Source: Giardia intestinalis (taxonomy: Eukaryota). Taken from it: a stretch of 64,000 nucleotides of DNA. Shown here one piece after another: positions 1 through 64,000 of the stretch. A model generated the notes under the pieces. That model ran no database searches and was not told where the DNA came from. It worked only from the letters and a program-made list of their open reading frames with translations. The first letter of the stretch is position 1, and each line of letters starts with the position of its first letter. The DNA lies in the NCBI GenBank assembly GCA_000002435.2, contig CM018791.1, one strand, 5' to 3'. Position numbers and translations under genes: made by a program.

Positions 1-781
1 TGTCTATAACTCACTAGTGATCTCCTTATCAGAAGATATGAATATGGATTGCAAATCAGTAATTGACCATGGACGTAGAAGACTGCACCATCCTAATTAT
101 CTAGTATTCAATGTTCCTGAGTAATGATTGCGGAACATAAGTCGATATATGCCTGCAGTTATTCACACACTCACCCATTTCAGTACTGTAACAACTGTAA
201 CAAATTTAACCAGCCTACCTTATACCTTTTGCACCTTAACATCCCTTGGAGAAAATGCGCCCACCACACCGGTTACACTCAACGACAAGGTTTGCCTACT
301 GAGCTAACCGTGATGTAAGAGACAAGCTTGCTCAGAAAGTGGCTTTTCAACCTGGTTTATCTCTAGTCTTCATTGCAGCATCTTACCCCAAACTATATCA
401 ACTATTATGCCGGCTGCTCATACAGCTATGGGTACTCTGGGTGTAGCATATCTTTTACTTCATTTTATCCGCTCGGTCAACTAATCCCTACATGCGTCTA
501 TCTGTATCCATCGAGTTTATAGCCTTAGCTTCATTGTAGTTCACGCCTGCTGTCTTCTACTGGTTACCATTGTGTTACTGTTTCTCTATTTCGGTGCATT
601 TTCACAAATTAGGTGCTCGCTTTAAAGTTAGAGTATATCCAATCGCATCCAATCGTCTCTCAAATTGCGAAATATAAGGTTGCACGACACATGCAGGCTA
701 TCCTTCCATTTTTCCAGAAGTTTTCAATCTCATTGCTATCGCATCATATGACATTTGGGCTTTTTTGAGATCGTAAAGAAA

Positions 782-3700
782 ATGGAGCCTCAGGAGATTC
801 TCGGCGCAACTACGTACAGCCAGAACACTGGTAGTGCATCAGACAAGTTCCTGGCCTCAGTCTTCGGGTACTTTTCTGTGGAAGATCCTATTGACGACTT
901 TCTAAAAGACGTAGAGTGGTTTGCATCGGATTTTGTTGATTGCTTTGTCCTTAAACGCAAGTGCCAGAACTACTGGGACAAGATTGTTACGCAGGCAACG
1001 ATTCCTCAAGTAACACAACCGTTCTTTAAAACTTGTGAGAATGCATCCAATGCCTACACAGTTAAATCGTTGTATTTACGTGACACATTTCTCCTGACTG
1101 ATATCCAGCTACATCTTCAGCGAAAATCGTTTGATTTAGCCTTACTAGATTGTATAAAGATTCAGGTGCGATCTGACATCAAATCCCAGAAACAAGCAAA
1201 ACGTCTCGCGATGTTCCTGTATGTTGCTTGCAAGCTCCTTCTTGTTAACGGATATGTCAACGGCAAGTTTGACGACATTGCAACCAGCCTTTTCAACGGA
1301 GAGATTGCCTCTCTATTGGTCACTGCCTTCAACGCTATCTCTCCTTGGGTAGGGGAGCGCCCATTTATTTTTGAGCCGATTATCTCTCTTCTTGCAGAAG
1401 TATTCCTTTACGCATTTGGGTGTACAAAGAATAGGCACAAGCACGAGAATATCCACAAGATATTTGGCAAGTTATTGAAGAAGGAAGAGGCATCCTCGAC
1501 ATCCTCAGTGTCTATTGTGGACGTATGTCTCAGGGTTATTGTATCTAACAGTGCCAAGAGTTCTATCACTAACATGTCAGAAGCCAGGCGACTCCCCGTT
1601 CAGAATCTTGATATCCGCATGCTGCTTGCGTCCTGCAGGCTCTTGCTCTGCGTCCTCAGCGTGCAGAATAATGATGACGAAACTCGAGTCATAGACTACA
1701 TAGAGCGCAAGATTAGGGAGCTCTGCCCCGTGCAAGGTGCTCACTATCAGGCTCTCCCTCACTTGCTGTCTCTCCTGGTAAATCTTATTGATCAAATTAA
1801 GCCAGACTCGCCGCTTTCTCAAGATGTGATAAGCTTCCTCAAAGAAGCTATCGTAGCACTAATCCTTTGTACTAACTATGATAGGAAGCTAGTGGACCTT
1901 TTCAATGCTGAGTTTTGCACATCCGTTGGTAATATTTCAAAGCTTATTGAGACTCTCTATACCACTGAGATTGGAGGCGCTAAAGCAAAGGACTTCTCTG
2001 CTTTGACGCAGATCTTATTTGATGTTTTGCACGCCTCTGTGTTAGGCAATCCCATTCGGCGACATATGAATAGGACGCTTTTACTGCAGAGCAACTTGCT
2101 ATCCTCCACTAACATTCTAGGATATTTCTGGTGTCAACGATATCACTATACAATTACTATTTATACCGATATCATTATGGACATACAGCGCGACGAGTGT
2201 AAAACCGGTTGTGACTCAAAGAACGGTGCTAAGCAAAATGGTAAGAAGGATAAGAATCTTCTAGCGTTGTCAAATAAGAAGATACAAAGCAAAGTATTGA
2301 AAGATGACTCTATGCAATTAACGATACCGGTGAGCTGGGCGTTTATAGATTGTTTTGTGGAGTATAATGAGCGTGATCAGTTGGAACTTTTACCTCTCAT
2401 CTATTCGTTATGTACTAAAACAAGAGAAATATTGGCAATATATATACCTTCGTATTGTAGGGTTTTTGCTGGTAATAAACAGCTCAGTAGATCGAGGTTG
2501 AGGTACTACAGAAGTAAGTACAACAGTAGTAAGAAATCATTACCTGAATGCTTAGATGATGAGGTAGTAGAACACGACCCTTACTCGAGGCAACTGGGCT
2601 CTTGCTTAGCTTTTGAGCTTCGTGTAGAGCTCCATGATATCCACTATAGCACCTGTGACTTGATCTCTCAAGTGCAGCGTCGCGACTCTTCCGTTGGCTT
2701 GTTTTTCCACTGGTATCATCCATCTGTTGGCCTTCACATTAAAATTGTGAAGTCGCTTCAAGCAAGCTTTGCAACGGCGTACTTCACTGAGTCCGGAGGC
2801 GGCGTAGGTATGCACCGCCTCTTTTGCCTGAGCGAATTCAATAACATACAGCTTCCGAGCTGTTCTTTTACTGGGTACGGATACTCTACCGTGTCATCCC
2901 AGCCATTCTCATATATCGAAGACGTCTTAAAAGAGGTATGTGAAAGGGTATATCGGGACGATTCTTCAGTTGATGTCTCAATTAGGCTAAAGGAACTAGA
3001 GAGTGCAACAAAGACAAATACGGAACTAACGCTGTATAGCCCCACCCCTGATACCCAGTCGAACGTTGCTGTCTTCAAGGACCTTACTTTGCACGTTGAT
3101 GGGAAGAGAATGAGTCACCGTAAAGAGTTCACGCGCAAAACTCTCAGGCCTTCTCAGTTTAAGGCCCTCCTGTATGCTGCGCTCTCTCCTCTGACTCTCA
3201 TCTTGGGGTGCCCTGGAAGTGGGAAGTCGACAACTCTGGCGCACATCTCGAAGATGTTTCTGCTGGAGGAAGGTGCCCAATCCAAGTGGGTTCCTGCCCT
3301 GGATGCTAATGGAGTGGAGCGGAATAGACCAAAGTGGAACCGATTCAAAGACCTCTTCTTTTCCTCGATCAGAACATATGAGAGTGTCACTGAAATGGTG
3401 CTAGCCGAGGATGTTGGCGTCCAGCTTTTTATCACCGCACACAGCAACAATGCCGCCGACCAGTTGACACGCTACATCCTCGAGATGGATGGGTGGGACA
3501 AGACGACTCTCCCCTTCATAGTTAGATTGGGGAGTCAGTCGCTTGACTCTAATGTTCTTAAGTTCATGCCCATATACTATCTCTATCGGATTGCTCTGGA
3601 GCTGGACGTGCGACTTGATTCATCATATGATGAGGAAGACAAGTTGAGAACAGGAGATTTGATCGTTCATTTTACATCTATCTCCGAGGCAATACAATGC

Positions 3701-5197
3701 CATATATTGGGGTCTAATTCGTCAAAGGTATATGCAAGATTAACAAGATCTCAGAGAGATGTCCTGTATTGTATTCTGAAAGATATGAATTTCTTCAATC
3801 ATAAGCTCTTGAGCTCGGCGACCATCATTGTCAGCACCACCTCTGGATTTAGCATATATCTGCGCTATTTCACTGACGTGGCCACCGATGGCCTTGAAGA
3901 TTCCCTTCCTTTTGATCCCTTAAAGGGTAGCTCGAAGGTCTATGATGGATATGGCAGATCAATGTACAACCAACTTTCTTGCTTCAGTGGCGGGTCCCAT
4001 ATATTGCGAACGAATAGTTACAGCGACGTCCTGGTCGACTATGACCACACTCCCTCTAATCACACCTCCTACCATTCTAACTTGGTGAAAAGTACTACTG
4101 CATTTAACACAGGCGAAGGGGGCCACCACAGGTACCTGATTGTCGAAGAGGCGGCGCGCCTTTCAGAGCACGAGTTTGCGTCCTTCTTGGTCGCCCCTTT
4201 CGACAAGATCATTCTACTCGGGGATATCCTCCAGCTCCCGCCCCTCATCCAGGATCTGACCATCGCGAGCTCCGGGGCCCTCGACTGGTCTGTCTTCCAC
4301 CGCATTTGCTACTCTCCGCGGGTCAGCGTGCCGATTGTGGCCTTGGAGGAACAGGCACGAAGCGTTCCAGAGATTGCTGACCTCTACCGCTCTTTGTATG
4401 AATCGTCTCTACCTAGATATTGCTCAATAAAGGGTGGCCTGCGAGACATCCCTGGAGTCAAATTCGATAGCTTTGTGGACCAAGCGATCCTGGAAAGGTT
4501 CCATGGGAGGTGCTTCTGTATTCCGAGCAAGAGCATATCTACATATGCTAATTTGATTACTGAGACAGACAGAGCGCTAACCGACTTCTGTCAGCAAATG
4601 AAAGAGTATCAAATTATCAAGAAGCAACCTGAAGACGCGAAGTCAAAGAAAAAAAGAGGCGGAGACATCAGATTGGCAGAGACTAACAGGGACGAGATTA
4701 AGCTGATCTCCTATCTTCTTTATAGTACTCTTGTGCAGGTCACGAACATGATTTTCTCTGGGTCTCACTTGGATAAGCTTGCGTATGACTCGCGAGAGCA
4801 AGAGTATTATCTCCATTTTAGCATTGCTATATTGTCGCTCTATAGTGCACAGGCCGCCCTGCTAAAATCGGACCGATTTATTTCGGATGTCACTAGTGTA
4901 TTTAAGGACCTCAGGCTACCTGCAGGCAATGATAGGAGGGTACGTTTGAGTGTTGACATATCCGTTTCCACGAGTGACGCGTTCCAGGGTCTAGAGGCAG
5001 ACGTCGTGTTTCTCTCAATGGTAAAGCGCACTACTACTGATTTCATCGATAGTCTTCCACGCGCGCTTGTTGCAGTCAGCAGAGCGCGACGACTGGTCGT
5101 CTGTGTTGGAATGGCAGATAAGTCTAAAAATGAGATCTGGATGAATGTGGCCAAGCAGCAGGAGTTGGATTTTTCAAATCTGCTCAGTGAAGCGTAA
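782..5197 (+). CDS. UPF1-like superfamily-1 helicase-domain protein with ~800 aa N-terminal extension
   Basis: The track start at 755 is TTG; the first ATG is at 782 (MEPQEIL...). The C-terminal half carries P-loop LILGCPGSGKSTT, a motif-II-like YLIVEEAARL, motif III LLGDILQLPPL, motif V DAFQGLEADVVFLSMVKR and motif VI LVAVSRARR, in UPF1/Sen1 order. Confidence 0.7.
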   Translation: MEPQEILGATTYSQNTGSASDKFLASVFGYFSVEDPIDDFLKDVEWFASDFVDCFVLKRKCQNYWDKIVTQATIPQVTQPFFKTCENASNAYTVKSLYLRDTFLLTDIQLHLQRKSFDLALLDCIKIQVRSDIKSQKQAKRLAMFLYVACKLLLVNGYVNGKFDDIATSLFNGEIASLLVTAFNAISPWVGERPFIFEPIISLLAEVFLYAFGCTKNRHKHENIHKIFGKLLKKEEASSTSSVSIVDVCLRVIVSNSAKSSITNMSEARRLPVQNLDIRMLLASCRLLLCVLSVQNNDDETRVIDYIERKIRELCPVQGAHYQALPHLLSLLVNLIDQIKPDSPLSQDVISFLKEAIVALILCTNYDRKLVDLFNAEFCTSVGNISKLIETLYTTEIGGAKAKDFSALTQILFDVLHASVLGNPIRRHMNRTLLLQSNLLSSTNILGYFWCQRYHYTITIYTDIIMDIQRDECKTGCDSKNGAKQNGKKDKNLLALSNKKIQSKVLKDDSMQLTIPVSWAFIDCFVEYNERDQLELLPLIYSLCTKTREILAIYIPSYCRVFAGNKQLSRSRLRYYRSKYNSSKKSLPECLDDEVVEHDPYSRQLGSCLAFELRVELHDIHYSTCDLISQVQRRDSSVGLFFHWYHPSVGLHIKIVKSLQASFATAYFTESGGGVGMHRLFCLSEFNNIQLPSCSFTGYGYSTVSSQPFSYIEDVLKEVCERVYRDDSSVDVSIRLKELESATKTNTELTLYSPTPDTQSNVAVFKDLTLHVDGKRMSHRKEFTRKTLRPSQFKALLYAALSPLTLILGCPGSGKSTTLAHISKMFLLEEGAQSKWVPALDANGVERNRPKWNRFKDLFFSSIRTYESVTEMVLAEDVGVQLFITAHSNNAADQLTRYILEMDGWDKTTLPFIVRLGSQSLDSNVLKFMPIYYLYRIALELDVRLDSSYDEEDKLRTGDLIVHFTSISEAIQCHILGSNSSKVYARLTRSQRDVLYCILKDMNFFNHKLLSSATIIVSTTSGFSIYLRYFTDVATDGLEDSLPFDPLKGSSKVYDGYGRSMYNQLSCFSGGSHILRTNSYSDVLVDYDHTPSNHTSYHSNLVKSTTAFNTGEGGHHRYLIVEEAARLSEHEFASFLVAPFDKIILLGDILQLPPLIQDLTIASSGALDWSVFHRICYSPRVSVPIVALEEQARSVPEIADLYRSLYESSLPRYCSIKGGLRDIPGVKFDSFVDQAILERFHGRCFCIPSKSISTYANLITETDRALTDFCQQMKEYQIIKKQPEDAKSKKKRGGDIRLAETNRDEIKLISYLLYSTLVQVTNMIFSGSHLDKLAYDSREQEYYLHFSIAILSLYSAQAALLKSDRFISDVTSVFKDLRLPAGNDRRVRLSVDISVSTSDAFQGLEADVVFLSMVKRTTTDFIDSLPRALVAVSRARRLVVCVGMADKSKNEIWMNVAKQQELDFSNLLSEA

Positions 5198-5458
5198 CGT
5201 CTCTTGTAATTTTAAGCATTGTGTGGTGTAAAAATTCATAGATTGGGTTGGTTATTTATTTAAGATTTGCATTGTACCTAAGAATCTAGGAGTTTCAGAT
5301 TGGTGCCTGTAGCATTTGCTTTTCTGTCAGCACTGTTATCAGTTGGCGTCATATATTAGACACCCAGGACCGCCATTTCAGCTATCTTAAATGCTAGATT
5401 AATACTGATACCTGGAAATACCCCAGAGTCTCGCTCAATGCTAATTTACAGAAGCGAA

Positions 5459-8400
5459 TCATTCTAGGAGAGCCACAAGTTCTGGGTGCCCAGCCTTCAC
5501 AGCAACATCAGCAGGCGTGCATCCAGCGCCGTACTTACTCTTCTCTGTTGTAGTTATTGTCTTTTCTTTTGGATACTTGCGCAGGATGTACTCTATGCAG
5601 GGCTTACTTCCCACCTGGATGGCGTACATTAGAGCGTTCATTCCTTCCTTGGTCTTTGCCCCTACTTCCTTGATCAAGGCCTCCACACATGGTCGATGTC
5701 CTTGGCTCGCCGCGTGCATTAGAGCAGTCATCTTGTGCTTGTCTGTCATGCCTCGCTCAAACTCGAGGAGATACTTGCAGCAATCGTGGTGCCCGTGCAT
5801 TCCGGCAAGCATCATCGCAGTGGTGCCGGAGGGTGTGGCCATCTTTGCTTCAGCCTTTAGATACTGAAGAACCTTTACCTTTCCAGCGCTGGCTGCGTAC
5901 ATGAGGGCCGTCTTTCCTTCCTCATCCGCGAGGGTGGCCTGAGAGGGTGCATAGAGATACACACTAACCACATCGCCCTGCTCAGCAGCATCCATGAGCT
6001 CCGTCTTACGCCCTCCACTGACGTTTGGGGGTTGAATTTCAAAGCCTTCAGGTCCCAAAAGAAGTGACGCCGCCTCTGTGTTTCCATTCAAAAGAGCGAT
6101 CTTTGTTGCAGTATTGTCTATGAAGTCCTTGTCGTCTAGAACCCTGATTCCGGCCTCATATGGAAGCAGAATCTTTATCAATTCAATATTATTTCCACCT
6201 GCAGCCATCATAAGAGCGGTGTAGCCGTCGTTGTTTTCATGTCCGGCTTGCTTTTTGATGTCCTTCTTGACCTCCTCGAAGAGCTTTGTGAGCTTAGCCT
6301 GCTCTTCATCAGTAAGCTGATGGGCACGAGAACTCATAGATCTCCCGTCATCTCCTACTTTGTACGGATCCAACTTCAGGATCTTCTTTATGGCCCTCAT
6401 AACAGTGCTGTTGCCGTTTTCGTCTAGCTTTAAGTTGGTTGGCTTGACAATTTCTCGAGATTTAGTATTCGCAGATTCAGCAGCTTCTCTTGTCGCTAGA
6501 GGGGTATGTGTTTTTGGAGCATCCACAGTGCTAGGGGCATCGTGGTGGTCGTGCTCTCCTACAGATTCCTTAGCTGCTATAGCATTGTCCTTATGAGCCT
6601 CATCTGTAGTTGCATCTTCACTGTGATGGTGCACATTACTCTTAGGGGTCTGCGGTGTTACCTCTTCTTCCTTGAGTGGCTTTATCTGAATAGGGGTGTG
6701 CTGATTAGATTCCAAAGGAGACTCTGCGACTGAAGCAAGCCTGTCGATGGTGTCGTGAAAGTCAGCAGATGGTGGCAGTAACAGATCTGTCTGAACAGCA
6801 GAGTCCGAACAATATGCCGCTGCTTCTACCTCCACGTCAGCGGTTTCTGGCGGAGGAGCGGCTAGTGGCGCAAGATCACTCAGAGACGGCAGAACAATAC
6901 CTGAGGTAAGCGAGTCTTTGCGAAGAAGTCTGTTCGCTTCGCGAACCAAAGCAGAATCAGCACTCTTGACATCCTCTAGCATGGCGGAATGTGTAGACCA
7001 GATTTTATTACATAAGTCAGCAACATGAGAAAGGCCCTCGATGGACTTTTGCTGTGCTTCAGTTGTGTTAGTGACCCACTGAGCTGCATTGCCAGTAATA
7101 GAGATGGCCTTTAAAATTTGATACAGGATGTCGTAAACTTGAGAGCTTCTGGTGAGCATAACGTCTGCCACTGTGTCCAACTTCGATTGCAGATCGATTG
7201 CTTGGGATCGGTATTTATCACACGAAGAGAGGAGCTCAGTGTACTGAAAAGAGTCTGCTGCATCAGCTGGTAGTCGTGGCTTGGATGAGGTTTCGGCTGC
7301 ACCTGCAGTCGTTGGAGTCTCGAGAAACTTATTTATCAGACGCTCCTTTCCTTCAATACACTCCAGCATCTCAACGCATGCAACGCGAAGCTCAGTGGCG
7401 GACATCTTACTGATCTTCTTCAATGTGGACGCAGTGTCTATGTTCGCTGTGGGACTGAGCGGCAGACCTATAACACTCGTTGATCGACCCACTGCACTGG
7501 CCTCCGCTGCACCTGATCTTTGAATGGTGCCCAGCTCATTCTGGTAAGAGTCCATGATCACTGGCGGTATCAGGTTGTCATCTTGATAGGTCTCTTCTGG
7601 TATGAGATCCATCCTGGCCTGATGCATTGTGCACGACTGAAGCTCTGTTCCTGGAACTGTGCTGACATGACTCGCCGGGTCTGAGGTCAATGCATCGGAC
7701 CGGGGACCAGTGATCTGGGTCTCTGCGGTGTCGTGTTCCGGAGAGAGTAGATATGTTGGCCGTGGGATAATGCGATTTGACTGGGCGCGCGGCTTGATGT
7801 GTTTCAAATTCTCAGGGTTCTGGTGCATTAAAATCACTCCGTCCTCGTCGTCCCTATCGTGCATTCCCATCTTAGTCATTCTGTGAATAATTTGCATTTC
7901 GGTGTCATTGTGGCTGGATGGAATACCTGATTTGCCGGCTGCAGAGTCGTTAGCAGTAGCGTTGTTAGTTACCCCATATGCAGAACGAACGCTTTTATTG
8001 CGCATAGCCAGGTTCCGTCGAAATATCTCACCCAAGTCGGAGAGCGGGGGGATCACCGATCCTATTGGTGGGTCGTTCAACGCCATTTTGTTAGCGGCCT
8101 TAAGCGTAGATGTAGCCCGGCCAAAGGACTGGGGCGACTTTTCCACAGGGAGCGCAGGGCTACCCTTTTTGGGTGCCCCGCTGGTAGAGTTAGGACTTTC
8201 GACCTTTCCCAGCTTATCGGTGTGCTGCGAAGGCGACACGTTACTAAAGCGGTTGACAGACGTCGTGTATTGCTTTGCCCCCGGAGAAGTAAAGGGGGAC
8301 TTGGAGCTAGTGGCAGCCAAGGTGGCCCTGTCTCCCAGAGTCTTCACTTTGTGCAGAAGGTGTGCCGTGAGTTTTGTGTGAAGCTGCACGTGGCCGCACT

Positions 8401-8899
8401 CCTCAGCTATCTTCACTGCGCGCTCCAGGTCGGGGACGGAGAACTTCTCACTCTTCGTCAGTAGGTCCACGCAAAGGTGGTAATTATTGTAGGTGGCGTA
8501 GTCAAGGGCTGTGTAGCCTTGCTTGTCGGTTTCGTTCCCGAAGTATGGAATCAGCAGAGGGATGACCCGCGTGCTTCCGTTGGCCGCGGCAATTATGAGG
8601 GGCGTGTAGCCGGTGGAAGACTGGCGAAGCTCCCGCTCCTTCGGGATGAGGACGGAGGCGATGTCGTCGTAGTTCCGCGCGCACGCCAGGAAGAGGGCCG
8701 TTTCGTCGCGGTTGTTCACGAAGCCGGACTCTGTCTCGCTGAGGACCTCGACCATCGTCAGGTCGTTGTTCTTGACGGCGAGCATCAGGGCCGTGCACCC
8801 GTCGTCGTTCCGCGTGCCCGCATACTTGCGCTGGACGGCGCGGACCCCGTTGTAGTTGTGCTGCTCGACAAGCGAGAACCACGCGCGGACGTCCCCCAT
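5459..8899 (-). CDS. ankyrin-repeat protein (Giardia 'protein 21.1'-like), ankyrin blocks at both ends, disordered/coiled-coil middle
   Basis: The ATG was verified (cat at 8897-8899 on +). There are repeated G(x)TALMxAA(x)xG(H) ankyrin motifs in the N-terminal and C-terminal ~250 aa (GCTALMLAVKNN, GYTPLIIAAANG, GYTALMMAAGGNN, GKTALMYAASAGK, MTALMHAASQGH). Confidence 0.7.
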   Translation of the reverse strand: MGDVRAWFSLVEQHNYNGVRAVQRKYAGTRNDDGCTALMLAVKNNDLTMVEVLSETESGFVNNRDETALFLACARNYDDIASVLIPKERELRQSSTGYTPLIIAAANGSTRVIPLLIPYFGNETDKQGYTALDYATYNNYHLCVDLLTKSEKFSVPDLERAVKIAEECGHVQLHTKLTAHLLHKVKTLGDRATLAATSSKSPFTSPGAKQYTTSVNRFSNVSPSQHTDKLGKVESPNSTSGAPKKGSPALPVEKSPQSFGRATSTLKAANKMALNDPPIGSVIPPLSDLGEIFRRNLAMRNKSVRSAYGVTNNATANDSAAGKSGIPSSHNDTEMQIIHRMTKMGMHDRDDEDGVILMHQNPENLKHIKPRAQSNRIIPRPTYLLSPEHDTAETQITGPRSDALTSDPASHVSTVPGTELQSCTMHQARMDLIPEETYQDDNLIPPVIMDSYQNELGTIQRSGAAEASAVGRSTSVIGLPLSPTANIDTASTLKKISKMSATELRVACVEMLECIEGKERLINKFLETPTTAGAAETSSKPRLPADAADSFQYTELLSSCDKYRSQAIDLQSKLDTVADVMLTRSSQVYDILYQILKAISITGNAAQWVTNTTEAQQKSIEGLSHVADLCNKIWSTHSAMLEDVKSADSALVREANRLLRKDSLTSGIVLPSLSDLAPLAAPPPETADVEVEAAAYCSDSAVQTDLLLPPSADFHDTIDRLASVAESPLESNQHTPIQIKPLKEEEVTPQTPKSNVHHHSEDATTDEAHKDNAIAAKESVGEHDHHDAPSTVDAPKTHTPLATREAAESANTKSREIVKPTNLKLDENGNSTVMRAIKKILKLDPYKVGDDGRSMSSRAHQLTDEEQAKLTKLFEEVKKDIKKQAGHENNDGYTALMMAAGGNNIELIKILLPYEAGIRVLDDKDFIDNTATKIALLNGNTEAASLLLGPEGFEIQPPNVSGGRKTELMDAAEQGDVVSVYLYAPSQATLADEEGKTALMYAASAGKVKVLQYLKAEAKMATPSGTTAMMLAGMHGHHDCCKYLLEFERGMTDKHKMTALMHAASQGHRPCVEALIKEVGAKTKEGMNALMYAIQVGSKPCIEYILRKYPKEKTITTTEKSKYGAGCTPADVAVKAGHPELVALLE

Positions 8900-9182
8900 G
8901 GCAACTTTTTATTTACACGCGGGGCATCGGCACGCCGACGCCGTTGAGTGAAGGAGCCTCCTTAAGACGCGCCGCAGGGCTTCCCCGCAGGGAGCCTCAT
9001 CGTCGCACGGGCCAAGCCTCGCTTAACGGCCCTGCGGCAAGGTATCCGCATCAGAAGGTTAGGGGGCGACATGTACGCACAGGGGTTTGGTGGTATTAAC
9101 TCCAAAACTGATCCCGAATGGTATGATCGCTTGCCCCACCCTTTTTCTTTTCCGGGAGAATTCGATTTAAAATGGTTTGCTT

Positions 9183-12100
9183 TTATTCACTCCGAGCACG
9201 GGCAATCCCGGCGAGCTCCTCTGCGTCCTCGCACTCTGCGACCAGCTTGCTGAAGAGCGACTCTGGGTTGCTCAGGAGCGCCCTGGGGGTGTCGAACTCC
9301 TTTACCTCGCCCGCGTCCATAACTATGATTCTGTCGAAGTCGATGATGGTATTGATCCTGTGTGCAATGGCGATAACGACGCGGTCTGCCAGCGCTGTAC
9401 GGATCGTGGACTGGATTATGGCGTCGTTTTCCCGGTCGACCTGGGCGGTGGCCTCATCCAGAATAACCACTGGTGCGTTTCGTAGCAGCGCACGGGCCAC
9501 GCAGACAAGCTGGCGCTGACCTGCAGAGAGGTTGTCCCCGCAGGAAGTGATAGGGGCCTCTAGGCCTTCTAATTGGCTTTCAAAGAAGTCACGCAAACAG
9601 ACCTTTTCCAAAGCCGACCATAACTCCATGTCAGTGTGCCGTCGCACAGTCTTTGGAATCTCACCAACAGGAATTTTCTCTGCCAGCATATGAGAGTACG
9701 GGCAAAGCGATGACCTGAGAGTGCCCTCGAAGACGAAGGGATCCTGTGGGATTATTGTCAAGAAGCTTCTTGCGTCCTTGAGGGGAAGCCTATCTATCGG
9801 ATATCCGTCGATAGAGATGAGGGGTTTGTCGTACTGCCGTGATGGCGGAGAGTCTGTCTCGGCTCGCTCCGGCTCTGCCAGCCGGAAGAGAGCAGCCACT
9901 AGGGATGACTTTCCGGCACCTGTGCGCCCAACAATTCCAATTCTCTCGCCTTTCCGAAACGCAAGGTTCACGTTTATCAGTGTGCAGGGGAGCTCTTTAC
10001 GATGCCTAAAGGACATGCGGCTGATCTGTACATACTCGCCCTCACTAGGCCTCGCTCTACTACCTTCTACATCCTGAGCGGGCGCATCTGCTTCTTCTGG
10101 AGACAGCTTACTATACTCATGCACTCTCTCGAAGCTTGCAAAGCTCCGTTCGAAGAGTATGCTGTATATTAGCACAGAGTTAAGAAGCTCAATGACTTCA
10201 AAGCCATTAAGGAGTACTACGCCAACATAGCGTGCAACATCACCATACGCTGCAATAATGATCACCCCGATGCTGAGCGCAAGGGAGAGCAGGACCGAAA
10301 TGCACGAGTAGTTGAAGGATGCCCATCTATTACAGCAGTACATCATCCACTCAACAGCATACTTGCGTGAAAGGTTCTTCCTGTGAATATTCTGGATGTC
10401 TGCTTGCATCCCACTCGCTCTGACCAAGGGAAGATTGCTAGAGACCTCCTCCACAAGCGTGATGACGGGGCTGGTGACCATGTTACTTAGCCGCTTCACT
10501 TGCGGCGTGATCATCCTGTACCGCCTCAGAAGCAAGATGAATATTATCCCAACTGGCAAAAAGGCGAAGATTGTTGGCCACGCAAAAATCATCGACGTGA
10601 GACTCGACACGCTCACTGAGATGAGCAATTCGCAGAGAGGAGTCATCGTGTCGTAGACGTCTCTATCGCACTCGCGCACGTCTGATGACAATCTATTAAG
10701 GATACGACCCATCGGATTGGTTTCAAAGAAGGACATGCGTGTATGGAGTATTGCGTTCGCCATGCTCTTGTGCGCCTTTGTTGTAGCAGAAATAGAGAAG
10801 TTTATAGTTAGATATCTCATTACTATAATCATGCCAATCAACAGCACCAGTGCCGCTGTGTATAGAAGGGGGTAGAAGTGGCTCGGCATCCCGTAGCGGT
10901 TTGTTGACCATGAATCGATAAAGACGTTCATGAATTGTTGAATCAACTGCGTAATGATATACAACACCAGACAAAGGACGAACTTCCCTATGCCTCCATA
11001 CTTAATCCAGCTGATATAGAGCTCCTTAGAAAGGGCTCCCTTTCCAGAGTGCTGTTCGTCCACAATATTCTTAGTTTTATTGGCCTCGTCGGTATTTGTA
11101 GGTGGATCCACTGAGGACGCCTCTGTACAAATATCGTTCTGACTAGACGCTGCTAGAGATAGCTTGCTGGGGACAGAAATTATGTTCCTCTTCAGAAGGT
11201 CATCCTTCCTCCTTTCGACCGGCTTCTTATCCTGGATCTCGTATACTCTGTCGCAGCTCCCAAAGAATTGTGTCTGATGGCTTGATATGAGAACGGTCTT
11301 CTGCTTCTGCCTTATCAGATATCCCAAGATGCAGTTTTCCCAGAGACGCCGCGCAACGTGGGCGTCAACCGCAGAGAGGGGATCATCGAGAAGGTAGATA
11401 TCGGAATCGGCATAAACGGCGCGGGCTAACGCTATACGGGCCTTTTGCCCACCTGAAAGAGAGGTACCGCGCTCTCCCACCTCTGTGTTAATTCCACTAG
11501 GAAGCACAGCCAAGTCCTTGTCGAGACAGCAGAGGCTTATAACCTTGGCTAGCTTCTGCTCATCCAGGGGCTTGTGAAATATTATATTGCTGATAATAGT
11601 CCCAGACATAACGCAGGGAACCTGAGAATAATAGGCCACAGTTCCTCCGTGGGATATTTTGTCTGTAGATGTTAGCTCTCCGAGTAATGCCATGTGCAAG
11701 GCCGTCTTCCCAGAGCCTACTGCTCCGAATATGCCAACTAGTTCCCCTTTCCTGACAGAAAAGTCTACTCCGTCAAGAACGGGAGAGCTATCTATTGCTT
11801 TCTGCACCTCATACTTACGCAGTGTCTCCGGATCGATAAATTTATATGTCGTTGCCAGTTGCACATATATCCTCTTAAGTTTATTAACAAGGCTTTCGTC
11901 ATTTGTTGATAGGTAGTCTCCTTCAATTATGTTTGCAGGAATTTCTATTTTCGAGGGCAGTGCTATCCGCAGCTGAAGCGCAAAGTGATCAGCTGTTTCT
12001 CCTTGGTGTGTCGGTCTGTGCATCAGATCGACTATCTGTTGAGGAGTGAAGCTACAGAGCAAGGACTCTTTGGCTTCAGACCCCAGAAGGCTCAGGGTTT

Positions 12101-13694
12101 CATTCAGCTTGTCTTCGTTCTTGTTCTTATGAGCGTACGATATCCCTAACATAGTCAGCAAGCTTTCATAAGCCTTTTGTGCTTTCACAGCATTGTGAGC
12201 GATGCGCTTGATACTCGCTCGGTTTTCTGCGTATGAGACATCTAGTATCTCTGGTTTCTGTAGGTGCTTAGCAAAGCCCCAGGTGAACGTTCCCTTGATA
12301 TGCACTGCTACGTCAGAGCCCAGAGGCTCACGTTGAATGACTGTGCCACGATGGCCAGAGAGGCTCTTAGCGCTGCCAATGGCTGATCCAGCCGCGAGGT
12401 TGTCAGCCACATCGGGAAGACTCAAGAAAGCATTTATCCTCTTACCACTGATTATGCTAACTATCAAGGAATTAAGTGCAGTCGGGATAAATGAAATGCC
12501 TTCTGCAAGTAAGACAAACACTAGTGATGCAGAATAACCTGCTGCATCTGTGAGAAGCCCATAACTGGCTAAAGCTGCAAATCCAAAGAGCATCATCATA
12601 GGCAGACAGACCTCTCCACAGATGTAAACAAAAGCCTCGTTCATCAATAGCTTCTGTAAATATCGTAGCTCCTTCTTACGTGCATAGCCCAGCCTAACCG
12701 TGTGGATGTCTTCCTGGCCAAAGAACTTTATCACCTTTATGCCTTTAAGAATTTCTGATGCGATTCTTATGCGCGAATCACTGTTCATTAGGTAAAGGGA
12801 AGTGATACGCCCTTGCATGGACGTAATGTAGAAGGATAAGGGCATCGCTATCGCAAAAGCAATCAATCCCATCATTGCTGCCGGATGAGTAAAAAGACTA
12901 AGGTAGATCGCACTATAGATAACAGCAATGAGTAGTTCGACCAAGATAGGAAGCCAGATGATCACTATGAGGGTATTTTGGACGTCAGTAAAGAGAAAAT
13001 TGATGATAGAGCCAGATAGGACGCTGCTCTTTGTTAGCTCTGAAACAGTCAGCAGCTTGGTGAAAAGACGATCTTGCAGCGCCATTTGCGTCTTGAACAG
13101 AATCTTTCGTGCGGTGAGAAACGTAATGCTGGTGAAGAAGGTGTACACTAGGCGCGCCACTACAACAACGAGCACCCAAACAGCTGACTGACGGAACAGG
13201 ACTGAGAGCACAGCCGGCGTCGTTACACCGGAAACACCTTGGTCCAACAATAAGTTGGTGCGGATGGCCCTAACGTTCTCAGGAGAGAGAATGGATACCA
13301 GAAAATTGACCGTGATTGGGGTACAGAGCGACGCTAGCTTATAGATCATCGCTGAGAAGATACACAAAAGAAAGTCTCGCAGGTTCATCTGCAAAGACAG
13401 GCGTATGATGTTAGGGAACTTCTTGCCTTCGTTGCTATGCCGTGCCAGCTTCGCTTCAGCAGAAAGATATTGCGCAATAGATTCCTCTGTGGTCATCCCT
13501 TTTTCTAATGCATAAACGTCACAGTTGTAGAGGGCTCCTTGTTTGCTGGCTGTCCTTATCACAGGATAAAACCATGCTAAGGTGTAGAACATAAAGCGTG
13601 GGTAACGTTCCGCGAGTCTCTCCCCAGCTTCCAGCTTTGTAAACTCCTGTGCATTGTCTGGCGGCGGGGGATAGACGCGGGGTCTTATGCCCAT
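9183..13694 (-). CDS. ABC transporter, ABCC/MRP-like full transporter (TMD-NBD-TMD-NBD)
   Basis: The track start at 13712 is TTG; the first ATG is at 13694 (MGIRPRVY...). There are two nucleotide-binding domains: Walker A GAVGSGKT / GRTGAGKSS, signatures LSGGQKARIALARAV / LSAGQRQLVCVARAL, and Walker B IYLLDDPLSAVD / VVILDEATAQVD. Long hydrophobic membrane domains precede each NBD. Confidence 0.85.
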   Translation of the reverse strand: MGIRPRVYPPPPDNAQEFTKLEAGERLAERYPRFMFYTLAWFYPVIRTASKQGALYNCDVYALEKGMTTEESIAQYLSAEAKLARHSNEGKKFPNIIRLSLQMNLRDFLLCIFSAMIYKLASLCTPITVNFLVSILSPENVRAIRTNLLLDQGVSGVTTPAVLSVLFRQSAVWVLVVVVARLVYTFFTSITFLTARKILFKTQMALQDRLFTKLLTVSELTKSSVLSGSIINFLFTDVQNTLIVIIWLPILVELLIAVIYSAIYLSLFTHPAAMMGLIAFAIAMPLSFYITSMQGRITSLYLMNSDSRIRIASEILKGIKVIKFFGQEDIHTVRLGYARKKELRYLQKLLMNEAFVYICGEVCLPMMMLFGFAALASYGLLTDAAGYSASLVFVLLAEGISFIPTALNSLIVSIISGKRINAFLSLPDVADNLAAGSAIGSAKSLSGHRGTVIQREPLGSDVAVHIKGTFTWGFAKHLQKPEILDVSYAENRASIKRIAHNAVKAQKAYESLLTMLGISYAHKNKNEDKLNETLSLLGSEAKESLLCSFTPQQIVDLMHRPTHQGETADHFALQLRIALPSKIEIPANIIEGDYLSTNDESLVNKLKRIYVQLATTYKFIDPETLRKYEVQKAIDSSPVLDGVDFSVRKGELVGIFGAVGSGKTALHMALLGELTSTDKISHGGTVAYYSQVPCVMSGTIISNIIFHKPLDEQKLAKVISLCCLDKDLAVLPSGINTEVGERGTSLSGGQKARIALARAVYADSDIYLLDDPLSAVDAHVARRLWENCILGYLIRQKQKTVLISSHQTQFFGSCDRVYEIQDKKPVERRKDDLLKRNIISVPSKLSLAASSQNDICTEASSVDPPTNTDEANKTKNIVDEQHSGKGALSKELYISWIKYGGIGKFVLCLVLYIITQLIQQFMNVFIDSWSTNRYGMPSHFYPLLYTAALVLLIGMIIVMRYLTINFSISATTKAHKSMANAILHTRMSFFETNPMGRILNRLSSDVRECDRDVYDTMTPLCELLISVSVSSLTSMIFAWPTIFAFLPVGIIFILLLRRYRMITPQVKRLSNMVTSPVITLVEEVSSNLPLVRASGMQADIQNIHRKNLSRKYAVEWMMYCCNRWASFNYSCISVLLSLALSIGVIIIAAYGDVARYVGVVLLNGFEVIELLNSVLIYSILFERSFASFERVHEYSKLSPEEADAPAQDVEGSRARPSEGEYVQISRMSFRHRKELPCTLINVNLAFRKGERIGIVGRTGAGKSSLVAALFRLAEPERAETDSPPSRQYDKPLISIDGYPIDRLPLKDARSFLTIIPQDPFVFEGTLRSSLCPYSHMLAEKIPVGEIPKTVRRHTDMELWSALEKVCLRDFFESQLEGLEAPITSCGDNLSAGQRQLVCVARALLRNAPVVILDEATAQVDRENDAIIQSTIRTALADRVVIAIAHRINTIIDFDRIIVMDAGEVKEFDTPRALLSNPESLFSKLVAECEDAEELAGIARARSE

Positions 13695-13729
13695 TTTTAA
13701 TTCTAAGAGCAAAAATCAATCCGGTACGC
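13695..13729. promoter_or_regulatory. 35-bp A/T-rich divergent intergenic region between the ABC transporter and coiled-coil gene ATGs (candidate bidirectional initiator)
   Basis: The sequence tttttaattctaagagcaaaaatcaatccggtacgc lies between head-to-head ATGs. Giardia promoters are known to be very short A/T-rich initiator regions. Confidence 0.4.
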
Positions 13730-16700
13730 ATGACCATTTCTGGAACATACCCCGGTGACAAAGGGCTCCTAAGTGCTGATGAGCTAAGTGACATCATAGA
13801 ACACCTTTCTACGGAATACCTTTCCCAACCAGAGAACCTGGTAAAAGTTAAGACGGCCCTCAGAGAATACGAGCGATGCAGAAGACTACTAGAGCAGCAA
13901 CAAAAGGATTTCGCTACAATGATTTTAGATGTCGAGGAAAAAAGCCGGTTGTTGGAGGAAGAAGCGGCTACCATGCGTGAGCGATGTACGCAGGCAGAAC
14001 AGGAGCTCCTGGAGCTCAAGGCGGATGCAGCTCATAACAGTGACCAACTCCAACAAGAACTTCAAATGTACAAGAGCATTGCCGAAATGAATACGAGCAC
14101 ATCTAATAGCGCACTGTCTACGAGATCCCCCGTATCGGCCTCTCTGGTGGCTTCTGCCGCTCACTCACAGCGTATTCAAGAGCTCACTAACAACATCTCC
14201 ACTCTTGGACGTGAGCTGGATGAGCTTTCACAACGAGCCCAGTCGGCCGAGTGTAGAGCACATTCTGCTGCTTCCAGACTCCAGGAAGTAGAAAAAGAAG
14301 CCTTGGAAGCCCTTGAGGCTAGCTCTGAGGCAGTAGTCCGGGCTGCAACTCTGGAGAGTCACAATCATGAACTTAAAGCAACCCTCATGCTCAAAGACTC
14401 TGAGATTGCTAAGAGCATGCAGGCAAACTCATCTGAACTGGACAGGCTGCGCAGTGAAGCAGTGAGTCGCTCAAAAGAACTCGCAGTTCAAGCAGAACGG
14501 ATCCAGACGCTGTCGCTTCAAGTAACAAGCCTCACAAATGAGTTAACAATTGCCACAAAAGGGTCTGCACAGAAGCTAGAGCGCATAGCAGCTCTTGAAA
14601 GCCGGATAAGCTTTATTGCAGCAGAGTTGGATGCCAGGAACCAAAGTGTGGAGTCTTTGACGGCAGAGTTGCACGATTTGACGAACCAATCTTCCTCCCT
14701 ACAGACAGAGCTCAACGATGCACGGAGACATGCGGCAGACGCCGACCTTATGGTCTCTGTTGTGCAGAAGGAGCGCGACACTCTGTCATTCACTCTTTCT
14801 GAAAGGGTTGAGCAGCTTACAATAAAGAGTGCAGAGTGCGCAAAGCTGCGTGAAGAGGTGGATCAATTATACACACAGGTGAAGGAGATAGAAGACAGCC
14901 GCAGCAAAGCAGAGCTTTCTTCGTTAGCAAGCCTCTCTGAACGAGACAAGATTGCAGAAAGGAATGCTCAACTACAGAATGAATACGATATGCTGGCAGA
15001 ACAATACTCTTCCAGTGTCAGAGCCTATGAGCTAGCAAACGAAAAGCTTCGTCTCAAAGAGAGTGACGAGCAAGCCATGCTATCAGTTCTCAAGAAGCGT
15101 AACGACCTCATCAACGCTCTGGATCCCAGAATCACATTTCCGACGGTGCTTGAGATGCGAAGTGCTCCGGAGATAGTACCGCATGAAAATGGTACATACG
15201 TATTCATAGATGTGTATAATTCTGAAATCAAGGATATAAACACTAAATTGGAAAGGCAACATACTCAGATAAAAGCCCTAGAGGCGGAGACCTGTCTCCT
15301 TTCACAGAAGTTGGAGTTCTATCACAGCATCATTGAGAAGGCAGAGACTAGTGTTTCCGATTTTGGATTTGCCATCAGAAATGAGCAGCTGGAATACTCT
15401 GAGCTGCGCAAAGAGTTGCGTTCCATGGTCGAGCGCGTCTCCACCTATGTTATTCAAAAGACTATTGGAGAAGTAGATCCGCCAAAGGTTGCTGCTGGTC
15501 AATCGATACCTACTACCTCATCCGCAGACCTGCAAATAGACAAAGCACTGTCTTCGTCATGGTACGACCTCACCGTAGCGGAGATTAGTAGAGCGGCCGC
15601 CACCAGCACGCCGGCTCCATCTAAGTTGGGGCAACATCACTCTGAATTGACTAATCACGCACATGTGCCGATGGCTAATGGCATGCAACTTACTTATGAT
15701 GTCAATGGCAATGAGTCTATTTCGCGCTCTGTTTCGGCATCTATTTCTCCCCGATCGAAGGACACAGTGCGCCACAGATCTAAGAAGGGACCAAGTCCTC
15801 TTAAGACAATTGCAACACGAGTGCAAGAGGCTAAGCCTCAACATCCCCAGACACTCCATTTGGAAAACACTTTTCTAAGGGCAAAACTGCGCGAAGTAAG
15901 TGAGTCCTGTATGCAGGTATTCACCCAATTGATGTCTAACCCGAGCTCCTTGTATACAAATGAACAGATTGCTAAGATGAAGGAGCAGGTTTTGAGGATA
16001 AGCGGTTCAGCGATGGACCACACAGATGGATCGTCGGATAACGGTGTCTTCACTAGTCCACAACTGGGGACCATTTTTGCTGAAGCTGTGGAGAGTGCAG
16101 AAAGATCTCTCGAGCGTCCGTCACTGTTTGATTCCAAAGACTCCCCTTCCTGTCCGGGGGGCCCAATAAACTCCATGGAGATAGTCCGCGCACCCAACAG
16201 CGAGATAGTGAAGGAGTATATAGTAACATTTCCGGCAAAAGAGAGCACAGTGTATCACATTCATTTCGATATTATGAAGAAGCGTGATGCAGAGGCAGTG
16301 CGAGTGATTGCAGATTGTTATACAGAGCTATTCTACACCTGTCAATACCAGAGCTATGCGATTGCAAAGCTTGAGGAGCACATACAGAGAGTCTGCAGCG
16401 AGCTAAAGCACTTCGAAGAAAGCATGAGAATGGCAGAGACTGTGCAGCAACAAGCTAACAGCAAGTTTCTGATAACTGTTTGGGACCTATTACAGACCTA
16501 CCTAAATGAGGACTCGCGGAAAATCGAGATGTTAGACCGACGAGTAGCTGAGATGGAGCAGCATACCGCACAGCTGACATCTGACTGCACAGACAGCGTT
16601 CTTTTGCAGGAGTCTCAGCTGATGCGGTCAGCTATCCTCCTGGCAGTGGATAGAATTGCTCCGTTCATCATGATCGACAAAACGGACATCCAGGACATTC

Positions 16701-16945
16701 AGCATTCCTGGAGTCCAAACGAAAGCCCAGAGATCATGGATAAGATAGCACGCCTGGCCATCACCCTTAAACAGCAAACGGATGAAGTGGAGAGTGTTGA
16801 CCGGGCACTATGCGGAGTTGTGCACGCACTAAGCACCCTTCTATCAGACGAGACAGGAAGCATAACTGATTTCAAACGCATGCTGACTCAGATCAAGAAC
16901 GAGGTGCTGAAGAGTCATTCCAGGATCTCCAGAAGGACTGCATAG
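13730..16945 (+). CDS. long coiled-coil protein
   Basis: The track start at 13649 is GTG; the first ATG is at 13730 (MTISGTYPG...). About 1070 aa dominated by heptad-like E/L/Q/K-rich segments (e.g. LQQELQMYKSIAEMN, ELAVQAERIQTLSLQVTSLTNEL). Confidence 0.5.
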   Translation: MTISGTYPGDKGLLSADELSDIIEHLSTEYLSQPENLVKVKTALREYERCRRLLEQQQKDFATMILDVEEKSRLLEEEAATMRERCTQAEQELLELKADAAHNSDQLQQELQMYKSIAEMNTSTSNSALSTRSPVSASLVASAAHSQRIQELTNNISTLGRELDELSQRAQSAECRAHSAASRLQEVEKEALEALEASSEAVVRAATLESHNHELKATLMLKDSEIAKSMQANSSELDRLRSEAVSRSKELAVQAERIQTLSLQVTSLTNELTIATKGSAQKLERIAALESRISFIAAELDARNQSVESLTAELHDLTNQSSSLQTELNDARRHAADADLMVSVVQKERDTLSFTLSERVEQLTIKSAECAKLREEVDQLYTQVKEIEDSRSKAELSSLASLSERDKIAERNAQLQNEYDMLAEQYSSSVRAYELANEKLRLKESDEQAMLSVLKKRNDLINALDPRITFPTVLEMRSAPEIVPHENGTYVFIDVYNSEIKDINTKLERQHTQIKALEAETCLLSQKLEFYHSIIEKAETSVSDFGFAIRNEQLEYSELRKELRSMVERVSTYVIQKTIGEVDPPKVAAGQSIPTTSSADLQIDKALSSSWYDLTVAEISRAAATSTPAPSKLGQHHSELTNHAHVPMANGMQLTYDVNGNESISRSVSASISPRSKDTVRHRSKKGPSPLKTIATRVQEAKPQHPQTLHLENTFLRAKLREVSESCMQVFTQLMSNPSSLYTNEQIAKMKEQVLRISGSAMDHTDGSSDNGVFTSPQLGTIFAEAVESAERSLERPSLFDSKDSPSCPGGPINSMEIVRAPNSEIVKEYIVTFPAKESTVYHIHFDIMKKRDAEAVRVIADCYTELFYTCQYQSYAIAKLEEHIQRVCSELKHFEESMRMAETVQQQANSKFLITVWDLLQTYLNEDSRKIEMLDRRVAEMEQHTAQLTSDCTDSVLLQESQLMRSAILLAVDRIAPFIMIDKTDIQDIQHSWSPNESPEIMDKIARLAITLKQQTDEVESVDRALCGVVHALSTLLSDETGSITDFKRMLTQIKNEVLKSHSRISRRTA

Positions 16946-18261
16946 GTGAACGTAAGCGCTAAGTTTCTTACTAACTTTCTTGAAAAGGAAGTGTTTGGGA
17001 TGCTTATCGATGTCTCCATCGCATTGTCTGCCTTGAGGAGGCGTACGATAGCCGCATCGACCTTTGCTGGTGACGCAGCCATAACGAAAAAGCGTAGGAA
17101 CACGCGGCGCTGAAGAATGCATACATCTTCTTTTAGATTGATGAACGATAAAAGCTGCTCCTGGACAGAGTAATCGGTAACGTGCTTGAAGACGCTTCCA
17201 CACGCCTCTCCTGTTCTTCTGATGTCAGAGAGGCATTTTGTCGCACATTCACTGTATAGCTCTGCGAACGTGTCCACAAAGGAAGACACCCAGCCCGTCT
17301 GCAGCAACTTTTGAAGCGTTTGAGGATAAAGCGAGCAATTCTCAATGCTTTCCCACATGTCCGGGCTAAAGTCTACGTCGCTATAACTATTTATGTCCCC
17401 GAGTGCTTGCAAAAGTAGTTGTCTCCTGTCCTCCCAAGAGGTGAGCACTGATACCTTGTGAATGAAGTCCGACAATGATAAGGATGATAATAGAAGAGTA
17501 GCGAATGACGGATGTGCCTTTGATGAACTTGTTATGGCAGCTATGCAGACAACATGTGTAGCTAGATAGGAAAAGGGATCATACGTAGGATCCGTGGCGC
17601 GTCGGTTATCAAAGTATCCTGGTTGCAGACGCAGCAACGTATTGCGCAGGCGCTCCCAACTGTCAACTGGTTGTAGCGACGGTGTCTCAGATGATGTCAT
17701 CGGTGCTTTAGTAAGACTTAGTAAAGCTGACGCCCTCTGAATTAACGCCTGCATTCGCAAATTGCTCGGCATATGTCCGGTATGATAGAGGCCGAAGCTT
17801 TCCAGTAAGTAAATATTGTCTGTGCAGGGCGGCGCTTTCTGCTCCTCTGGCGTCATACTCACTACTGCACGAGATACCAGGTCGCGCACAAAGGGTATCC
17901 TGTAGTACAGGATAGACAATCCTGAGCAGACATAAAGAAACTTTATGCTAGGACAGGTGGAGGTAAGAAGCCTAAGGGCCTTCTCGCCAGACTCTCTGAG
18001 GTCTAGCCTCAACAGTTGAGCCGCAAGATACAGAGGCGCATGAAAATCGGCGCATCGAATCACAATGGAAATAAAACTGTCCAAATCATCATTTACCATG
18101 ACTTTCGACTTAATATTTTGGAGTGGCGAGGCTTGCATGAAGTAGAAGTAAGTGCGTGGATCACCCAGGCCGTGTAGATCGATATGCCAAGATACGCCGC
18201 CGGATGGTAGCAGACGATGCATATTCCTCCGGACCATTTCCATTATGATCAAGTATGTCAT
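16915..18261 (-). CDS. hypothetical protein
   Basis: A 448-aa ORF with a verified ATG at 18261. It overlaps the 3' end of the upstream ankyrin gene by ~100 bp, so the true start may be an internal Met (e.g. at 18138). No recognisable motif. Confidence 0.4.
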   Translation of the reverse strand: MTYLIIMEMVRRNMHRLLPSGGVSWHIDLHGLGDPRTYFYFMQASPLQNIKSKVMVNDDLDSFISIVIRCADFHAPLYLAAQLLRLDLRESGEKALRLLTSTCPSIKFLYVCSGLSILYYRIPFVRDLVSRAVVSMTPEEQKAPPCTDNIYLLESFGLYHTGHMPSNLRMQALIQRASALLSLTKAPMTSSETPSLQPVDSWERLRNTLLRLQPGYFDNRRATDPTYDPFSYLATHVVCIAAITSSSKAHPSFATLLLSSLSLSDFIHKVSVLTSWEDRRQLLLQALGDINSYSDVDFSPDMWESIENCSLYPQTLQKLLQTGWVSSFVDTFAELYSECATKCLSDIRRTGEACGSVFKHVTDYSVQEQLLSFINLKEDVCILQRRVFLRFFVMAASPAKVDAAIVRLLKADNAMETSISIPNTSFSRKLVRNLALTFTYAVLLEILE

Positions 18262-19933
18262 ACTCGTCCCCCAAAAGCAGTCCGATTACGCTCAGGTGGC
18301 CTGCAGCTGCAGCATACATCAGAGCTGTATGTCCGCTACTGTCCTGCAAACGTAGTAGGTGTTTCGCTTTCACAACTCCAGCTAGATCCCCTGTGCTGGC
18401 AGCTAGCATCAGGTCAGTAGCTAAAGCTTCCGAGTTGATATCTATCGTAAGGATCTCTTTGGGAGCAGAAGAGGGTGATGATTGATTAAGCGTAGGCGTT
18501 CCACTTCGAGCAATGGGCATCTCTTCCATGCGGGATAGGCTATGAGCGCGCTTCTGCTTTGGTGACTCATTTCTCCCTCTTTTGGCAGTACTCTGGATTG
18601 CAAGATCAGACTGCATAGAGGTAACCTCCTCTTCACTCGATGTCTTGAACAAGAATGAGCGCCTATGAGTCCCATCTGCAGAGGAGCGTCGAGTGGACCG
18701 GGGAGCCACGTCCCGAGGCACCTCCTTGTACAGTAAGGAGGAGACCGTCTTGGACAGCGCAGGGTAGTCTGGATGACTAATGTGGAAGCCTACAACGTAA
18801 TTACTTGTTAAATCCATGTGCATGTAAGATACAATAAAGCTGGTCAGGTTCAAACAAAACTGGTTCCAGGCACCTTCTTTAAATGAGGCACTAGGGACTA
18901 AATTAGATCCCAGCTCTTCCATTACCTTCGGAAAGTTATACTTGAGAGGAAGCAAGCGCAGCATAAAGCAGGAGTTGCCGAAGTAGGCGATGTTGCAGGG
19001 GTGAATAAGTGCCGACAGGTCCAAGAGTCTGACAAAGCGAGTTTCAAATACAGCCTTACCTATTGACAGCAGCGTTATAAACAGAGAAGTAAGTTCAAAG
19101 TCTGTGAATTTCGCCTGTTGTGCCTTTAGTTCATGAAGCTTGCTCATCAGAGATGGAATGTTTGGCATTGCCTTTGGAAGCAAAATGACACGATTGCGCT
19201 CTTCAAGATACACAAGCCTGGCATAAGGGGAGACGTTTGGATGGTAAAAGGCCTTGATAGCAACAAGCAGTGACCGGACGTTGTCGGGCTGGAGTTCAGA
19301 TGTGGAGTAGGTTAACGAGGAAGTGGAGAAGAAAAGCTCTGCATTAGTGCATAGCTGTAGTGATCTGAGAATGTACGATTGATTAAGGCTGGGCACTCTG
19401 GCCGTACATGCGGCGTTCTGACTGGAGCCAACGGGCGAAGAAGCCGGAAGGACGCCAACCGGCCGCTGGATAGCGTCAAGTATTATTTCTGTGCTCGGAG
19501 ACCTGGCGTGTTGCGACTGTGAAGAATTGTATCCAGATTGCTCAAACTTTTCGATCAGAAGTGAGGAATTAGGGGATGACATCGTGCTGCTTGAAGGCAT
19601 CCCACTTCGAAATGGAGGGCTCTTGGCCGTGGGGGACGGGATTTGAACGCGCAAGGAGGTCTCCAGTGATGCTTCCTGCTCATCCAGAAGGGCGAGAATC
19701 TCTGGATCATCGCATAGTTCGCGCACACCGTTGCCCTCATGGTCACGGATGTCTGCTTCGTATGGGAGGAGTTGGAAAATGGCTTCCTTAAATGCGGTGA
19801 TTATGGCATAGAGTAGAGCTGTACGGCCCAGTTTATCTCTATTTGTTACCCATAAGTCCAGGCTTTCTTTGAGTTTAGAGCTGTCCCGCTTAAGTACCAG
19901 CAGAATCAAAGGTGATGCAGGCCGCCCTATCAT
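18161..19933 (-). CDS. ankyrin-repeat protein with degenerate kinase-like central region (NEK/21.1-like)
   Basis: The track start at 19963 is TTG; the first ATG is at 19933 with an A/T-rich leader. There are ankyrin motifs (GRTALLYAI, GHTALMYAAAAGH). The middle region YHPNVSPYARLVYLEE is reminiscent of a kinase subdomain but lacks clear catalytic motifs. Confidence 0.5.
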   Translation of the reverse strand: MIGRPASPLILLVLKRDSSKLKESLDLWVTNRDKLGRTALLYAIITAFKEAIFQLLPYEADIRDHEGNGVRELCDDPEILALLDEQEASLETSLRVQIPSPTAKSPPFRSGMPSSSTMSSPNSSLLIEKFEQSGYNSSQSQHARSPSTEIILDAIQRPVGVLPASSPVGSSQNAACTARVPSLNQSYILRSLQLCTNAELFFSTSSLTYSTSELQPDNVRSLLVAIKAFYHPNVSPYARLVYLEERNRVILLPKAMPNIPSLMSKLHELKAQQAKFTDFELTSLFITLLSIGKAVFETRFVRLLDLSALIHPCNIAYFGNSCFMLRLLPLKYNFPKVMEELGSNLVPSASFKEGAWNQFCLNLTSFIVSYMHMDLTSNYVVGFHISHPDYPALSKTVSSLLYKEVPRDVAPRSTRRSSADGTHRRSFLFKTSSEEEVTSMQSDLAIQSTAKRGRNESPKQKRAHSLSRMEEMPIARSGTPTLNQSSPSSAPKEILTIDINSEALATDLMLAASTGDLAGVVKAKHLLRLQDSSGHTALMYAAAAGHLSVIGLLLGDEYDILDHNGNGPEEYASSATIRRRILAYRSTRPG

Positions 19934-20268
19934 TTCAAATTTTAAACACAAGCCCTCTGGCAAAGGGCTGCATGATCCGATGCACGACGCATGTGGTAAC
20001 AGTTAACTAGTGGGTAATCTGTACCTCTGCTCTTTTCTTTACAGATCATATGTTCCGTTTCAACGAAGAGATAGATGACCAGGTACAGGAAATAGAACTA
20101 CGGCATGAGTTTCCAATAACCCAGAAGGATCTGCCGTAGATCCAGAAGCATGAAAATAGCGTGTTTTAACTAATTAAATCCAATGGGCAACTGTCTCAAT
20201 GTCGTTTTATGCTCACAATTCTCAATCAAAAAACATAGAAGCGCTGCGAGTGTATCAAGCGCTGTGAA

Positions 20269-21390
20269 ATGGGCAACATTTGCAGTAGCATGGAGGAAGA
20301 GTACTACACAGAGCTCAGGAAGGGAGTGGGAAATGACCTCGTTAAGGAACTGCAGTATGACTTTGCTTCTGTCAACTTTCTTGAAACCTTCTATCCTCAG
20401 ATGGTCGCACAGGACTTTTGGTCCATCGTTAGGCAACGTTCAAAGTGCAAGGAAGGTGACAAAGACGCGCGAGTTTCATATAGTAGCTTGCGTCGATACT
20501 TGCGCAAAACCTACAACATGGTCACAGACACTGACGTGGACACCCTCTACCGGATAGTACTGCCCAATGTGCGGAGATCCCGTGCTGCAATTGAGGATTT
20601 GAAATCCGAGAAAGTGGACATTTTGACCTTTATGCGGATCTCCTACTTGTTCTACAGATTTTACGACATCCTCCACGATCCGCAGATATGGATATTTTAT
20701 TGGGCAGATACATTTTATACAGGATACGCATCTCTAATGACTGTGCAGGCTCTCACAGCCTTTACGTATCAACTCGACAAGAAGGATATGCGGTACCTAT
20801 TCCGCGTGATACAAAACTCGGCTGGATGGATGGGGATTGACCAGTGGCCGATCCTATCCGAAGGTCTTGAATCTCTTGAAAAAGTGTCTAGAAGTACTCA
20901 GGTCTATGCAAATCAGGAAAAACGAGCAGTTGTCTTCAAACGGAACAGAGAAAAGGCCATGGCAGATAAGAATTCGCTTGAGAAGGAGGTAGAGCGGGCT
21001 ACAGAAGTTCAGAACGAGGGCGCAGCCACAGATTCCATACCAGAGCAGCAAGGGAATACCGCATTCTTTTCACGGAAAAACCTAGATATACTGAACAAGC
21101 GGGCTCTTCTCCTAGCCCAGGGTGTCAATGAAATAGATGTAATGCGTCTTTTAAAGATGAGCACGAGCCAGACTAGTGCCCATTCCCCCAACGTCCCAGC
21201 CCCACCAGCCATGGCTTCGCACGGAGATATGTGGGGGTCATCAAAAGATAGTAAGGTGCCCAGTACGCATGAGAAACTAGCTGGGGCACCAGAGAGTGAA
21301 GCGGACAAGGCTGTGGTAGAAGCTGAAGTCGTGGGCGTTGCCCGGTTGGTACTCACCCCAATTAGGGAAGATGCGTCATCAGAAACCTAA
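20269..21390 (+). CDS. hypothetical protein with N-terminal MGNICSS (candidate N-myristoylation/palmitoylation) motif
   Basis: Verified ATG. The N-terminus M-G-x-x-C-S fits the G2/S6 myristoylation consensus with an adjacent Cys. The C-terminus is Ser/Pro/Ala-rich. Confidence 0.45.
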   Translation: MGNICSSMEEEYYTELRKGVGNDLVKELQYDFASVNFLETFYPQMVAQDFWSIVRQRSKCKEGDKDARVSYSSLRRYLRKTYNMVTDTDVDTLYRIVLPNVRRSRAAIEDLKSEKVDILTFMRISYLFYRFYDILHDPQIWIFYWADTFYTGYASLMTVQALTAFTYQLDKKDMRYLFRVIQNSAGWMGIDQWPILSEGLESLEKVSRSTQVYANQEKRAVVFKRNREKAMADKNSLEKEVERATEVQNEGAATDSIPEQQGNTAFFSRKNLDILNKRALLLAQGVNEIDVMRLLKMSTSQTSAHSPNVPAPPAMASHGDMWGSSKDSKVPSTHEKLAGAPESEADKAVVEAEVVGVARLVLTPIREDASSET

Positions 21391-21519
21391 GGTCAGATAG
21401 CCCTATTAAAGATTTCCACGTCTACAAGCGTAGACATTAGACTTGAGTTAGTAATGTTAGTAATGTTCATACGACTACAGACGTAGCCCTAGAGAGAAAA
21501 ATAAAAAGGCGGAGTACAC

Positions 21520-22677
21520 ATGCAGAACCACTCGTTCCTCGGAAAGACCGTCCTGATAACTGGCGGATGTGGCTTCATAGGGTCTCATTTTGTGGAGGCC
21601 TGCCACGTTCTCGGCATGACCGTCTACGTACTAGATAACCTCTCATCAGGAAAAAATGTGTTTAAAACCACGTCTGACTGCAGCTCGTCTTTGGTGTACA
21701 CCATCGGAGATATCAGGGACAAAGCAATTTTCTCCCGCCTCCCTCAGAAGATAGACTTTGTCATTCACCTCGCTGCAGCCGTATCAGTTGCAGAGTCGGT
21801 TACTAATCCCCAGAAGTACATGTTGACAAACGTGGAGGGAAGTAGGAATGTTTTCCAATATGCCGTCGATGCCAAAGCATCCGCTGTTCTGTCTGCGTCC
21901 ACGGCTGCATACTACGGAGATTGTGGGAAAAGCGCTATCACTGAGGCCTTCCCATATGGAGGGATCTCTCCATACGCAGAATCTAAAATGGAAATGGAGA
22001 GACTTGGGGCCGAGTTCCAGAAGACCTCGCGCTGCAGATTCATCTTCTGCCGATTCTTCAATGTGTATGGGCCGCGTCAGGACCCATCGTCGCCCTACAC
22101 TGGAGTGATGTCCATCTTTATGGACAGGTGTGCAGCAAGGAAGCCGATAACCATCTTCGGAACTGGGGAGCAGACCCGTGACTTTGTGTTCATCAAAGAC
22201 CTCATTGTCGCCGCCATAAACCTGCTTGGTCAGCTAGACAAGTTCCCTATTGGAGCGGACGCTGTCCAACAGAACGACCCCGAGGAGGTCCAACGCAGTG
22301 CATATACTGGCGAAGGCGTATACCCGACTGTTTTCAATATAGGCTCTGGGATATCGATATCGGTCAACGAGCTCGCAGAGTTGGCAAAGATTGTGAGCGG
22401 GAGACACGAGGTGGAGATTGTGCACGGGGAGCCTCGCAGTGGGGATATCCTCCATTCCCTCTCTGACTGTACCCGTATCCGCAATGCCACAGGATGGTCA
22501 GCTAGCACGACCCTGCGCGTTGGCATGTCTGAAACATGGGGATGGGCAGCGGGTGAGATCTCCTATCTGTCTGGGGACCTCGTCAGAGTGTTGGAAAATG
22601 AGCTTAAGATCGATGGAGTCCCGGTGGCCAAAAGCCTCTGTGGAAAGGATGCGGATGTCAAGGAGATTGGTCTATAG
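21520..22677 (+). CDS. NAD-dependent epimerase/dehydratase, UDP-hexose (Glc/GlcNAc) 4-epimerase family
   Basis: Verified ATG with an A-rich leader (gagagaaaaataaaaagg). It carries the Rossmann motif VLITGGCGFIGSHFVE and the catalytic YxxxK as SPYAESK; the length is 385 aa. Confidence 0.8.
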   Translation: MQNHSFLGKTVLITGGCGFIGSHFVEACHVLGMTVYVLDNLSSGKNVFKTTSDCSSSLVYTIGDIRDKAIFSRLPQKIDFVIHLAAAVSVAESVTNPQKYMLTNVEGSRNVFQYAVDAKASAVLSASTAAYYGDCGKSAITEAFPYGGISPYAESKMEMERLGAEFQKTSRCRFIFCRFFNVYGPRQDPSSPYTGVMSIFMDRCAARKPITIFGTGEQTRDFVFIKDLIVAAINLLGQLDKFPIGADAVQQNDPEEVQRSAYTGEGVYPTVFNIGSGISISVNELAELAKIVSGRHEVEIVHGEPRSGDILHSLSDCTRIRNATGWSASTTLRVGMSETWGWAAGEISYLSGDLVRVLENELKIDGVPVAKSLCGKDADVKEIGL

Positions 22678-22729
22678 CTCTGAGTATGAAGCTCTGCGTA
22701 AACCTTGCAAAAGATAAATTTAGAGTTAG

Positions 22730-25291
22730 ATGTTGCCGAACTTAGCATCGGAATACCTCAACAGGCACAGGCTTCTGTCCAGGATCGAGGACGCACTGAA
22801 CACGTGCATCGCAAGCAACTTGGATTCGCCTGAGGCATATATTGCATCGGCTTTGATGCAGATGTCCCCCGGCCCATGCACGATCACCAAAGTCATGCTT
22901 CTACCTACAAACGAAGTTCTGTATACCGTGCGCTTTTGCGAGATCCTTCGAAGCTTCACATATCAACTGAAACCGGGCAATTTTAATAAGCTCGCTACAC
23001 TGTGTCTATCTTCCATTTCAGTGGGTGCCCTGCCTTCTGAGACTGTCCGTGAGTTTCTTCCTTCACTGTCCTTATCCACTTCTACGAATAGTGTGACACC
23101 GTCAACTGGGTCCAGAGCGCAAAGTTCGCAGAAAGATCGTGCCAAGTCTGAGGCAAAAGAAGACTCCAAACAAGACCGGAATTCGTCTGCATGCGTGACT
23201 ACATATGCAGAGCCTCTATTTTTCGATGAAAATCTCAAAACTCCTCTGCACGACATGAACATATTCGAAAAGGTAAATAACATTTGGCCGCTCCTGCTGA
23301 AGCACATTGGTGGCGACCGTGAGCTAGGCCTAGAGCTATATGAACATCTTTTTGATATGAGCCTTCAGATGCTTTCGTCGTCTCGCATACTGGAGCTGCG
23401 AAGGCGGGCGACAAACGTTAACAGCCTAACGATAAGGTGTCCCATCCCGATGTTTGTTGTGTTTTCATGGGGCACAATTCTCAACCTTGCCCTTGTACCA
23501 GTGGGCAGTTCTCTGCTCTCATTTCAGGCATTAATTCACGAACTGAACAGTTATGCCACTAGTACGCTTATGGGTGATGGAGCCGCTGGCTCAGGTGCAA
23601 CCAAGAAAAAAGCTGATGTGGCCACTTTGTCTGACCCTGGAGCAATCTTTCCTATCTTGCTCAAGCAAGAGCCAGGCCTTCACGTCTCAACTGAAAATCC
23701 TGCGACAGTGAGACTTCTAGAACTCAAGGACGAATATTTCGAGATGCGAACATTTGACAGCGTGAGGCCCACCGTAAGGGAGAAGACTGCAGGAGCGCAA
23801 ATCAACAGGCCCAGTGACCGGCTAAGAAAGTACTTTGGTGTAGTCGCCATCTTTCGTGCTTTGGTCGATATTCTTCAAAAGACCAATGAAGACTGGAGGC
23901 GTTCGGCCAAGATACAAGTCACATTAGACTTACCAGAGATAGTAGCCGATATGAAGTGCGTTACAGCAAATGCTGACGACGTACTAAGGGAGCTGAAGGA
24001 ACGAGTGGATGCGGTTTACCCTAACTGCAGATCCATCACTCCCAATTACTCTAGCATGGTTGGATTCCTCAACTCCTTTGAAGCCCGCCCGCTTGTTTCT
24101 GAATTCGAGCTGTTCCTGTTCAACATTCTCCTGAGCCAGAAATGGGGCCATTTGGACATGTCGTTTACTGACTGTAAGAACGTTCCGGAGGAGTCTGTCA
24201 GCATAGAATACGACCCTGTTGCTGAGGCTGCCAAGCAAGAGGTAGCACAGGCCGCACCAAAGAAGGGAACTAAGCAGCCGCCACCACAAGCTCAGCAAAG
24301 CCCTCCAGGAGCTGCAGACGACTCTGGCTACAAGCCCCCTATCGTTTACCAATCTTACTCCAAGGAAGCTGTGGCTCGCCAAATATTGACGTCCATGTCC
24401 CAAAGCATGGCGCTGACCGAGGTCTCAAGGCAGGTCGGAGCTGTGCGTCCAGAGGAAGCGACTGTGTCGCTCTCTCTGTTCTTTGATAGCATGCCCCTGG
24501 TAAGTGCTCTAAATACTAAGCTTGCCAAGTACTTTCCCGTCCTTAGCGCGCAAGTCAAAGCAAACACGAGGCAATACACGAAGACTCCTGCCATTTGTGC
24601 CCTCGGTCAGGCCGAATATCTTGATGCTGTGTGCATACATTGCCACAATCTGGAGCCCGCAAAGGCCCTTCACTACCCAACAAAACTGATGCTACCCCAG
24701 GGATCACGCGAGAGCACCTCGTCGATAGCTGGCCAGGCTTCCATAATGAGCTTTAGAGGGGGCGAGAGGCAAATGGGTATCACGCCGAGAGCAGGGTCTA
24801 GGTTCGCTGGCCCTGGGTCCCAGGTCTCTGCGTCTGATCAGCGCGCGACGGCTTGTCTGAGCAAGGACAGCGTCGCAGATGCTGGAAGAGGTCTTACGCG
24901 AACAACGCTCCTAGATGATTCTGCATCTATCAGTAAAAGCCTCAGCCTAGTAGATGAAGTCAGCATATGTGAGGAGCCGACTAGCTTTAAGGGGATAGTG
25001 TTGTCTTACCAGGACAACGAGTCCACTGTGCTGACCACCGAGATAGAGAGTATGCCAGGAACCCAAGCAAACGAGGACGTTTCGCAGCGTGAGACTCCAA
25101 AGGAAAAGGGGAAAGAGAAAGAAGCGCCAAAGGCCAAGGACGTAGGCGCCGTGAGTGAAAACAGCTACATAAACAGGGTTACCTGCGCTCTGATTTATGG
25201 CTACGAAGGACTGCATATCAGCAACGTCAAAGAGATAGACGAGTTTGTCAACGTCTGCATGTACCTGAAGAGTGATGGACGTCTCGTTTGA
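22730..25291 (+). CDS. hypothetical protein
   Basis: An 853-aa ORF with a verified ATG and an A/T-rich leader. No recognisable family motif. Confidence 0.45.
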   Translation: MLPNLASEYLNRHRLLSRIEDALNTCIASNLDSPEAYIASALMQMSPGPCTITKVMLLPTNEVLYTVRFCEILRSFTYQLKPGNFNKLATLCLSSISVGALPSETVREFLPSLSLSTSTNSVTPSTGSRAQSSQKDRAKSEAKEDSKQDRNSSACVTTYAEPLFFDENLKTPLHDMNIFEKVNNIWPLLLKHIGGDRELGLELYEHLFDMSLQMLSSSRILELRRRATNVNSLTIRCPIPMFVVFSWGTILNLALVPVGSSLLSFQALIHELNSYATSTLMGDGAAGSGATKKKADVATLSDPGAIFPILLKQEPGLHVSTENPATVRLLELKDEYFEMRTFDSVRPTVREKTAGAQINRPSDRLRKYFGVVAIFRALVDILQKTNEDWRRSAKIQVTLDLPEIVADMKCVTANADDVLRELKERVDAVYPNCRSITPNYSSMVGFLNSFEARPLVSEFELFLFNILLSQKWGHLDMSFTDCKNVPEESVSIEYDPVAEAAKQEVAQAAPKKGTKQPPPQAQQSPPGAADDSGYKPPIVYQSYSKEAVARQILTSMSQSMALTEVSRQVGAVRPEEATVSLSLFFDSMPLVSALNTKLAKYFPVLSAQVKANTRQYTKTPAICALGQAEYLDAVCIHCHNLEPAKALHYPTKLMLPQGSRESTSSIAGQASIMSFRGGERQMGITPRAGSRFAGPGSQVSASDQRATACLSKDSVADAGRGLTRTTLLDDSASISKSLSLVDEVSICEEPTSFKGIVLSYQDNESTVLTTEIESMPGTQANEDVSQRETPKEKGKEKEAPKAKDVGAVSENSYINRVTCALIYGYEGLHISNVKEIDEFVNVCMYLKSDGRLV

Positions 25292-25311
25292 GAAAACGGC
25301 AAATTCAAAAA

Positions 25312-26310
25312 ATGGAACCAGTGAAGGTCCTGTCCTACGCAGAGCCCCTGGACACCAGGATATCTGACCAGTACGACGGGAGTCCCAAGGCAATTGTTAT
25401 CTTTGACGATCACAAGACATTTCTAGCTCGCCACGAAACCCCCATTTTGACCATCTATGAAGCTCGCAGCTACTTCAAGATGCGGCATTCTGTTCTCCTC
25501 GAGATTTTTCCATCGTACTCGTTGGGGACGTACATGGATTCGCTCGTCATAGTGTTTTTGTGCCCCATGGAGTGCGCTGCCTCGGCATTGCCAGTGTACA
25601 GCACAGTGAGCATATACGTGTGCAAGACGGCCCGCCCCGCAGAGTCCGGCCTTCTGGGTAGGGCGTCGGCGCTCTCGCGCTTCTATCATGAAACAAAGTT
25701 CTGCTCTGCCTGTGGCTGCATCCTTAAGCGCATGCTCTCCCCGCAGCCTCTGAGGTGGGAGCACCGTCACATGGGGGTGAAATTCACACACAGGTGCGTC
25801 ATAGGAAAGCAATGTATACTTTGCAAGAAGATCCAGCGCCCACCGTACTACTCTAGCGTGATCGGTATCGTCGTGTCAGATGATAAGGCGCTATGCTATC
25901 AGCGCAGAGGGAGCCTCTATACACATGTCGCGGGGTTCGTTGACCCGGGCGAAGCAGCGCGGACAGCTATGATTCGGGAAGTCAGAGAAGAGATGGGAAT
26001 GGCCCTTGACCCCGGGGGCTGCAAACTGATGTCTCTTGTCCAGCCCTGGCCCACCAGCTCCAGCCTAATGTTTGTGTTCTACTGTGCAGCCAGTAAGATG
26101 GCAAGCGCTCTGCCTCTGTCCTTCAAGGACTGTGAAGCCTCAGACGGGTTCTGGGCTGATCTAGCTAGATATAAGGGTGCAATCCAAGACGAAAGCATAG
26201 CAGTAGAATCCCGGCAGTGGCTTCTCCCAGATAAGAAGAGTGTAGCACGTTGGATGTATGACGTATTCTTCAGCTCCGTCAGCTCCCGGCCCGAAGTCCC
26301 TCGTCAGTAG
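25312..26310 (+). CDS. Nudix hydrolase, NudC-like (NADH pyrophosphatase family) with zinc ribbon
   Basis: The track start at 25288 is TTG; the first ATG is at 25312, 20 bp after the upstream stop. It has a C4 zinc ribbon (CSACGC...CILCKK) followed by the Nudix box GFVDPGEAARTAMIREVREEMGM (Gx5Ex7REVxEEMG). Confidence 0.65.
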   Translation: MEPVKVLSYAEPLDTRISDQYDGSPKAIVIFDDHKTFLARHETPILTIYEARSYFKMRHSVLLEIFPSYSLGTYMDSLVIVFLCPMECAASALPVYSTVSIYVCKTARPAESGLLGRASALSRFYHETKFCSACGCILKRMLSPQPLRWEHRHMGVKFTHRCVIGKQCILCKKIQRPPYYSSVIGIVVSDDKALCYQRRGSLYTHVAGFVDPGEAARTAMIREVREEMGMALDPGGCKLMSLVQPWPTSSSLMFVFYCAASKMASALPLSFKDCEASDGFWADLARYKGAIQDESIAVESRQWLLPDKKSVARWMYDVFFSSVSSRPEVPRQ

Positions 26311-26420
26311 GCTTGAGAGCTGGGGATGTGTAGATAAGACATGAGTAAAATTATACCGATGTGTTATATTATACATTCCCTGCCACAAAACAACAATACG
26401 GTGGCAGGGCCGGGCTGAAA

Positions 26421-27659
26421 ATGGGTGACCAGCATAAGGGCGTCCCGAAGGTGGATCTTAAGGACCTAATGGACGGGGACATAGTTTCAGAAGAGTTCAT
26501 AGACGACTACAAGAAGGTGTCATCCTGCTCGGGGAACTGCAGCAGTTGTCAGGATAAATGCAAACAGTTCTTTAAGCCCAAGCAACGCTTCAAGGTATCC
26601 CTTCAAGAGCAGAACGTGGTTATAACCGCCAAGCTGATGCGCTTCGACCATATAATTTTTATCTTGTCGGGGAAGGGCGGCGCAGGCAAGTCAACCTTAG
26701 CAATTCAGTTGGCGTATGCCCTCGCAGAGCACTACGACTACAAAGTCAATCTGTTCGATGCGGACATCTGCGGCCCGTCCATCCCGACTCTTACGTTTAC
26801 ACAGATGGCCGATACAAACATCTTCGTTGAGAATCTGGGCTGGGATCCCATACCCCTCACAGACAGGATCCACCTTATGTCCGCTGGCTATCTGGTTGGG
26901 GATAAGGACACCCCGATAATCGTCGACGGCGACGGGAAGGAGGAGTTTCTGCGGGAGATGCTCTTCAACACAAACTTCGAGTTTTGCAGTTCCAGGGAGC
27001 GTGAGGAAGGCTGCAAGAACGTGCTGATTATTGATTTTCCTCCGGGGTCGTCTGAGGAGCATCTGGTGATGACTGCGTTGGTCCGCCGGTGTCTGATGAG
27101 CGACTCCATGGTGCGCTTGAGCAGCTCCGGTGTGTTATCTGCGGGCCACGTTAACTCCCAGGATCAAAGCAGCATATTTGGTGATATTGGGGGCCGTTTG
27201 GACGGGGCGATTAACACCCATGAACGCCATGAGGCTGCAAAGTCTCTGCTGGCTGCCTCGGCCGCAGCTGGGACAAAAAGGCACCTGCCAACCATATACA
27301 GCCTCATCATCTCTACGCCTGATGAGGTCTGCCTGTCCGACGTCCGGCGTGAAGTTCTATTTTGCCGGACGATAGGCCTCGCCGTCAGAGGGCTCGTCCA
27401 AAACATGAGCGGATTCGTCTGTCCGCACTGTGGCACAAACACAGAAATATTTGTCCCCCTTACTGGGGGCTGCGAGAGGCTGTCCGCCGAGACAGGCATC
27501 CCTTTGCTTGGAAGCCTGCCCATCGATCTGAGCCTTTGCGAAGCAGCCGAAGAGGGCGGATCATGGCAGGATTACGTTAGCACTCATGGACGTGTAGGGT
27601 ATGACAAGTTTCTGGAGGTTGTTAGGCTCATGCTTGAGAGCAACGAAAAATCCGTGTAA
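26421..27659 (+). CDS. cytosolic Fe-S cluster assembly ATPase Nbp35 (Mrp/NBP35 ParA-type)
   Basis: The track start at 26361 is GTG; the first ATG is at 26421. It has the N-terminal 4-Cys cluster CSGNCSSCQDKC, the deviant Walker A ILSGKGGAGKST, and the C-terminal CPHCG (CxxC) motif typical of Nbp35/Mrp. Confidence 0.8.
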   Translation: MGDQHKGVPKVDLKDLMDGDIVSEEFIDDYKKVSSCSGNCSSCQDKCKQFFKPKQRFKVSLQEQNVVITAKLMRFDHIIFILSGKGGAGKSTLAIQLAYALAEHYDYKVNLFDADICGPSIPTLTFTQMADTNIFVENLGWDPIPLTDRIHLMSAGYLVGDKDTPIIVDGDGKEEFLREMLFNTNFEFCSSREREEGCKNVLIIDFPPGSSEEHLVMTALVRRCLMSDSMVRLSSSGVLSAGHVNSQDQSSIFGDIGGRLDGAINTHERHEAAKSLLAASAAAGTKRHLPTIYSLIISTPDEVCLSDVRREVLFCRTIGLAVRGLVQNMSGFVCPHCGTNTEIFVPLTGGCERLSAETGIPLLGSLPIDLSLCEAAEEGGSWQDYVSTHGRVGYDKFLEVVRLMLESNEKSV

Positions 27660-27663
27660 ACTG

Positions 27664-28809
27664 ATGACCTACCGCATAGCCGACTTTCCCTTCTTCCGCG
27701 CCCTCTTTGCATTCGCCTCAGTGGACCCAAAAGTGCCCATCAGCTTCAGCACCGCGCAATCGAGGTACTTCTATGAGATCTTCAGTGCTACCACCGATAG
27801 AACCCTCTACGTGCGAGCCGTTATTTACAAAGGTACAGGAGCAAGTCTTGATAGTAGATATTCTCAAGTGGATGTGCCGGCAGAGCAGTCAAGGGTTTTT
27901 GTGCCGGTGGGAGAGGAGGAGGGAAAGCGCGTGAGCTTCTCAGTGATGTCTACCCCTATCCTCTCTACGCTGAAGCGTCTCGAGCAATTGTACACAATTG
28001 CTGGCGGTCTATCTTCGCTTCCTAACAGTGTCCAAGTATTGTTTCCAACGGAAGCAGCAGGAAAAGCTCTAAAACTTCTCCTCAGTGCCCAAGCCATACG
28101 GTTTAATGGTAGGTCCACCAAAGAAACGCCCTGGGAAGAAGATAATGACCAAGTGGGCTGCAATAGCGATGGATCTATAGCGTGCAAGTCTCGAATAAGC
28201 TTAGACGAGGCTCGTGGCGCGCAGGAAGATGTCATGGCGACCTTGGACACAACATACTACGTTCCTCTTTGCTGTGACGATGCGCTAATCGCCACGTCCA
28301 TGGCAGCAGCTAGCTTTGTGCTGCACCCTAGCGACGAAAAGGTTCTCATCACACTGAGAGTGGCCTTCTTCCATGGAATGTGCAACCAGATCCTGAATTC
28401 TGCCAATTCCTTAACGGAATACAATCTGTTTCTGGAATTTCTGAAAGAATCCGTAATGAACGTTCCCTCGTACCGTATCCGCTTATCTGCGACGTCTGAC
28501 ATTTCAGGAATCAAAGCAATTGCGGAGCTACCAAGCAACTTGACCACAAATACGTCTGGCAATGTTTGGTTACAGTGGTCCCAGAAGAGTATATGGACTC
28601 CTTGCGCCATCCAGTTGGGAAAGTCACAGCTTGCGCTACTTACTAAGGCCCTGAAGCTATATGTCGGCACATTTGGCCCCGACAGCCAGATGACGTTGAT
28701 CATCACCAAGAATTACGAACTAGTTCTGCGAATCCCTCTGAACACTGCTGGTGGAGACCGCGCAGCTATCTTCACTTTCATTGCTGTGTGTGTGGGGTGT
28801 GACTTATGA
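27664..28809 (+). CDS. hypothetical protein
   Basis: The ORF begins at ATG 27601, but that start would overlap the Nbp35 stop at 27659. The in-frame ATG at 27664, 4 nt after that stop, is the more likely start. No recognisable motif. Confidence 0.4.
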   Translation: MTYRIADFPFFRALFAFASVDPKVPISFSTAQSRYFYEIFSATTDRTLYVRAVIYKGTGASLDSRYSQVDVPAEQSRVFVPVGEEEGKRVSFSVMSTPILSTLKRLEQLYTIAGGLSSLPNSVQVLFPTEAAGKALKLLLSAQAIRFNGRSTKETPWEEDNDQVGCNSDGSIACKSRISLDEARGAQEDVMATLDTTYYVPLCCDDALIATSMAAASFVLHPSDEKVLITLRVAFFHGMCNQILNSANSLTEYNLFLEFLKESVMNVPSYRIRLSATSDISGIKAIAELPSNLTTNTSGNVWLQWSQKSIWTPCAIQLGKSQLALLTKALKLYVGTFGPDSQMTLIITKNYELVLRIPLNTAGGDRAAIFTFIAVCVGCDL

Positions 28810-29110
28810 GGTCTGGCTCCTTGTCGAAAAGAATCCGCCTGCTGATCTTGGCTACTCTGAGGAGACCTTTGACGCGACCCTGGTCCTGCTCTTTGCGCAT
28901 AACGTACAGAGGATGCTCTAGAACGATCACCTGCCCTTCCATGTGTTGATTACCTGTCCTGAACCATGCCTTGTCGCCCTCCAACGATAGACTCCCCAGG
29001 TTTGCATCGCATAGCGTCGAGAACTTTCCCTGAAACTCCAGGATTATGTGCTCCGGCATGGTGTCCTTCGTGGCTCCGTCGGCATCCTTGACAAAAACGT
29101 TCAGAAGCAT
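28778..29110 (-). CDS. small hypothetical protein (110 aa)
   Basis: Verified ATG. It fills the gap between flanking genes and its 3' end overlaps the neighbour convergently by 30 bp. No family assignment. Confidence 0.3.
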   Translation of the reverse strand: MLLNVFVKDADGATKDTMPEHIILEFQGKFSTLCDANLGSLSLEGDKAWFRTGNQHMEGQVIVLEHPLYVMRKEQDQGRVKGLLRVAKISRRILFDKEPDLISHTPHTQQ

Positions 29111-29174
29111 AATTTTGGGCTGTGGCCGTCTATAGAGAAGAGGAATACAGGAGGAAGCTGTTTACATGACAAGC

Positions 29175-29681
29175 TCATGGCTGGATGTGGAACATGCTGG
29201 TGTCCTGGAGATTGAATTCCCTCTTCAGGATGGCCAGCAGGTTTTTCTGGTCCTCATCGGTCTTGTCACGCATCCAAATGGCGATAAACTCATTTGCAAC
29301 AACCTTCCCCCTGCGGAACTCTATTCCGGTGACCTTCGGGCACTCGTCCAAAAGGCCCCTGAAAATCATCATTAGTAAATACTCCCACACCATGGATGCA
29401 TAGCCCGACGCGATCATTATCTTGATCCTGATGCATTTGACATGCGCAGGATCCTCGAAAGCCGGTCGGATTCCCTTCTTGAAGAAGTGGTACCCCTGAT
29501 TACAGTCAATAACGTTGGGCCGACGCAAAAACTGATAGCAATTGAAGAAGGCCTTAAGGGAGTCCGTCGTCATTATCGGGTGTATGTTGTCCATAAAGTC
29601 TGCTAGATGGCTTTGATCCCCGTGCCGGTCCTGATTTGAAAAGAAAAGCGTCCACTCGTCGTCAAGTATAATGTCCTCCAT
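29175..29681 (-). CDS. eIF4E-family cap-binding protein
   Basis: Verified ATG preceded by an A-rich leader (taaaaaataaATG on the coding strand). It carries the WTLFF motif, GYHFFKKGIRPAFEDPAHVKCIRIKI (compare DYHLFKEGIKPMWED..GGKW) and IAIWMRD (compare IAIWT). The polyA-signal-like tgtaaac lies ~10 nt past the stop. Confidence 0.7.
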   Translation of the reverse strand: MEDIILDDEWTLFFSNQDRHGDQSHLADFMDNIHPIMTTDSLKAFFNCYQFLRRPNVIDCNQGYHFFKKGIRPAFEDPAHVKCIRIKIMIASGYASMVWEYLLMMIFRGLLDECPKVTGIEFRRGKVVANEFIAIWMRDKTDEDQKNLLAILKREFNLQDTSMFHIQP

Positions 29682-29871
29682 TTATTTTTTAGGCACGAGG
29701 TCAAACGCACGGTTCTCCGTCATGCGCAGCCAGTGAGTAGATACGTATGGCTTGTTTTGTGGTCCTTCAATACAAGATCCGTCTCCTTAGTTTTTTATTC
29801 CACGGCTCTCCCTGCGGGATTCCCTGCAGGTCTCCCTGCGCCACTGCTCCGGGAACGGCCACGGAAATAAA

Positions 29872-32286
29872 ATGATGGTACTTCTACCATTCTTGCTATT
29901 GCTATATGGCACACTTGGCAGAGAGCCTTCCCCCTTGTGGGAGGGTGACGACCAGATGGACCCCGAGGGCGGCACGATATTCCCCTCCGAGGATGAATAC
30001 AACGAGCTTCCCGATGGACCCGACAACGCAGATCTGACCCGCGCAGCGCTCCCTACCAACTTCACCTACCGGGGCCACCGGTGCATCCAGATCATAAACC
30101 AGGGCTCGTGCGGCTGCTGCTACGCGGCGGCGGCGGTGGAGATGGTCACTGCCCGGCGGTGCCTCCAGCTCAACGACAGCAGGCTTGTGAGCCTCGAGGA
30201 CCTCGTCACGTGCGACCACACCAAGTATCTGAACATCCAGAACAACGGGTGCCGTGGCGGCAATTCCCTTGCGTCGCTGAAGTTCGGAGAGACGACGGGC
30301 ATGGTGTACGACACCTGCGAGGACTACTGGAACCGGACGTATCCCTACCCCACGGAGACGTGCAAGACCGTCTGCAAGGATAAGCGCCCCAAGGACCGCA
30401 CCATTAAGAACAAGGCGCCCTACAGGCTCAGCGGCGTGGACGCGATGATGCGCGACATATACCAGAACGGGCCCATTGCGGTCTCCATGTACCTGGCCAA
30501 CGACTTCCCCTCCAAGGACAAGAAGGGCATCTACAGCTCCGGCCCCAATACGAAGCTGGGGGGAGGCCACGCCGTGATGATAGTCGGGTGGGGCGAGGAG
30601 AACGGTGTACCCTACTGGGACTGTGCGAACACGTACGGCACCAATTGGGGCGACCAAGGCTACTTCAAGATCAAGCGCGGGTCCAACGAGCTCAAGATCG
30701 AGACGTGGCCCGGTTCAGCGCTGCCTATAGACACGACTCCTAAGCCGGAGCCCCAAAACGGCACAATCACTGTAGAGGCGGCCAAAACGTACATTGCTGG
30801 ATACGAGATTGCAATACCGTACAAGGAGGTAGCGACCCCTGCAGAGCTCCAGCTGAAGTCAGAAGCAGGAGCGGTGACGTCGCTCGTTAAGCTGACGACC
30901 TCTAGTGGCACCGCCCGCGTTACCATACCTCGAGACACGTCTGCAGGGCAATACTACCTGACAACCAGCACTGGAGACGCAACGTCTGCGCGCTTCTCGT
31001 TGGCGTCCTACTTCACGCTGGCATTCGACAAGACTAGCTATCAGGGACAGGAGGGAGAGAGCGTCACACTCCGGTTCGCTGCACCGCTCCAGGTGCCCTG
31101 CAAGTTGATGGACGGCGCGTCTGTGCTGATGGAGCTCAGTAAGGGGGCGCAGTCCTGCGTGGCCCCGTCGAGCATGAGCGCTGGCAGGCATGCGCTGACC
31201 CTGACCACGTCCGACACCGTTCCCGTCCTATCCGCAAGCGCAGTGCTCACAATAGAGAAGAAGCACAACGATGAAGCAGTCATCACGATATCCAACCCGG
31301 TCGCCGGCGCACAGGTGACTGCGTTGGCCGAGGGCCTGCAGATTTCGTACGCCTCAACGGGGACGAGTGCAAAGCTGCTTCTCCAGGCGTATTGCGGAGA
31401 GCGACTGCTGGATGTCATCGCTGCTGGCCTGCCTCCCTCGGGAAGCATCGAGGTCCGCCTGCCGTCTTCCTATGGCAACTGCTCAGCTGCGTACCTCCGA
31501 CTGCGCTCAGAGACGTCCCCCTTCGCGTACGCCGATGTGGGACCGCTGCATGTCACGTCGTACGGCTACCCTGCAGATGATCTCCCGGCCCCGTCTGATA
31601 AGAAGGATCCCGTGCCCGACCCGGAACCACAGCCCGACCCAGATCCCGAACCTGAGCCCGAACCTGAGCCTATTGGCGACGTGCCCCTGCTTATTACGGA
31701 GCCGTCTACGCAGAGTGTCTGGGTCCCCGGCGGTGCAGTTACAATCCGATGGACCAGCAACCTAACGGCCAGCACTGAGATGACGATCCTTTTGTACGAA
31801 AAGGTCGGATCGAAAAGCTACCTGCGCCACACGTTCACCCGCTCTGCCCCTAACACGGGGCTCTATGCCGACACTCTTCCGGCCTCTGTCCCCTCTGGCC
31901 CTAACTACTTCGTCCGCATGCGCTCCAACAGTCCCATGTTCACGAACACTTCGGATGACTTTGAGGTCAAGGCGAGCAGATACCTGGTCAGAGACGTTCC
32001 AGACGCCATTACTGTGCGGGATCCTCTGAGCTTCACTATCCATAGGCACGGGTTTGTGTTTCCCTTGCCTCGTAGAAGGTTCTCGGTCACGCTAATGCAG
32101 GCAGGAAAGGAGGTTTGTGCACTTGACGGAGTCGAGGGAGTGGCAGGACTCAACACGATCTATCTAGATAGCTGTGCTGAGAGGATGCAGGAGCTCCGAG
32201 ACAAACAATACTACCTAAAGCTATGCTCTCAGAAGATGGAGTGCACGGTAACGCCGACTTTCACGGTACTAGATGACACTCATTGA
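29872..32286 (+). CDS. cathepsin B-like (papain family C1) cysteine protease with long C-terminal extension
   Basis: Verified ATG with leader ggaaataaaATG and signal peptide MMVLLPFLLLLYGTLG. The active-site motifs are NQGSCGCCYAAA (catalytic Cys), GGGHAVMIVGWG (His) and NTYGTNWGDQGYFKIKRG (Asn). These are followed by ~480 aa of extension including the acidic linker PDPEPQPDPDPEPEPEPEP. Confidence 0.8.
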   Translation: MMVLLPFLLLLYGTLGREPSPLWEGDDQMDPEGGTIFPSEDEYNELPDGPDNADLTRAALPTNFTYRGHRCIQIINQGSCGCCYAAAAVEMVTARRCLQLNDSRLVSLEDLVTCDHTKYLNIQNNGCRGGNSLASLKFGETTGMVYDTCEDYWNRTYPYPTETCKTVCKDKRPKDRTIKNKAPYRLSGVDAMMRDIYQNGPIAVSMYLANDFPSKDKKGIYSSGPNTKLGGGHAVMIVGWGEENGVPYWDCANTYGTNWGDQGYFKIKRGSNELKIETWPGSALPIDTTPKPEPQNGTITVEAAKTYIAGYEIAIPYKEVATPAELQLKSEAGAVTSLVKLTTSSGTARVTIPRDTSAGQYYLTTSTGDATSARFSLASYFTLAFDKTSYQGQEGESVTLRFAAPLQVPCKLMDGASVLMELSKGAQSCVAPSSMSAGRHALTLTTSDTVPVLSASAVLTIEKKHNDEAVITISNPVAGAQVTALAEGLQISYASTGTSAKLLLQAYCGERLLDVIAAGLPPSGSIEVRLPSSYGNCSAAYLRLRSETSPFAYADVGPLHVTSYGYPADDLPAPSDKKDPVPDPEPQPDPDPEPEPEPEPIGDVPLLITEPSTQSVWVPGGAVTIRWTSNLTASTEMTILLYEKVGSKSYLRHTFTRSAPNTGLYADTLPASVPSGPNYFVRMRSNSPMFTNTSDDFEVKASRYLVRDVPDAITVRDPLSFTIHRHGFVFPLPRRRFSVTLMQAGKEVCALDGVEGVAGLNTIYLDSCAERMQELRDKQYYLKLCSQKMECTVTPTFTVLDDTH

Positions 32287-35200
32287 CACACTCTGATGAA
32301 CTAGATGGTAAATCTATCCTAAGCAAAGATGTTGTCGGTTACACTGGACAGACTGTCATAAGCTCCTTCCCTTCATAGCCGACCGACTTTACCGAGGCTC
32401 CGAGAAGAACAGGCCGACACCAGTTTATGCCGAGCATGCCACCAACACACCAGCCAGCCAAAACCTCTGACATTAGCGCTCACTCCTTCATCCAGACAAG
32501 TATCTAGCAAAGCCTAGAGCCCCGTGCCCTTGTTTCATTCTGCTGTAGGAGCGAAACCCAGAGGCGTCCCAAGTTCTCTGTACTCGACATAGCGAGAGGC
32601 CAAAACTAGGATAGGGACCGTCTTACCACTGCAGACCAGTGTAGGCGCACATAGAACCGCAGCAGAGAGGATCCTAGAGGCATCCTTAGCATCTTCGTAC
32701 TAAGAAGGCCAGAGCTGGACAGAGCCCCTTTTCTATAATCCAACTGGAGTCCGGCACTAGTATTGGGGGAGTAAGATCCTAGCCCCTAGAGCGCAAAAGG
32801 CACAGGGTAATCCGATCCAAAGCAATCTATTCTCGACACGCATTGCAGCCAGCGCCCTCAGCAGCATACGAACAAAAGGCATGCACTTCCGATTATGCAG
32901 ATCAACACAATCCATTATACGGCACAGCCACTTTTGCCAGACGAATCCCTGTGCATGGAGGCATCCAACTAAGCTACGGAGACAGCGTGGGCCAGCTGGG
33001 CGCCGAACGTATACAGAAGAGCGACATATTAGTAAGGCACCTTGTTAGAGATTCGAGCCGTACAGCGTTATCACTAGGGGACTGCTGCAGAGAAAACTGT
33101 GAGAGGATGAGGAACAACTGGATTGCCATACAACCGGCTCGAAGCAAAACCACTTTGCATGACAGAACAGCTCTCCGTGTCAATATGAATATTGTCATCG
33201 AGAATGGCTCAGGGAAGAGAAGCACATGGTCAGAGCGGATGGTATAGGAACAAGGTGTTGTTTGCCAGAACTGCGACGTGGGTGCCCAGATTACCAGATT
33301 CTGGAGGTAGATGGCATCGGTGCTTTTAGTCCTGCAAGATCCCATTGTCTGCCTTATGGCAATCTCAGAACACACGCCTAAGTGGAGAGATAGGGCGCCA
33401 CCAAGGAGTAAACAAGAGAAGTTAAAGTGCAAACCTGTCGTTGGGGTCTAGTCTTTCATGCCTACACTACCCCTGACAAGGATGCATCCAACCACTCAGC
33501 TGCTCGAGATTGGAATCAGTACACCGGAAATGTTATGGCAGAATGAGGTATTCAATTGTTAGTGCTAGGTGTGGATTTTATTCTTATGTAGGGCTAAGTA
33601 GTATGATTAAACAGGTGCCCAGAGGCTTCATAGGGGAATGAATAAGGAGCCATCAGCGAGTTCGATGCTTGGGCTATAGTGTAACAGACAGAACGAGGAA
33701 GCGGGACTCTCTCCCGTGGTGCATCATGCTACTCTACTATTTCATGCGAAGAACAGCTTTGTTGCAAGGGCTCTGTATCCCCATGGCCTATCGGCTAGGG
33801 TCCGCCATCACATAATGTCGCTATCTATATCACCGGGCTTTCTATCGCTATGTAAGTCAGAGCTGCCTTCTCTGCATCATCACTGTATCAATGTACTGTG
33901 CCAGCAAAATCCTACTGTCTTACATGACACGATAGAGGTAGGCACGTTGCACATAACGAGTCCATTCACGGACAGGGGGTTTTGAGGCCTTTTATCTTTG
34001 CTTTTTCTGGCATCGTCTATCAGTAAAAGTATCCAGCAGTGCCCGAGCCCAGCAATTCAACTACTGCAACGGTGGGTGCGCAGTGAGTCTAACGCGATCA
34101 TCATATGAAGACTGCACAACGCCAGGGATATTCTGTTGGATGCTCCTATCGGACTTGGTATCAAGAATGGCATGAAGGGGACATGACCATCACATAGGCT
34201 GCGTGGTACCAGTAGTGTTAGCACAGTAGCAGATCTGGATAGGCCTGAAGGTAGACAAAGCCTACAAGCAAGTGACTCGTCCTCTTTGCTGCTACAACAG
34301 GTGCAATAGCACGTGGGTCCAAAGTCTAACCATCTGGGTCACAACTGTTACATATCGAAGGAGTGGACCGCATGGGATGCAGGCACGTGCAATGAGGAAT
34401 GTGAGAAGGCCACCTGGTCCAAACAGTGTCCCTGCTACTACTGTCCTCATTGCGTGGTGCACTCCATACCTAGAGTTCCGGGCTCAGACTGAACCCTGAG
34501 CCAACCCTCGAGAGATCCCATCTCCAGAAGGATGCGTCCTTCACTGTCTATGGCAGCGGGGTCAAAGAACTATGGCCCAAGTGCAGTCAGACTGGTTCGG
34601 TGTGGGGTGCAAGCGCCCACTATTCTCTCTCTGGCCGTCCAGTACCATGTGTTCTGTATCAGACAGGCAGGATCTGACGTTGCACAACACAAGAGCCCTT
34701 CCAGGATGTGCAGGGGGCTGTGTGATCTGTGATGGTGGCGCGTCTCTACCTTCGAAGATGCTGGCAGAGCCAGTGAGCCTAGTGAAGTACACCGGTAGCT
34801 ATAGCGTACCGAATGGATCAAGCCCTTTGCATCCGGTCACGAATTATGCCTTTGTAACAGACCACAGGTGAAGCGGGAAACTTAGCCCTGATGGTGGCAC
34901 GACTGTAATGGCTGGTGAGTCCAGAGTAACCGCCGAATTGGAGCCGTCGATGTGGTTTTCAACAAGGTACAGCAGAGCGTATGAGCCAGCTGAGCACTGA
35001 TGCTGGGCTTCTGAAGAGCTGGGGCTTGGACCTCTCAGATGAAGCAGGGTGAATTGTGTTGTCCTTGCTGAGTAATCTTAGAATCTCAAAGTGTCTGGAT
35101 CCGTACTTGCGTGTCCGTCAAAACCCACAGTGTGCTTTGGGACCGCACTAGTTGATAGGTCGAGATATTTGAGAAGAGCTTTGCTGTCTTCTGCCATCAG

Positions 35201-38200
35201 CATGCGCTGTCTCGTGGACCCATCCTGAGGTTACGCCCTTGAGTGACCAGAGGGGACCAAATGCCAGCAGAGCTGGTCAGCGAGGCAAGCCTGCTACAAG
35301 CAGCTTGTCGATCTAGCGAAAGGCATACCTACGGCGAAGAAGAGCATCTTGCACCAGTTGAGTGTGACTTAGGGCTAGGGGCGAATTGGGGGCTGGATCT
35401 GCGAACGACCGCCATTTTGCATCATCCTTGTGGCCATGACTAGGCCATCCAGGCAACACGCCTCGATACGGGCGCAGAGACTTGGAGAGTAGGATGCCCC
35501 CATAGGTTTGTTGCTTGAGTACTAAAAAATCCGGAACAACAATAACGGCTGCTGTCTCCTCGGGATGCCCATCTGTCCATAGGATCGGTCGTTCTAGCTT
35601 TGATCCACTGGACAAGTAGCCTAGGGGTATTCTGTGCCACAGTCTGACACACAGTGCAGTACAGGTACTCGTAAGCACAGCAATACAGGGGAGGGGAGTA
35701 GCATGAGCAGCCGGCGCGTTATGCTCCTGGTTGTGTACTGTAGCTTCCGCCTGTATAAAGCTACACTGAGCTAGCACGTCCTATTACCTTCCGGCGATGA
35801 CTGTCTCTACCACTGCGTTCGCTACAACAAGAGACGTATACGCCTGACAAATTAAGCAGATATTGCGGCATCCTTCTCTAGTAGCGTATACAGGCCCGCA
35901 CAATGCCATAGTAGATAGAGTAGATGTCATTTCATCTAAGGTGTCTACTTTGATGGAAGACAGCGCTCGGTTATACTAGAGATGCTTCTGTTTAAGCATA
36001 AGGTCTTTACGACTGCTTATCCATCAGCTACAGTGACAGCTGTATACCCAAAAGGATCCTGCAGAGCGCTCCGCCATCTTTCAAGGTGAAACATAGATAT
36101 GCGTACAAAGCTAAAAATAGAAATCTGTGCATCAAATGTCATAACCCTAGTGTGATGACTGGCCTAAATCACAATGCACTCGTCAAGAGCTTGTATACTC
36201 GCTTGCATACTCGCTATTAGTATTAAGCAAGAATACAGGGAGATTTGCCTCTGGTTGCGCTCACCTCATAATGTCTAGTCCTCGGTGACACGCTTCAAGG
36301 AGGAAGAATGTCTGCTAGGTGCTTGGAAGACTATCCGTGCATGGCGGCTCCTAGAGAGCCGGTTCGCATGGAGAATGTAAGGGTAATCAACAGATCAGTG
36401 AGATAAAACTGACGCTACAGAGACTAGCTATTAGCTCGGATTACAGCAGGGACACCTGTAATGCCTCTCTGACCTCTAAACCTGGAGAGGTCGTAGGGTC
36501 TGCAGACAAGCTGGACGCTGCTTTTTGATTTTATGCATTTACGGCAGCGTAATATCTATCAAGAGTTGCTTCGTTTGGAGCCGAGGGTATTCACCTTCCC
36601 TTCGTATACAGATGAGGAGCGATTGTAGAGATCTCCACAGGCTGGTACCGGTCGATATGGTCACTATCCACACTGTCTCAGCTGCGTCCTCCCATGCCAG
36701 ATGGACACCAATAATGCTTCTTGGCCACATGACGTCCTACGATGCATCTCCACCTTCGACACAGGTTGCTACACACACTGCGTAGTTTAGATTGCTCATT
36801 AGCCAAGGTGATCTGATCAGCTCTTGTCCTCTGCCCGTCTATCTCGTGCAACCACTACTGATGGCCTTTCCAGATCAGCGAGTGCTTCCATCGGTCCCGC
36901 AAGGGCATACGTCATACAGGCGACCACTACGGACTAGGGTCCTGTCTACCAAAGAAAGGGTCAACCAGTTTACTACGTAGGCATTCATTGTGCGTCTCAT
37001 ATAGTCCGGCAGGTCTTGTGCTCTCCAACATTCCCTCGCAAGCCTCCGACTAAAGCCATGCATATCGTTATTGACAAGCACCTTAGCTTTATTCGACCAC
37101 TTAGGGCGTTAGATCCTTTGCCCTGTACAGTGGGTATGCTCAGCGTGGGAGGTTCACAATCAGCATTAGCTTTCTTGGCTCATTGTTTGAGTAATACTGT
37201 CATTGCTTCTCGATTCAACTAGCAACTCAACTAATGGTCTCAAATGCAAATGATAACTCACCAGTAGGTAGTCAGCAATAACTGTGGCGCATATCTCCGC
37301 CAAGACACGGCTTCCTGAGCAGGGGCATGAAGTGGGCCTCTGCCATTCTACGGTCCTGCTGCTCCCTCGGATAGCAAGGATCGGAACAGCCTAGGCTAAC
37401 ATTGATCGCTTCCGGGTCTCCATCTGTCCTCGTTGTCTGAGGTAGGCTTGACTTCATAAACTGAAAGGTACTGCACTGTACTCTGGATCTGCGAAATTCA
37501 ATTAGGCAGGGCTGCCATTTCGGTGGCTGCACTGATGTAGCTGCGCACCCCGCAGGACCTCCAGAGAGCATTACAGCTCAATGGAACCCTTTATTTGTCT
37601 AATGCAAGTTGTAGCTGTGACCTTATAGGTGCAGGACTTTCTAGAATAACCGGCCAACTACAGAGTTCGCTCATTCATGTAGAGCCAACGAATAGAGAGT
37701 AACATCAGTTTCGTCGATCGTCTACAACGCACATCAGTCAAATCTCACAGGCGAGTAAGCCCCATCCACCCCGCAGCAATAAGCATCAGTAGGTGTTCTT
37801 CATAACGATAAGTAGACAGGCTTTCAACAATCACAGCACCCGCTTTCCTGTTGAAGACCTTCCAGTCACTAGCCTAGGTCAGCTTCCTACAAGATCCGTG
37901 ATGGAATTGTATCAGAAATGCATGCTTATGGGACTCCCAGCTCAAGATGTATGCTGCTGGATCCCACTTTCCATACCAGTCTGTGTACGGCGGTTCTTTT
38001 GGCCCCTAGTGGAGCCATAGAAGATTGCAGGATATGATGTCCTCAGTAGGGCTTTATCTGACTCCTATAGCTATATGACAAGAAGATCCCGGCCTTCTAT
38101 GCATTATTTAACGCATGCTAAGGTGCACTAGTACAACCCCTACAGTGTGGCATGATTCGTGAGTCAAGAGGTAGGACGCTTACGCTGATTGGCATGTCTC

Positions 38201-39289
38201 CTCAGGGCCAACTACAGCTCGGACCAAAGGTCATGAGCGAATGCTATTCGATTCCCTTATCAACAGATGGGGGTCAACTGCTCTAACACCCACAGGAGGT
38301 CACAAAAGGTACTGGACCAGGCATCCGGCCAACGCCTGGCAAACCAGCGCGGTCTCCTTGGATTCTATTCTTTCCTCACAAGCATCCACATGTAGGAAGC
38401 TCTGAGGGCTTAAAGCCTTACACTAGCAGGCTCAAAGTACTGCAAACCCGGCTGCCTCCACTAGCGATGGTAGCGACAGCACTAGGATGATCCAGAGGGG
38501 AGGATAAGAGTCCTGCTCCATCAGTTTAGGGGGTGACACAGTTTGGGCAAGGTTTTCTCCTTGTCTAGATTTAGGAGTGCTGGCCTACGCTCTCTGAAGC
38601 CCAATTGACACCCTGTCATGCGATAGGATATCTTAAAGTATTCATTACAAAAGATCAGAAATAGCGCCATGCACACCCAACAAACCAGAGCGCCTCGTAG
38701 GCTAATCTATACTGATTCACACTTCTACGGGCCTTAGCGATCACTGTAGCCTTTTCTCGGGATCTCGCACAAGACTGTCCTTGAGTGCGGTTCTCTCACG
38801 ACAGCCGGGAGTCGCAGACATAATCTAAGGAAGTGATGATGCAACAGAGGCGGAAACGAGGTCATCGGCGCATGGGGGTCCGTAGGGGCCCGATCCGCGC
38901 AAGGAAGGCACAGGGAGCTGACTCATCAGGGACGTAGAGACCCCAGGAGAGGAGCCAGCAACGAACCCACGGCACAGCAGGGGCACCTGAGCTGTCTTTT
39001 GATTGGCCGCAGGGTAGAGAGGCGGCGAGCGTGTGAAGAAGTTTCACCACCTATTTTTGGATTTTTTGTTTCCCTGCGTGTTGTGCAGGGGGTATGGAGT
39101 TCAGGCCCAGAGAGCTCGCGTGGGCTGTATGCAGTAGATGTACTTAGTATTTGATGAGCTTCTATGTCCTAAGCAGAGGTATCGTAGGAGACGAATCTCT
39201 TTGGATTAATTAGCACAGTATATAGTAAGTCAGGTCTTTAGTCTTAAGTATTTTATTCTTACTCATGCGATAAGCTGAGAAGGACCTCA

Positions 39290-40945
39290 ATGTTGTTGGT
39301 AGCTTTCTACTTTGTGCTGAGTGCTCTTGCAGCAGAATGTAGCGCGGAGGGAACTGCTAAAGATAACTGTGAAGCCAATCATTGCGAAATGGTTGGTGGC
39401 ACTGAAATCTGTACGCAATGTCAAACAGGAAAGGTTCCAATTGATGGGCAATGTGCAGGTGCTACTGATAGCAACACAAAGTGCAAGAATGCTGATGGCG
39501 TTGCTGATGCAGATCAGACGTGCGGAAAATGTCTTCTAGAAACTTTCATGTACAAAGGAGGATGCTATGTAACAACCAAGGCTCCTGGTAATGTGATGTG
39601 CGGAGATGCAGCTGCTGGTAAGTGCACACAGGTTAAGGCTGGGTACTTCCTGCCGCCGGGCGCTGATAATGCGCACGACTCGGTTGTTTCATGCGGGGAT
39701 ACAACGGGCGTGACGCTTACTGACAATAAGAAGTACACGGGCGTGGCCGGGTGTGGTAAGTGTGAGCAACCCGGCGAAGCACAGAATGGCACTCCCAAGG
39801 CCGCCACATGCACTGAGTGCCAGGCGGATAAGTATCTGAAGACAGAATCAGGGACAACCTCTTGTGTTGACGAAGGGAACTGCAATAACGGATTCTTCCC
39901 CACCACTGATGCACAGAGTAATAACAAGAAGGTATGTGCTCTGTGTAGTGAGGCCGATAAGGGTGGCATAGCCGACTGCAAGAAGTGCTCCCTCAAAGCA
40001 ACGTCTGCAAGAGCAGGTCCAATGGTTACGTGCTCTGAGTGTACTAATAATAATCTGAGCCCCCTGAAGGACGAGTGCATGCTCGGTTGCCCTGCTGGCA
40101 CATATGCCAACAACAAGGTGTGCACCCTCTGCCACGAGTCGTGCGCTGGCTGCCAGACCGACGACAAGGAGACCTCCTGTACGGCCTGCTACCCCGGGTC
40201 TGTACTTGAGCATGATGGTGATCTGACTACTGGCAAATGCATCCAGGAGTGCACGGGAAGGTACGCAGAGAACTGCGAAGCTGGCCAGTGCACGGCCGTC
40301 GTTGGGGGATCCAAGTATTGCAGCAGGTGCAAGACAGGGTTCGTTCCGATAAACGGCATGTGCGTCTCTACAACAGCCCGCGCAGCCACAGAGTGTGTGG
40401 CTGGAGAGGGAGTCTGCACTAGTTGCACGGGCGCATACTTCTTAGAATCTGGCGGATGCTATAAAACCGGGGCATTTCCAGGTAACACGTTGTGCATAGC
40501 CGCAGGGGCCAATGGAAAGTGTGCAAACTGCGCCAATGGACAGAATGCAGATCCTCAAACAGGCGCGTGTCCCCCGTGTCCAGCCAACTGCTCAAAGTGC
40601 AGCGGCGATAGCGATGTTAAGACGTGTACTGAGTGCTATTCTGGATACTATCTTGACACTGGAAAAGAGTGTAAAAAGTGTTCTGAAACAAGTGGTAACA
40701 TCCAAGGCGTACCTAATTGCGTGAGCTGTAAAGCTCCTTCGTCTCCTAATGCGCCGACTCCTGTTACCTGCTATGTTAAAACAGACGCCACTAACAACGG
40801 CGATAACGATAACAACGGCGGAAGCACGAACAAGAGCGGCCTCTCCACTGGGGCCATCGCGGGTATCTCCGTTGCTGTGGTGGTTGTTGTGGGTGGTCTC
40901 GTAGGGTTCCTCTGCTGGTGGTTCATATGTAGGGGGAAGGCGTAG
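39290..40945 (+). CDS. vsp: variant-specific surface protein (VSP)
   Basis: Verified ATG. It has a signal peptide MLLVAFYFVLSALAAEC and a 551-aa Cys-rich body with many CxxC and GGCY motifs. The hydrophobic TM segment AIAGISVAVVVVVGGLVGFLCWWFI is followed by the invariant cytoplasmic tail CRGKA. Confidence 0.9.
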   Translation: MLLVAFYFVLSALAAECSAEGTAKDNCEANHCEMVGGTEICTQCQTGKVPIDGQCAGATDSNTKCKNADGVADADQTCGKCLLETFMYKGGCYVTTKAPGNVMCGDAAAGKCTQVKAGYFLPPGADNAHDSVVSCGDTTGVTLTDNKKYTGVAGCGKCEQPGEAQNGTPKAATCTECQADKYLKTESGTTSCVDEGNCNNGFFPTTDAQSNNKKVCALCSEADKGGIADCKKCSLKATSARAGPMVTCSECTNNNLSPLKDECMLGCPAGTYANNKVCTLCHESCAGCQTDDKETSCTACYPGSVLEHDGDLTTGKCIQECTGRYAENCEAGQCTAVVGGSKYCSRCKTGFVPINGMCVSTTARAATECVAGEGVCTSCTGAYFLESGGCYKTGAFPGNTLCIAAGANGKCANCANGQNADPQTGACPPCPANCSKCSGDSDVKTCTECYSGYYLDTGKECKKCSETSGNIQGVPNCVSCKAPSSPNAPTPVTCYVKTDATNNGDNDNNGGSTNKSGLSTGAIAGISVAVVVVVGGLVGFLCWWFICRGKA

Positions 40946-40959
40946 ATGTGTACTTAGGT

Positions 40960-40966
40960 AGTAAAC
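40960..40966 (+). terminator. Giardia polyadenylation signal (AGTRAAY) downstream of VSP
   Basis: agtaaac lies 15 nt after the VSP stop (tag 40943-40945) and matches the known Giardia AGTPuAAPy consensus. Confidence 0.5.
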
Positions 40967-41512
40967 GCGTCACTGTATATGATTTATTACACTATGCTGC
41001 TGGGGCTATCTGAGTGTGGCCCAGAGATCGTGCGGGTAATCATCGCTCCTTCCTGGTCAGTTCAGAGACGACTGTTGGTCATGGATAGCATAACAAGAGG
41101 GTCCTCTCCAGTGATATATTCAGAGTCTGGGCATTCCTCGGCCACTCCATGAGGATATGCTCTGTCTGGATATCCATGCCGATCTGCCTTGGATTCAGGC
41201 CTTCTTGTAGACTCTCTGCTCTACCGGTGGGGCCTCTCCTTGGTCTTCCTTCGTGGTGGGTGAGACTCCGGTCGCTGTCTTTTTTAGATGCCCCCGTCTG
41301 TCAGGGGCTGCCATCGGGGCTCTCCGCTGGCTGGGCCCCTCGGTGTCCGGTCAGCTGTGGCCCGGGCAGCGCTTCTACAGTCGTGGTCACGCAGGTCTCA
41401 GTGGGCCAGCTGGTGGGTGAGGCGGTGGGGGCTGGGCGGTGAGGCTGGGTTGCTGGGGCGGTGAGGCCGGAGGGGACTGGTGGGACCGGGTGGGGTGTTG
41501 TATGTGCCTCTG

Positions 41513-43063
41513 GTCCCTCGATAGACTGGGGTGATCGTAGCTGTGGTGACTGGGGGCTGTCTATCTGTGACTCATCCCTCTGTGTGCTCGTGGTCTGTGA
41601 GTGCCTCCACCCAGACAACCCTCAGGAGCCGTGCACGCCGGGACAGAGAGGATGACCAGGGGGTCAGGCAGCCCTGCCATGAGGGTGCATAGCAACCAGC
41701 CTGAGATGCAGGGCCTGCTCGAGCGATGGTAGTGGCAGACGACTCCCTCTGACAGCGACCCTTGATGACTGCACTGGTCTGCTTTCGAGGCTGAGTGACA
41801 GTGTGCACAGATGGACATGAGTGCAGGAGGACCATCCACACACGGACAGACTGTGCCCCCATACGAGAGTACCAGGCAACCACCCGAGCACCCGAGAGGC
41901 AGTGACAGACACGGGCACCAGAGATCCCCGGCCAGACACATTACTGTGCTCATCCACAGGGGCATCAGAGGACCAGATGGAGTCACCCTCACAATCAGGG
42001 TATGATAGGAAGCCAGAGGACTCAAGCAGCACAGCAGAGCAAAGGGGGCCCAAGGGAGGCACACTCCAGCAGGTGAGCAGTGGCAGAGCCTTGATAGCTG
42101 CCAGGGTCTCCATGACACCCAGGCAGGCACCAGACTCCGAAGACTCGCTGGCCTCCACCGATGATCCGAGGGGGCAGCAACCAGAGGAGTGGGGAGACCT
42201 TAGGATACCACAAGAGGCCCGGCTGTCCAGCAGGCTATGAGGCAGACAGGTGACCTCTGAGCACCATAAGGCACAGAGCCGACAATCAGAGTGATGCCCG
42301 ATCACAGAGATGACCACGAGCACCATCCACCGCACTCTGAGGGGCTGTCAATCATTCACTGCCTCTCATAGCAGACCTCCTTGAGGGCAGTGCAGTGGGT
42401 CCCAGCTCATGCAGGAGGGTGTGTGCCTCCCCTGGCATAGGACACCCCGGCTCTCCCCGAGGGGTCATCAGAGCCACGAGAGGGGTCAAGGTCCCGATAG
42501 ATCACACTGGGAACTCCTGAGGGCACAGCAACTGAGATATGAGTGACCCCCAGCGTGCTCCTCTCTGCATGGTAGAGCATCCTGAGACCAAGGAGGCTCA
42601 CCCCTGCCTACGGACGACACACAGCGCTCCACAACGAGGACCCACCAGGAGCAGCACAGCTGACCACGGGGACAGTGCAGTCACCGGTGCCCCACCATGC
42701 CAGTCTTCTGGGCCATCACACTAGAGGCACGAGAGAACCCATCCCATCCACAGGCTCATCCACACCCCTGCTGGCCCGAGGTGAACTACCGTCGAGGCAC
42801 TGGACAGGGCATGCCAGGGGCTCAGCAGACCCGCACAGAGCAACAGGAGAGGCTGCGATGGCCTGCCTCAACCCTCACGCACCAGCCAGACAGAGAGGCA
42901 GTACTGCCTGAGATAAGGGGCCAAGGGAGGCGCTCAGTCAAGGGGACACGACACGATCGTCGGTGCCTCTGTCTCAGAGAGTGCAACGAAGGCTGGGGAT
43001 CAGACACAGCCACCTTAGCAAACAGAACGGGGATCACCCACCACCCCACTGACCCACCAGACC
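41513..43063. other. unique central spacer of the palindrome; low-complexity, strand-asymmetric (C/A-rich on + strand)
   Basis: The region between the inner repeat boundaries has no mirrored ORFs. Its composition is dominated by cac/cag/cca runs, and the ORFs within it are low-complexity and unconvincing. Confidence 0.6.
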
Positions 43064-43610
43064 CAGAGGCACATACAACACCCCACCCGGTCCCACCAGT
43101 CCCCTCCGGCCTCACCGCCCCAGCAACCCAGCCTCACCGCCCAGCCCCCACCGCCTCACCCACCAGCTGGTCGCTATAAGACCCAAGTGACCGCGACTGT
43201 AAAGCGCTGACCCAGATCCACAGCTGACCGGACACCGAGGAGCCCAGCCAGCGGAGAGCCCGGTGGCAGCCCCTGACAGACGGGGCATCTAAAAAAGGAC
43301 GGCGACCAGAGCTTCACCCACCACGAAGGAAGACCAAGGAGAGGCCCCACCGGTAGAGCAGAGAGTCTACAAGAAGGCCTGAATCCAAGGCAGATCGGCA
43401 TGGATATCCAGACAGAGCATATCCTCATGGAGTGGCCGAGGAATGCCCAGACTCTGAATATATCACTGGAGAGGACCCTCTTGTTATGCTATCCATGACC
43501 AACAGTCGTCTCTGAACTGACCAGGAAGGAGCGATGATTACCCGCACGATCTCTGGGCCACACTCAGATAGCCCCAGCAGCATAGTGTAATAAATCATAT
43601 ACAGTGACGC

Positions 43611-43617
43611 GTTTACT
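43611..43617 (-). terminator. polyadenylation signal (AGTAAAC) of right-arm VSP copy
   Basis: Mirror of 40960..40966; gtttact on + equals agtaaac on -. Confidence 0.5.
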
Positions 43618-43631
43618 ACCTAAGTACACAT

Positions 43632-45287
43632 CTACGCCTTCCCCCTACATATGAACCACCAGCAGAGGAACCCTACGAGACCACCCACAACAACCACCAC
43701 AGCAACGGAGATACCCGCGATGGCCCCAGTGGAGAGGCCGCTCTTGTTCGTGCTTCCGCCGTTGTTATCGTTATCGCCGTTGTTAGTGGCGTCTGTTTTA
43801 ACATAGCAGGTAACAGGAGTCGGCGCATTAGGAGACGAAGGAGCTTTACAGCTCACGCAATTAGGTACGCCTTGGATGTTACCACTTGTTTCAGAACACT
43901 TTTTACACTCTTTTCCAGTGTCAAGATAGTATCCAGAATAGCACTCAGTACACGTCTTAACATCGCTATCGCCGCTGCACTTTGAGCAGTTGGCTGGACA
44001 CGGGGGACACGCGCCTGTTTGAGGATCTGCATTCTGTCCATTGGCGCAGTTTGCACACTTTCCATTGGCCCCTGCGGCTATGCACAACGTGTTACCTGGA
44101 AATGCCCCGGTTTTATAGCATCCGCCAGATTCTAAGAAGTATGCGCCCGTGCAACTAGTGCAGACTCCCTCTCCAGCCACACACTCTGTGGCTGCGCGGG
44201 CTGTTGTAGAGACGCACATGCCGTTTATCGGAACGAACCCTGTCTTGCACCTGCTGCAATACTTGGATCCCCCAACGACGGCCGTGCACTGGCCAGCTTC
44301 GCAGTTCTCTGCGTACCTTCCCGTGCACTCCTGGATGCATTTGCCAGTAGTCAGATCACCATCATGCTCAAGTACAGACCCGGGGTAGCAGGCCGTACAG
44401 GAGGTCTCCTTGTCGTCGGTCTGGCAGCCAGCGCACGACTCGTGGCAGAGGGTGCACACCTTGTTGTTGGCATATGTGCCAGCAGGGCAACCGAGCATGC
44501 ACTCGTCCTTCAGGGGGCTCAGATTATTATTAGTACACTCAGAGCACGTAACCATTGGACCTGCTCTTGCAGACGTTGCTTTGAGGGAGCACTTCTTGCA
44601 GTCGGCTATGCCACCCTTATCGGCCTCACTACACAGAGCACATACCTTCTTGTTATTACTCTGTGCATCAGTGGTGGGGAAGAATCCGTTATTGCAGTTC
44701 CCTTCGTCAACACAAGAGGTTGTCCCTGATTCTGTCTTCAGATACTTATCCGCCTGGCACTCAGTGCATGTGGCGGCCTTGGGAGTGCCATTCTGTGCTT
44801 CGCCGGGTTGCTCACACTTACCACACCCGGCCACGCCCGTGTACTTCTTATTGTCAGTAAGCGTCACGCCCGTTGTATCCCCGCATGAAACAACCGAGTC
44901 GTGCGCATTATCAGCGCCCGGCGGCAGGAAGTACCCAGCCTTAACCTGTGTGCACTTACCAGCAGCTGCATCTCCGCACATCACATTACCAGGAGCCTTG
45001 GTTGTTACATAGCATCCTCCTTTGTACATGAAAGTTTCTAGAAGACATTTTCCGCACGTCTGATCTGCATCAGCAACGCCATCAGCATTCTTGCACTTTG
45101 TGTTGCTATCAGTAGCACCTGCACATTGCCCATCAATTGGAACCTTTCCTGTTTGACATTGCGTACAGATTTCAGTGCCACCAACCATTTCGCAATGATT
45201 GGCTTCACAGTTATCTTTAGCAGTTCCCTCCGCGCTACATTCTGCTGCAAGAGCACTCAGCACAAAGTAGAAAGCTACCAACAACAT
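43632..45287 (-). CDS. vsp: variant-specific surface protein (VSP), identical second copy
   Basis: A 551-aa protein identical to 39290..40945, with ATG verified (cat at 45285-45287 on +) and the CRGKA tail. Confidence 0.9.
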   Translation of the reverse strand: MLLVAFYFVLSALAAECSAEGTAKDNCEANHCEMVGGTEICTQCQTGKVPIDGQCAGATDSNTKCKNADGVADADQTCGKCLLETFMYKGGCYVTTKAPGNVMCGDAAAGKCTQVKAGYFLPPGADNAHDSVVSCGDTTGVTLTDNKKYTGVAGCGKCEQPGEAQNGTPKAATCTECQADKYLKTESGTTSCVDEGNCNNGFFPTTDAQSNNKKVCALCSEADKGGIADCKKCSLKATSARAGPMVTCSECTNNNLSPLKDECMLGCPAGTYANNKVCTLCHESCAGCQTDDKETSCTACYPGSVLEHDGDLTTGKCIQECTGRYAENCEAGQCTAVVGGSKYCSRCKTGFVPINGMCVSTTARAATECVAGEGVCTSCTGAYFLESGGCYKTGAFPGNTLCIAAGANGKCANCANGQNADPQTGACPPCPANCSKCSGDSDVKTCTECYSGYYLDTGKECKKCSETSGNIQGVPNCVSCKAPSSPNAPTPVTCYVKTDATNNGDNDNNGGSTNKSGLSTGAIAGISVAVVVVVGGLVGFLCWWFICRGKA

Positions 45288-48200
45288 TGAGGTCCTTCTC
45301 AGCTTATCGCATGAGTAAGAATAAAATACTTAAGACTAAAGACCTGACTTACTATATACTGTGCTAATTAATCCAAAGAGATTCGTCTCCTACGATACCT
45401 CTGCTTAGGACATAGAAGCTCATCAAATACTAAGTACATCTACTGCATACAGCCCACGCGAGCTCTCTGGGCCTGAACTCCATACCCCCTGCACAACACG
45501 CAGGGAAACAAAAAATCCAAAAATAGGTGGTGAAACTTCTTCACACGCTCGCCGCCTCTCTACCCTGCGGCCAATCAAAAGACAGCTCAGGTGCCCCTGC
45601 TGTGCCGTGGGTTCGTTGCTGGCTCCTCTCCTGGGGTCTCTACGTCCCTGATGAGTCAGCTCCCTGTGCCTTCCTTGCGCGGATCGGGCCCCTACGGACC
45701 CCCATGCGCCGATGACCTCGTTTCCGCCTCTGTTGCATCATCACTTCCTTAGATTATGTCTGCGACTCCCGGCTGTCGTGAGAGAACCGCACTCAAGGAC
45801 AGTCTTGTGCGAGATCCCGAGAAAAGGCTACAGTGATCGCTAAGGCCCGTAGAAGTGTGAATCAGTATAGATTAGCCTACGAGGCGCTCTGGTTTGTTGG
45901 GTGTGCATGGCGCTATTTCTGATCTTTTGTAATGAATACTTTAAGATATCCTATCGCATGACAGGGTGTCAATTGGGCTTCAGAGAGCGTAGGCCAGCAC
46001 TCCTAAATCTAGACAAGGAGAAAACCTTGCCCAAACTGTGTCACCCCCTAAACTGATGGAGCAGGACTCTTATCCTCCCCTCTGGATCATCCTAGTGCTG
46101 TCGCTACCATCGCTAGTGGAGGCAGCCGGGTTTGCAGTACTTTGAGCCTGCTAGTGTAAGGCTTTAAGCCCTCAGAGCTTCCTACATGTGGATGCTTGTG
46201 AGGAAAGAATAGAATCCAAGGAGACCGCGCTGGTTTGCCAGGCGTTGGCCGGATGCCTGGTCCAGTACCTTTTGTGACCTCCTGTGGGTGTTAGAGCAGT
46301 TGACCCCCATCTGTTGATAAGGGAATCGAATAGCATTCGCTCATGACCTTTGGTCCGAGCTGTAGTTGGCCCTGAGGAGACATGCCAATCAGCGTAAGCG
46401 TCCTACCTCTTGACTCACGAATCATGCCACACTGTAGGGGTTGTACTAGTGCACCTTAGCATGCGTTAAATAATGCATAGAAGGCCGGGATCTTCTTGTC
46501 ATATAGCTATAGGAGTCAGATAAAGCCCTACTGAGGACATCATATCCTGCAATCTTCTATGGCTCCACTAGGGGCCAAAAGAACCGCCGTACACAGACTG
46601 GTATGGAAAGTGGGATCCAGCAGCATACATCTTGAGCTGGGAGTCCCATAAGCATGCATTTCTGATACAATTCCATCACGGATCTTGTAGGAAGCTGACC
46701 TAGGCTAGTGACTGGAAGGTCTTCAACAGGAAAGCGGGTGCTGTGATTGTTGAAAGCCTGTCTACTTATCGTTATGAAGAACACCTACTGATGCTTATTG
46801 CTGCGGGGTGGATGGGGCTTACTCGCCTGTGAGATTTGACTGATGTGCGTTGTAGACGATCGACGAAACTGATGTTACTCTCTATTCGTTGGCTCTACAT
46901 GAATGAGCGAACTCTGTAGTTGGCCGGTTATTCTAGAAAGTCCTGCACCTATAAGGTCACAGCTACAACTTGCATTAGACAAATAAAGGGTTCCATTGAG
47001 CTGTAATGCTCTCTGGAGGTCCTGCGGGGTGCGCAGCTACATCAGTGCAGCCACCGAAATGGCAGCCCTGCCTAATTGAATTTCGCAGATCCAGAGTACA
47101 GTGCAGTACCTTTCAGTTTATGAAGTCAAGCCTACCTCAGACAACGAGGACAGATGGAGACCCGGAAGCGATCAATGTTAGCCTAGGCTGTTCCGATCCT
47201 TGCTATCCGAGGGAGCAGCAGGACCGTAGAATGGCAGAGGCCCACTTCATGCCCCTGCTCAGGAAGCCGTGTCTTGGCGGAGATATGCGCCACAGTTATT
47301 GCTGACTACCTACTGGTGAGTTATCATTTGCATTTGAGACCATTAGTTGAGTTGCTAGTTGAATCGAGAAGCAATGACAGTATTACTCAAACAATGAGCC
47401 AAGAAAGCTAATGCTGATTGTGAACCTCCCACGCTGAGCATACCCACTGTACAGGGCAAAGGATCTAACGCCCTAAGTGGTCGAATAAAGCTAAGGTGCT
47501 TGTCAATAACGATATGCATGGCTTTAGTCGGAGGCTTGCGAGGGAATGTTGGAGAGCACAAGACCTGCCGGACTATATGAGACGCACAATGAATGCCTAC
47601 GTAGTAAACTGGTTGACCCTTTCTTTGGTAGACAGGACCCTAGTCCGTAGTGGTCGCCTGTATGACGTATGCCCTTGCGGGACCGATGGAAGCACTCGCT
47701 GATCTGGAAAGGCCATCAGTAGTGGTTGCACGAGATAGACGGGCAGAGGACAAGAGCTGATCAGATCACCTTGGCTAATGAGCAATCTAAACTACGCAGT
47801 GTGTGTAGCAACCTGTGTCGAAGGTGGAGATGCATCGTAGGACGTCATGTGGCCAAGAAGCATTATTGGTGTCCATCTGGCATGGGAGGACGCAGCTGAG
47901 ACAGTGTGGATAGTGACCATATCGACCGGTACCAGCCTGTGGAGATCTCTACAATCGCTCCTCATCTGTATACGAAGGGAAGGTGAATACCCTCGGCTCC
48001 AAACGAAGCAACTCTTGATAGATATTACGCTGCCGTAAATGCATAAAATCAAAAAGCAGCGTCCAGCTTGTCTGCAGACCCTACGACCTCTCCAGGTTTA
48101 GAGGTCAGAGAGGCATTACAGGTGTCCCTGCTGTAATCCGAGCTAATAGCTAGTCTCTGTAGCGTCAGTTTTATCTCACTGATCTGTTGATTACCCTTAC

Positions 48201-51200
48201 ATTCTCCATGCGAACCGGCTCTCTAGGAGCCGCCATGCACGGATAGTCTTCCAAGCACCTAGCAGACATTCTTCCTCCTTGAAGCGTGTCACCGAGGACT
48301 AGACATTATGAGGTGAGCGCAACCAGAGGCAAATCTCCCTGTATTCTTGCTTAATACTAATAGCGAGTATGCAAGCGAGTATACAAGCTCTTGACGAGTG
48401 CATTGTGATTTAGGCCAGTCATCACACTAGGGTTATGACATTTGATGCACAGATTTCTATTTTTAGCTTTGTACGCATATCTATGTTTCACCTTGAAAGA
48501 TGGCGGAGCGCTCTGCAGGATCCTTTTGGGTATACAGCTGTCACTGTAGCTGATGGATAAGCAGTCGTAAAGACCTTATGCTTAAACAGAAGCATCTCTA
48601 GTATAACCGAGCGCTGTCTTCCATCAAAGTAGACACCTTAGATGAAATGACATCTACTCTATCTACTATGGCATTGTGCGGGCCTGTATACGCTACTAGA
48701 GAAGGATGCCGCAATATCTGCTTAATTTGTCAGGCGTATACGTCTCTTGTTGTAGCGAACGCAGTGGTAGAGACAGTCATCGCCGGAAGGTAATAGGACG
48801 TGCTAGCTCAGTGTAGCTTTATACAGGCGGAAGCTACAGTACACAACCAGGAGCATAACGCGCCGGCTGCTCATGCTACTCCCCTCCCCTGTATTGCTGT
48901 GCTTACGAGTACCTGTACTGCACTGTGTGTCAGACTGTGGCACAGAATACCCCTAGGCTACTTGTCCAGTGGATCAAAGCTAGAACGACCGATCCTATGG
49001 ACAGATGGGCATCCCGAGGAGACAGCAGCCGTTATTGTTGTTCCGGATTTTTTAGTACTCAAGCAACAAACCTATGGGGGCATCCTACTCTCCAAGTCTC
49101 TGCGCCCGTATCGAGGCGTGTTGCCTGGATGGCCTAGTCATGGCCACAAGGATGATGCAAAATGGCGGTCGTTCGCAGATCCAGCCCCCAATTCGCCCCT
49201 AGCCCTAAGTCACACTCAACTGGTGCAAGATGCTCTTCTTCGCCGTAGGTATGCCTTTCGCTAGATCGACAAGCTGCTTGTAGCAGGCTTGCCTCGCTGA
49301 CCAGCTCTGCTGGCATTTGGTCCCCTCTGGTCACTCAAGGGCGTAACCTCAGGATGGGTCCACGAGACAGCGCATGCTGATGGCAGAAGACAGCAAAGCT
49401 CTTCTCAAATATCTCGACCTATCAACTAGTGCGGTCCCAAAGCACACTGTGGGTTTTGACGGACACGCAAGTACGGATCCAGACACTTTGAGATTCTAAG
49501 ATTACTCAGCAAGGACAACACAATTCACCCTGCTTCATCTGAGAGGTCCAAGCCCCAGCTCTTCAGAAGCCCAGCATCAGTGCTCAGCTGGCTCATACGC
49601 TCTGCTGTACCTTGTTGAAAACCACATCGACGGCTCCAATTCGGCGGTTACTCTGGACTCACCAGCCATTACAGTCGTGCCACCATCAGGGCTAAGTTTC
49701 CCGCTTCACCTGTGGTCTGTTACAAAGGCATAATTCGTGACCGGATGCAAAGGGCTTGATCCATTCGGTACGCTATAGCTACCGGTGTACTTCACTAGGC
49801 TCACTGGCTCTGCCAGCATCTTCGAAGGTAGAGACGCGCCACCATCACAGATCACACAGCCCCCTGCACATCCTGGAAGGGCTCTTGTGTTGTGCAACGT
49901 CAGATCCTGCCTGTCTGATACAGAACACATGGTACTGGACGGCCAGAGAGAGAATAGTGGGCGCTTGCACCCCACACCGAACCAGTCTGACTGCACTTGG
50001 GCCATAGTTCTTTGACCCCGCTGCCATAGACAGTGAAGGACGCATCCTTCTGGAGATGGGATCTCTCGAGGGTTGGCTCAGGGTTCAGTCTGAGCCCGGA
50101 ACTCTAGGTATGGAGTGCACCACGCAATGAGGACAGTAGTAGCAGGGACACTGTTTGGACCAGGTGGCCTTCTCACATTCCTCATTGCACGTGCCTGCAT
50201 CCCATGCGGTCCACTCCTTCGATATGTAACAGTTGTGACCCAGATGGTTAGACTTTGGACCCACGTGCTATTGCACCTGTTGTAGCAGCAAAGAGGACGA
50301 GTCACTTGCTTGTAGGCTTTGTCTACCTTCAGGCCTATCCAGATCTGCTACTGTGCTAACACTACTGGTACCACGCAGCCTATGTGATGGTCATGTCCCC
50401 TTCATGCCATTCTTGATACCAAGTCCGATAGGAGCATCCAACAGAATATCCCTGGCGTTGTGCAGTCTTCATATGATGATCGCGTTAGACTCACTGCGCA
50501 CCCACCGTTGCAGTAGTTGAATTGCTGGGCTCGGGCACTGCTGGATACTTTTACTGATAGACGATGCCAGAAAAAGCAAAGATAAAAGGCCTCAAAACCC
50601 CCTGTCCGTGAATGGACTCGTTATGTGCAACGTGCCTACCTCTATCGTGTCATGTAAGACAGTAGGATTTTGCTGGCACAGTACATTGATACAGTGATGA
50701 TGCAGAGAAGGCAGCTCTGACTTACATAGCGATAGAAAGCCCGGTGATATAGATAGCGACATTATGTGATGGCGGACCCTAGCCGATAGGCCATGGGGAT
50801 ACAGAGCCCTTGCAACAAAGCTGTTCTTCGCATGAAATAGTAGAGTAGCATGATGCACCACGGGAGAGAGTCCCGCTTCCTCGTTCTGTCTGTTACACTA
50901 TAGCCCAAGCATCGAACTCGCTGATGGCTCCTTATTCATTCCCCTATGAAGCCTCTGGGCACCTGTTTAATCATACTACTTAGCCCTACATAAGAATAAA
51001 ATCCACACCTAGCACTAACAATTGAATACCTCATTCTGCCATAACATTTCCGGTGTACTGATTCCAATCTCGAGCAGCTGAGTGGTTGGATGCATCCTTG
51101 TCAGGGGTAGTGTAGGCATGAAAGACTAGACCCCAACGACAGGTTTGCACTTTAACTTCTCTTGTTTACTCCTTGGTGGCGCCCTATCTCTCCACTTAGG

Positions 51201-52290
51201 CGTGTGTTCTGAGATTGCCATAAGGCAGACAATGGGATCTTGCAGGACTAAAAGCACCGATGCCATCTACCTCCAGAATCTGGTAATCTGGGCACCCACG
51301 TCGCAGTTCTGGCAAACAACACCTTGTTCCTATACCATCCGCTCTGACCATGTGCTTCTCTTCCCTGAGCCATTCTCGATGACAATATTCATATTGACAC
51401 GGAGAGCTGTTCTGTCATGCAAAGTGGTTTTGCTTCGAGCCGGTTGTATGGCAATCCAGTTGTTCCTCATCCTCTCACAGTTTTCTCTGCAGCAGTCCCC
51501 TAGTGATAACGCTGTACGGCTCGAATCTCTAACAAGGTGCCTTACTAATATGTCGCTCTTCTGTATACGTTCGGCGCCCAGCTGGCCCACGCTGTCTCCG
51601 TAGCTTAGTTGGATGCCTCCATGCACAGGGATTCGTCTGGCAAAAGTGGCTGTGCCGTATAATGGATTGTGTTGATCTGCATAATCGGAAGTGCATGCCT
51701 TTTGTTCGTATGCTGCTGAGGGCGCTGGCTGCAATGCGTGTCGAGAATAGATTGCTTTGGATCGGATTACCCTGTGCCTTTTGCGCTCTAGGGGCTAGGA
51801 TCTTACTCCCCCAATACTAGTGCCGGACTCCAGTTGGATTATAGAAAAGGGGCTCTGTCCAGCTCTGGCCTTCTTAGTACGAAGATGCTAAGGATGCCTC
51901 TAGGATCCTCTCTGCTGCGGTTCTATGTGCGCCTACACTGGTCTGCAGTGGTAAGACGGTCCCTATCCTAGTTTTGGCCTCTCGCTATGTCGAGTACAGA
52001 GAACTTGGGACGCCTCTGGGTTTCGCTCCTACAGCAGAATGAAACAAGGGCACGGGGCTCTAGGCTTTGCTAGATACTTGTCTGGATGAAGGAGTGAGCG
52101 CTAATGTCAGAGGTTTTGGCTGGCTGGTGTGTTGGTGGCATGCTCGGCATAAACTGGTGTCGGCCTGTTCTTCTCGGAGCCTCGGTAAAGTCGGTCGGCT
52201 ATGAAGGGAAGGAGCTTATGACAGTCTGTCCAGTGTAACCGACAACATCTTTGCTTAGGATAGATTTACCATCTAGTTCATCAGAGTGTG

Positions 52291-54520
52291 TCAATGAGTG
52301 TCATCTAGTACCGTGAAAGTCGGCGTTACCGTGCACTCCATCTTCTGAGAGCATAGCTTTAGGTAGTATTGTTTGTCTCGGAGCTCCTGCATCCTCTCAG
52401 CACAGCTATCTAGATAGATCGTGTTGAGTCCTGCCACTCCCTCGACTCCGTCAAGTGCACAAACCTCCTTTCCTGCCTGCATTAGCGTGACCGAGAACCT
52501 TCTACGAGGCAAGGGAAACACAAACCCGTGCCTATGGATAGTGAAGCTCAGAGGATCCCGCACAGTAATGGCGTCTGGAACGTCTCTGACCAGGTATCTG
52601 CTCGCCTTGACCTCAAAGTCATCCGAAGTGTTCGTGAACATGGGACTGTTGGAGCGCATGCGGACGAAGTAGTTAGGGCCAGAGGGGACAGAGGCCGGAA
52701 GAGTGTCGGCATAGAGCCCCGTGTTAGGGGCAGAGCGGGTGAACGTGTGGCGCAGGTAGCTTTTCGATCCGACCTTTTCGTACAAAAGGATCGTCATCTC
52801 AGTGCTGGCCGTTAGGTTGCTGGTCCATCGGATTGTAACTGCACCGCCGGGGACCCAGACACTCTGCGTAGACGGCTCCGTAATAAGCAGGGGCACGTCG
52901 CCAATAGGCTCAGGTTCGGGCTCAGGTTCGGGATCTGGGTCGGGCTGTGGTTCCGGGTCGGGCACGGGATCCTTCTTATCAGACGGGGCCGGGAGATCAT
53001 CTGCAGGGTAGCCGTACGACGTGACATGCAGCGGTCCCACATCGGCGTACGCGAAGGGGGACGTCTCTGAGCGCAGTCGGAGGTACGCAGCTGAGCAGTT
53101 GCCATAGGAAGACGGCAGGCGGACCTCGATGCTTCCCGAGGGAGGCAGGCCAGCAGCGATGACATCCAGCAGTCGCTCTCCGCAATACGCCTGGAGAAGC
53201 AGCTTTGCACTCGTCCCCGTTGAGGCGTACGAAATCTGCAGGCCCTCGGCCAACGCAGTCACCTGTGCGCCGGCGACCGGGTTGGATATCGTGATGACTG
53301 CTTCATCGTTGTGCTTCTTCTCTATTGTGAGCACTGCGCTTGCGGATAGGACGGGAACGGTGTCGGACGTGGTCAGGGTCAGCGCATGCCTGCCAGCGCT
53401 CATGCTCGACGGGGCCACGCAGGACTGCGCCCCCTTACTGAGCTCCATCAGCACAGACGCGCCGTCCATCAACTTGCAGGGCACCTGGAGCGGTGCAGCG
53501 AACCGGAGTGTGACGCTCTCTCCCTCCTGTCCCTGATAGCTAGTCTTGTCGAATGCCAGCGTGAAGTAGGACGCCAACGAGAAGCGCGCAGACGTTGCGT
53601 CTCCAGTGCTGGTTGTCAGGTAGTATTGCCCTGCAGACGTGTCTCGAGGTATGGTAACGCGGGCGGTGCCACTAGAGGTCGTCAGCTTAACGAGCGACGT
53701 CACCGCTCCTGCTTCTGACTTCAGCTGGAGCTCTGCAGGGGTCGCTACCTCCTTGTACGGTATTGCAATCTCGTATCCAGCAATGTACGTTTTGGCCGCC
53801 TCTACAGTGATTGTGCCGTTTTGGGGCTCCGGCTTAGGAGTCGTGTCTATAGGCAGCGCTGAACCGGGCCACGTCTCGATCTTGAGCTCGTTGGACCCGC
53901 GCTTGATCTTGAAGTAGCCTTGGTCGCCCCAATTGGTGCCGTACGTGTTCGCACAGTCCCAGTAGGGTACACCGTTCTCCTCGCCCCACCCGACTATCAT
54001 CACGGCGTGGCCTCCCCCCAGCTTCGTATTGGGGCCGGAGCTGTAGATGCCCTTCTTGTCCTTGGAGGGGAAGTCGTTGGCCAGGTACATGGAGACCGCA
54101 ATGGGCCCGTTCTGGTATATGTCGCGCATCATCGCGTCCACGCCGCTGAGCCTGTAGGGCGCCTTGTTCTTAATGGTGCGGTCCTTGGGGCGCTTATCCT
54201 TGCAGACGGTCTTGCACGTCTCCGTGGGGTAGGGATACGTCCGGTTCCAGTAGTCCTCGCAGGTGTCGTACACCATGCCCGTCGTCTCTCCGAACTTCAG
54301 CGACGCAAGGGAATTGCCGCCACGGCACCCGTTGTTCTGGATGTTCAGATACTTGGTGTGGTCGCACGTGACGAGGTCCTCGAGGCTCACAAGCCTGCTG
54401 TCGTTGAGCTGGAGGCACCGCCGGGCAGTGACCATCTCCACCGCCGCCGCCGCGTAGCAGCAGCCGCACGAGCCCTGGTTTATGATCTGGATGCACCGGT
54501 GGCCCCGGTAGGTGAAGTTG
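52291..54520 (-). pseudogene. 5'-truncated copy of cathepsin B-like protease (no ATG, no signal/pro region)
   Basis: Identical to the left copy from ...NFTYRGHRCIQ onward. The palindrome boundary at 54520 replaces the first 62 codons with unrelated sequence. The track 'M' at 54642 is TTG, and an in-frame stop (tga) lies 5 codons upstream. The first in-frame ATG comes only after the catalytic Cys. Confidence 0.6.
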
Positions 54521-54622
54521 CCAGCTCTGGACAAGTTATGATGTGGGCCACCAGGTCTCTTCAGTGCCTGATGATGACATCCTGTTAGCACAAAGTAAAT
54601 CTGCAAGTCCAAGTGGAGATAT

Positions 54623-56818
54623 ATGAAAATGGAAATTTTCAACGCACAGAGCTGGTTTCAGGCTGCCCGTGAAGGAGATGTAACTTTGCTTTCGGATCAC
54701 ATCAGCTCATATGCTAATCTGCAAGATGACGAGGGGAACACGGCTCTGATGTACGCCGCAAGAGAAGGCAAGATCCAGGCTGTTGACCTGCTCGCTTCCC
54801 TAGAAGCGGGGAAACTTAACAATGCCGATGAGTCGGCGATTATCCTGGCTATTGCGCGGGATTTCTACCCAGTATGTGCGCGTTTGTTCGAGCTAGAGTC
54901 TAAGATGATCCTCCCCAACAACAAAACCCTTCTCATGATTTCTGCGGAGGCAGGAGCTGTGAATTGCACACGCTTTTTAGCGCGATACTATGATGCTGAA
55001 GCAGACAGCTCTGGGAGGACCGCATTGGAGTATGCAGCTGCACGCGGCTCAGCAGAAATAATTCAGATTCTCTTGAATAGAGACACGCGTCTGGGAACTA
55101 GAGAACTTGCGAGAGCCATTGCGGTGACAAGACACGTAGGTCACACAGATCTTGCAGATCTTCTGCAGCTCCACCTTACACAACTGCAGGCCGTTGAAGG
55201 CACTTGTCAGAAGTGTGCACGGCTTCAAGCATACATCACTGCGCTAGAGGAAGAGAACAGAAGAATGTCAGCGAGCAATGCACAATGTATGCAAACAATT
55301 GCAAAGAAGGACCACGAAATAGAACAACTCAAATCCACAGTCAACAATTTACTACTGGACACAGACATGCGAAAAATCTTTGCTATAGGGGACGAGGCCC
55401 ATGTAACCGAACGACAGGGTGTTCACCGCAAGCGCAGAAAAACACTGAACACAAAATCTATGAGGGCAGACCTTTTCAACATTGCTGACGTTGAGATAAA
55501 TGTTGCGGCATTTCTAGACTACATGGCCTACGTGACAAAATTTTACAGATTTTCAGATCTTGCTACTACAGTTAATTCGCTTATGGGGAAATCCCACCGA
55601 GATCACTTACTAGAGAGAAACCCCGAGGATGCAGTGCCTAATCTGGAAAGTGAGATATCCAAAGAGATCGTACGCACGCTTGCCAAGATGCGGGGCTCAG
55701 CATTCAACATCTGCACTGGCATGAAAAACCTGGTGTCTCTCATTGATAGTCAAGTGCAGCTGCAGGACCTGATTTCCAGTGACATACTGGAGCAGTCTCC
55801 TCTGATAGAAGCAGTCATCTCACATGACTTGTCTAAGCTAAGAGAGAACCTCCAATATGTAGGTCTCCGTGATTCCAAGGGAAGAACCGCGCTGATGCAC
55901 GCCAGTGTTTGCGGGACCCGGGACTCTATACTTGTGCTTGCTCCGCTGGAGGCAGGACTCCGTGACTTAGATGGAAAACTCGCCATAGATCACTGTCTGG
56001 AACACAATCGCCTGGATGAGGCCGCGATTGTCCTTCCATACGACATGCCTGAGTACCGAGAACTACCAATAGCGTCATCAGAATTCAACAAGACGCCTCT
56101 CATGTGCGCAGCAGAGGCAGGAAGGCTTCTGGACTGCTTTTGCTACCTGCAGCTAGGGCTAGCACAGCAGCGAGATTACCGACAGTATACAGCGTTGATG
56201 TTTGCCGTAGAGGCTGGTCAGGAAAGCACGGTGAGAATGCTCCTTCGTCAGGAATCAACTTTACGTGACTGCGAAGGACAAACGGCCCTGTACCACGCTG
56301 CCAGTCATGGGCATGCTAGCTGCGTCAAATTGCTAGCCAGTGCAGAGGCCAGGGCCCAACGGCATGAGACAAAATGGACTGCGCTGATGGTGGCTGCTTA
56401 TAATGGTCATGAGGAGTGTGTTCAGGAACTGCTAAGTTACGAAGCCGGAATGCGTGATGTTAATTCCTGCACTGCCCTTATGCTGGCAGCGCAGCGGGGT
56501 CACTTAAATAGCGTGAAGGCACTTCTCAGTGTGGAGGCCCGGAAAACAACAACCAGCGCATACTACCGAGGGGAGGGCTGCACTGCTTTAATGATGGCAG
56601 CATTCTACGGACATAAGGAGTGTGTGAAGGTGCTTCTACCCGCGGAGTACGACTGTGAGAAGCAGTGCATAGACTCAGAGACAAAAAGTACAGCGCTGGA
56701 CTACGCCTGTATCCCGGACAAGGGCGTTTCTCAGGAGACCAAGGAAGAAATCATTAACATCATAGAAACATTTCTTCACGCAGGATCTGAATTCAGCGGC
56801 GCCACTTCCGGATCTTAG
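54623..56818 (+). CDS. ankyrin-repeat protein (21.1-like) with central coiled coil
   Basis: Verified ATG, ~100 bp outside the palindrome boundary. Ankyrin motifs GNTALMYAAREGK, GRTALEYAAARGS, GRTALMHASVCG, YTALMFAVEAGQ, WTALMVAAYNGH and CTALMLAAQRGH, plus a coiled coil LQAYITALEEENRRM. Confidence 0.7.
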   Translation: MKMEIFNAQSWFQAAREGDVTLLSDHISSYANLQDDEGNTALMYAAREGKIQAVDLLASLEAGKLNNADESAIILAIARDFYPVCARLFELESKMILPNNKTLLMISAEAGAVNCTRFLARYYDAEADSSGRTALEYAAARGSAEIIQILLNRDTRLGTRELARAIAVTRHVGHTDLADLLQLHLTQLQAVEGTCQKCARLQAYITALEEENRRMSASNAQCMQTIAKKDHEIEQLKSTVNNLLLDTDMRKIFAIGDEAHVTERQGVHRKRRKTLNTKSMRADLFNIADVEINVAAFLDYMAYVTKFYRFSDLATTVNSLMGKSHRDHLLERNPEDAVPNLESEISKEIVRTLAKMRGSAFNICTGMKNLVSLIDSQVQLQDLISSDILEQSPLIEAVISHDLSKLRENLQYVGLRDSKGRTALMHASVCGTRDSILVLAPLEAGLRDLDGKLAIDHCLEHNRLDEAAIVLPYDMPEYRELPIASSEFNKTPLMCAAEAGRLLDCFCYLQLGLAQQRDYRQYTALMFAVEAGQESTVRMLLRQESTLRDCEGQTALYHAASHGHASCVKLLASAEARAQRHETKWTALMVAAYNGHEECVQELLSYEAGMRDVNSCTALMLAAQRGHLNSVKALLSVEARKTTTSAYYRGEGCTALMMAAFYGHKECVKVLLPAEYDCEKQCIDSETKSTALDYACIPDKGVSQETKEEIINIIETFLHAGSEFSGATSGS

Positions 56819-58985
56819 CTGGGTTCTTGCTCATCTTTCCGCCGCTAAGCGCCAAGTCGTCGATCATCTCGTCAAACTCGTCCTCAGTTATCTTTCCGCC
56901 CTTGAGTAAACTAAGCAAACGGGCCTCTCCAGAAAACTGTGCAGGAACGCGATTTCCGTGTGACAGCGCATGCTGTGTCAGGCTTGTCCGAATTGCCTCC
57001 GTGATCTCGTTGCTTCCCTCCTTGTGTCTCGATAGTTCACGCTCCTGACGCATCTGCTCCCGGGCCTCTTTCTTTCTGGTGGATATGTCTAACTGGACCT
57101 GCCTGCTCTCCTCTCTTTTTGGATTAGAATAGACTATCTTGCTCACATCTATGTCCACCGACTTGAAGTTTATATGCTTTCTGCGAAGTATGTTGTGGTT
57201 GGGGAGCTTCAGCAGGCCAAGCGAGACCGCAAACTCCCCCAGCGGCAGCTTTTCCACATTGAAGATCAGCTTTGCCTCGTTCTCGTTGTAGCCGCTCAGC
57301 CAGGTCTCAAGCGCACGCTGGCAGGATTCGAAGACTTCTCGCTTTTCCGATTGCACCTGCCGTAAGAACTTTGTCAAGTTATGATCATACATATAGTTCT
57401 TCTGCTCTAGGTAGTTCTTTTCTTGCTCCAGAAGAATACTTAGCCGCTTCCTTGCTTCATTCAGCGGGAGCTCTATGGTAGTATGAATTACACTTTGCAT
57501 CTTCTGCACGGCTGTAGTTGTGCTATCAGCGCTTTCTGCAGCCAAGCTTGCTCTCTGTTGATTCGTAGCCAACGCGCGCGTAAGCTTCTTGGTTTTTTGG
57601 GTCAGTTCTTTGATTGATGCTTGAAGTGTGCTAAACTCTTCTGCTGTCAGTGCTGACCGGTCGGGAGAGGCTGGCGGAGATGTAATAAGATTCGTGAACT
57701 CGCAGCCAGGCATGTCAGTGGTGCAGACATCAAAAAGCTGTGCATCCTGCTCACTGGTAAGTTCGCGCAGCGGAACGCCCCTTGTCCGCAGAAGGCTGAC
57801 AATTCCAATCTCCTCGAGGCCTAAAAAGATGCCCGCGTCTCCGCTACGATAGCAGCGCGCTGTACGACCGGCGCGATGGGTGTATGTGGCAATAAGCTTT
57901 GGCGGGTCGAATTGCAGAACATGACTGATGTCGCTAATGTCAAGACCACGGGCCGAGATGTCAGTGGTGAAAAGCACAGCGAACCGCGTATCGGCAAGGA
58001 ACGAGTTATAGTTTTTGATCTTCGTTTCTTGCGACTGCTTGCCGTTGAAGCAATAGATTCCCACCTGCTGGTCAGGTAATAGCTCGAAGATGTGCGTGAA
58101 TGCGAAGCTCATATACTGGGACATAGAGCACGTCATAAAAAAGACGATAAGCTTCTTAGGGCTATCCGCTTTGTGTTGCGAACGCAGAGCGTTTATGTGT
58201 CTCAGCAGCATGTAGAGCTTCTGCTCGTACGGAACCACCTTATACCACATAACGAGGTTCTGTGGGACGATATACATGTCCTGCTCTTTGGCTGCATTAT
58301 ATAGCTTGACAACGTGAGGGTTGCGCATAAGGAGTGCAAGGTCTGCCTCCGTCACAGAATCAAACGTTGCACTGAAAAGGCCCGTGCGGCGCTGCGATGG
58401 AAGCTTTGCTCGGATATAGGGGAAGTCCTTCGACACAATCACCTGATCTGCTTCGTCGATGATAAGAATCTCCAAATCCTTGAGAGAAACGAGGCCGTCG
58501 GCCAAGTAGTACCTGAGCCGGCCGGGAGTGGCAACAACCAAAGGTCTGTCTAGGAGAGAGCCACTAGCCTGATCTATTGGTGCATCCGTGCCTCCTATCA
58601 AGAGCAGCACGTAATGGCGGGATATGATCTGTATGAGAACGTCGTAAATTTGCTGTGCCAGCACCTGCGTCGGAGCAACGATCAAGGCGTGGATATAGCC
58701 AGACCGCGGATCAGATTCATTTAGAGATTCATCTTCTACGTCCAGAAGGCGCGGGATCTTTTCAATCAGTGAAACAATGATCGGAACTAGGTACGCAAAC
58801 GTCTTGCCGGAACCTGTCTCGGCTTGGGCTGCTATATCCTTATGCTGACAGAGCAAGGGAATCGCGCACTCCTGGACTGGTGTCATGTTTGTGAAGCTGA
58901 AGCGGCTCTTCAGGATGTGGAGGAGTGCATCAGGCACCTGTGGAATCGACTTTTTCAGGCTGTCCCACGGGGCGCCAAAGTTCAT
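56793..58985 (-). CDS. DEAD-box ATP-dependent RNA helicase with C-terminal coiled-coil/basic tail
   Basis: The track start at 59006 is TTG; the first ATG is at 58985 with an A-rich leader. It has the Q-motif FTNMTPVQ, motif I AQAETGSGKTFAYLVP, motif II IIDEADQV, motif III FSAT and motif VI HRAGRTAR. Confidence 0.85.
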   Translation of the reverse strand: MNFGAPWDSLKKSIPQVPDALLHILKSRFSFTNMTPVQECAIPLLCQHKDIAAQAETGSGKTFAYLVPIIVSLIEKIPRLLDVEDESLNESDPRSGYIHALIVAPTQVLAQQIYDVLIQIISRHYVLLLIGGTDAPIDQASGSLLDRPLVVATPGRLRYYLADGLVSLKDLEILIIDEADQVIVSKDFPYIRAKLPSQRRTGLFSATFDSVTEADLALLMRNPHVVKLYNAAKEQDMYIVPQNLVMWYKVVPYEQKLYMLLRHINALRSQHKADSPKKLIVFFMTCSMSQYMSFAFTHIFELLPDQQVGIYCFNGKQSQETKIKNYNSFLADTRFAVLFTTDISARGLDISDISHVLQFDPPKLIATYTHRAGRTARCYRSGDAGIFLGLEEIGIVSLLRTRGVPLRELTSEQDAQLFDVCTTDMPGCEFTNLITSPPASPDRSALTAEEFSTLQASIKELTQKTKKLTRALATNQQRASLAAESADSTTTAVQKMQSVIHTTIELPLNEARKRLSILLEQEKNYLEQKNYMYDHNLTKFLRQVQSEKREVFESCQRALETWLSGYNENEAKLIFNVEKLPLGEFAVSLGLLKLPNHNILRRKHINFKSVDIDVSKIVYSNPKREESRQVQLDISTRKKEAREQMRQERELSRHKEGSNEITEAIRTSLTQHALSHGNRVPAQFSGEARLLSLLKGGKITEDEFDEMIDDLALSGGKMSKNPAKIRKWRR

Positions 58986-59023
58986 TGAATCTCTTTTTTG
59001 CTCCAATAAAACAACTCTGTATT
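58986..59023. promoter_or_regulatory. 38-bp A/T-rich divergent intergenic region between the DEAD-box helicase and downstream hypothetical gene ATGs
   Basis: ttgaatctcttttttgctccaataaaacaactctgtatt lies between head-to-head ATGs at 58985 (-) and 59024 (+). Confidence 0.4.
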
Positions 59024-60037
59024 ATGCGTGCTGCCCCCACCTCGAAGGCGCATGGGCAGGCTGCAAGTCCTCGCTTGGAGCTTGAGGACCTGCTTCTTCA
59101 GTGCAAGCGCGCAGCCTCCCGGACGCCGATGAACAACACTCTGGGAAGGTCTAACGGCCACAGCCGCTCGCTCTTCGAATCTCGCAACTCCATGTATAAT
59201 TCCCTTAAGCCGCTTGTCTCTCGAATCATAGACGAACCTAATCCATCCCTCGCTTTTACTCATAGAATTTGTACGAGCGATATCACCCTTCCGATTCAGT
59301 CTGCCGTTTCTGAGGCGGAGGTAGAAGAGAGCAGAGATTGCATTTCTAGCTCGCTGGTATCCTACAAGCCCAACATAGGTGCCTGTGCCCCCTCACTGCT
59401 GCCTGACGGTGCTATCAGCAGCGGCCTGGGCTCCATCGTTAGCAGCCCGATTCAGATAAGGGCGGCCCAACGACATTCGCCTTCGTTGCGCGCATCGTCT
59501 CCCCTGGTTCTTGCCAAGCCAATGACATGCAGTGCCTCTTCTCAGCTACGTGAGCAGAAGACGCCCATGCCCACTGCTATTTCGCTTATCGACTGCTGCG
59601 GCACTTCCACAGCGCAGCCAGACACAACGCTTCGGCTCTCTTCTCTCTCGTCGCAAAGGCAGGAGGACTCTGGTCCGAGGGCGTCCATGCCAGGGCTGCC
59701 GGGGACCAATAGTCCTGCTCTCTTCTACGTTTTGCGGCTGATCATCTGCCAGCATCACGCCAAGATCATTAGGGCTCGAGTCGATTCCCAGGGATACTAC
59801 CTTTTGGTTCTCAACTCTTCCCACAGTCTTCTGGGCCTTGTCCAAAAGCTTTCTTCGGGCGCACTTGCTAAAGTTTGGGGAAAGGCCTTTGAGATAGACA
59901 AGTTCGCCACGTGTGCGCGCGGAAAGACCTTGTGTGACAGCATGGTCAAGTCGTACATGGTGCTTCGCGACGGCGTGATCTACCTGGAAGACCCGCCAGT
60001 TCAATACACTAACCATACTGTTGGGCTCGTTATTTGA
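59024..60037 (+). CDS. hypothetical Ser/Pro-rich protein
   Basis: The track start at 58925 is GTG and would overlap the helicase. The first ATG is at 59024 (MRAAPTSKAHGQ...). No family motif. Confidence 0.4.
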   Translation: MRAAPTSKAHGQAASPRLELEDLLLQCKRAASRTPMNNTLGRSNGHSRSLFESRNSMYNSLKPLVSRIIDEPNPSLAFTHRICTSDITLPIQSAVSEAEVEESRDCISSSLVSYKPNIGACAPSLLPDGAISSGLGSIVSSPIQIRAAQRHSPSLRASSPLVLAKPMTCSASSQLREQKTPMPTAISLIDCCGTSTAQPDTTLRLSSLSSQRQEDSGPRASMPGLPGTNSPALFYVLRLIICQHHAKIIRARVDSQGYYLLVLNSSHSLLGLVQKLSSGALAKVWGKAFEIDKFATCARGKTLCDSMVKSYMVLRDGVIYLEDPPVQYTNHTVGLVI

Positions 60038-60259
60038 TTTTGTTAAGTAATCGGTGTAAATTATTTTGAAGATTCCAGTCAGAATTACTCTTTGAGGCTC
60101 TTACGCTCAACCGCTTGCATGAGCTGATGATGTGCGTCTACGCTATGCTGCAAATCGTTGAACAAGTGCATGGCCTGTTCAGTCGAACTCAGATAGCGGG
60201 GAGACGCGATGGGGTCTGGTGCGGCGGCCATAGAATTAATTTTGGCACGGACGCAGTTG

Positions 60260-63200
60260 CTACAGGTCTATGTCAAGCTCGTTGAAGGTGGAGAGTGGCT
60301 CATTAACTGCGTTCCCGACGCCTATGCTCAAGCTTCTACTGGCCAGGCCCTCCCCCATGGCTCCTCCCTGCGCGCTCCGCTCCAGTGACGCTCCTCCCTC
60401 GAACTGCTTGCTGTCATAGAAATCCATTTCAGCTCCGCTCATGTTGGCCAAGTAATCAAGAGTAGAGTCGGCCATCCCACCCTCTACCCTGCCGGCGGGC
60501 TTCTTTTCATCGACAAAGTCCATCTCCCAGGCCTCTAGCTTTCTTGTAGTTGGCGTCTTTTGATGCACGCTTTTCTCCTCCAGAAGGTAGTGCGAGTCTG
60601 GGTCGAGATCCTGCATGTCGTCGAGTCGCGGGGCTGTGGAGGGCTTTATAGTGATCTCTGGACTGTCGATAAATTCGTTCAAGGTGTCATCGGGCGGGAT
60701 GATCTTGCGACCAGATGGTTGCAGACTGCGCTGCTGACTACTGGGATGAGGCTCCCCGAGTCCTTGGCCTTGTACAGAGTAGCTATCCGAATAATAGTTG
60801 AGATCCACGTCAGTCATGGGTGCAGACCTTTCATATGACACCGGATTGGGCAGATCATGCGAGGAGCCGTTCGCAATTCTTCCAGATGGGGGAGGCCTTT
60901 GTGCAAAAGAACTAGGAGATGCCCTGGGAGGAGACAATCTATTTATATCATTAGCGCTGCAAAGAGACCCAGACGCTATTGCAGGCTGCTGGGAGATACT
61001 TTGATTTGTAAAAGCGCCGTGCTCGCTTTCCTGAGCTAAGCTCTGCCTCGCAACTGCTCGTTTCCGCAGCGGAGACGTCTTGGCCTGCTCTGGGACCAGT
61101 AGCCCCTGTACTCCTAGCTTTCCAAAGTCAAAGGTGTCGCTGCTGTCATCGGGAACACTGATCTGTGGCCGTGCCAAGCCGCTCTCGGTAAGACTCTGCT
61201 CTAGACTAACATGTGCCATGCTAACACTGGATTGGTTAATATCTTTATCGATCATTGTTTCTGCTGCAAGAGTGGTTGCATTAGTAGGGCGGACAGGGGT
61301 ACCACCCTCAAATCTGCTGAGGGTTAAGCTCCCAACTAGCTCTCCCGCTTCTCGTGCCTGTTGTCGGTGGTGTGCGAGGGACTCTGGGGTCCTATTCGCA
61401 GTGATATTTTGCACATGCTCATCCACATGCGGTTCCTCTTCGAAATAGGAGCCAAGAGTAGCATTCTGGACTGCATAGGATGGATTTGAGGCCACGGATA
61501 TGGCATGCGCCAAAGAGATGTCTAGCTCGCCACTATTTGTTGAATCAGGAATAATGGTTGAGCCTTCGGTAACGTTTTCATCGTTAAAGTCTTCCAGCTC
61601 CATGCTCTCGTTTGTGGGGCCGGTGTAGCTATCAACCCTACTTACATAACCATCATCGTCTACGTCCTGCAGATAATTTTCAGATATTCTCTGATCAGGT
61701 TCTTCTAACTGCACATCGTGGACAGGATCATGAACCTCCACAACGGCTTTCTTCGGGTCTTCGCACTGAAGCTCAAGGTCTGGGGACTCAACAGAGATGA
61801 GTGGTTTGCGCCGTCCGATGGAAGTCGCTAAATCGTTTGAAGACATGCTTCGTTCTGGAGTCTTCTGCTTCGGAGGGTGCTGCTGGATGCACACCGGAGA
61901 TTCGGTCTTCTGGGCCAGGAAGAGAGAGACTGAGCCTAGTGTAGTGTTGCTTGCCTTAGAGGAGTTTCTATCGGGAAGCGCAGAGAATGAGGAAGCGGAC
62001 CGTAGGGCAGGGCTTTCAAATCTGCGGCCAGAAGCAGAACCTAGAGGCTCTATAGGACCACTCTTCCCATAGTATTCCTCAAACTCATTGGGTCGCCGCA
62101 CATATGAAGTGTGTGCACGCTTCTCAACAGATGATGTGATGCGCTTGTAACTAGACTCTGCAAGGGAGTTTCCTGGCCGCGGAGTTACGCGACTTTCTTC
62201 CTCAGACTCCCTCTTTCGAGGCCCGGTGCTCCGACCAAGGGATCTAGGAACCACCGGCTGGAGAATCATCGGTTCCGCCAATGAGTCCGTAATTGATGGA
62301 CCACAGTCTTCACGCTCGGAGGCAGATGGCTTGCGTGACTTTTCACTACGAGGTGGTATTCTTGGAGGAGATTGGTTTGCATTCACAATAGATCCTCGTC
62401 GCTGTGACACCCCCGAGAGCGTGGGAGTGTTAGCTTCACTGGCAGTTAAAGTGGCTTCTTGAAGACTAACTTTATCCATAAATGCCCCAGATATCTCCAT
62501 CACCAATGCATCGATCTCCTCTCGGTACAGGTACCCCTTAGAGCCGGCATACATAAGCTTACCGTGCACACTCTGAAGGATCGCGCGTATCTTCTTGCTA
62601 TATGCTACTAGCTCATTGACACGGCGTTTGAGCCGCACACGGTCAGCGGCGAGAGATACTTGCTCTTCTTCAAGTTTAGCTAGCGCGGCCCGCAACGTTG
62701 CATTGTCTGCGCTGAGGGTCTCAATCTTCTCAACAAGATGGTCTGATGTTTGGGATGGATGAGACATCATCCTAGACTGGAGCTCTGAGAGGTCGGACGC
62801 CAACTGATCGGATCTCTGCCGAAGCAGGATCTCCTCGTTCTCCTTTTCTCGCAGAGTCCTCTTCAAGTTTGTGATTTCGATGACGTACTTCTCGTTGAGG
62901 ACATGCAGGTCTTCCGTTGGGTCGGTGGGAATAATTGTTGTGATCACTGGAGCGTTGTGTTGCACGCTAACGGGGGACTGGCTGCGTAGCTCGCTGATGA
63001 GGAGGTCCTTCTCCCTCAGCTCCTCCCGGAGCCGCGTGCTTTCTGCCAGCGCCTTCTGCGCCTGTGCACTACACTCAGAGAGCTGGGAGACCTTTGCAGA
63101 CAGGTCCTCCACGATTGCCTGCAGGCGCTTGTTCTCCTCCTCGTACGCTGGCAGGGGTTGCGACGCGCCCCGGGGGGCAGAGATGGTCGACCCTGCGCGC

Positions 63201-63379
63201 GGTGGCAGGTCTGTGCTCGGCTCGTCGGGGTGGAGGCTCAGGGCCCCGAACACGCCCTCCGAAGCTGCGCTCAGGGGCCGCCGGCCGTCCTGCGTAACGC
63301 TGATCTCGGTTGCAGAGTCCGCCTGCATCTGTAGCTGCTTGCTCTGGGCCTCCAGCTCGAGGACGCTGGCCTTTGTCAT
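60260..63379 (-). CDS. coiled-coil protein with long Ser/Pro-rich low-complexity C-terminal region
   Basis: The track start at 63523 is TTG with a stop immediately upstream; the first ATG is at 63379. The N-terminal ~330 aa are heptad-rich (LKRRVNELVAYSKKIRAIL, LRQRSDQLASDLSELQSRM) and the remainder is S/P/T-rich. Confidence 0.45.
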   Translation of the reverse strand: MTKASVLELEAQSKQLQMQADSATEISVTQDGRRPLSAASEGVFGALSLHPDEPSTDLPPRAGSTISAPRGASQPLPAYEEENKRLQAIVEDLSAKVSQLSECSAQAQKALAESTRLREELREKDLLISELRSQSPVSVQHNAPVITTIIPTDPTEDLHVLNEKYVIEITNLKRTLREKENEEILLRQRSDQLASDLSELQSRMMSHPSQTSDHLVEKIETLSADNATLRAALAKLEEEQVSLAADRVRLKRRVNELVAYSKKIRAILQSVHGKLMYAGSKGYLYREEIDALVMEISGAFMDKVSLQEATLTASEANTPTLSGVSQRRGSIVNANQSPPRIPPRSEKSRKPSASEREDCGPSITDSLAEPMILQPVVPRSLGRSTGPRKRESEEESRVTPRPGNSLAESSYKRITSSVEKRAHTSYVRRPNEFEEYYGKSGPIEPLGSASGRRFESPALRSASSFSALPDRNSSKASNTTLGSVSLFLAQKTESPVCIQQHPPKQKTPERSMSSNDLATSIGRRKPLISVESPDLELQCEDPKKAVVEVHDPVHDVQLEEPDQRISENYLQDVDDDGYVSRVDSYTGPTNESMELEDFNDENVTEGSTIIPDSTNSGELDISLAHAISVASNPSYAVQNATLGSYFEEEPHVDEHVQNITANRTPESLAHHRQQAREAGELVGSLTLSRFEGGTPVRPTNATTLAAETMIDKDINQSSVSMAHVSLEQSLTESGLARPQISVPDDSSDTFDFGKLGVQGLLVPEQAKTSPLRKRAVARQSLAQESEHGAFTNQSISQQPAIASGSLCSANDINRLSPPRASPSSFAQRPPPSGRIANGSSHDLPNPVSYERSAPMTDVDLNYYSDSYSVQGQGLGEPHPSSQQRSLQPSGRKIIPPDDTLNEFIDSPEITIKPSTAPRLDDMQDLDPDSHYLLEEKSVHQKTPTTRKLEAWEMDFVDEKKPAGRVEGGMADSTLDYLANMSGAEMDFYDSKQFEGGASLERSAQGGAMGEGLASRSLSIGVGNAVNEPLSTFNELDIDL

Positions 63380-63702
63380 CAGGTGCAAGGCCCGGGACTG
63401 CAGCTCCCTCAAGTTTACTGCAAGCAGCTCCCTCTGTTTCTGGACCGTCTTGTACTCGAACTCCAGCTTCAGGTGGTCGCTGGACAGCACGGACAGCCGG
63501 GTCTGCAGTTCCTGCGTGATCAATTAGCAATGCCAATACCGATTAGCAGAGACGTTTACTCAGATCAGAAAGGTATAGCCTACAAGGTAGAAGGCGCGCA
63601 GTAGACATATGACAAGATACTTCCATGTTTAGTGGATTTGTAGAAGAAGGGGGCTATTGAAATCTGCGGCGCACCCTAATAATCTTCATTTTAAAAAAGT
63701 GA

Positions 63703-64000
63703 ATGGACTTTGACTTCAATGCTCCGGCACAGCAAGCCCCTGGAGACCCGTTCGCTCTTCCTCAGCAAAGCTCCGAATCAGCCCCCAAGAAGAAACAATC
63801 GAAGTGCAATTTAGAGCATGTGGTGGTCTACTCCTTTTTCATCATACTTAAGTCTGCTTCTCCTGTGTTAGCTATTGTTATGCTTGGAATAGATTTGGGC
63901 GTGGTAAAACTCCTTCCCCCTGCTATGCTACTTACTGTGATGGACGAGTGGTTTACGCATCACATCGCTGGCAGACGTATGGTGCGTCTTCGCTATCATA
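63703..64000 (+). CDS. 5' part of a hypothetical membrane protein (ORF open to window end)
   Basis: An ATG at 63703 is preceded by cattttaaaaaagtga, an A-rich leader typical of Giardia. Ninety-nine codons follow without a stop, including a hydrophobic stretch VVVYSFFIILKSASPVLAIVMLGIDLGVV. It is not in the ORF track because no stop lies within the window. Confidence 0.35.
   Translation, partial: MDFDFNAPAQQAPGDPFALPQQSSESAPKKKQSKCNLEHVVVYSFFIILKSASPVLAIVMLGIDLGVVKLLPPAMLLTVMDEWFTHHIAGRRMVRLRYH

What the first reader, a model, noticed from the sequence alone, without database searches (positions are those of the whole stretch)
30057..54520. ~24.5 kb near-perfect palindrome carrying convergent identical VSP genes and duplicated cathepsin-B-like genes
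Two ~11.4 kb arms (30057..41512 and 43064..54520) are exact reverse complements. Mirrored ORF coordinates all sum to 84577 with no indel over ~11.2 kb, and the arms flank a 1.55 kb unique spacer. Each arm carries, from the outside in, a cathepsin-B-like protease, ~7 kb of ORF-poor DNA, and a VSP gene. VSP genes are known to occur in inverted pairs in Giardia, but a base-perfect 11-kb arm pair is striking. It implies a very recent duplication or ongoing gene conversion, and could fold back as a hairpin or cruciform. It should also be excluded as an assembly or fold-back library artefact.
Basis: seen in the sequence. Interest (0 to 1): 0.8.

Follow-up and report, generated by a model that had tools for sequence, protein, structure and literature searches.

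The report
Old Giardia VSP palindrome, conversion-maintained
This is a real, already catalogued inverted pair of identical surface-antigen (VSP) genes on Giardia WB chromosome 3. Its 11-kb mirror-image arms are not a fresh duplication but an old one, most likely kept base-identical by copying between the arms.

Summary
The palindrome is real. Arms 30057-41263 and 43314-54520 are exact reverse complements (11,207 bp, 0 mismatches). Inside them lies a 250-bp imperfect inverted repeat, then a 1,549-bp unique centre.

The locus is the published pair vsp7.1/7.2 = GL50803_136003/136004 (551 aa, 2,686 bp apart). The left cathepsin-B-like gene is intact. The right copy is cut at codon 62 and has no start codon or signal peptide.

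The duplication is not recent. A contig from a strain about 2% diverged (L012) crosses the right junction at the same nucleotide, and AII-type proteins carry the same junction. About 220 arm-to-arm differences would be expected without homogenisation; none are seen. Twelve WB-derived substitutions sit on both arms. I infer arm-to-arm gene conversion.

An assembly artefact is excluded, because every boundary recurs in independent data.

Two further results:
- The spacer belongs to a multi-copy, VSP-3'-linked module family (80-91% identity).
- The AII counterpart matches WB at 98% down to about 36631, then drops to 55-70%, which suggests a swapped inner VSP cassette.

A cruciform is unlikely, since the loop would be at least 1.5 kb. 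The feature is known in kind and as a member, so interest is moderate.

The parts
30057..41263 (+). Left perfect arm (11,207 bp). It is taken as the original copy because it is continuous with an intact gene and with conserved left-flank synteny.
   Evidence: Left-flank gene order is conserved in P15 and assemblage B.
43314..54520 (-). Right perfect arm, the exact reverse complement of 30057-41263.
29872..32286 (+). Intact cathepsin-B-like cysteine protease (804 aa: signal peptide, Peptidase_C1, Kre9_KNH-like C-terminal part). It corresponds to KAE8303242 / XP_001710319. The repeat starts at its codon 62 (nt 30057).
52291..54520 (-). 5'-truncated copy of the cathepsin gene. It has no ATG or signal peptide. 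In WB it is annotated from Met91-equivalent (52291-54435, 714 aa, KAE8303245), a product that would lack the catalytic-Cys motif CGCCY at residues 80-84.
32287..36630 (+). Outer ORF-poor DNA, part of the conserved 'frame'. The tested stretch 36445-36630 is 98% identical to the AII-type contig L005. The mirror copy is 47947-52290.
   Evidence: RNA-seq contigs L001-L003 extend to 32427-33418.
36631..39289 (+). Inner ORF-poor DNA upstream of the VSP, part of the lineage-specific 'cassette'. It is only 55-77% identical to L005, with an abrupt switch at about 36631. The mirror copy is 45288-47946.
39290..40945 (+). VSP gene vsp7.1 / GL50803_136003 (551 aa). It has the Inr CAATGTT at the ATG, a CRGKA tail, and the polyadenylation signal AGTAAA at 40960.
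43632..45287 (-). VSP gene vsp7.2 / GL50803_136004, identical to vsp7.1 and convergent with it.
41264..41513 (+). Left inner imperfect inverted repeat: a 142-nt patch 84% identical to its partner, then a perfect 108-nt G-rich block with 22-nt repeats and a G4 motif at 41472-41495.
43063..43313 (-). Right inner imperfect inverted repeat, the partner of 41264-41513.
41514..43062 (.). Unique centre (1,549 bp). It is T-poor on the + strand (14% T). It shows no Pfam hit, no Rfam hit and no similarity to VSP proteins. It belongs to a multi-copy VSP-3' spacer family (80-95% identity in 100-column blocks to L005-L009, with a dip to about 55% near 41800).
54521..54622 (.). The 102 bp between the right outer junction (54520/54521) and the ATG of the ankyrin-repeat gene (54623-56818 +).

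Best explanation
The locus is an old inverted segmental duplication (a large palindrome) on chromosome 3 of Giardia intestinalis assemblage A. It is built around the catalogued tail-to-tail VSP pair vsp7.1/7.2 (GL50803_136003/136004).

Origin (inferred). One arm, the left, is original. The other is a copy that ends inside the cathepsin-B-like gene and is joined 102 bp upstream of an ankyrin gene. The copy therefore carries a full second VSP gene but only a dead, 5'-truncated cathepsin copy. The centre is one member of a conserved module of about 2.6 kb: roughly 0.5 kb of imperfect inverted repeat, about 1.55 kb of oriented centre, then the second inverted repeat. This module follows VSP genes at several loci. 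It is the most likely seed of the palindrome, by fold-back or template switching at its short inverted repeats.

Maintenance (inferred from comparison, not observed directly). The arms are base-identical because they are repeatedly homogenised by intrachromosomal arm-to-arm gene conversion. The inner approximately 250 bp and the centre lie outside the homogenised region.

Turnover (inferred). Within this conserved frame, the inner approximately 4.9 kb of each arm (VSP, its 2.7-kb upstream DNA and its 3' flank) plus the centre differ between the AI and AII lineages. This looks like replacement of the VSP cassette by ectopic recombination with a paralogous unit, followed by copying to the opposite arm.
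For: Shown:
1. The arms are perfect over 11,207 bp. The inner 142-nt patch is 84% identical, followed by a 108-nt perfect block and a 1,549-bp unique centre.
2. The locus matches published tables: 551 aa, 2,686 bp apart, chr 3, 136003/136004; vsp7 with 3' divergence 318 (572) and ORF distance 2,687. The VSP is 100% identical to WB KAE8303243/44.
3. The right cathepsin copy is truncated at codon 62.
4. L012 (Logan SRR18693200, 7,925 bp) aligns without gaps to window 60118-52194 at 97.93%. It crosses 54520/54521, and its match to the left arm starts exactly at 30057. Divergence is 1.96% in the unique flank and 2.32% in the arm.
5. Proteins with the right-type junction ('...LSRAG|NFTYRGHRC') occur with a WB-type body (P0145, P0150) and with an AII-type body (P0144). 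Left-type AII copies (P0140 from DH, P0146) and P0144 share an AII-specific C-terminal frameshift. It is also present in P0149, which I infer to be right-type, and in the fragments P0142 and P0147.
6. Twelve nucleotide substitutions in the cathepsin segment are derived in WB relative to L012 and the P15/B outgroups. All 12 are on both WB arms.
7. About 220 arm-to-arm differences would be expected from the flank divergence; 0 are observed.
8. The spacer is a family. Contigs L005-L009, from three different metagenome assemblies, align at 80-87% to window 40800-43770 and at 81-91% to each other.
9. L006 has the module, with its own 77-100% inverted repeats, next to a single VSP and housekeeping-type genes.
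10. The VSP on L005 is 100% identical to DH (AII) ESU34817. L005 is 98% identical to WB over 36445-36630 and drops abruptly to 55-77% inward of that. The AII truncated cathepsin (P0149) and this VSP (P0151) both report a longest contig of 11,519 bp, the size of one arm.
Against: - No reads could be examined, so the continuity of each 11.2-kb arm in WB rests on the published PacBio and optical-map assembly.
- The lineage of L012 is unidentified. Its arm shares at least 5 derived amino acids with the WB chr-5 paralogue P0139. Inter-locus exchange or paralogy therefore complicates the history, although either way the junction is older than about 2% divergence.
- In AII the left-type and right-type copies are not identical: 3-4 of 681 aa differ between P0146 and P0144/P0149, and 14 of 681 between P0140 and P0144. 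Homogenisation is therefore episodic rather than continuous.
- The link of the AII cassette to the cathepsin on one contig is inferred from equal contig lengths and was not read. L005 is a metagenome contig, and its 186-nt high-identity end could in principle be a shared repeat.
- The fold-back origin is not testable from one junction, and no microhomology is visible there.
Confidence: 0.8

Rival explanations
1. The palindrome is a very recent one-off inverted duplication in the WB lineage. The arms are identical simply because there has been no time to diverge.
For: There are 0 differences in 11,207 bp. Adam et al. 2010 suggested that the identical VSP pairs are evolutionarily recent duplications. 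No VSP more than 83% identical was found outside WB.
Against: The same breakpoint, to the nucleotide, is present in L012, whose unique flank is 1.96% diverged from WB. It is also present in AII-type gene products. Twelve WB-derived substitutions are on both arms. The 142-nt inner patch is 16% diverged, and part of its left/right differences are shared with the two inverted-repeat copies of the paralogous locus L006.
Confidence: 0.06
2. The structure is an assembly or library artefact: a fold-back chimera or a mis-joined collapsed repeat. Only one arm exists.
For: Perfect palindromes are a known product of chimeric long reads. I could not inspect reads or depth.
Against: The VSP-spacer-VSP core, with the same distances (318/572 nt; 2,687 bp), was assembled from Sanger reads in 2010. 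The left junction is in Logan contigs L001-L003. The right junction is in the independent Logan/ENA calls P0145, P0150, P0144 and P0128, and in L012. Both junctions, and both spacer edges with their side-specific differences, cannot exist if there is only one arm. The WB annotation carries both copies (KAE8303242-245).
Confidence: 0.02
3. The same inverted duplication formed independently, and repeatedly, in different lineages at a hotspot. A shared junction would then not mean shared ancestry, and no gene conversion would be needed.
For: The spacer module with its inverted repeats is present at many VSP loci and could trigger fold-back events repeatedly. G4 motifs sit at the inner boundary.
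Against: The outer junction lies in ordinary coding sequence on one side and in an intergenic stretch on the other. There is no repeat or microhomology that would make the identical nucleotide be chosen twice. The flank-encoded residues are the same in WB, L012 and AII-type products.
Confidence: 0.04
4. The duplication was made by a transposable element. The ORF-poor DNA and the spacer would be retrotransposon or DNA-transposon relics that mobilised the VSP.
For: A 2022 preprint reports transposable-element relics around duplicated VSP pairs and reverse-transcriptase remnants between head-to-head pairs. Xu 2020 lists pseudo-RT between 4 head-to-head pairs. The spacer module has terminal inverted repeats and is multi-copy.
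Against: Stop-free segments of 45 aa or more from all six frames of the 7-kb DNA and of the spacer gave no Pfam domain (RT, integrase or transposase) at E<=1. Xu's table lists no gene between tail-to-tail pairs, including this one. The outer junction cuts a host gene, with no element end there.
Confidence: 0.08

Closest known systems
Giardia identical inverted VSP pairs (vsp1267; the 14 pairs of Adam et al. 2010, BMC Genomics 11:424; the 19-20 pairs of Xu et al. 2020, Sci Data 7:38, and the 2022 bioRxiv preprint 10.1101/2022.03.07.483299; also 7 pairs in G. muris, PMC7641422)
   Same: This is one of them: vsp7.1/7.2 = GL50803_136003/136004, tail-to-tail, 551 aa, 2,686-2,687 bp apart, with 3' divergence at 318 (572) nt.
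   Different: For tail-to-tail pairs the published tables give no 5' extent. Here the identical arms run 9.2 kb upstream of the VSP start and include most of a cathepsin-B-like gene. The papers I read call the pairs recent or 'cryptic'. The comparison here indicates an old structure with homogenised arms.
Primate sex-chromosome palindromes (human Y P1-P8).
   Same: Both have large arms with near-100% identity around a unique spacer. In both, the boundaries are shared between diverged lineages while arm-to-arm identity exceeds between-lineage identity, which is the classic signature of arm-to-arm gene conversion.
   Different: The Giardia arms are smaller (11 kb versus 9 kb-1.45 Mb). The organism is a tetraploid, largely asexual protist. 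The cargo is an antigenic-variation gene, and the inner cassette appears to be exchanged with paralogous loci.
Fold-back (hairpin-primed) inverted duplications seeded by short inverted repeats: yeast and mammalian palindrome formation, and human inverted duplications with kb-size spacers.
   Same: There is an inverted duplication with a single-copy spacer of about 1.5-2 kb, bounded by a pre-existing short imperfect inverted repeat. One arm ends at an arbitrary point inside a gene.
   Different: The event is ancient and interstitial. No terminal deletion or junction microhomology can be shown. This is a proposal for the origin only.
G-quadruplex- or break-initiated gene conversion at antigenic-variation loci (Neisseria pilE G4, trypanosome VSG). 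From my own knowledge; PMC13233330 was only seen as a title.
   Same: Non-reciprocal copying at a surface-antigen locus. Three of the four strict G4 motifs in the 64-kb window lie at the inner palindrome boundary.
   Different: G4 motifs are present in L006 but absent from the other four family members. Giardia VSP switching is regarded as epigenetic or RNA-based rather than recombinational. No functional link was tested.

Membership tests
Giardia identical inverted VSP pair (tail-to-tail) | Both ORFs are bona fide VSPs, with signal peptide, CXXC-rich ectodomain, TM segment and CRGKA tail | tested here: met
   Pfam VSP PF03302 at E=1.3e-75. The sequence starts MLLVAFYFVLSALA and ends CRGKA. 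Inr CAATGTT and PAS AGTAAA are present.
Giardia identical inverted VSP pair (tail-to-tail) | Identical coding sequences in convergent orientation, separated by 2-4 kb of non-coding DNA | tested here: met
   ORFs 39290-40945(+) and 43632-45287(-) both lie within the perfect arms. They are 2,686 bp apart, and the intervening DNA has no Pfam hit.
Giardia identical inverted VSP pair (tail-to-tail) | The 3' flanks are identical up to an abrupt divergence point a few hundred nt past the stop codon | tested here: met
   Identity ends 318 nt past the stop and resumes for 108 nt, up to 568 nt past the stop. Adam 2010 Table 5 gives '318 (572)' for vsp7.
Giardia identical inverted VSP pair (tail-to-tail) | It is the catalogued pair 136003/136004 of WB chromosome 3 | tested here: met
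   551 aa and 2,686 bp. Supplement entry: vsp7.1/7.2, chr 3. 100% identity to KAE8303243/KAE8303244 on a 1,973,847-bp WB record.
Palindrome maintained by arm-to-arm gene conversion (Y-chromosome type) | Long arms of near-100% identity around a unique spacer | tested here: met
   11,207 bp at 100% identity, with a unique centre of 1,549 bp.
Palindrome maintained by arm-to-arm gene conversion (Y-chromosome type) | Palindrome boundaries are shared by diverged lineages, so the structure is older than the split | tested here: met
   The right outer junction is identical to the nucleotide in L012, whose flank is 1.96% diverged. The same junction peptide occurs in AII-type products. Inner boundaries in other lineages were not read for the same locus, apart from L005.
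Palindrome maintained by arm-to-arm gene conversion (Y-chromosome type) | Arm-to-arm divergence is far below between-lineage divergence, and derived substitutions are shared by both arms | tested here: met
   0 differences versus 2.32% to L012 in the arm. Twelve polarised WB-derived sites are on both arms. An AII-specific frameshift is on both left-type and right-type copies.
Palindrome maintained by arm-to-arm gene conversion (Y-chromosome type) | Direct observation of conversion events or tracts within a population or pedigree | not testable with these tools
   This needs reads or several long-read genomes of the same lineage.
Fold-back (hairpin-primed) inverted duplication | A pre-existing short inverted repeat at the edges of the spacer that could anneal intrastrand | tested here: inconclusive
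   The 250-bp imperfect inverted repeat (41264-41513 / 43063-43313) is older than the arms, because it shares side-specific variants with L006. L006 also shows the module with inverted repeats beside a single VSP. This could equally be the residue of a deleted arm.
Fold-back (hairpin-primed) inverted duplication | An outer junction with microhomology or an adjacent deletion | tested here: inconclusive
   No shared bases are visible immediately outside 30057/54520. The pre-duplication sequence is unknown.
Functional papain-family (C1) cathepsin B-like gene (right copy) | A start codon plus signal peptide upstream of the catalytic-Cys motif | tested here: not met
   The right ORF enters unrelated flank at codon 62. 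Its first in-frame ATG is Met91-equivalent, downstream of CGCCY at residues 80-84. The left copy meets this criterion.
Transposon- or retrotransposon-borne duplication | A recognisable RT, integrase or transposase, or element termini at the junctions | tested here: not met
   No Pfam family at E<=1 in the stop-free segments (45 aa or more, all six frames) of 32287-39289 or of the spacer. The junction lies inside a host gene.
Cruciform-extruding perfect palindrome | Arms abut, or are separated by only a few bp | tested here: not met
   The arms are separated by 2,050 bp, of which 1,549 bp are unique.

The most novel reading that the evidence does not exclude
Tail-to-tail VSP pairs are not accidental recent duplicates. 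They are long-lived palindromic 'frames', each organised by a conserved, oriented spacer module of about 2.6 kb with imperfect terminal inverted repeats. Inside a frame, a whole VSP cassette (about 2.7 kb of upstream DNA, the ORF and the 3' flank) can be exchanged with paralogous loci and then copied to the opposite arm by gene conversion. The module itself is functional, for example as a conversion or break initiation site (G-rich/G4 block), or as an organiser of convergent VSP transcription that feeds the RNA-based VSP silencing pathway.
Probability: 0.25. Interest if true: 0.75.

Novelty: already known. Interest (0 to 1): 0.4.

Why it matters
Identical inverted VSP pairs have been called a 'cryptic' feature of the Giardia antigen repertoire and were assumed to be recent. 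This locus shows something different:

- At least one pair is an old palindrome with homogenised arms.
- Its spacer is a conserved multi-copy module.
- The VSP cassette inside it appears to have been swapped between the AI and AII lineages.

This gives a concrete, testable model for how a largely asexual, tetraploid parasite keeps two perfect copies of an antigen gene and still turns its repertoire over.

It also matters in practice. About 22 kb here is non-uniquely mappable. The right 'cathepsin' (KAE8303245) is a truncated copy, not a second protease gene. Expression and variant calls for 136003/136004 and for the cathepsin need multi-mapping-aware handling.

Tried and rejected
- **Protein content of the 7-kb ORF-poor DNA and the spacer.** Stop-free segments of 45 aa or more from all six frames were scanned against Pfam at E<=1, with no hit (the first attempts failed on stop codons). 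tblastn with 150 VSP and cathepsin proteins gave only spacer-ORF self-family hits in shifting frames, which indicates non-coding DNA. It also gave insignificant VSP traces near 34520-34860 (E>=0.008).
- **RNA genes.** The Rfam gathering scan and the tRNA scan of the whole window found nothing.
- **Residual palindromy in the centre.** None was found (best self-reverse-complement local score 19).
- **Other WB VSP pairs and the window's own chromosome.** The look-up of encoding contigs returned no record for the window VSP or for P0023. I therefore could not measure the other 12 tail-to-tail pairs or the chr-5 cathepsin paralogue.
- **JGI metagenome scans.** Searches for the right-junction 30-mer and for a conserved 40-mer of the module both gave 0 hits.
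- **SRR18693200 (the L012 sample).** It is not mentioned in the paper library, so the lineage is unnamed.
- **L001-L003 as DNA evidence.** I first read these as DNA evidence for the left junction. SRR2642193 is cited in a transcriptome paper, so they are probably RNA-seq contigs. They show transcription and sequence identity, not copy number.
- **Bacterial-type promoter/terminator scan.** It is irrelevant for Giardia and was ignored.
- **Dating the palindrome to the A/B/E split.** P15 and assemblage-B contigs end in or just after the cathepsin. Their extra copies have no readable N-terminal junction.
- **Spacer 'flip' between WB and L006.** The side-specific variants hint at it, but L005, L007 and L009 are mosaics. 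I do not claim it.

Full report
**1. The observation**

Testing every position p against 84577-p gives one unbroken complementary run. It pairs 30057-41263 with 43314-54520: 11,207 bp with no mismatch or indel. The repeat finder reports the same arms, extended to 41318/43259 with a few mismatches. It also reports a separate perfect 108-nt pair, 41406-41513 / 43063-43170, whose register is shifted by one base. No other repeat of 60 nt or more exists in the window.

A gapped alignment shows that 41264-41405 and its partner are only 84% identical (16 mismatches, 7 gap columns). Homology then ends abruptly at 41513/43063. The centre, 41514-43062 (1,549 bp), has no residual self-complementarity.

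The arms are exact for 11.2 kb, not 11.45 kb.

**2. Gene content**

- Each arm carries an identical 551-aa VSP: 39290-40945 (+) and 43632-45287 (-). Evidence is Pfam VSP at E=1e-75, a CRGKA tail, the VSP initiator CAATGTT at the ATG, and AGTAAA 15 nt after the stop.
- The outer gene is a cathepsin-B-like protease with a Kre9/KNH-like C-terminal region. The repeat begins at its codon 62.
- The left copy (29872-32286, 804 aa) has a start codon and signal peptide. The right copy runs into unrelated sequence. Its first in-frame ATG lies after the catalytic-Cys motif.
- WB annotation lists the four products as consecutive accessions KAE8303242-245, with the right cathepsin called from that internal Met (714 aa). 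No protein gene is annotated in the ORF-poor DNA or in the spacer.
- The right junction lies 102 bp upstream of an ankyrin-repeat gene.
- The roughly 7 kb between cathepsin and VSP has no stop-free stretch above 157 aa, no Pfam hit, no Rfam hit and no tRNA.

**3. Identity of the locus**

- The VSP is 100% identical to a WB clone C6 protein on a 1.97-Mb record.
- Xu et al. 2020, Table 2, lists on chromosome 3 the pair 136003/136004: convergent, 551 aa, 2,686 bp apart.
- Adam et al. 2010 list the same genes as vsp7.1/7.2, tail-to-tail, with 3' divergence '318 (572)' nt and an ORF distance of 2,687 bp. These are exactly the numbers measured here.
- Identical inverted VSP pairs are thus a published class: 14-20 pairs in WB, and 7 in G. 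muris. This is a published member.
- For tail-to-tail pairs the papers I read do not give how far the arms run upstream. Xu et al. only note multi-gene duplications of up to 20 kb.

**4. Not an artefact**

- The inner geometry was already present in the Sanger assembly.
- Three Logan contigs (L001-L003) are 100% identical to the window across the left junction. They are probably RNA-seq assemblies.
- Independent Logan/ENA gene calls begin in the right flank and continue into the cathepsin ('...LSRAG|NFTYRGHRC': P0145, P0150, P0144, P0128).
- Both outer junctions, and two different spacer edges, cannot coexist with a single arm.

**5. Not recent**

P0128's contig, L012 (SRR18693200, 7,925 bp), aligns without a single gap to window 60118-52194 at 97.93%. 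It crosses 54520/54521, and its secondary match to the left arm starts exactly at 30057. Divergence is 1.96% in the 5.6-kb unique flank and 2.32% in the arm. The breakpoint therefore predates about 2% of sequence divergence.

Without homogenisation, roughly 220 differences would be expected between the WB arms. There are none.

I polarised the L012-WB differences in the cathepsin segment with P15 and assemblage-B orthologues (L010, L011). This gives 12 sites where WB is derived, and all 12 are on both arms.

At the protein level, about 8 residues are unique to the WB chr-3 copies and are shared by the left and right copies. AII-type copies of both junction types share an AII-specific C-terminal frameshift.

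This pattern, with paralogues alike within a lineage and orthologues different between lineages, is concerted evolution. I infer arm-to-arm gene conversion. AII left-type and right-type copies differ at 3-14 of 681 residues, so homogenisation is episodic. In WB it was recent and arm-wide.

One complication remains. The L012 arm shares at least 5 derived residues with a third WB paralogue on chromosome 5 (P0139), so inter-locus exchange or paralogy is also in play. Either way the junction is old.

**6. The spacer is a module family**

The longest spurious ORF of the centre found seven ORFs in ENA metagenome assemblies. Their contigs (L005, L006 and L008 from one sample; L007 and L009 from two others) align to window 40800-43770 at 80-87%, and to each other at 81-91%.

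Protein-level matches change frame, and amino-acid identity (46-75%) is mostly below nucleotide identity. The DNA is therefore non-coding. The long ORFs follow from the T-poor + strand (14% T).

L006 shows the module downstream of a single VSP. It has its own inverted repeats (534-963 / 2560-2951, 77-100% complementary), followed directly by housekeeping-type genes. Part of the left/right differences in the WB 142-nt patch are shared with the two inverted-repeat copies in L006, so this asymmetry is ancient.

This explains why published tail-to-tail pairs all sit 2.4-3.2 kb apart and diverge about 320-560 nt past the stop. I propose that the module's short inverted repeats seeded the large palindrome by fold-back or template switching. 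This is inference. A deleted arm in L006 is an alternative.

**7. A swapped cassette**

- L005's VSP is 100% identical to DH (AII) protein ESU34817 but only 47% identical to vsp7.
- L005 is 98% identical to WB over 36445-36630 (4 mismatches in 186 nt). It then drops sharply, after the motif CGATTGTAGAG at about 36631, to 55-77% through the 2.7-kb upstream region. The 3' flank is about 80% identical and the centre about 85%.
- The AII truncated cathepsin (P0149) and this VSP (P0151) both report a longest contig of 11,519 bp, about one arm length.

I conclude that the outer 6.6 kb of each arm is a conserved frame. The inner approximately 4.9 kb plus the centre is a lineage-specific cassette that has been replaced on both arms. 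I consider this probable, not proven.

**8. Hairpin or cruciform**

With 1,549-2,050 nt between the arms, extrusion from duplex DNA is implausible on general grounds. Intrastrand annealing would need kilobases of single-stranded DNA, for example after resection. This was not tested.

Three of the four strict G4 motifs in the window lie in the innermost inverted repeat. They are present in L006 but absent from the other four family members.

**9. Verdict**

- The feature is already known in kind and as a member.
- The additions made here are its age, the homogenisation signature, the spacer module family and the apparent cassette swap. They deserve a check on long-read genomes.

Noticed in passing
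Not in the window: WB chromosome 5 (record of 4,018,654 bp), protein P0139 = KAE8304641 / XP_001705840: There is a third, full-length (804 aa) paralogue of the cathepsin-B-like gene, differing from the chr-3 copies at 22 of 681 residues. The arm of L012, which has the chr-3-type right junction, shares at least 5 derived residues with it (G331, T457, N570, G634, M715). This suggests inter-locus exchange. P15 and assemblage B also carry 2-3 copies, and the P15 copies share contig lengths with VSP genes from the earlier search.
   Followed up: partly
L006:425-3070 (ENA ERZ27317378 k141_116932): The spacer module, with its own imperfect inverted repeats, lies next to only one VSP. It is followed at once by a 198-aa ORF that looks to me like an acetyltransferase (by eye, not searched) and a 602-aa gene. 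This is either the pre-palindrome state or a palindrome that lost one arm.
   Followed up: partly
window 41403-41495 (+) and 43037-43161 (-): G-rich 22-nt tandem repeats form G-quadruplex motifs on the sense strand of each VSP, about 460-550 nt past its stop. With loops of 7 nt or less, 3 of the 4 motifs in the whole 64-kb window are here. L006 has them at the same place; L005, L007, L008 and L009 do not.
   Followed up: partly
window 41514-43062: The centre shows strong strand asymmetry (+ strand 14% T, 31% C, 30% G, 25% A). This explains the long spurious ORFs on the minus strand. Some blocks (41698-41797, 42623-42814) are 90-95% identical among family members, higher than the adjacent VSP 3' flank. 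Possible structure or function was not examined.
   Followed up: no
window 41264-41405 versus L006:534-963 / 2560-2951: Relative to the orientation of the centre, the side-specific variants of the inner inverted repeat appear swapped between WB and L006. That would mean the centre has inverted between the repeats in one of them. L005, L007 and L009 are mosaics, so the signal is weak.
   Followed up: partly
L001:1-1484 (Logan SRR2642193): The first 1.48 kb of this contig has no match anywhere in the window, although the window extends 23.8 kb further left of the point where the match begins (23812). It may be a chimeric transcript assembly, trans-splicing or a structural difference.
   Followed up: no
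window 29872-30056; protein P0148 (Logan, contig 23,499 bp): The unique N-terminal 62 residues of the WB chr-3 cathepsin carry M2 and W23. P0148, whose repeat-encoded body is identical to WB, has T2 and R23 there, as do AII, the chr-5 paralogue, P15 and B. This is either an AI polymorphism just outside the repeat or a chimeric contig.
   Followed up: no
window 34520-34860 (+), mirror 49717-50057: Several VSP proteins give weak tblastn hits at the same spot in the ORF-poor DNA (best E=0.008, not significant after about 150 queries). The translation contains a CAGGCVIC-like motif. This may be a trace of a decayed Cys-rich gene.
   Followed up: partly
window 52291-54642 (-) and 54623-56818 (+): The open frame of the truncated cathepsin continues through the junction and overlaps the first 20 nt of the divergently oriented ankyrin gene. 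Logan gene calls start it at TTG codons in the flank (P0128, P0144, P0145, P0150). Whether it is transcribed from the ankyrin gene's bidirectional promoter is unknown.
   Followed up: no

Follow-up and report, generated by a model that had tools for sequence, protein, structure and literature searches.

In a 64,000-nt window of Giardia intestinalis WB chromosome 3, a cathepsin-B-like protease gene occurs twice, once complete and once as an inverted copy lacking its first 62 codons. We consider it probable that an inverted VSP duplication left this second copy behind as a non-functional, 5′-truncated cathepsin duplicate, kept identical to its parent by gene conversion between the arms of the palindrome. 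A preliminary description of the locus had read the right-hand copy as a start-less, pseudogene-like fragment beheaded by the palindrome boundary, and sequence, synteny and the recurrence of the junction in three assemblies all support that view.

Two copies of a protease gene in a VSP palindrome

The arms align over 11,207 nt with no mismatch (Table 1), although this "zero" is perhaps slightly overstated, as long-read polishing may remove a few true differences between long identical repeats; a 2% divergence between arms would be too much for polishing to mask. Chance cannot produce a perfect inverted repeat of this length (11 kb). The full inverted repeat spans 30057-41318 and 43259-54520, and its reported "100%" identity is a rounded value: there are 12 mismatches, all in the final 55 nt at the inner end. 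Beyond the substituted 142-nt inner block, 108 nt are again perfect between the arms and contain a G-rich 22-nt tandem repeat. Pfam searches with the ORFs of the central spacer gave no match, no ORF longer than 154 aa was found in the ORF-poor stretch 32287-39289, and an Rfam scan of the whole window for non-coding RNA returned nothing; gene-poor regions around VSPs were noted by Xu et al. 2020 (PMC7000408).

Table 1. Features of the palindrome and its flanks (window coordinates).
Feature	Position	Strand	Basis or remark
Full-length cathepsin-B-like gene, 804 aa	29872-32286	+	ORF; = XP_001710319.1 / KAE8303242.1
Left arm, perfectly identical part	30057-41263	+	0 mismatches to reverse complement of 43314-54520
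ORF-poor 7-kb stretch, left arm	32287-39289	.	mirror is 45288-52290
VSP gene, 551 aa, left member of GL50803_136003/136004	39290-40945	+	Pfam VSP E=1.3e-75; ends CRGKA
Inner imperfect end, left arm	41264-41513	.	142-nt block, ~11.5% substitutions between arms
Unique central spacer	41514-43062	.	1549 nt, ~61% G+C
Inner imperfect end, right arm	43063-43313	.	counterpart of 41264-41513
Right arm, perfectly identical part	43314-54520	-	mirror of 30057-41263
VSP gene, 551 aa, right member of GL50803_136003/136004	43632-45287	-	ORF; published pair
5′-truncated right copy, codons N63 to stop	52291-54519	-	identical to left gene
M91, first in-frame ATG of right copy	54433-54435	-	8 codons past catalytic Cys83
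Unique 102-nt spacer, palindrome boundary to ankyrin ATG	54521-54622	.	ankyrin promoter region
Out-of-frame ATG, 14-codon ORF	54578-54580	-	sole ATG between ankyrin promoter and M91
Ankyrin-repeat gene (protein 21.1 / ARP-1), 731 aa	54623-56818	+	flanks right boundary
In-frame TGA closing right ORF upstream	54658-54660	-	translation

The two VSP ORFs are identical, stand tail to tail (convergent) and lie 2686 bp apart, as expected of an inverted VSP pair, whose members are separated by 2-4 kb. Their size, spacing and orientation identify the palindrome with the known pair GL50803_136003/136004, entered in Table 2 of PMC7000408 as chromosome 3, 551 aa and 2686 bp; PMC2996952 gives the spacing as 2687 bp and carries the Table 5 entry "318 (572)", with which the inner arm-end structure agrees. 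The preliminary description did not link the palindrome to this pair. At its outer edge the palindrome stops between codons 62 and 63 of the 804-aa cathepsin-B-like gene and therefore carries a truncated protease gene along.

The left copy has the full layout of a pre-pro-enzyme ahead of its mature domain, from the start codon through the signal peptide to the propeptide. Its ORF opens with an ATG preceded by GGAAATAAA, its N-terminus is hydrophobic, and 62 residues stand ahead of N63, so that the ATG, A-rich leader, signal peptide and N-terminal region earlier ascribed to it were all recovered. The encoded protein is identical to the WB protein XP_001710319.1 (P0023). Peptidase_C1 (PF00112) matches residues 61-278 (E=4.9e-40; score 138 bits, Pfam threshold 20.7), and the Pfam Kre9_KNH family matches residues 611-699. 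Among solved structures the best match is cathepsin B, with Gln, Cys, His and Asn aligned; against chain 9s60_A, QGSCGCCY pairs with QGSCGSCW, GGHAVMIVGWG with GGHAIRILGWG, and ANTYGTNWGD with ANSWNLDWGD. The occluding-loop His-His pair of cathepsin B is absent from the left protein, where the loop region aligns with gaps; the label "cathepsin-B-like" reflects best-hit similarity rather than the occluding loop. A paralogue lies on WB chromosome 5 (P0024), its context being deduced from the related contig L011. Another candidate, P0034 on L010, was considered as a copy of the right junction and rejected: its DNA aligns with an upstream region of the left/chromosome-5 type and carries a 5-nt frameshifting insertion.

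The right ORF (52291-54642, minus strand, 783 aa) starts at TTG. From N63 (NFTYRGHRCIQ) onward it equals the left copy; the 41 codons upstream of 54520 are unrelated and come mostly from the unique spacer. Translation thus bore out what had been described for this copy, including the in-frame TGA and the TTG listed as "M", and the distance from breakpoint to ankyrin ATG, put at about 100 bp, measures 103 nt. An overlooked in-frame ATG upstream of the catalytic Cys83, which would have refuted that description, does not occur: from 54700 to 54400 the minus strand has just two ATGs, one out of frame at 54580 and the other, M91, in frame at 54435. A+T content in the preceding 30 nt is 20% for M91, against 43% for the left ATG (where the stretch ends in AAATAAA) and 63% for the ankyrin ATG. 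The right copy thus has no ATG, signal peptide or propeptide of the pre-pro-enzyme layout, and, as in a 5′-truncated pseudogene, promoter and initiation codon are lost. Its ORF contains no disabling mutations, and in the 2020 WB reference it is entered as a 714-aa CDS beginning at M91 (54435-52291; KAE8303245.1, P0026). Neither GL50803_119224 nor the accession numbers are mentioned in the searched literature or in two transcriptome supplements.

The position of the boundary at codons 62/63 explains why the right copy keeps the mature domain and has no in-frame ATG before Cys83. The Pfam match starts at residue 61, and in alignment LPTNFTYR corresponds to the N-terminus of mature cathepsin B, which places the boundary 2-3 codons inside the mature domain. 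The preliminary description, which set the break exactly where the catalytic domain starts, was correct on this point. A random breakpoint would fall within ±3 codons of this landmark in ~1% of cases (7/804 codons), and near any of about five landmarks in ~5% (a rough estimate). Because the assemblage E (P15) copy breaks at ~codon 431, the closeness of the WB break to a domain edge appears coincidental.

Ancestry of the junction and proposed homogenisation of the arms

Orthologous loci had been proposed as the way to tell the ancestral arm from the derived one. Assemblages B (L006) and E (L007) have the same gene order, epimerase, 853 aa, NUDIX, ParA, 381 aa, 110 aa, IF4E and cathepsin, and this conserved IF4E-cathepsin adjacency shows the left copy to be the ancestral one. 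The right junction recurs base for base in three independent Logan short-read assemblies, L013, L012 and L005 (99.95%, 97.6% and 97.9% identical to WB), in all of which the spacer at 54521-54622 is conserved; in P15 the spacer is 78% conserved. It is a real, inherited structure. The unique flank of L005 is 1.6-2.3% diverged from WB, and by this measure the junction is shown to be older than the divergence between the arms: arms evolving independently should differ at more than 200 sites, and none was observed. That the WB arms show no difference despite an old junction argues for arm-to-arm gene conversion. The ~11.5%-substituted 142-nt inner block, flanked by perfectly identical stretches, we count as a further sign of both age and homogenisation.

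Assemblage E also has an inverted cathepsin copy beside the same ankyrin gene. Over 626 nt the left P15 copy matches the right one at 100%, and each is 14% diverged from WB, which may be another such sign; the comparison is confined to that overlap, with a different outer boundary in P15 and the palindrome centre outside the data. The palindrome may have formed independently in assemblages A and E. In assemblage B, no cathepsin sequence occurs within 619 nt upstream of the ankyrin gene, and this stretch has no detectable similarity to the 363-nt P15 spacer or to anything in the window.

The series of events that best fits these observations begins with an inverted duplication centred on the VSP pair, which would have copied ~11.2 kb comprising the VSP, the 7-kb gene-poor region and most of the cathepsin-B-like gene. 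At its outer limit this segment would have stopped inside the cathepsin gene, after codon 62, and the inverted copy would have been joined to intergenic DNA 103 nt upstream of the ankyrin-repeat gene. Without promoter, ATG, signal peptide or propeptide, the right copy would have become a non-functional passenger of the VSP palindrome; absence of function is its most likely state. Continual intrachromosomal conversion between the arms would then explain why the right reading frame looks intact, as a homogenised copy could not decay independently of the functional left gene. Gene conversion did not figure in the preliminary description as an explanation of the intact-looking ORF. Counted against our explanation are the undisabled right ORF, its annotation as protein-coding and an ankyrin promoter ~100 nt away.

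Competing explanations

The right copy might instead be expressed, as its annotation implies, from a divergent ankyrin-promoter transcript translated from M91 into a 714-aa cytosolic pseudo-protease without signal peptide and catalytic cysteine that keeps the Kre9/KNH-like C-terminal region. An intact ORF, a CDS annotation (KAE8303245.1) and an A+T-rich promoter region 100 nt upstream are all compatible with such a product, and bidirectional activity is described in PMC1885649 as inherent to Giardia promoters, for which reason the ankyrin promoter could yield a sterile or poorly translated transcript of the right copy. However, ahead of M91 come G+C-rich coding sequence and the out-of-frame 14-codon ORF, arm homogenisation accounts fully for the integrity of the ORF, and the P15 counterpart is cut at ~codon 431, so that the two assemblages do not conserve any one product. 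Initiation at M91 would also be at odds with the very short leaders of Giardia mRNAs and with their poor translation from distant AUGs. We regard expression of this kind as unlikely. The identity of the arms might instead reflect a very recent duplication, which would likewise show no differences in 11,207 nt, but the identical junction in lineages whose unique flank is 2% diverged from WB, the ~11.5% divergence of the inner 142-nt block and the assemblage E inverted copy, which adjoins the same ankyrin gene, make a recent origin very improbable.

Perfect long palindromes are also a known class of artefact in long-read libraries, and the palindrome with its truncated copy could in principle come from a chimeric fold-back read. 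There is next to no chance of this: short reads from three samples each gave the right junction independently, a Sanger assembly had earlier contained the VSP pair with its divergence points at the same 318 nt and 572 nt (PMC2996952), and a fold-back read would not leave a 1.5-kb unique centre. The three independent short-read assemblies of the junction rule an artefact out. A possible but rather doubtful extension of the conversion model is that the 136003/136004 palindrome predates the A/E split and has been homogenised by conversion while its boundary moved (~codon 431 in E, 63 in A), perhaps through break-induced copying off the intact arm. If this were so, the truncated copy would serve as a permanent template for repair and would guard the VSP as well as the working protease gene against decay in an organism that is tetraploid and largely clonal.

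Significance and relation to known systems

Under the name "cathepsin B-like cysteine proteinase" the reference currently carries a 714-aa protein that has neither active-site cysteine nor targeting signal, and in counts of the protease family the right copy is best entered as a gene fragment. Neither short RNA-seq reads nor peptides can distinguish it from the real gene, the 102-nt junction alone being diagnostic; peptides unique to the right copy would come, for example, from ...RPGGPHHNLSRAGNFTYR. More broadly, the locus offers a clean, datable case for Giardia inverted VSP pairs as long-lived palindromes, whose arms can exceed 11 kb, carry non-VSP genes and stay identical by homogenisation, a point of relevance to the maintenance and diversification of the parasite's surface-antigen loci.

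The palindrome is one of the identical inverted VSP pairs of Giardia (Adam et al. 2010, PMC2996952; Xu et al. 2020, PMC7000408) and shares with them abrupt divergence points, 318 and 572 nt beyond the stop codon. For the tail-to-tail pairs of PMC2996952 the outer (5′) divergence point could not be determined, whereas here the outer boundary is found 9.2 kb upstream of the VSP start, within a non-VSP gene.

Like the Giardia cathepsin-B-like proteases (clan CA, family C1A), the left gene combines a Peptidase_C1 domain and its Gln/Cys/His/Asn active-site set with a signal peptide and a short pro-region; unlike them, it has an extra ~500-residue C-terminal extension with a Kre9/KNH-like domain. 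Its active site reads GCCY in place of GSCW, and the occluding-loop region has no His-His. The right copy differs from these proteases in having its catalytic residues in frame with no apparent possibility of a start upstream of them.

Large palindromes on primate Y chromosomes are kept identical by arm-to-arm gene conversion. The likeness extends to near-identical arms, a unique spacer, a junction common to diverged lineages and, perhaps, a grouping of the copies by genome rather than by position. In the present case the arms are much smaller (11 kb), the host is a tetraploid binucleate protist, and conversion is deduced from sequence comparison; one boundary gene is also incomplete, so that conversion would preserve a fragment and not a functional second copy.

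The closest parallel for the right copy itself is the 5′-truncated duplicate, or unprocessed pseudogene, at the edge of a segmental duplication, which likewise ends at the breakpoint and is left without promoter, start codon and N-terminal targeting sequence. It departs from the usual members of that class in carrying no disabling mutations, an absence that homogenisation with the parent gene would explain, and in being annotated as a gene in the reference. The right copy is in these terms an ordinary truncated duplicate.

The truncated right copy of a cathepsin-B-like gene

The right-hand palindrome boundary, at 54520, cuts a cathepsin-B-like gene between codons 62 and 63. The preliminary description had contrasted a left copy possessing an ATG and a 62-aa N-terminal region with a right copy lacking both, and the reading frames bear this out. 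At every residue the left protein agrees with the Giardia intestinalis WB entries XP_001710319.1 / KAE8303242.1. Translation shows that the right protein matches it from N63 (left-protein numbering; NFTYRGHRCIQ...) through the stop, with 41 unrelated codons ahead of N63, an in-frame TGA at 54658-54660 closing the upstream side and a listed start that is indeed not ATG. Between 54700 and 54400 the minus strand has just two ATGs: that at 54580 is out of frame and begins an ORF of 14 codons, and M91, at 54435, is in frame and lies beyond the catalytic cysteine C83 (QGSCGCCY, aligned with QGSCGSCW of cathepsin B). The right copy thus lacks any in-frame ATG ahead of its active site. The break was also correctly placed at the start of the catalytic domain (Pfam domain from residue 61, boundary after residue 62) and about 100 bp from the ankyrin-repeat gene starting at 54623, a distance measured as 103 nt. 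The 2020 reference carries the right copy as KAE8303245.1 / XP_001704385.2, a 714-aa “cathepsin B-like cysteine proteinase” from M91; older annotation has at that position just the 168-aa “hypothetical protein GL50803_119224”.

Features of the palindrome and its genes (window positions)
Feature	Position	Strand	Remarks
Left cathepsin ORF, 804 aa	29872-32286	+	ATG start preceded by GGAAATAAA; hydrophobic N-terminus
Right cathepsin ORF	52291-54642	-	ORF listing begins at TTG
VSP ORF, 551 aa	39290-40945	+	Pfam VSP E=1.3e-75; C-terminal CRGKA
VSP ORF, 551 aa	43632-45287	-	Pfam VSP E=1.3e-75; C-terminal CRGKA
Inverted repeat	30057-41318 and 43259-54520		Repeat search of the window; identity given as “100%” (rounded)
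Inner palindrome ends	41264-41513 and 43063-43313		Mosaic: diverged 142-nt block, then 108 nt perfectly identical
Gene-poor 7-kb stretches, one per arm	32287-39289 and 45288-52290		No ORF >154 aa

The right copy is probably a non-functional fragment kept intact by homogenisation. It is a passenger of a duplicated segment that ended inside the cathepsin gene, a break that cost it the promoter, initiator region, ATG, signal peptide and pro-region. The 30 nt ahead of each start codon differ in A+T content: those before M91, in G+C-rich coding DNA, are 20% A+T, those before the left-copy ATG 43% (ending AAATAAA) and those before the ankyrin start 63%. A transcript could come only from divergent activity of the ankyrin promoter; PMC1885649 describes bidirectional activity as inherent to Giardia promoters and a source of sterile transcripts. 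Such RNA could feed expression of the annotated 714-aa form as a pseudo-protease, a reading we consider improbable: the divergent RNA would meet the out-of-frame 14-codon ORF first and M91 second, and the product would have neither signal peptide nor catalytic cysteine. Papain-family enzymes generally require their own propeptide for folding. The right-copy gene is not mentioned in the literature searched and is absent from the transcriptome supplements checked.

An old junction between identical arms

The right junction, ...CATAACTTGTCCAGAGCTGG|CAACTTCACCTAC..., recurs without any base change in three independent assemblies of short reads, in contigs L013 (SRR19788705), L012 (ERR10960912) and L005 (SRR18693200), which are 99.95%, 97.6% and 97.9% identical to the window; the ankyrin gene adjoins it in L005 and L013 as well. 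Because independent short-read assemblies carry the identical junction, it is not an artefact of the long-read reference, and an artefactual palindrome was likewise ruled out. In the unique flank, L005 has diverged from WB by 2.3% within the ankyrin gene and by 1.6% across the helicase region, with 5 differing positions in the 102-nt spacer; with the same junction inside flanks some 2% diverged, the junction is older than ~2% sequence divergence. Arms evolving independently since then would be expected to differ at >200 of 11,207 sites, and direct comparison inwards from the outer boundary (30057-41263 against 43314-54520) gave 0 mismatches over those positions. All 12 mismatches of the full arms fall in the last 55 nt of the inner end. 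The diverged inner block (41264-41405) has 16 substitutions (~11.5%) and 7 gap columns between arms and is flanked on both sides by perfectly identical stretches, as expected of an old palindrome homogenised in tracts. In the assemblage E isolate P15, whose outer boundary is unlike that of WB, the left (L007) and ankyrin-side (L008) loci are 100% identical over 626 comparable nt, and each is 14% diverged from WB over that length. Together, the shared old junction, the absence of arm differences, the mosaic inner block and the P15 copies (626 nt) point to concerted evolution; the pattern is directly visible in the alignments, and from it we infer arm-to-arm gene conversion.

In L013, a contig from a WB-like sample, a run of G in the right-arm copy carries an indel of 1 nt (~2062) that cuts the ORF short at 201 aa; this may reflect a real arm difference or a short-read assembly error. 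A short-read contig from a WB-identical sample (L004, SRR3596234) begins 2 nt before the ankyrin ATG (window 54621) and so stops 100 nt short of the palindrome boundary. The 108-nt identical inner stretch is largely a G-rich 22-nt tandem repeat (GCTGGGGGGTGAGGCGGGGGG-like) that directly adjoins the edge of the unique centre and could be a structure-forming or fragile site. The ORF-poor 7 kb of each arm, in a genome otherwise ~81% coding, is conserved at only ~70% with P15 and ~89% with the assemblage-A-like contig L010.

Ancestral position and the third paralogue

Upstream of the cathepsin gene, the window, L006 (assemblage B, GCA_001543975.1) and L007 share one gene order: epimerase, 853-aa, NUDIX, ParA, 381-aa, 110-aa, IF4E. 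Because assemblages B and E share this order, the left copy occupies the ancestral position and the right is derived, which answers the question, raised earlier, of which arm is ancestral.

At the right locus, P15 follows the order seen in the right arm of WB: the ankyrin gene, then a cathepsin fragment, ~7 kb in which no genes are called, and a VSP. Homology between P15 and the WB flank runs as far as window 54524, no more than 4 nt from the boundary in WB; the next 363 nt match nothing in the window or any other locus compared, and cathepsin sequence begins at the equivalent of window 53411 (~codon 431), where the left and right P15 copies diverge abruptly. For 619 nt upstream of its ankyrin gene, the assemblage B locus L009 is free of cathepsin sequence. 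Palindromes may have arisen independently in assemblages A and E, or a single palindrome may be ancestral to both, its boundary having shifted since; in the simpler form of the latter history, the right arm of a P15-like ancestor was later extended by copying from the left. Since the breakpoint is not the same in A and E, its match to the start of the mature domain in WB is best read as coincidence. Beyond the boundary, the 3′ ends of the ankyrin (+) and DEAD-box helicase (-) genes overlap by 26 nt (window 56793-56818), as they also do in P15, assemblage B and L005.

A full-length third paralogue (P0024) lies on another WB chromosome. A related contig (L011) matches window 29783-35140 at 95.9% in another upstream context (adaptin, aminotransferase). 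L010:1-345 (ENA ERZ18534468) holds a copy with a 5-nt insertion (CGATC) in the pro-region, because of which the gene caller started it at M91 too; it was rejected as a right-junction copy, being a frameshifted gene of full type. Several copies from other assemblage-A-like samples (P0025, P0027, P0029, P0031, P0034, L012) share a C-terminal frameshift ending ...GSGRTQHDLSR. One of them (P0029) is a right-junction copy and others are of full type in a chromosome-5-like setting, a distribution consistent with sequence exchange between all three paralogues. P0033, an 804-aa protein encoded on a Logan contig, equals the WB left copy save for a chromosome-5-type N-terminus (MTVLL...PLREGDD), which suggests either a conversion tract or contig chimerism.

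Relation to known inverted VSP pairs

The two VSP ORFs are convergent and 2686 bp apart. Table 2 of Xu et al. 2020 (PMC7000408) lists exactly this convergent chromosome 3 pair as 136003/136004, and it is also the tail-to-tail pair for which Adam et al. 2010 (PMC2996952) give 2687 bp between ORFs and a 3′ divergence of “318 (572)” nt; in the window, perfect arm identity stops 318 nt (41263) and the imperfect inner arm 568 nt (41513) past the VSP stop codon. The palindrome thus belongs to the identical inverted VSP pairs already described in Giardia. All 12 convergent WB pairs are spaced 2526-2813 bp (Table 2, PMC7000408), which suggests that they share a spacer element or a mode of palindrome formation; in the one centre examined, that of 136003/136004 (40946-43631), no ORF has a Pfam match. 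According to Xu et al. 2020 (PMC7000408), duplicated sequence makes up 6.9% of the genome, and duplications covering several genes reach 20 kb.

Already known, then, are the palindrome, listed as a VSP inverted pair, and the fragment, present in the reference annotation and unflagged as truncated. At the edges of segmental duplications, truncated gene copies are nothing unusual, and the right cathepsin copy is one of them. The additions made here are modest: the outer boundary of the pair with its passenger gene, evidence that diverged assemblage A lineages have the junction in common with arms still identical, and, for assemblage E, a boundary at this locus that differs. Whereas the outer divergence point of tail-to-tail pairs was not determinable in PMC2996952, that of 136003/136004 falls within the cathepsin gene, 9.2 kb upstream of where the VSP begins.
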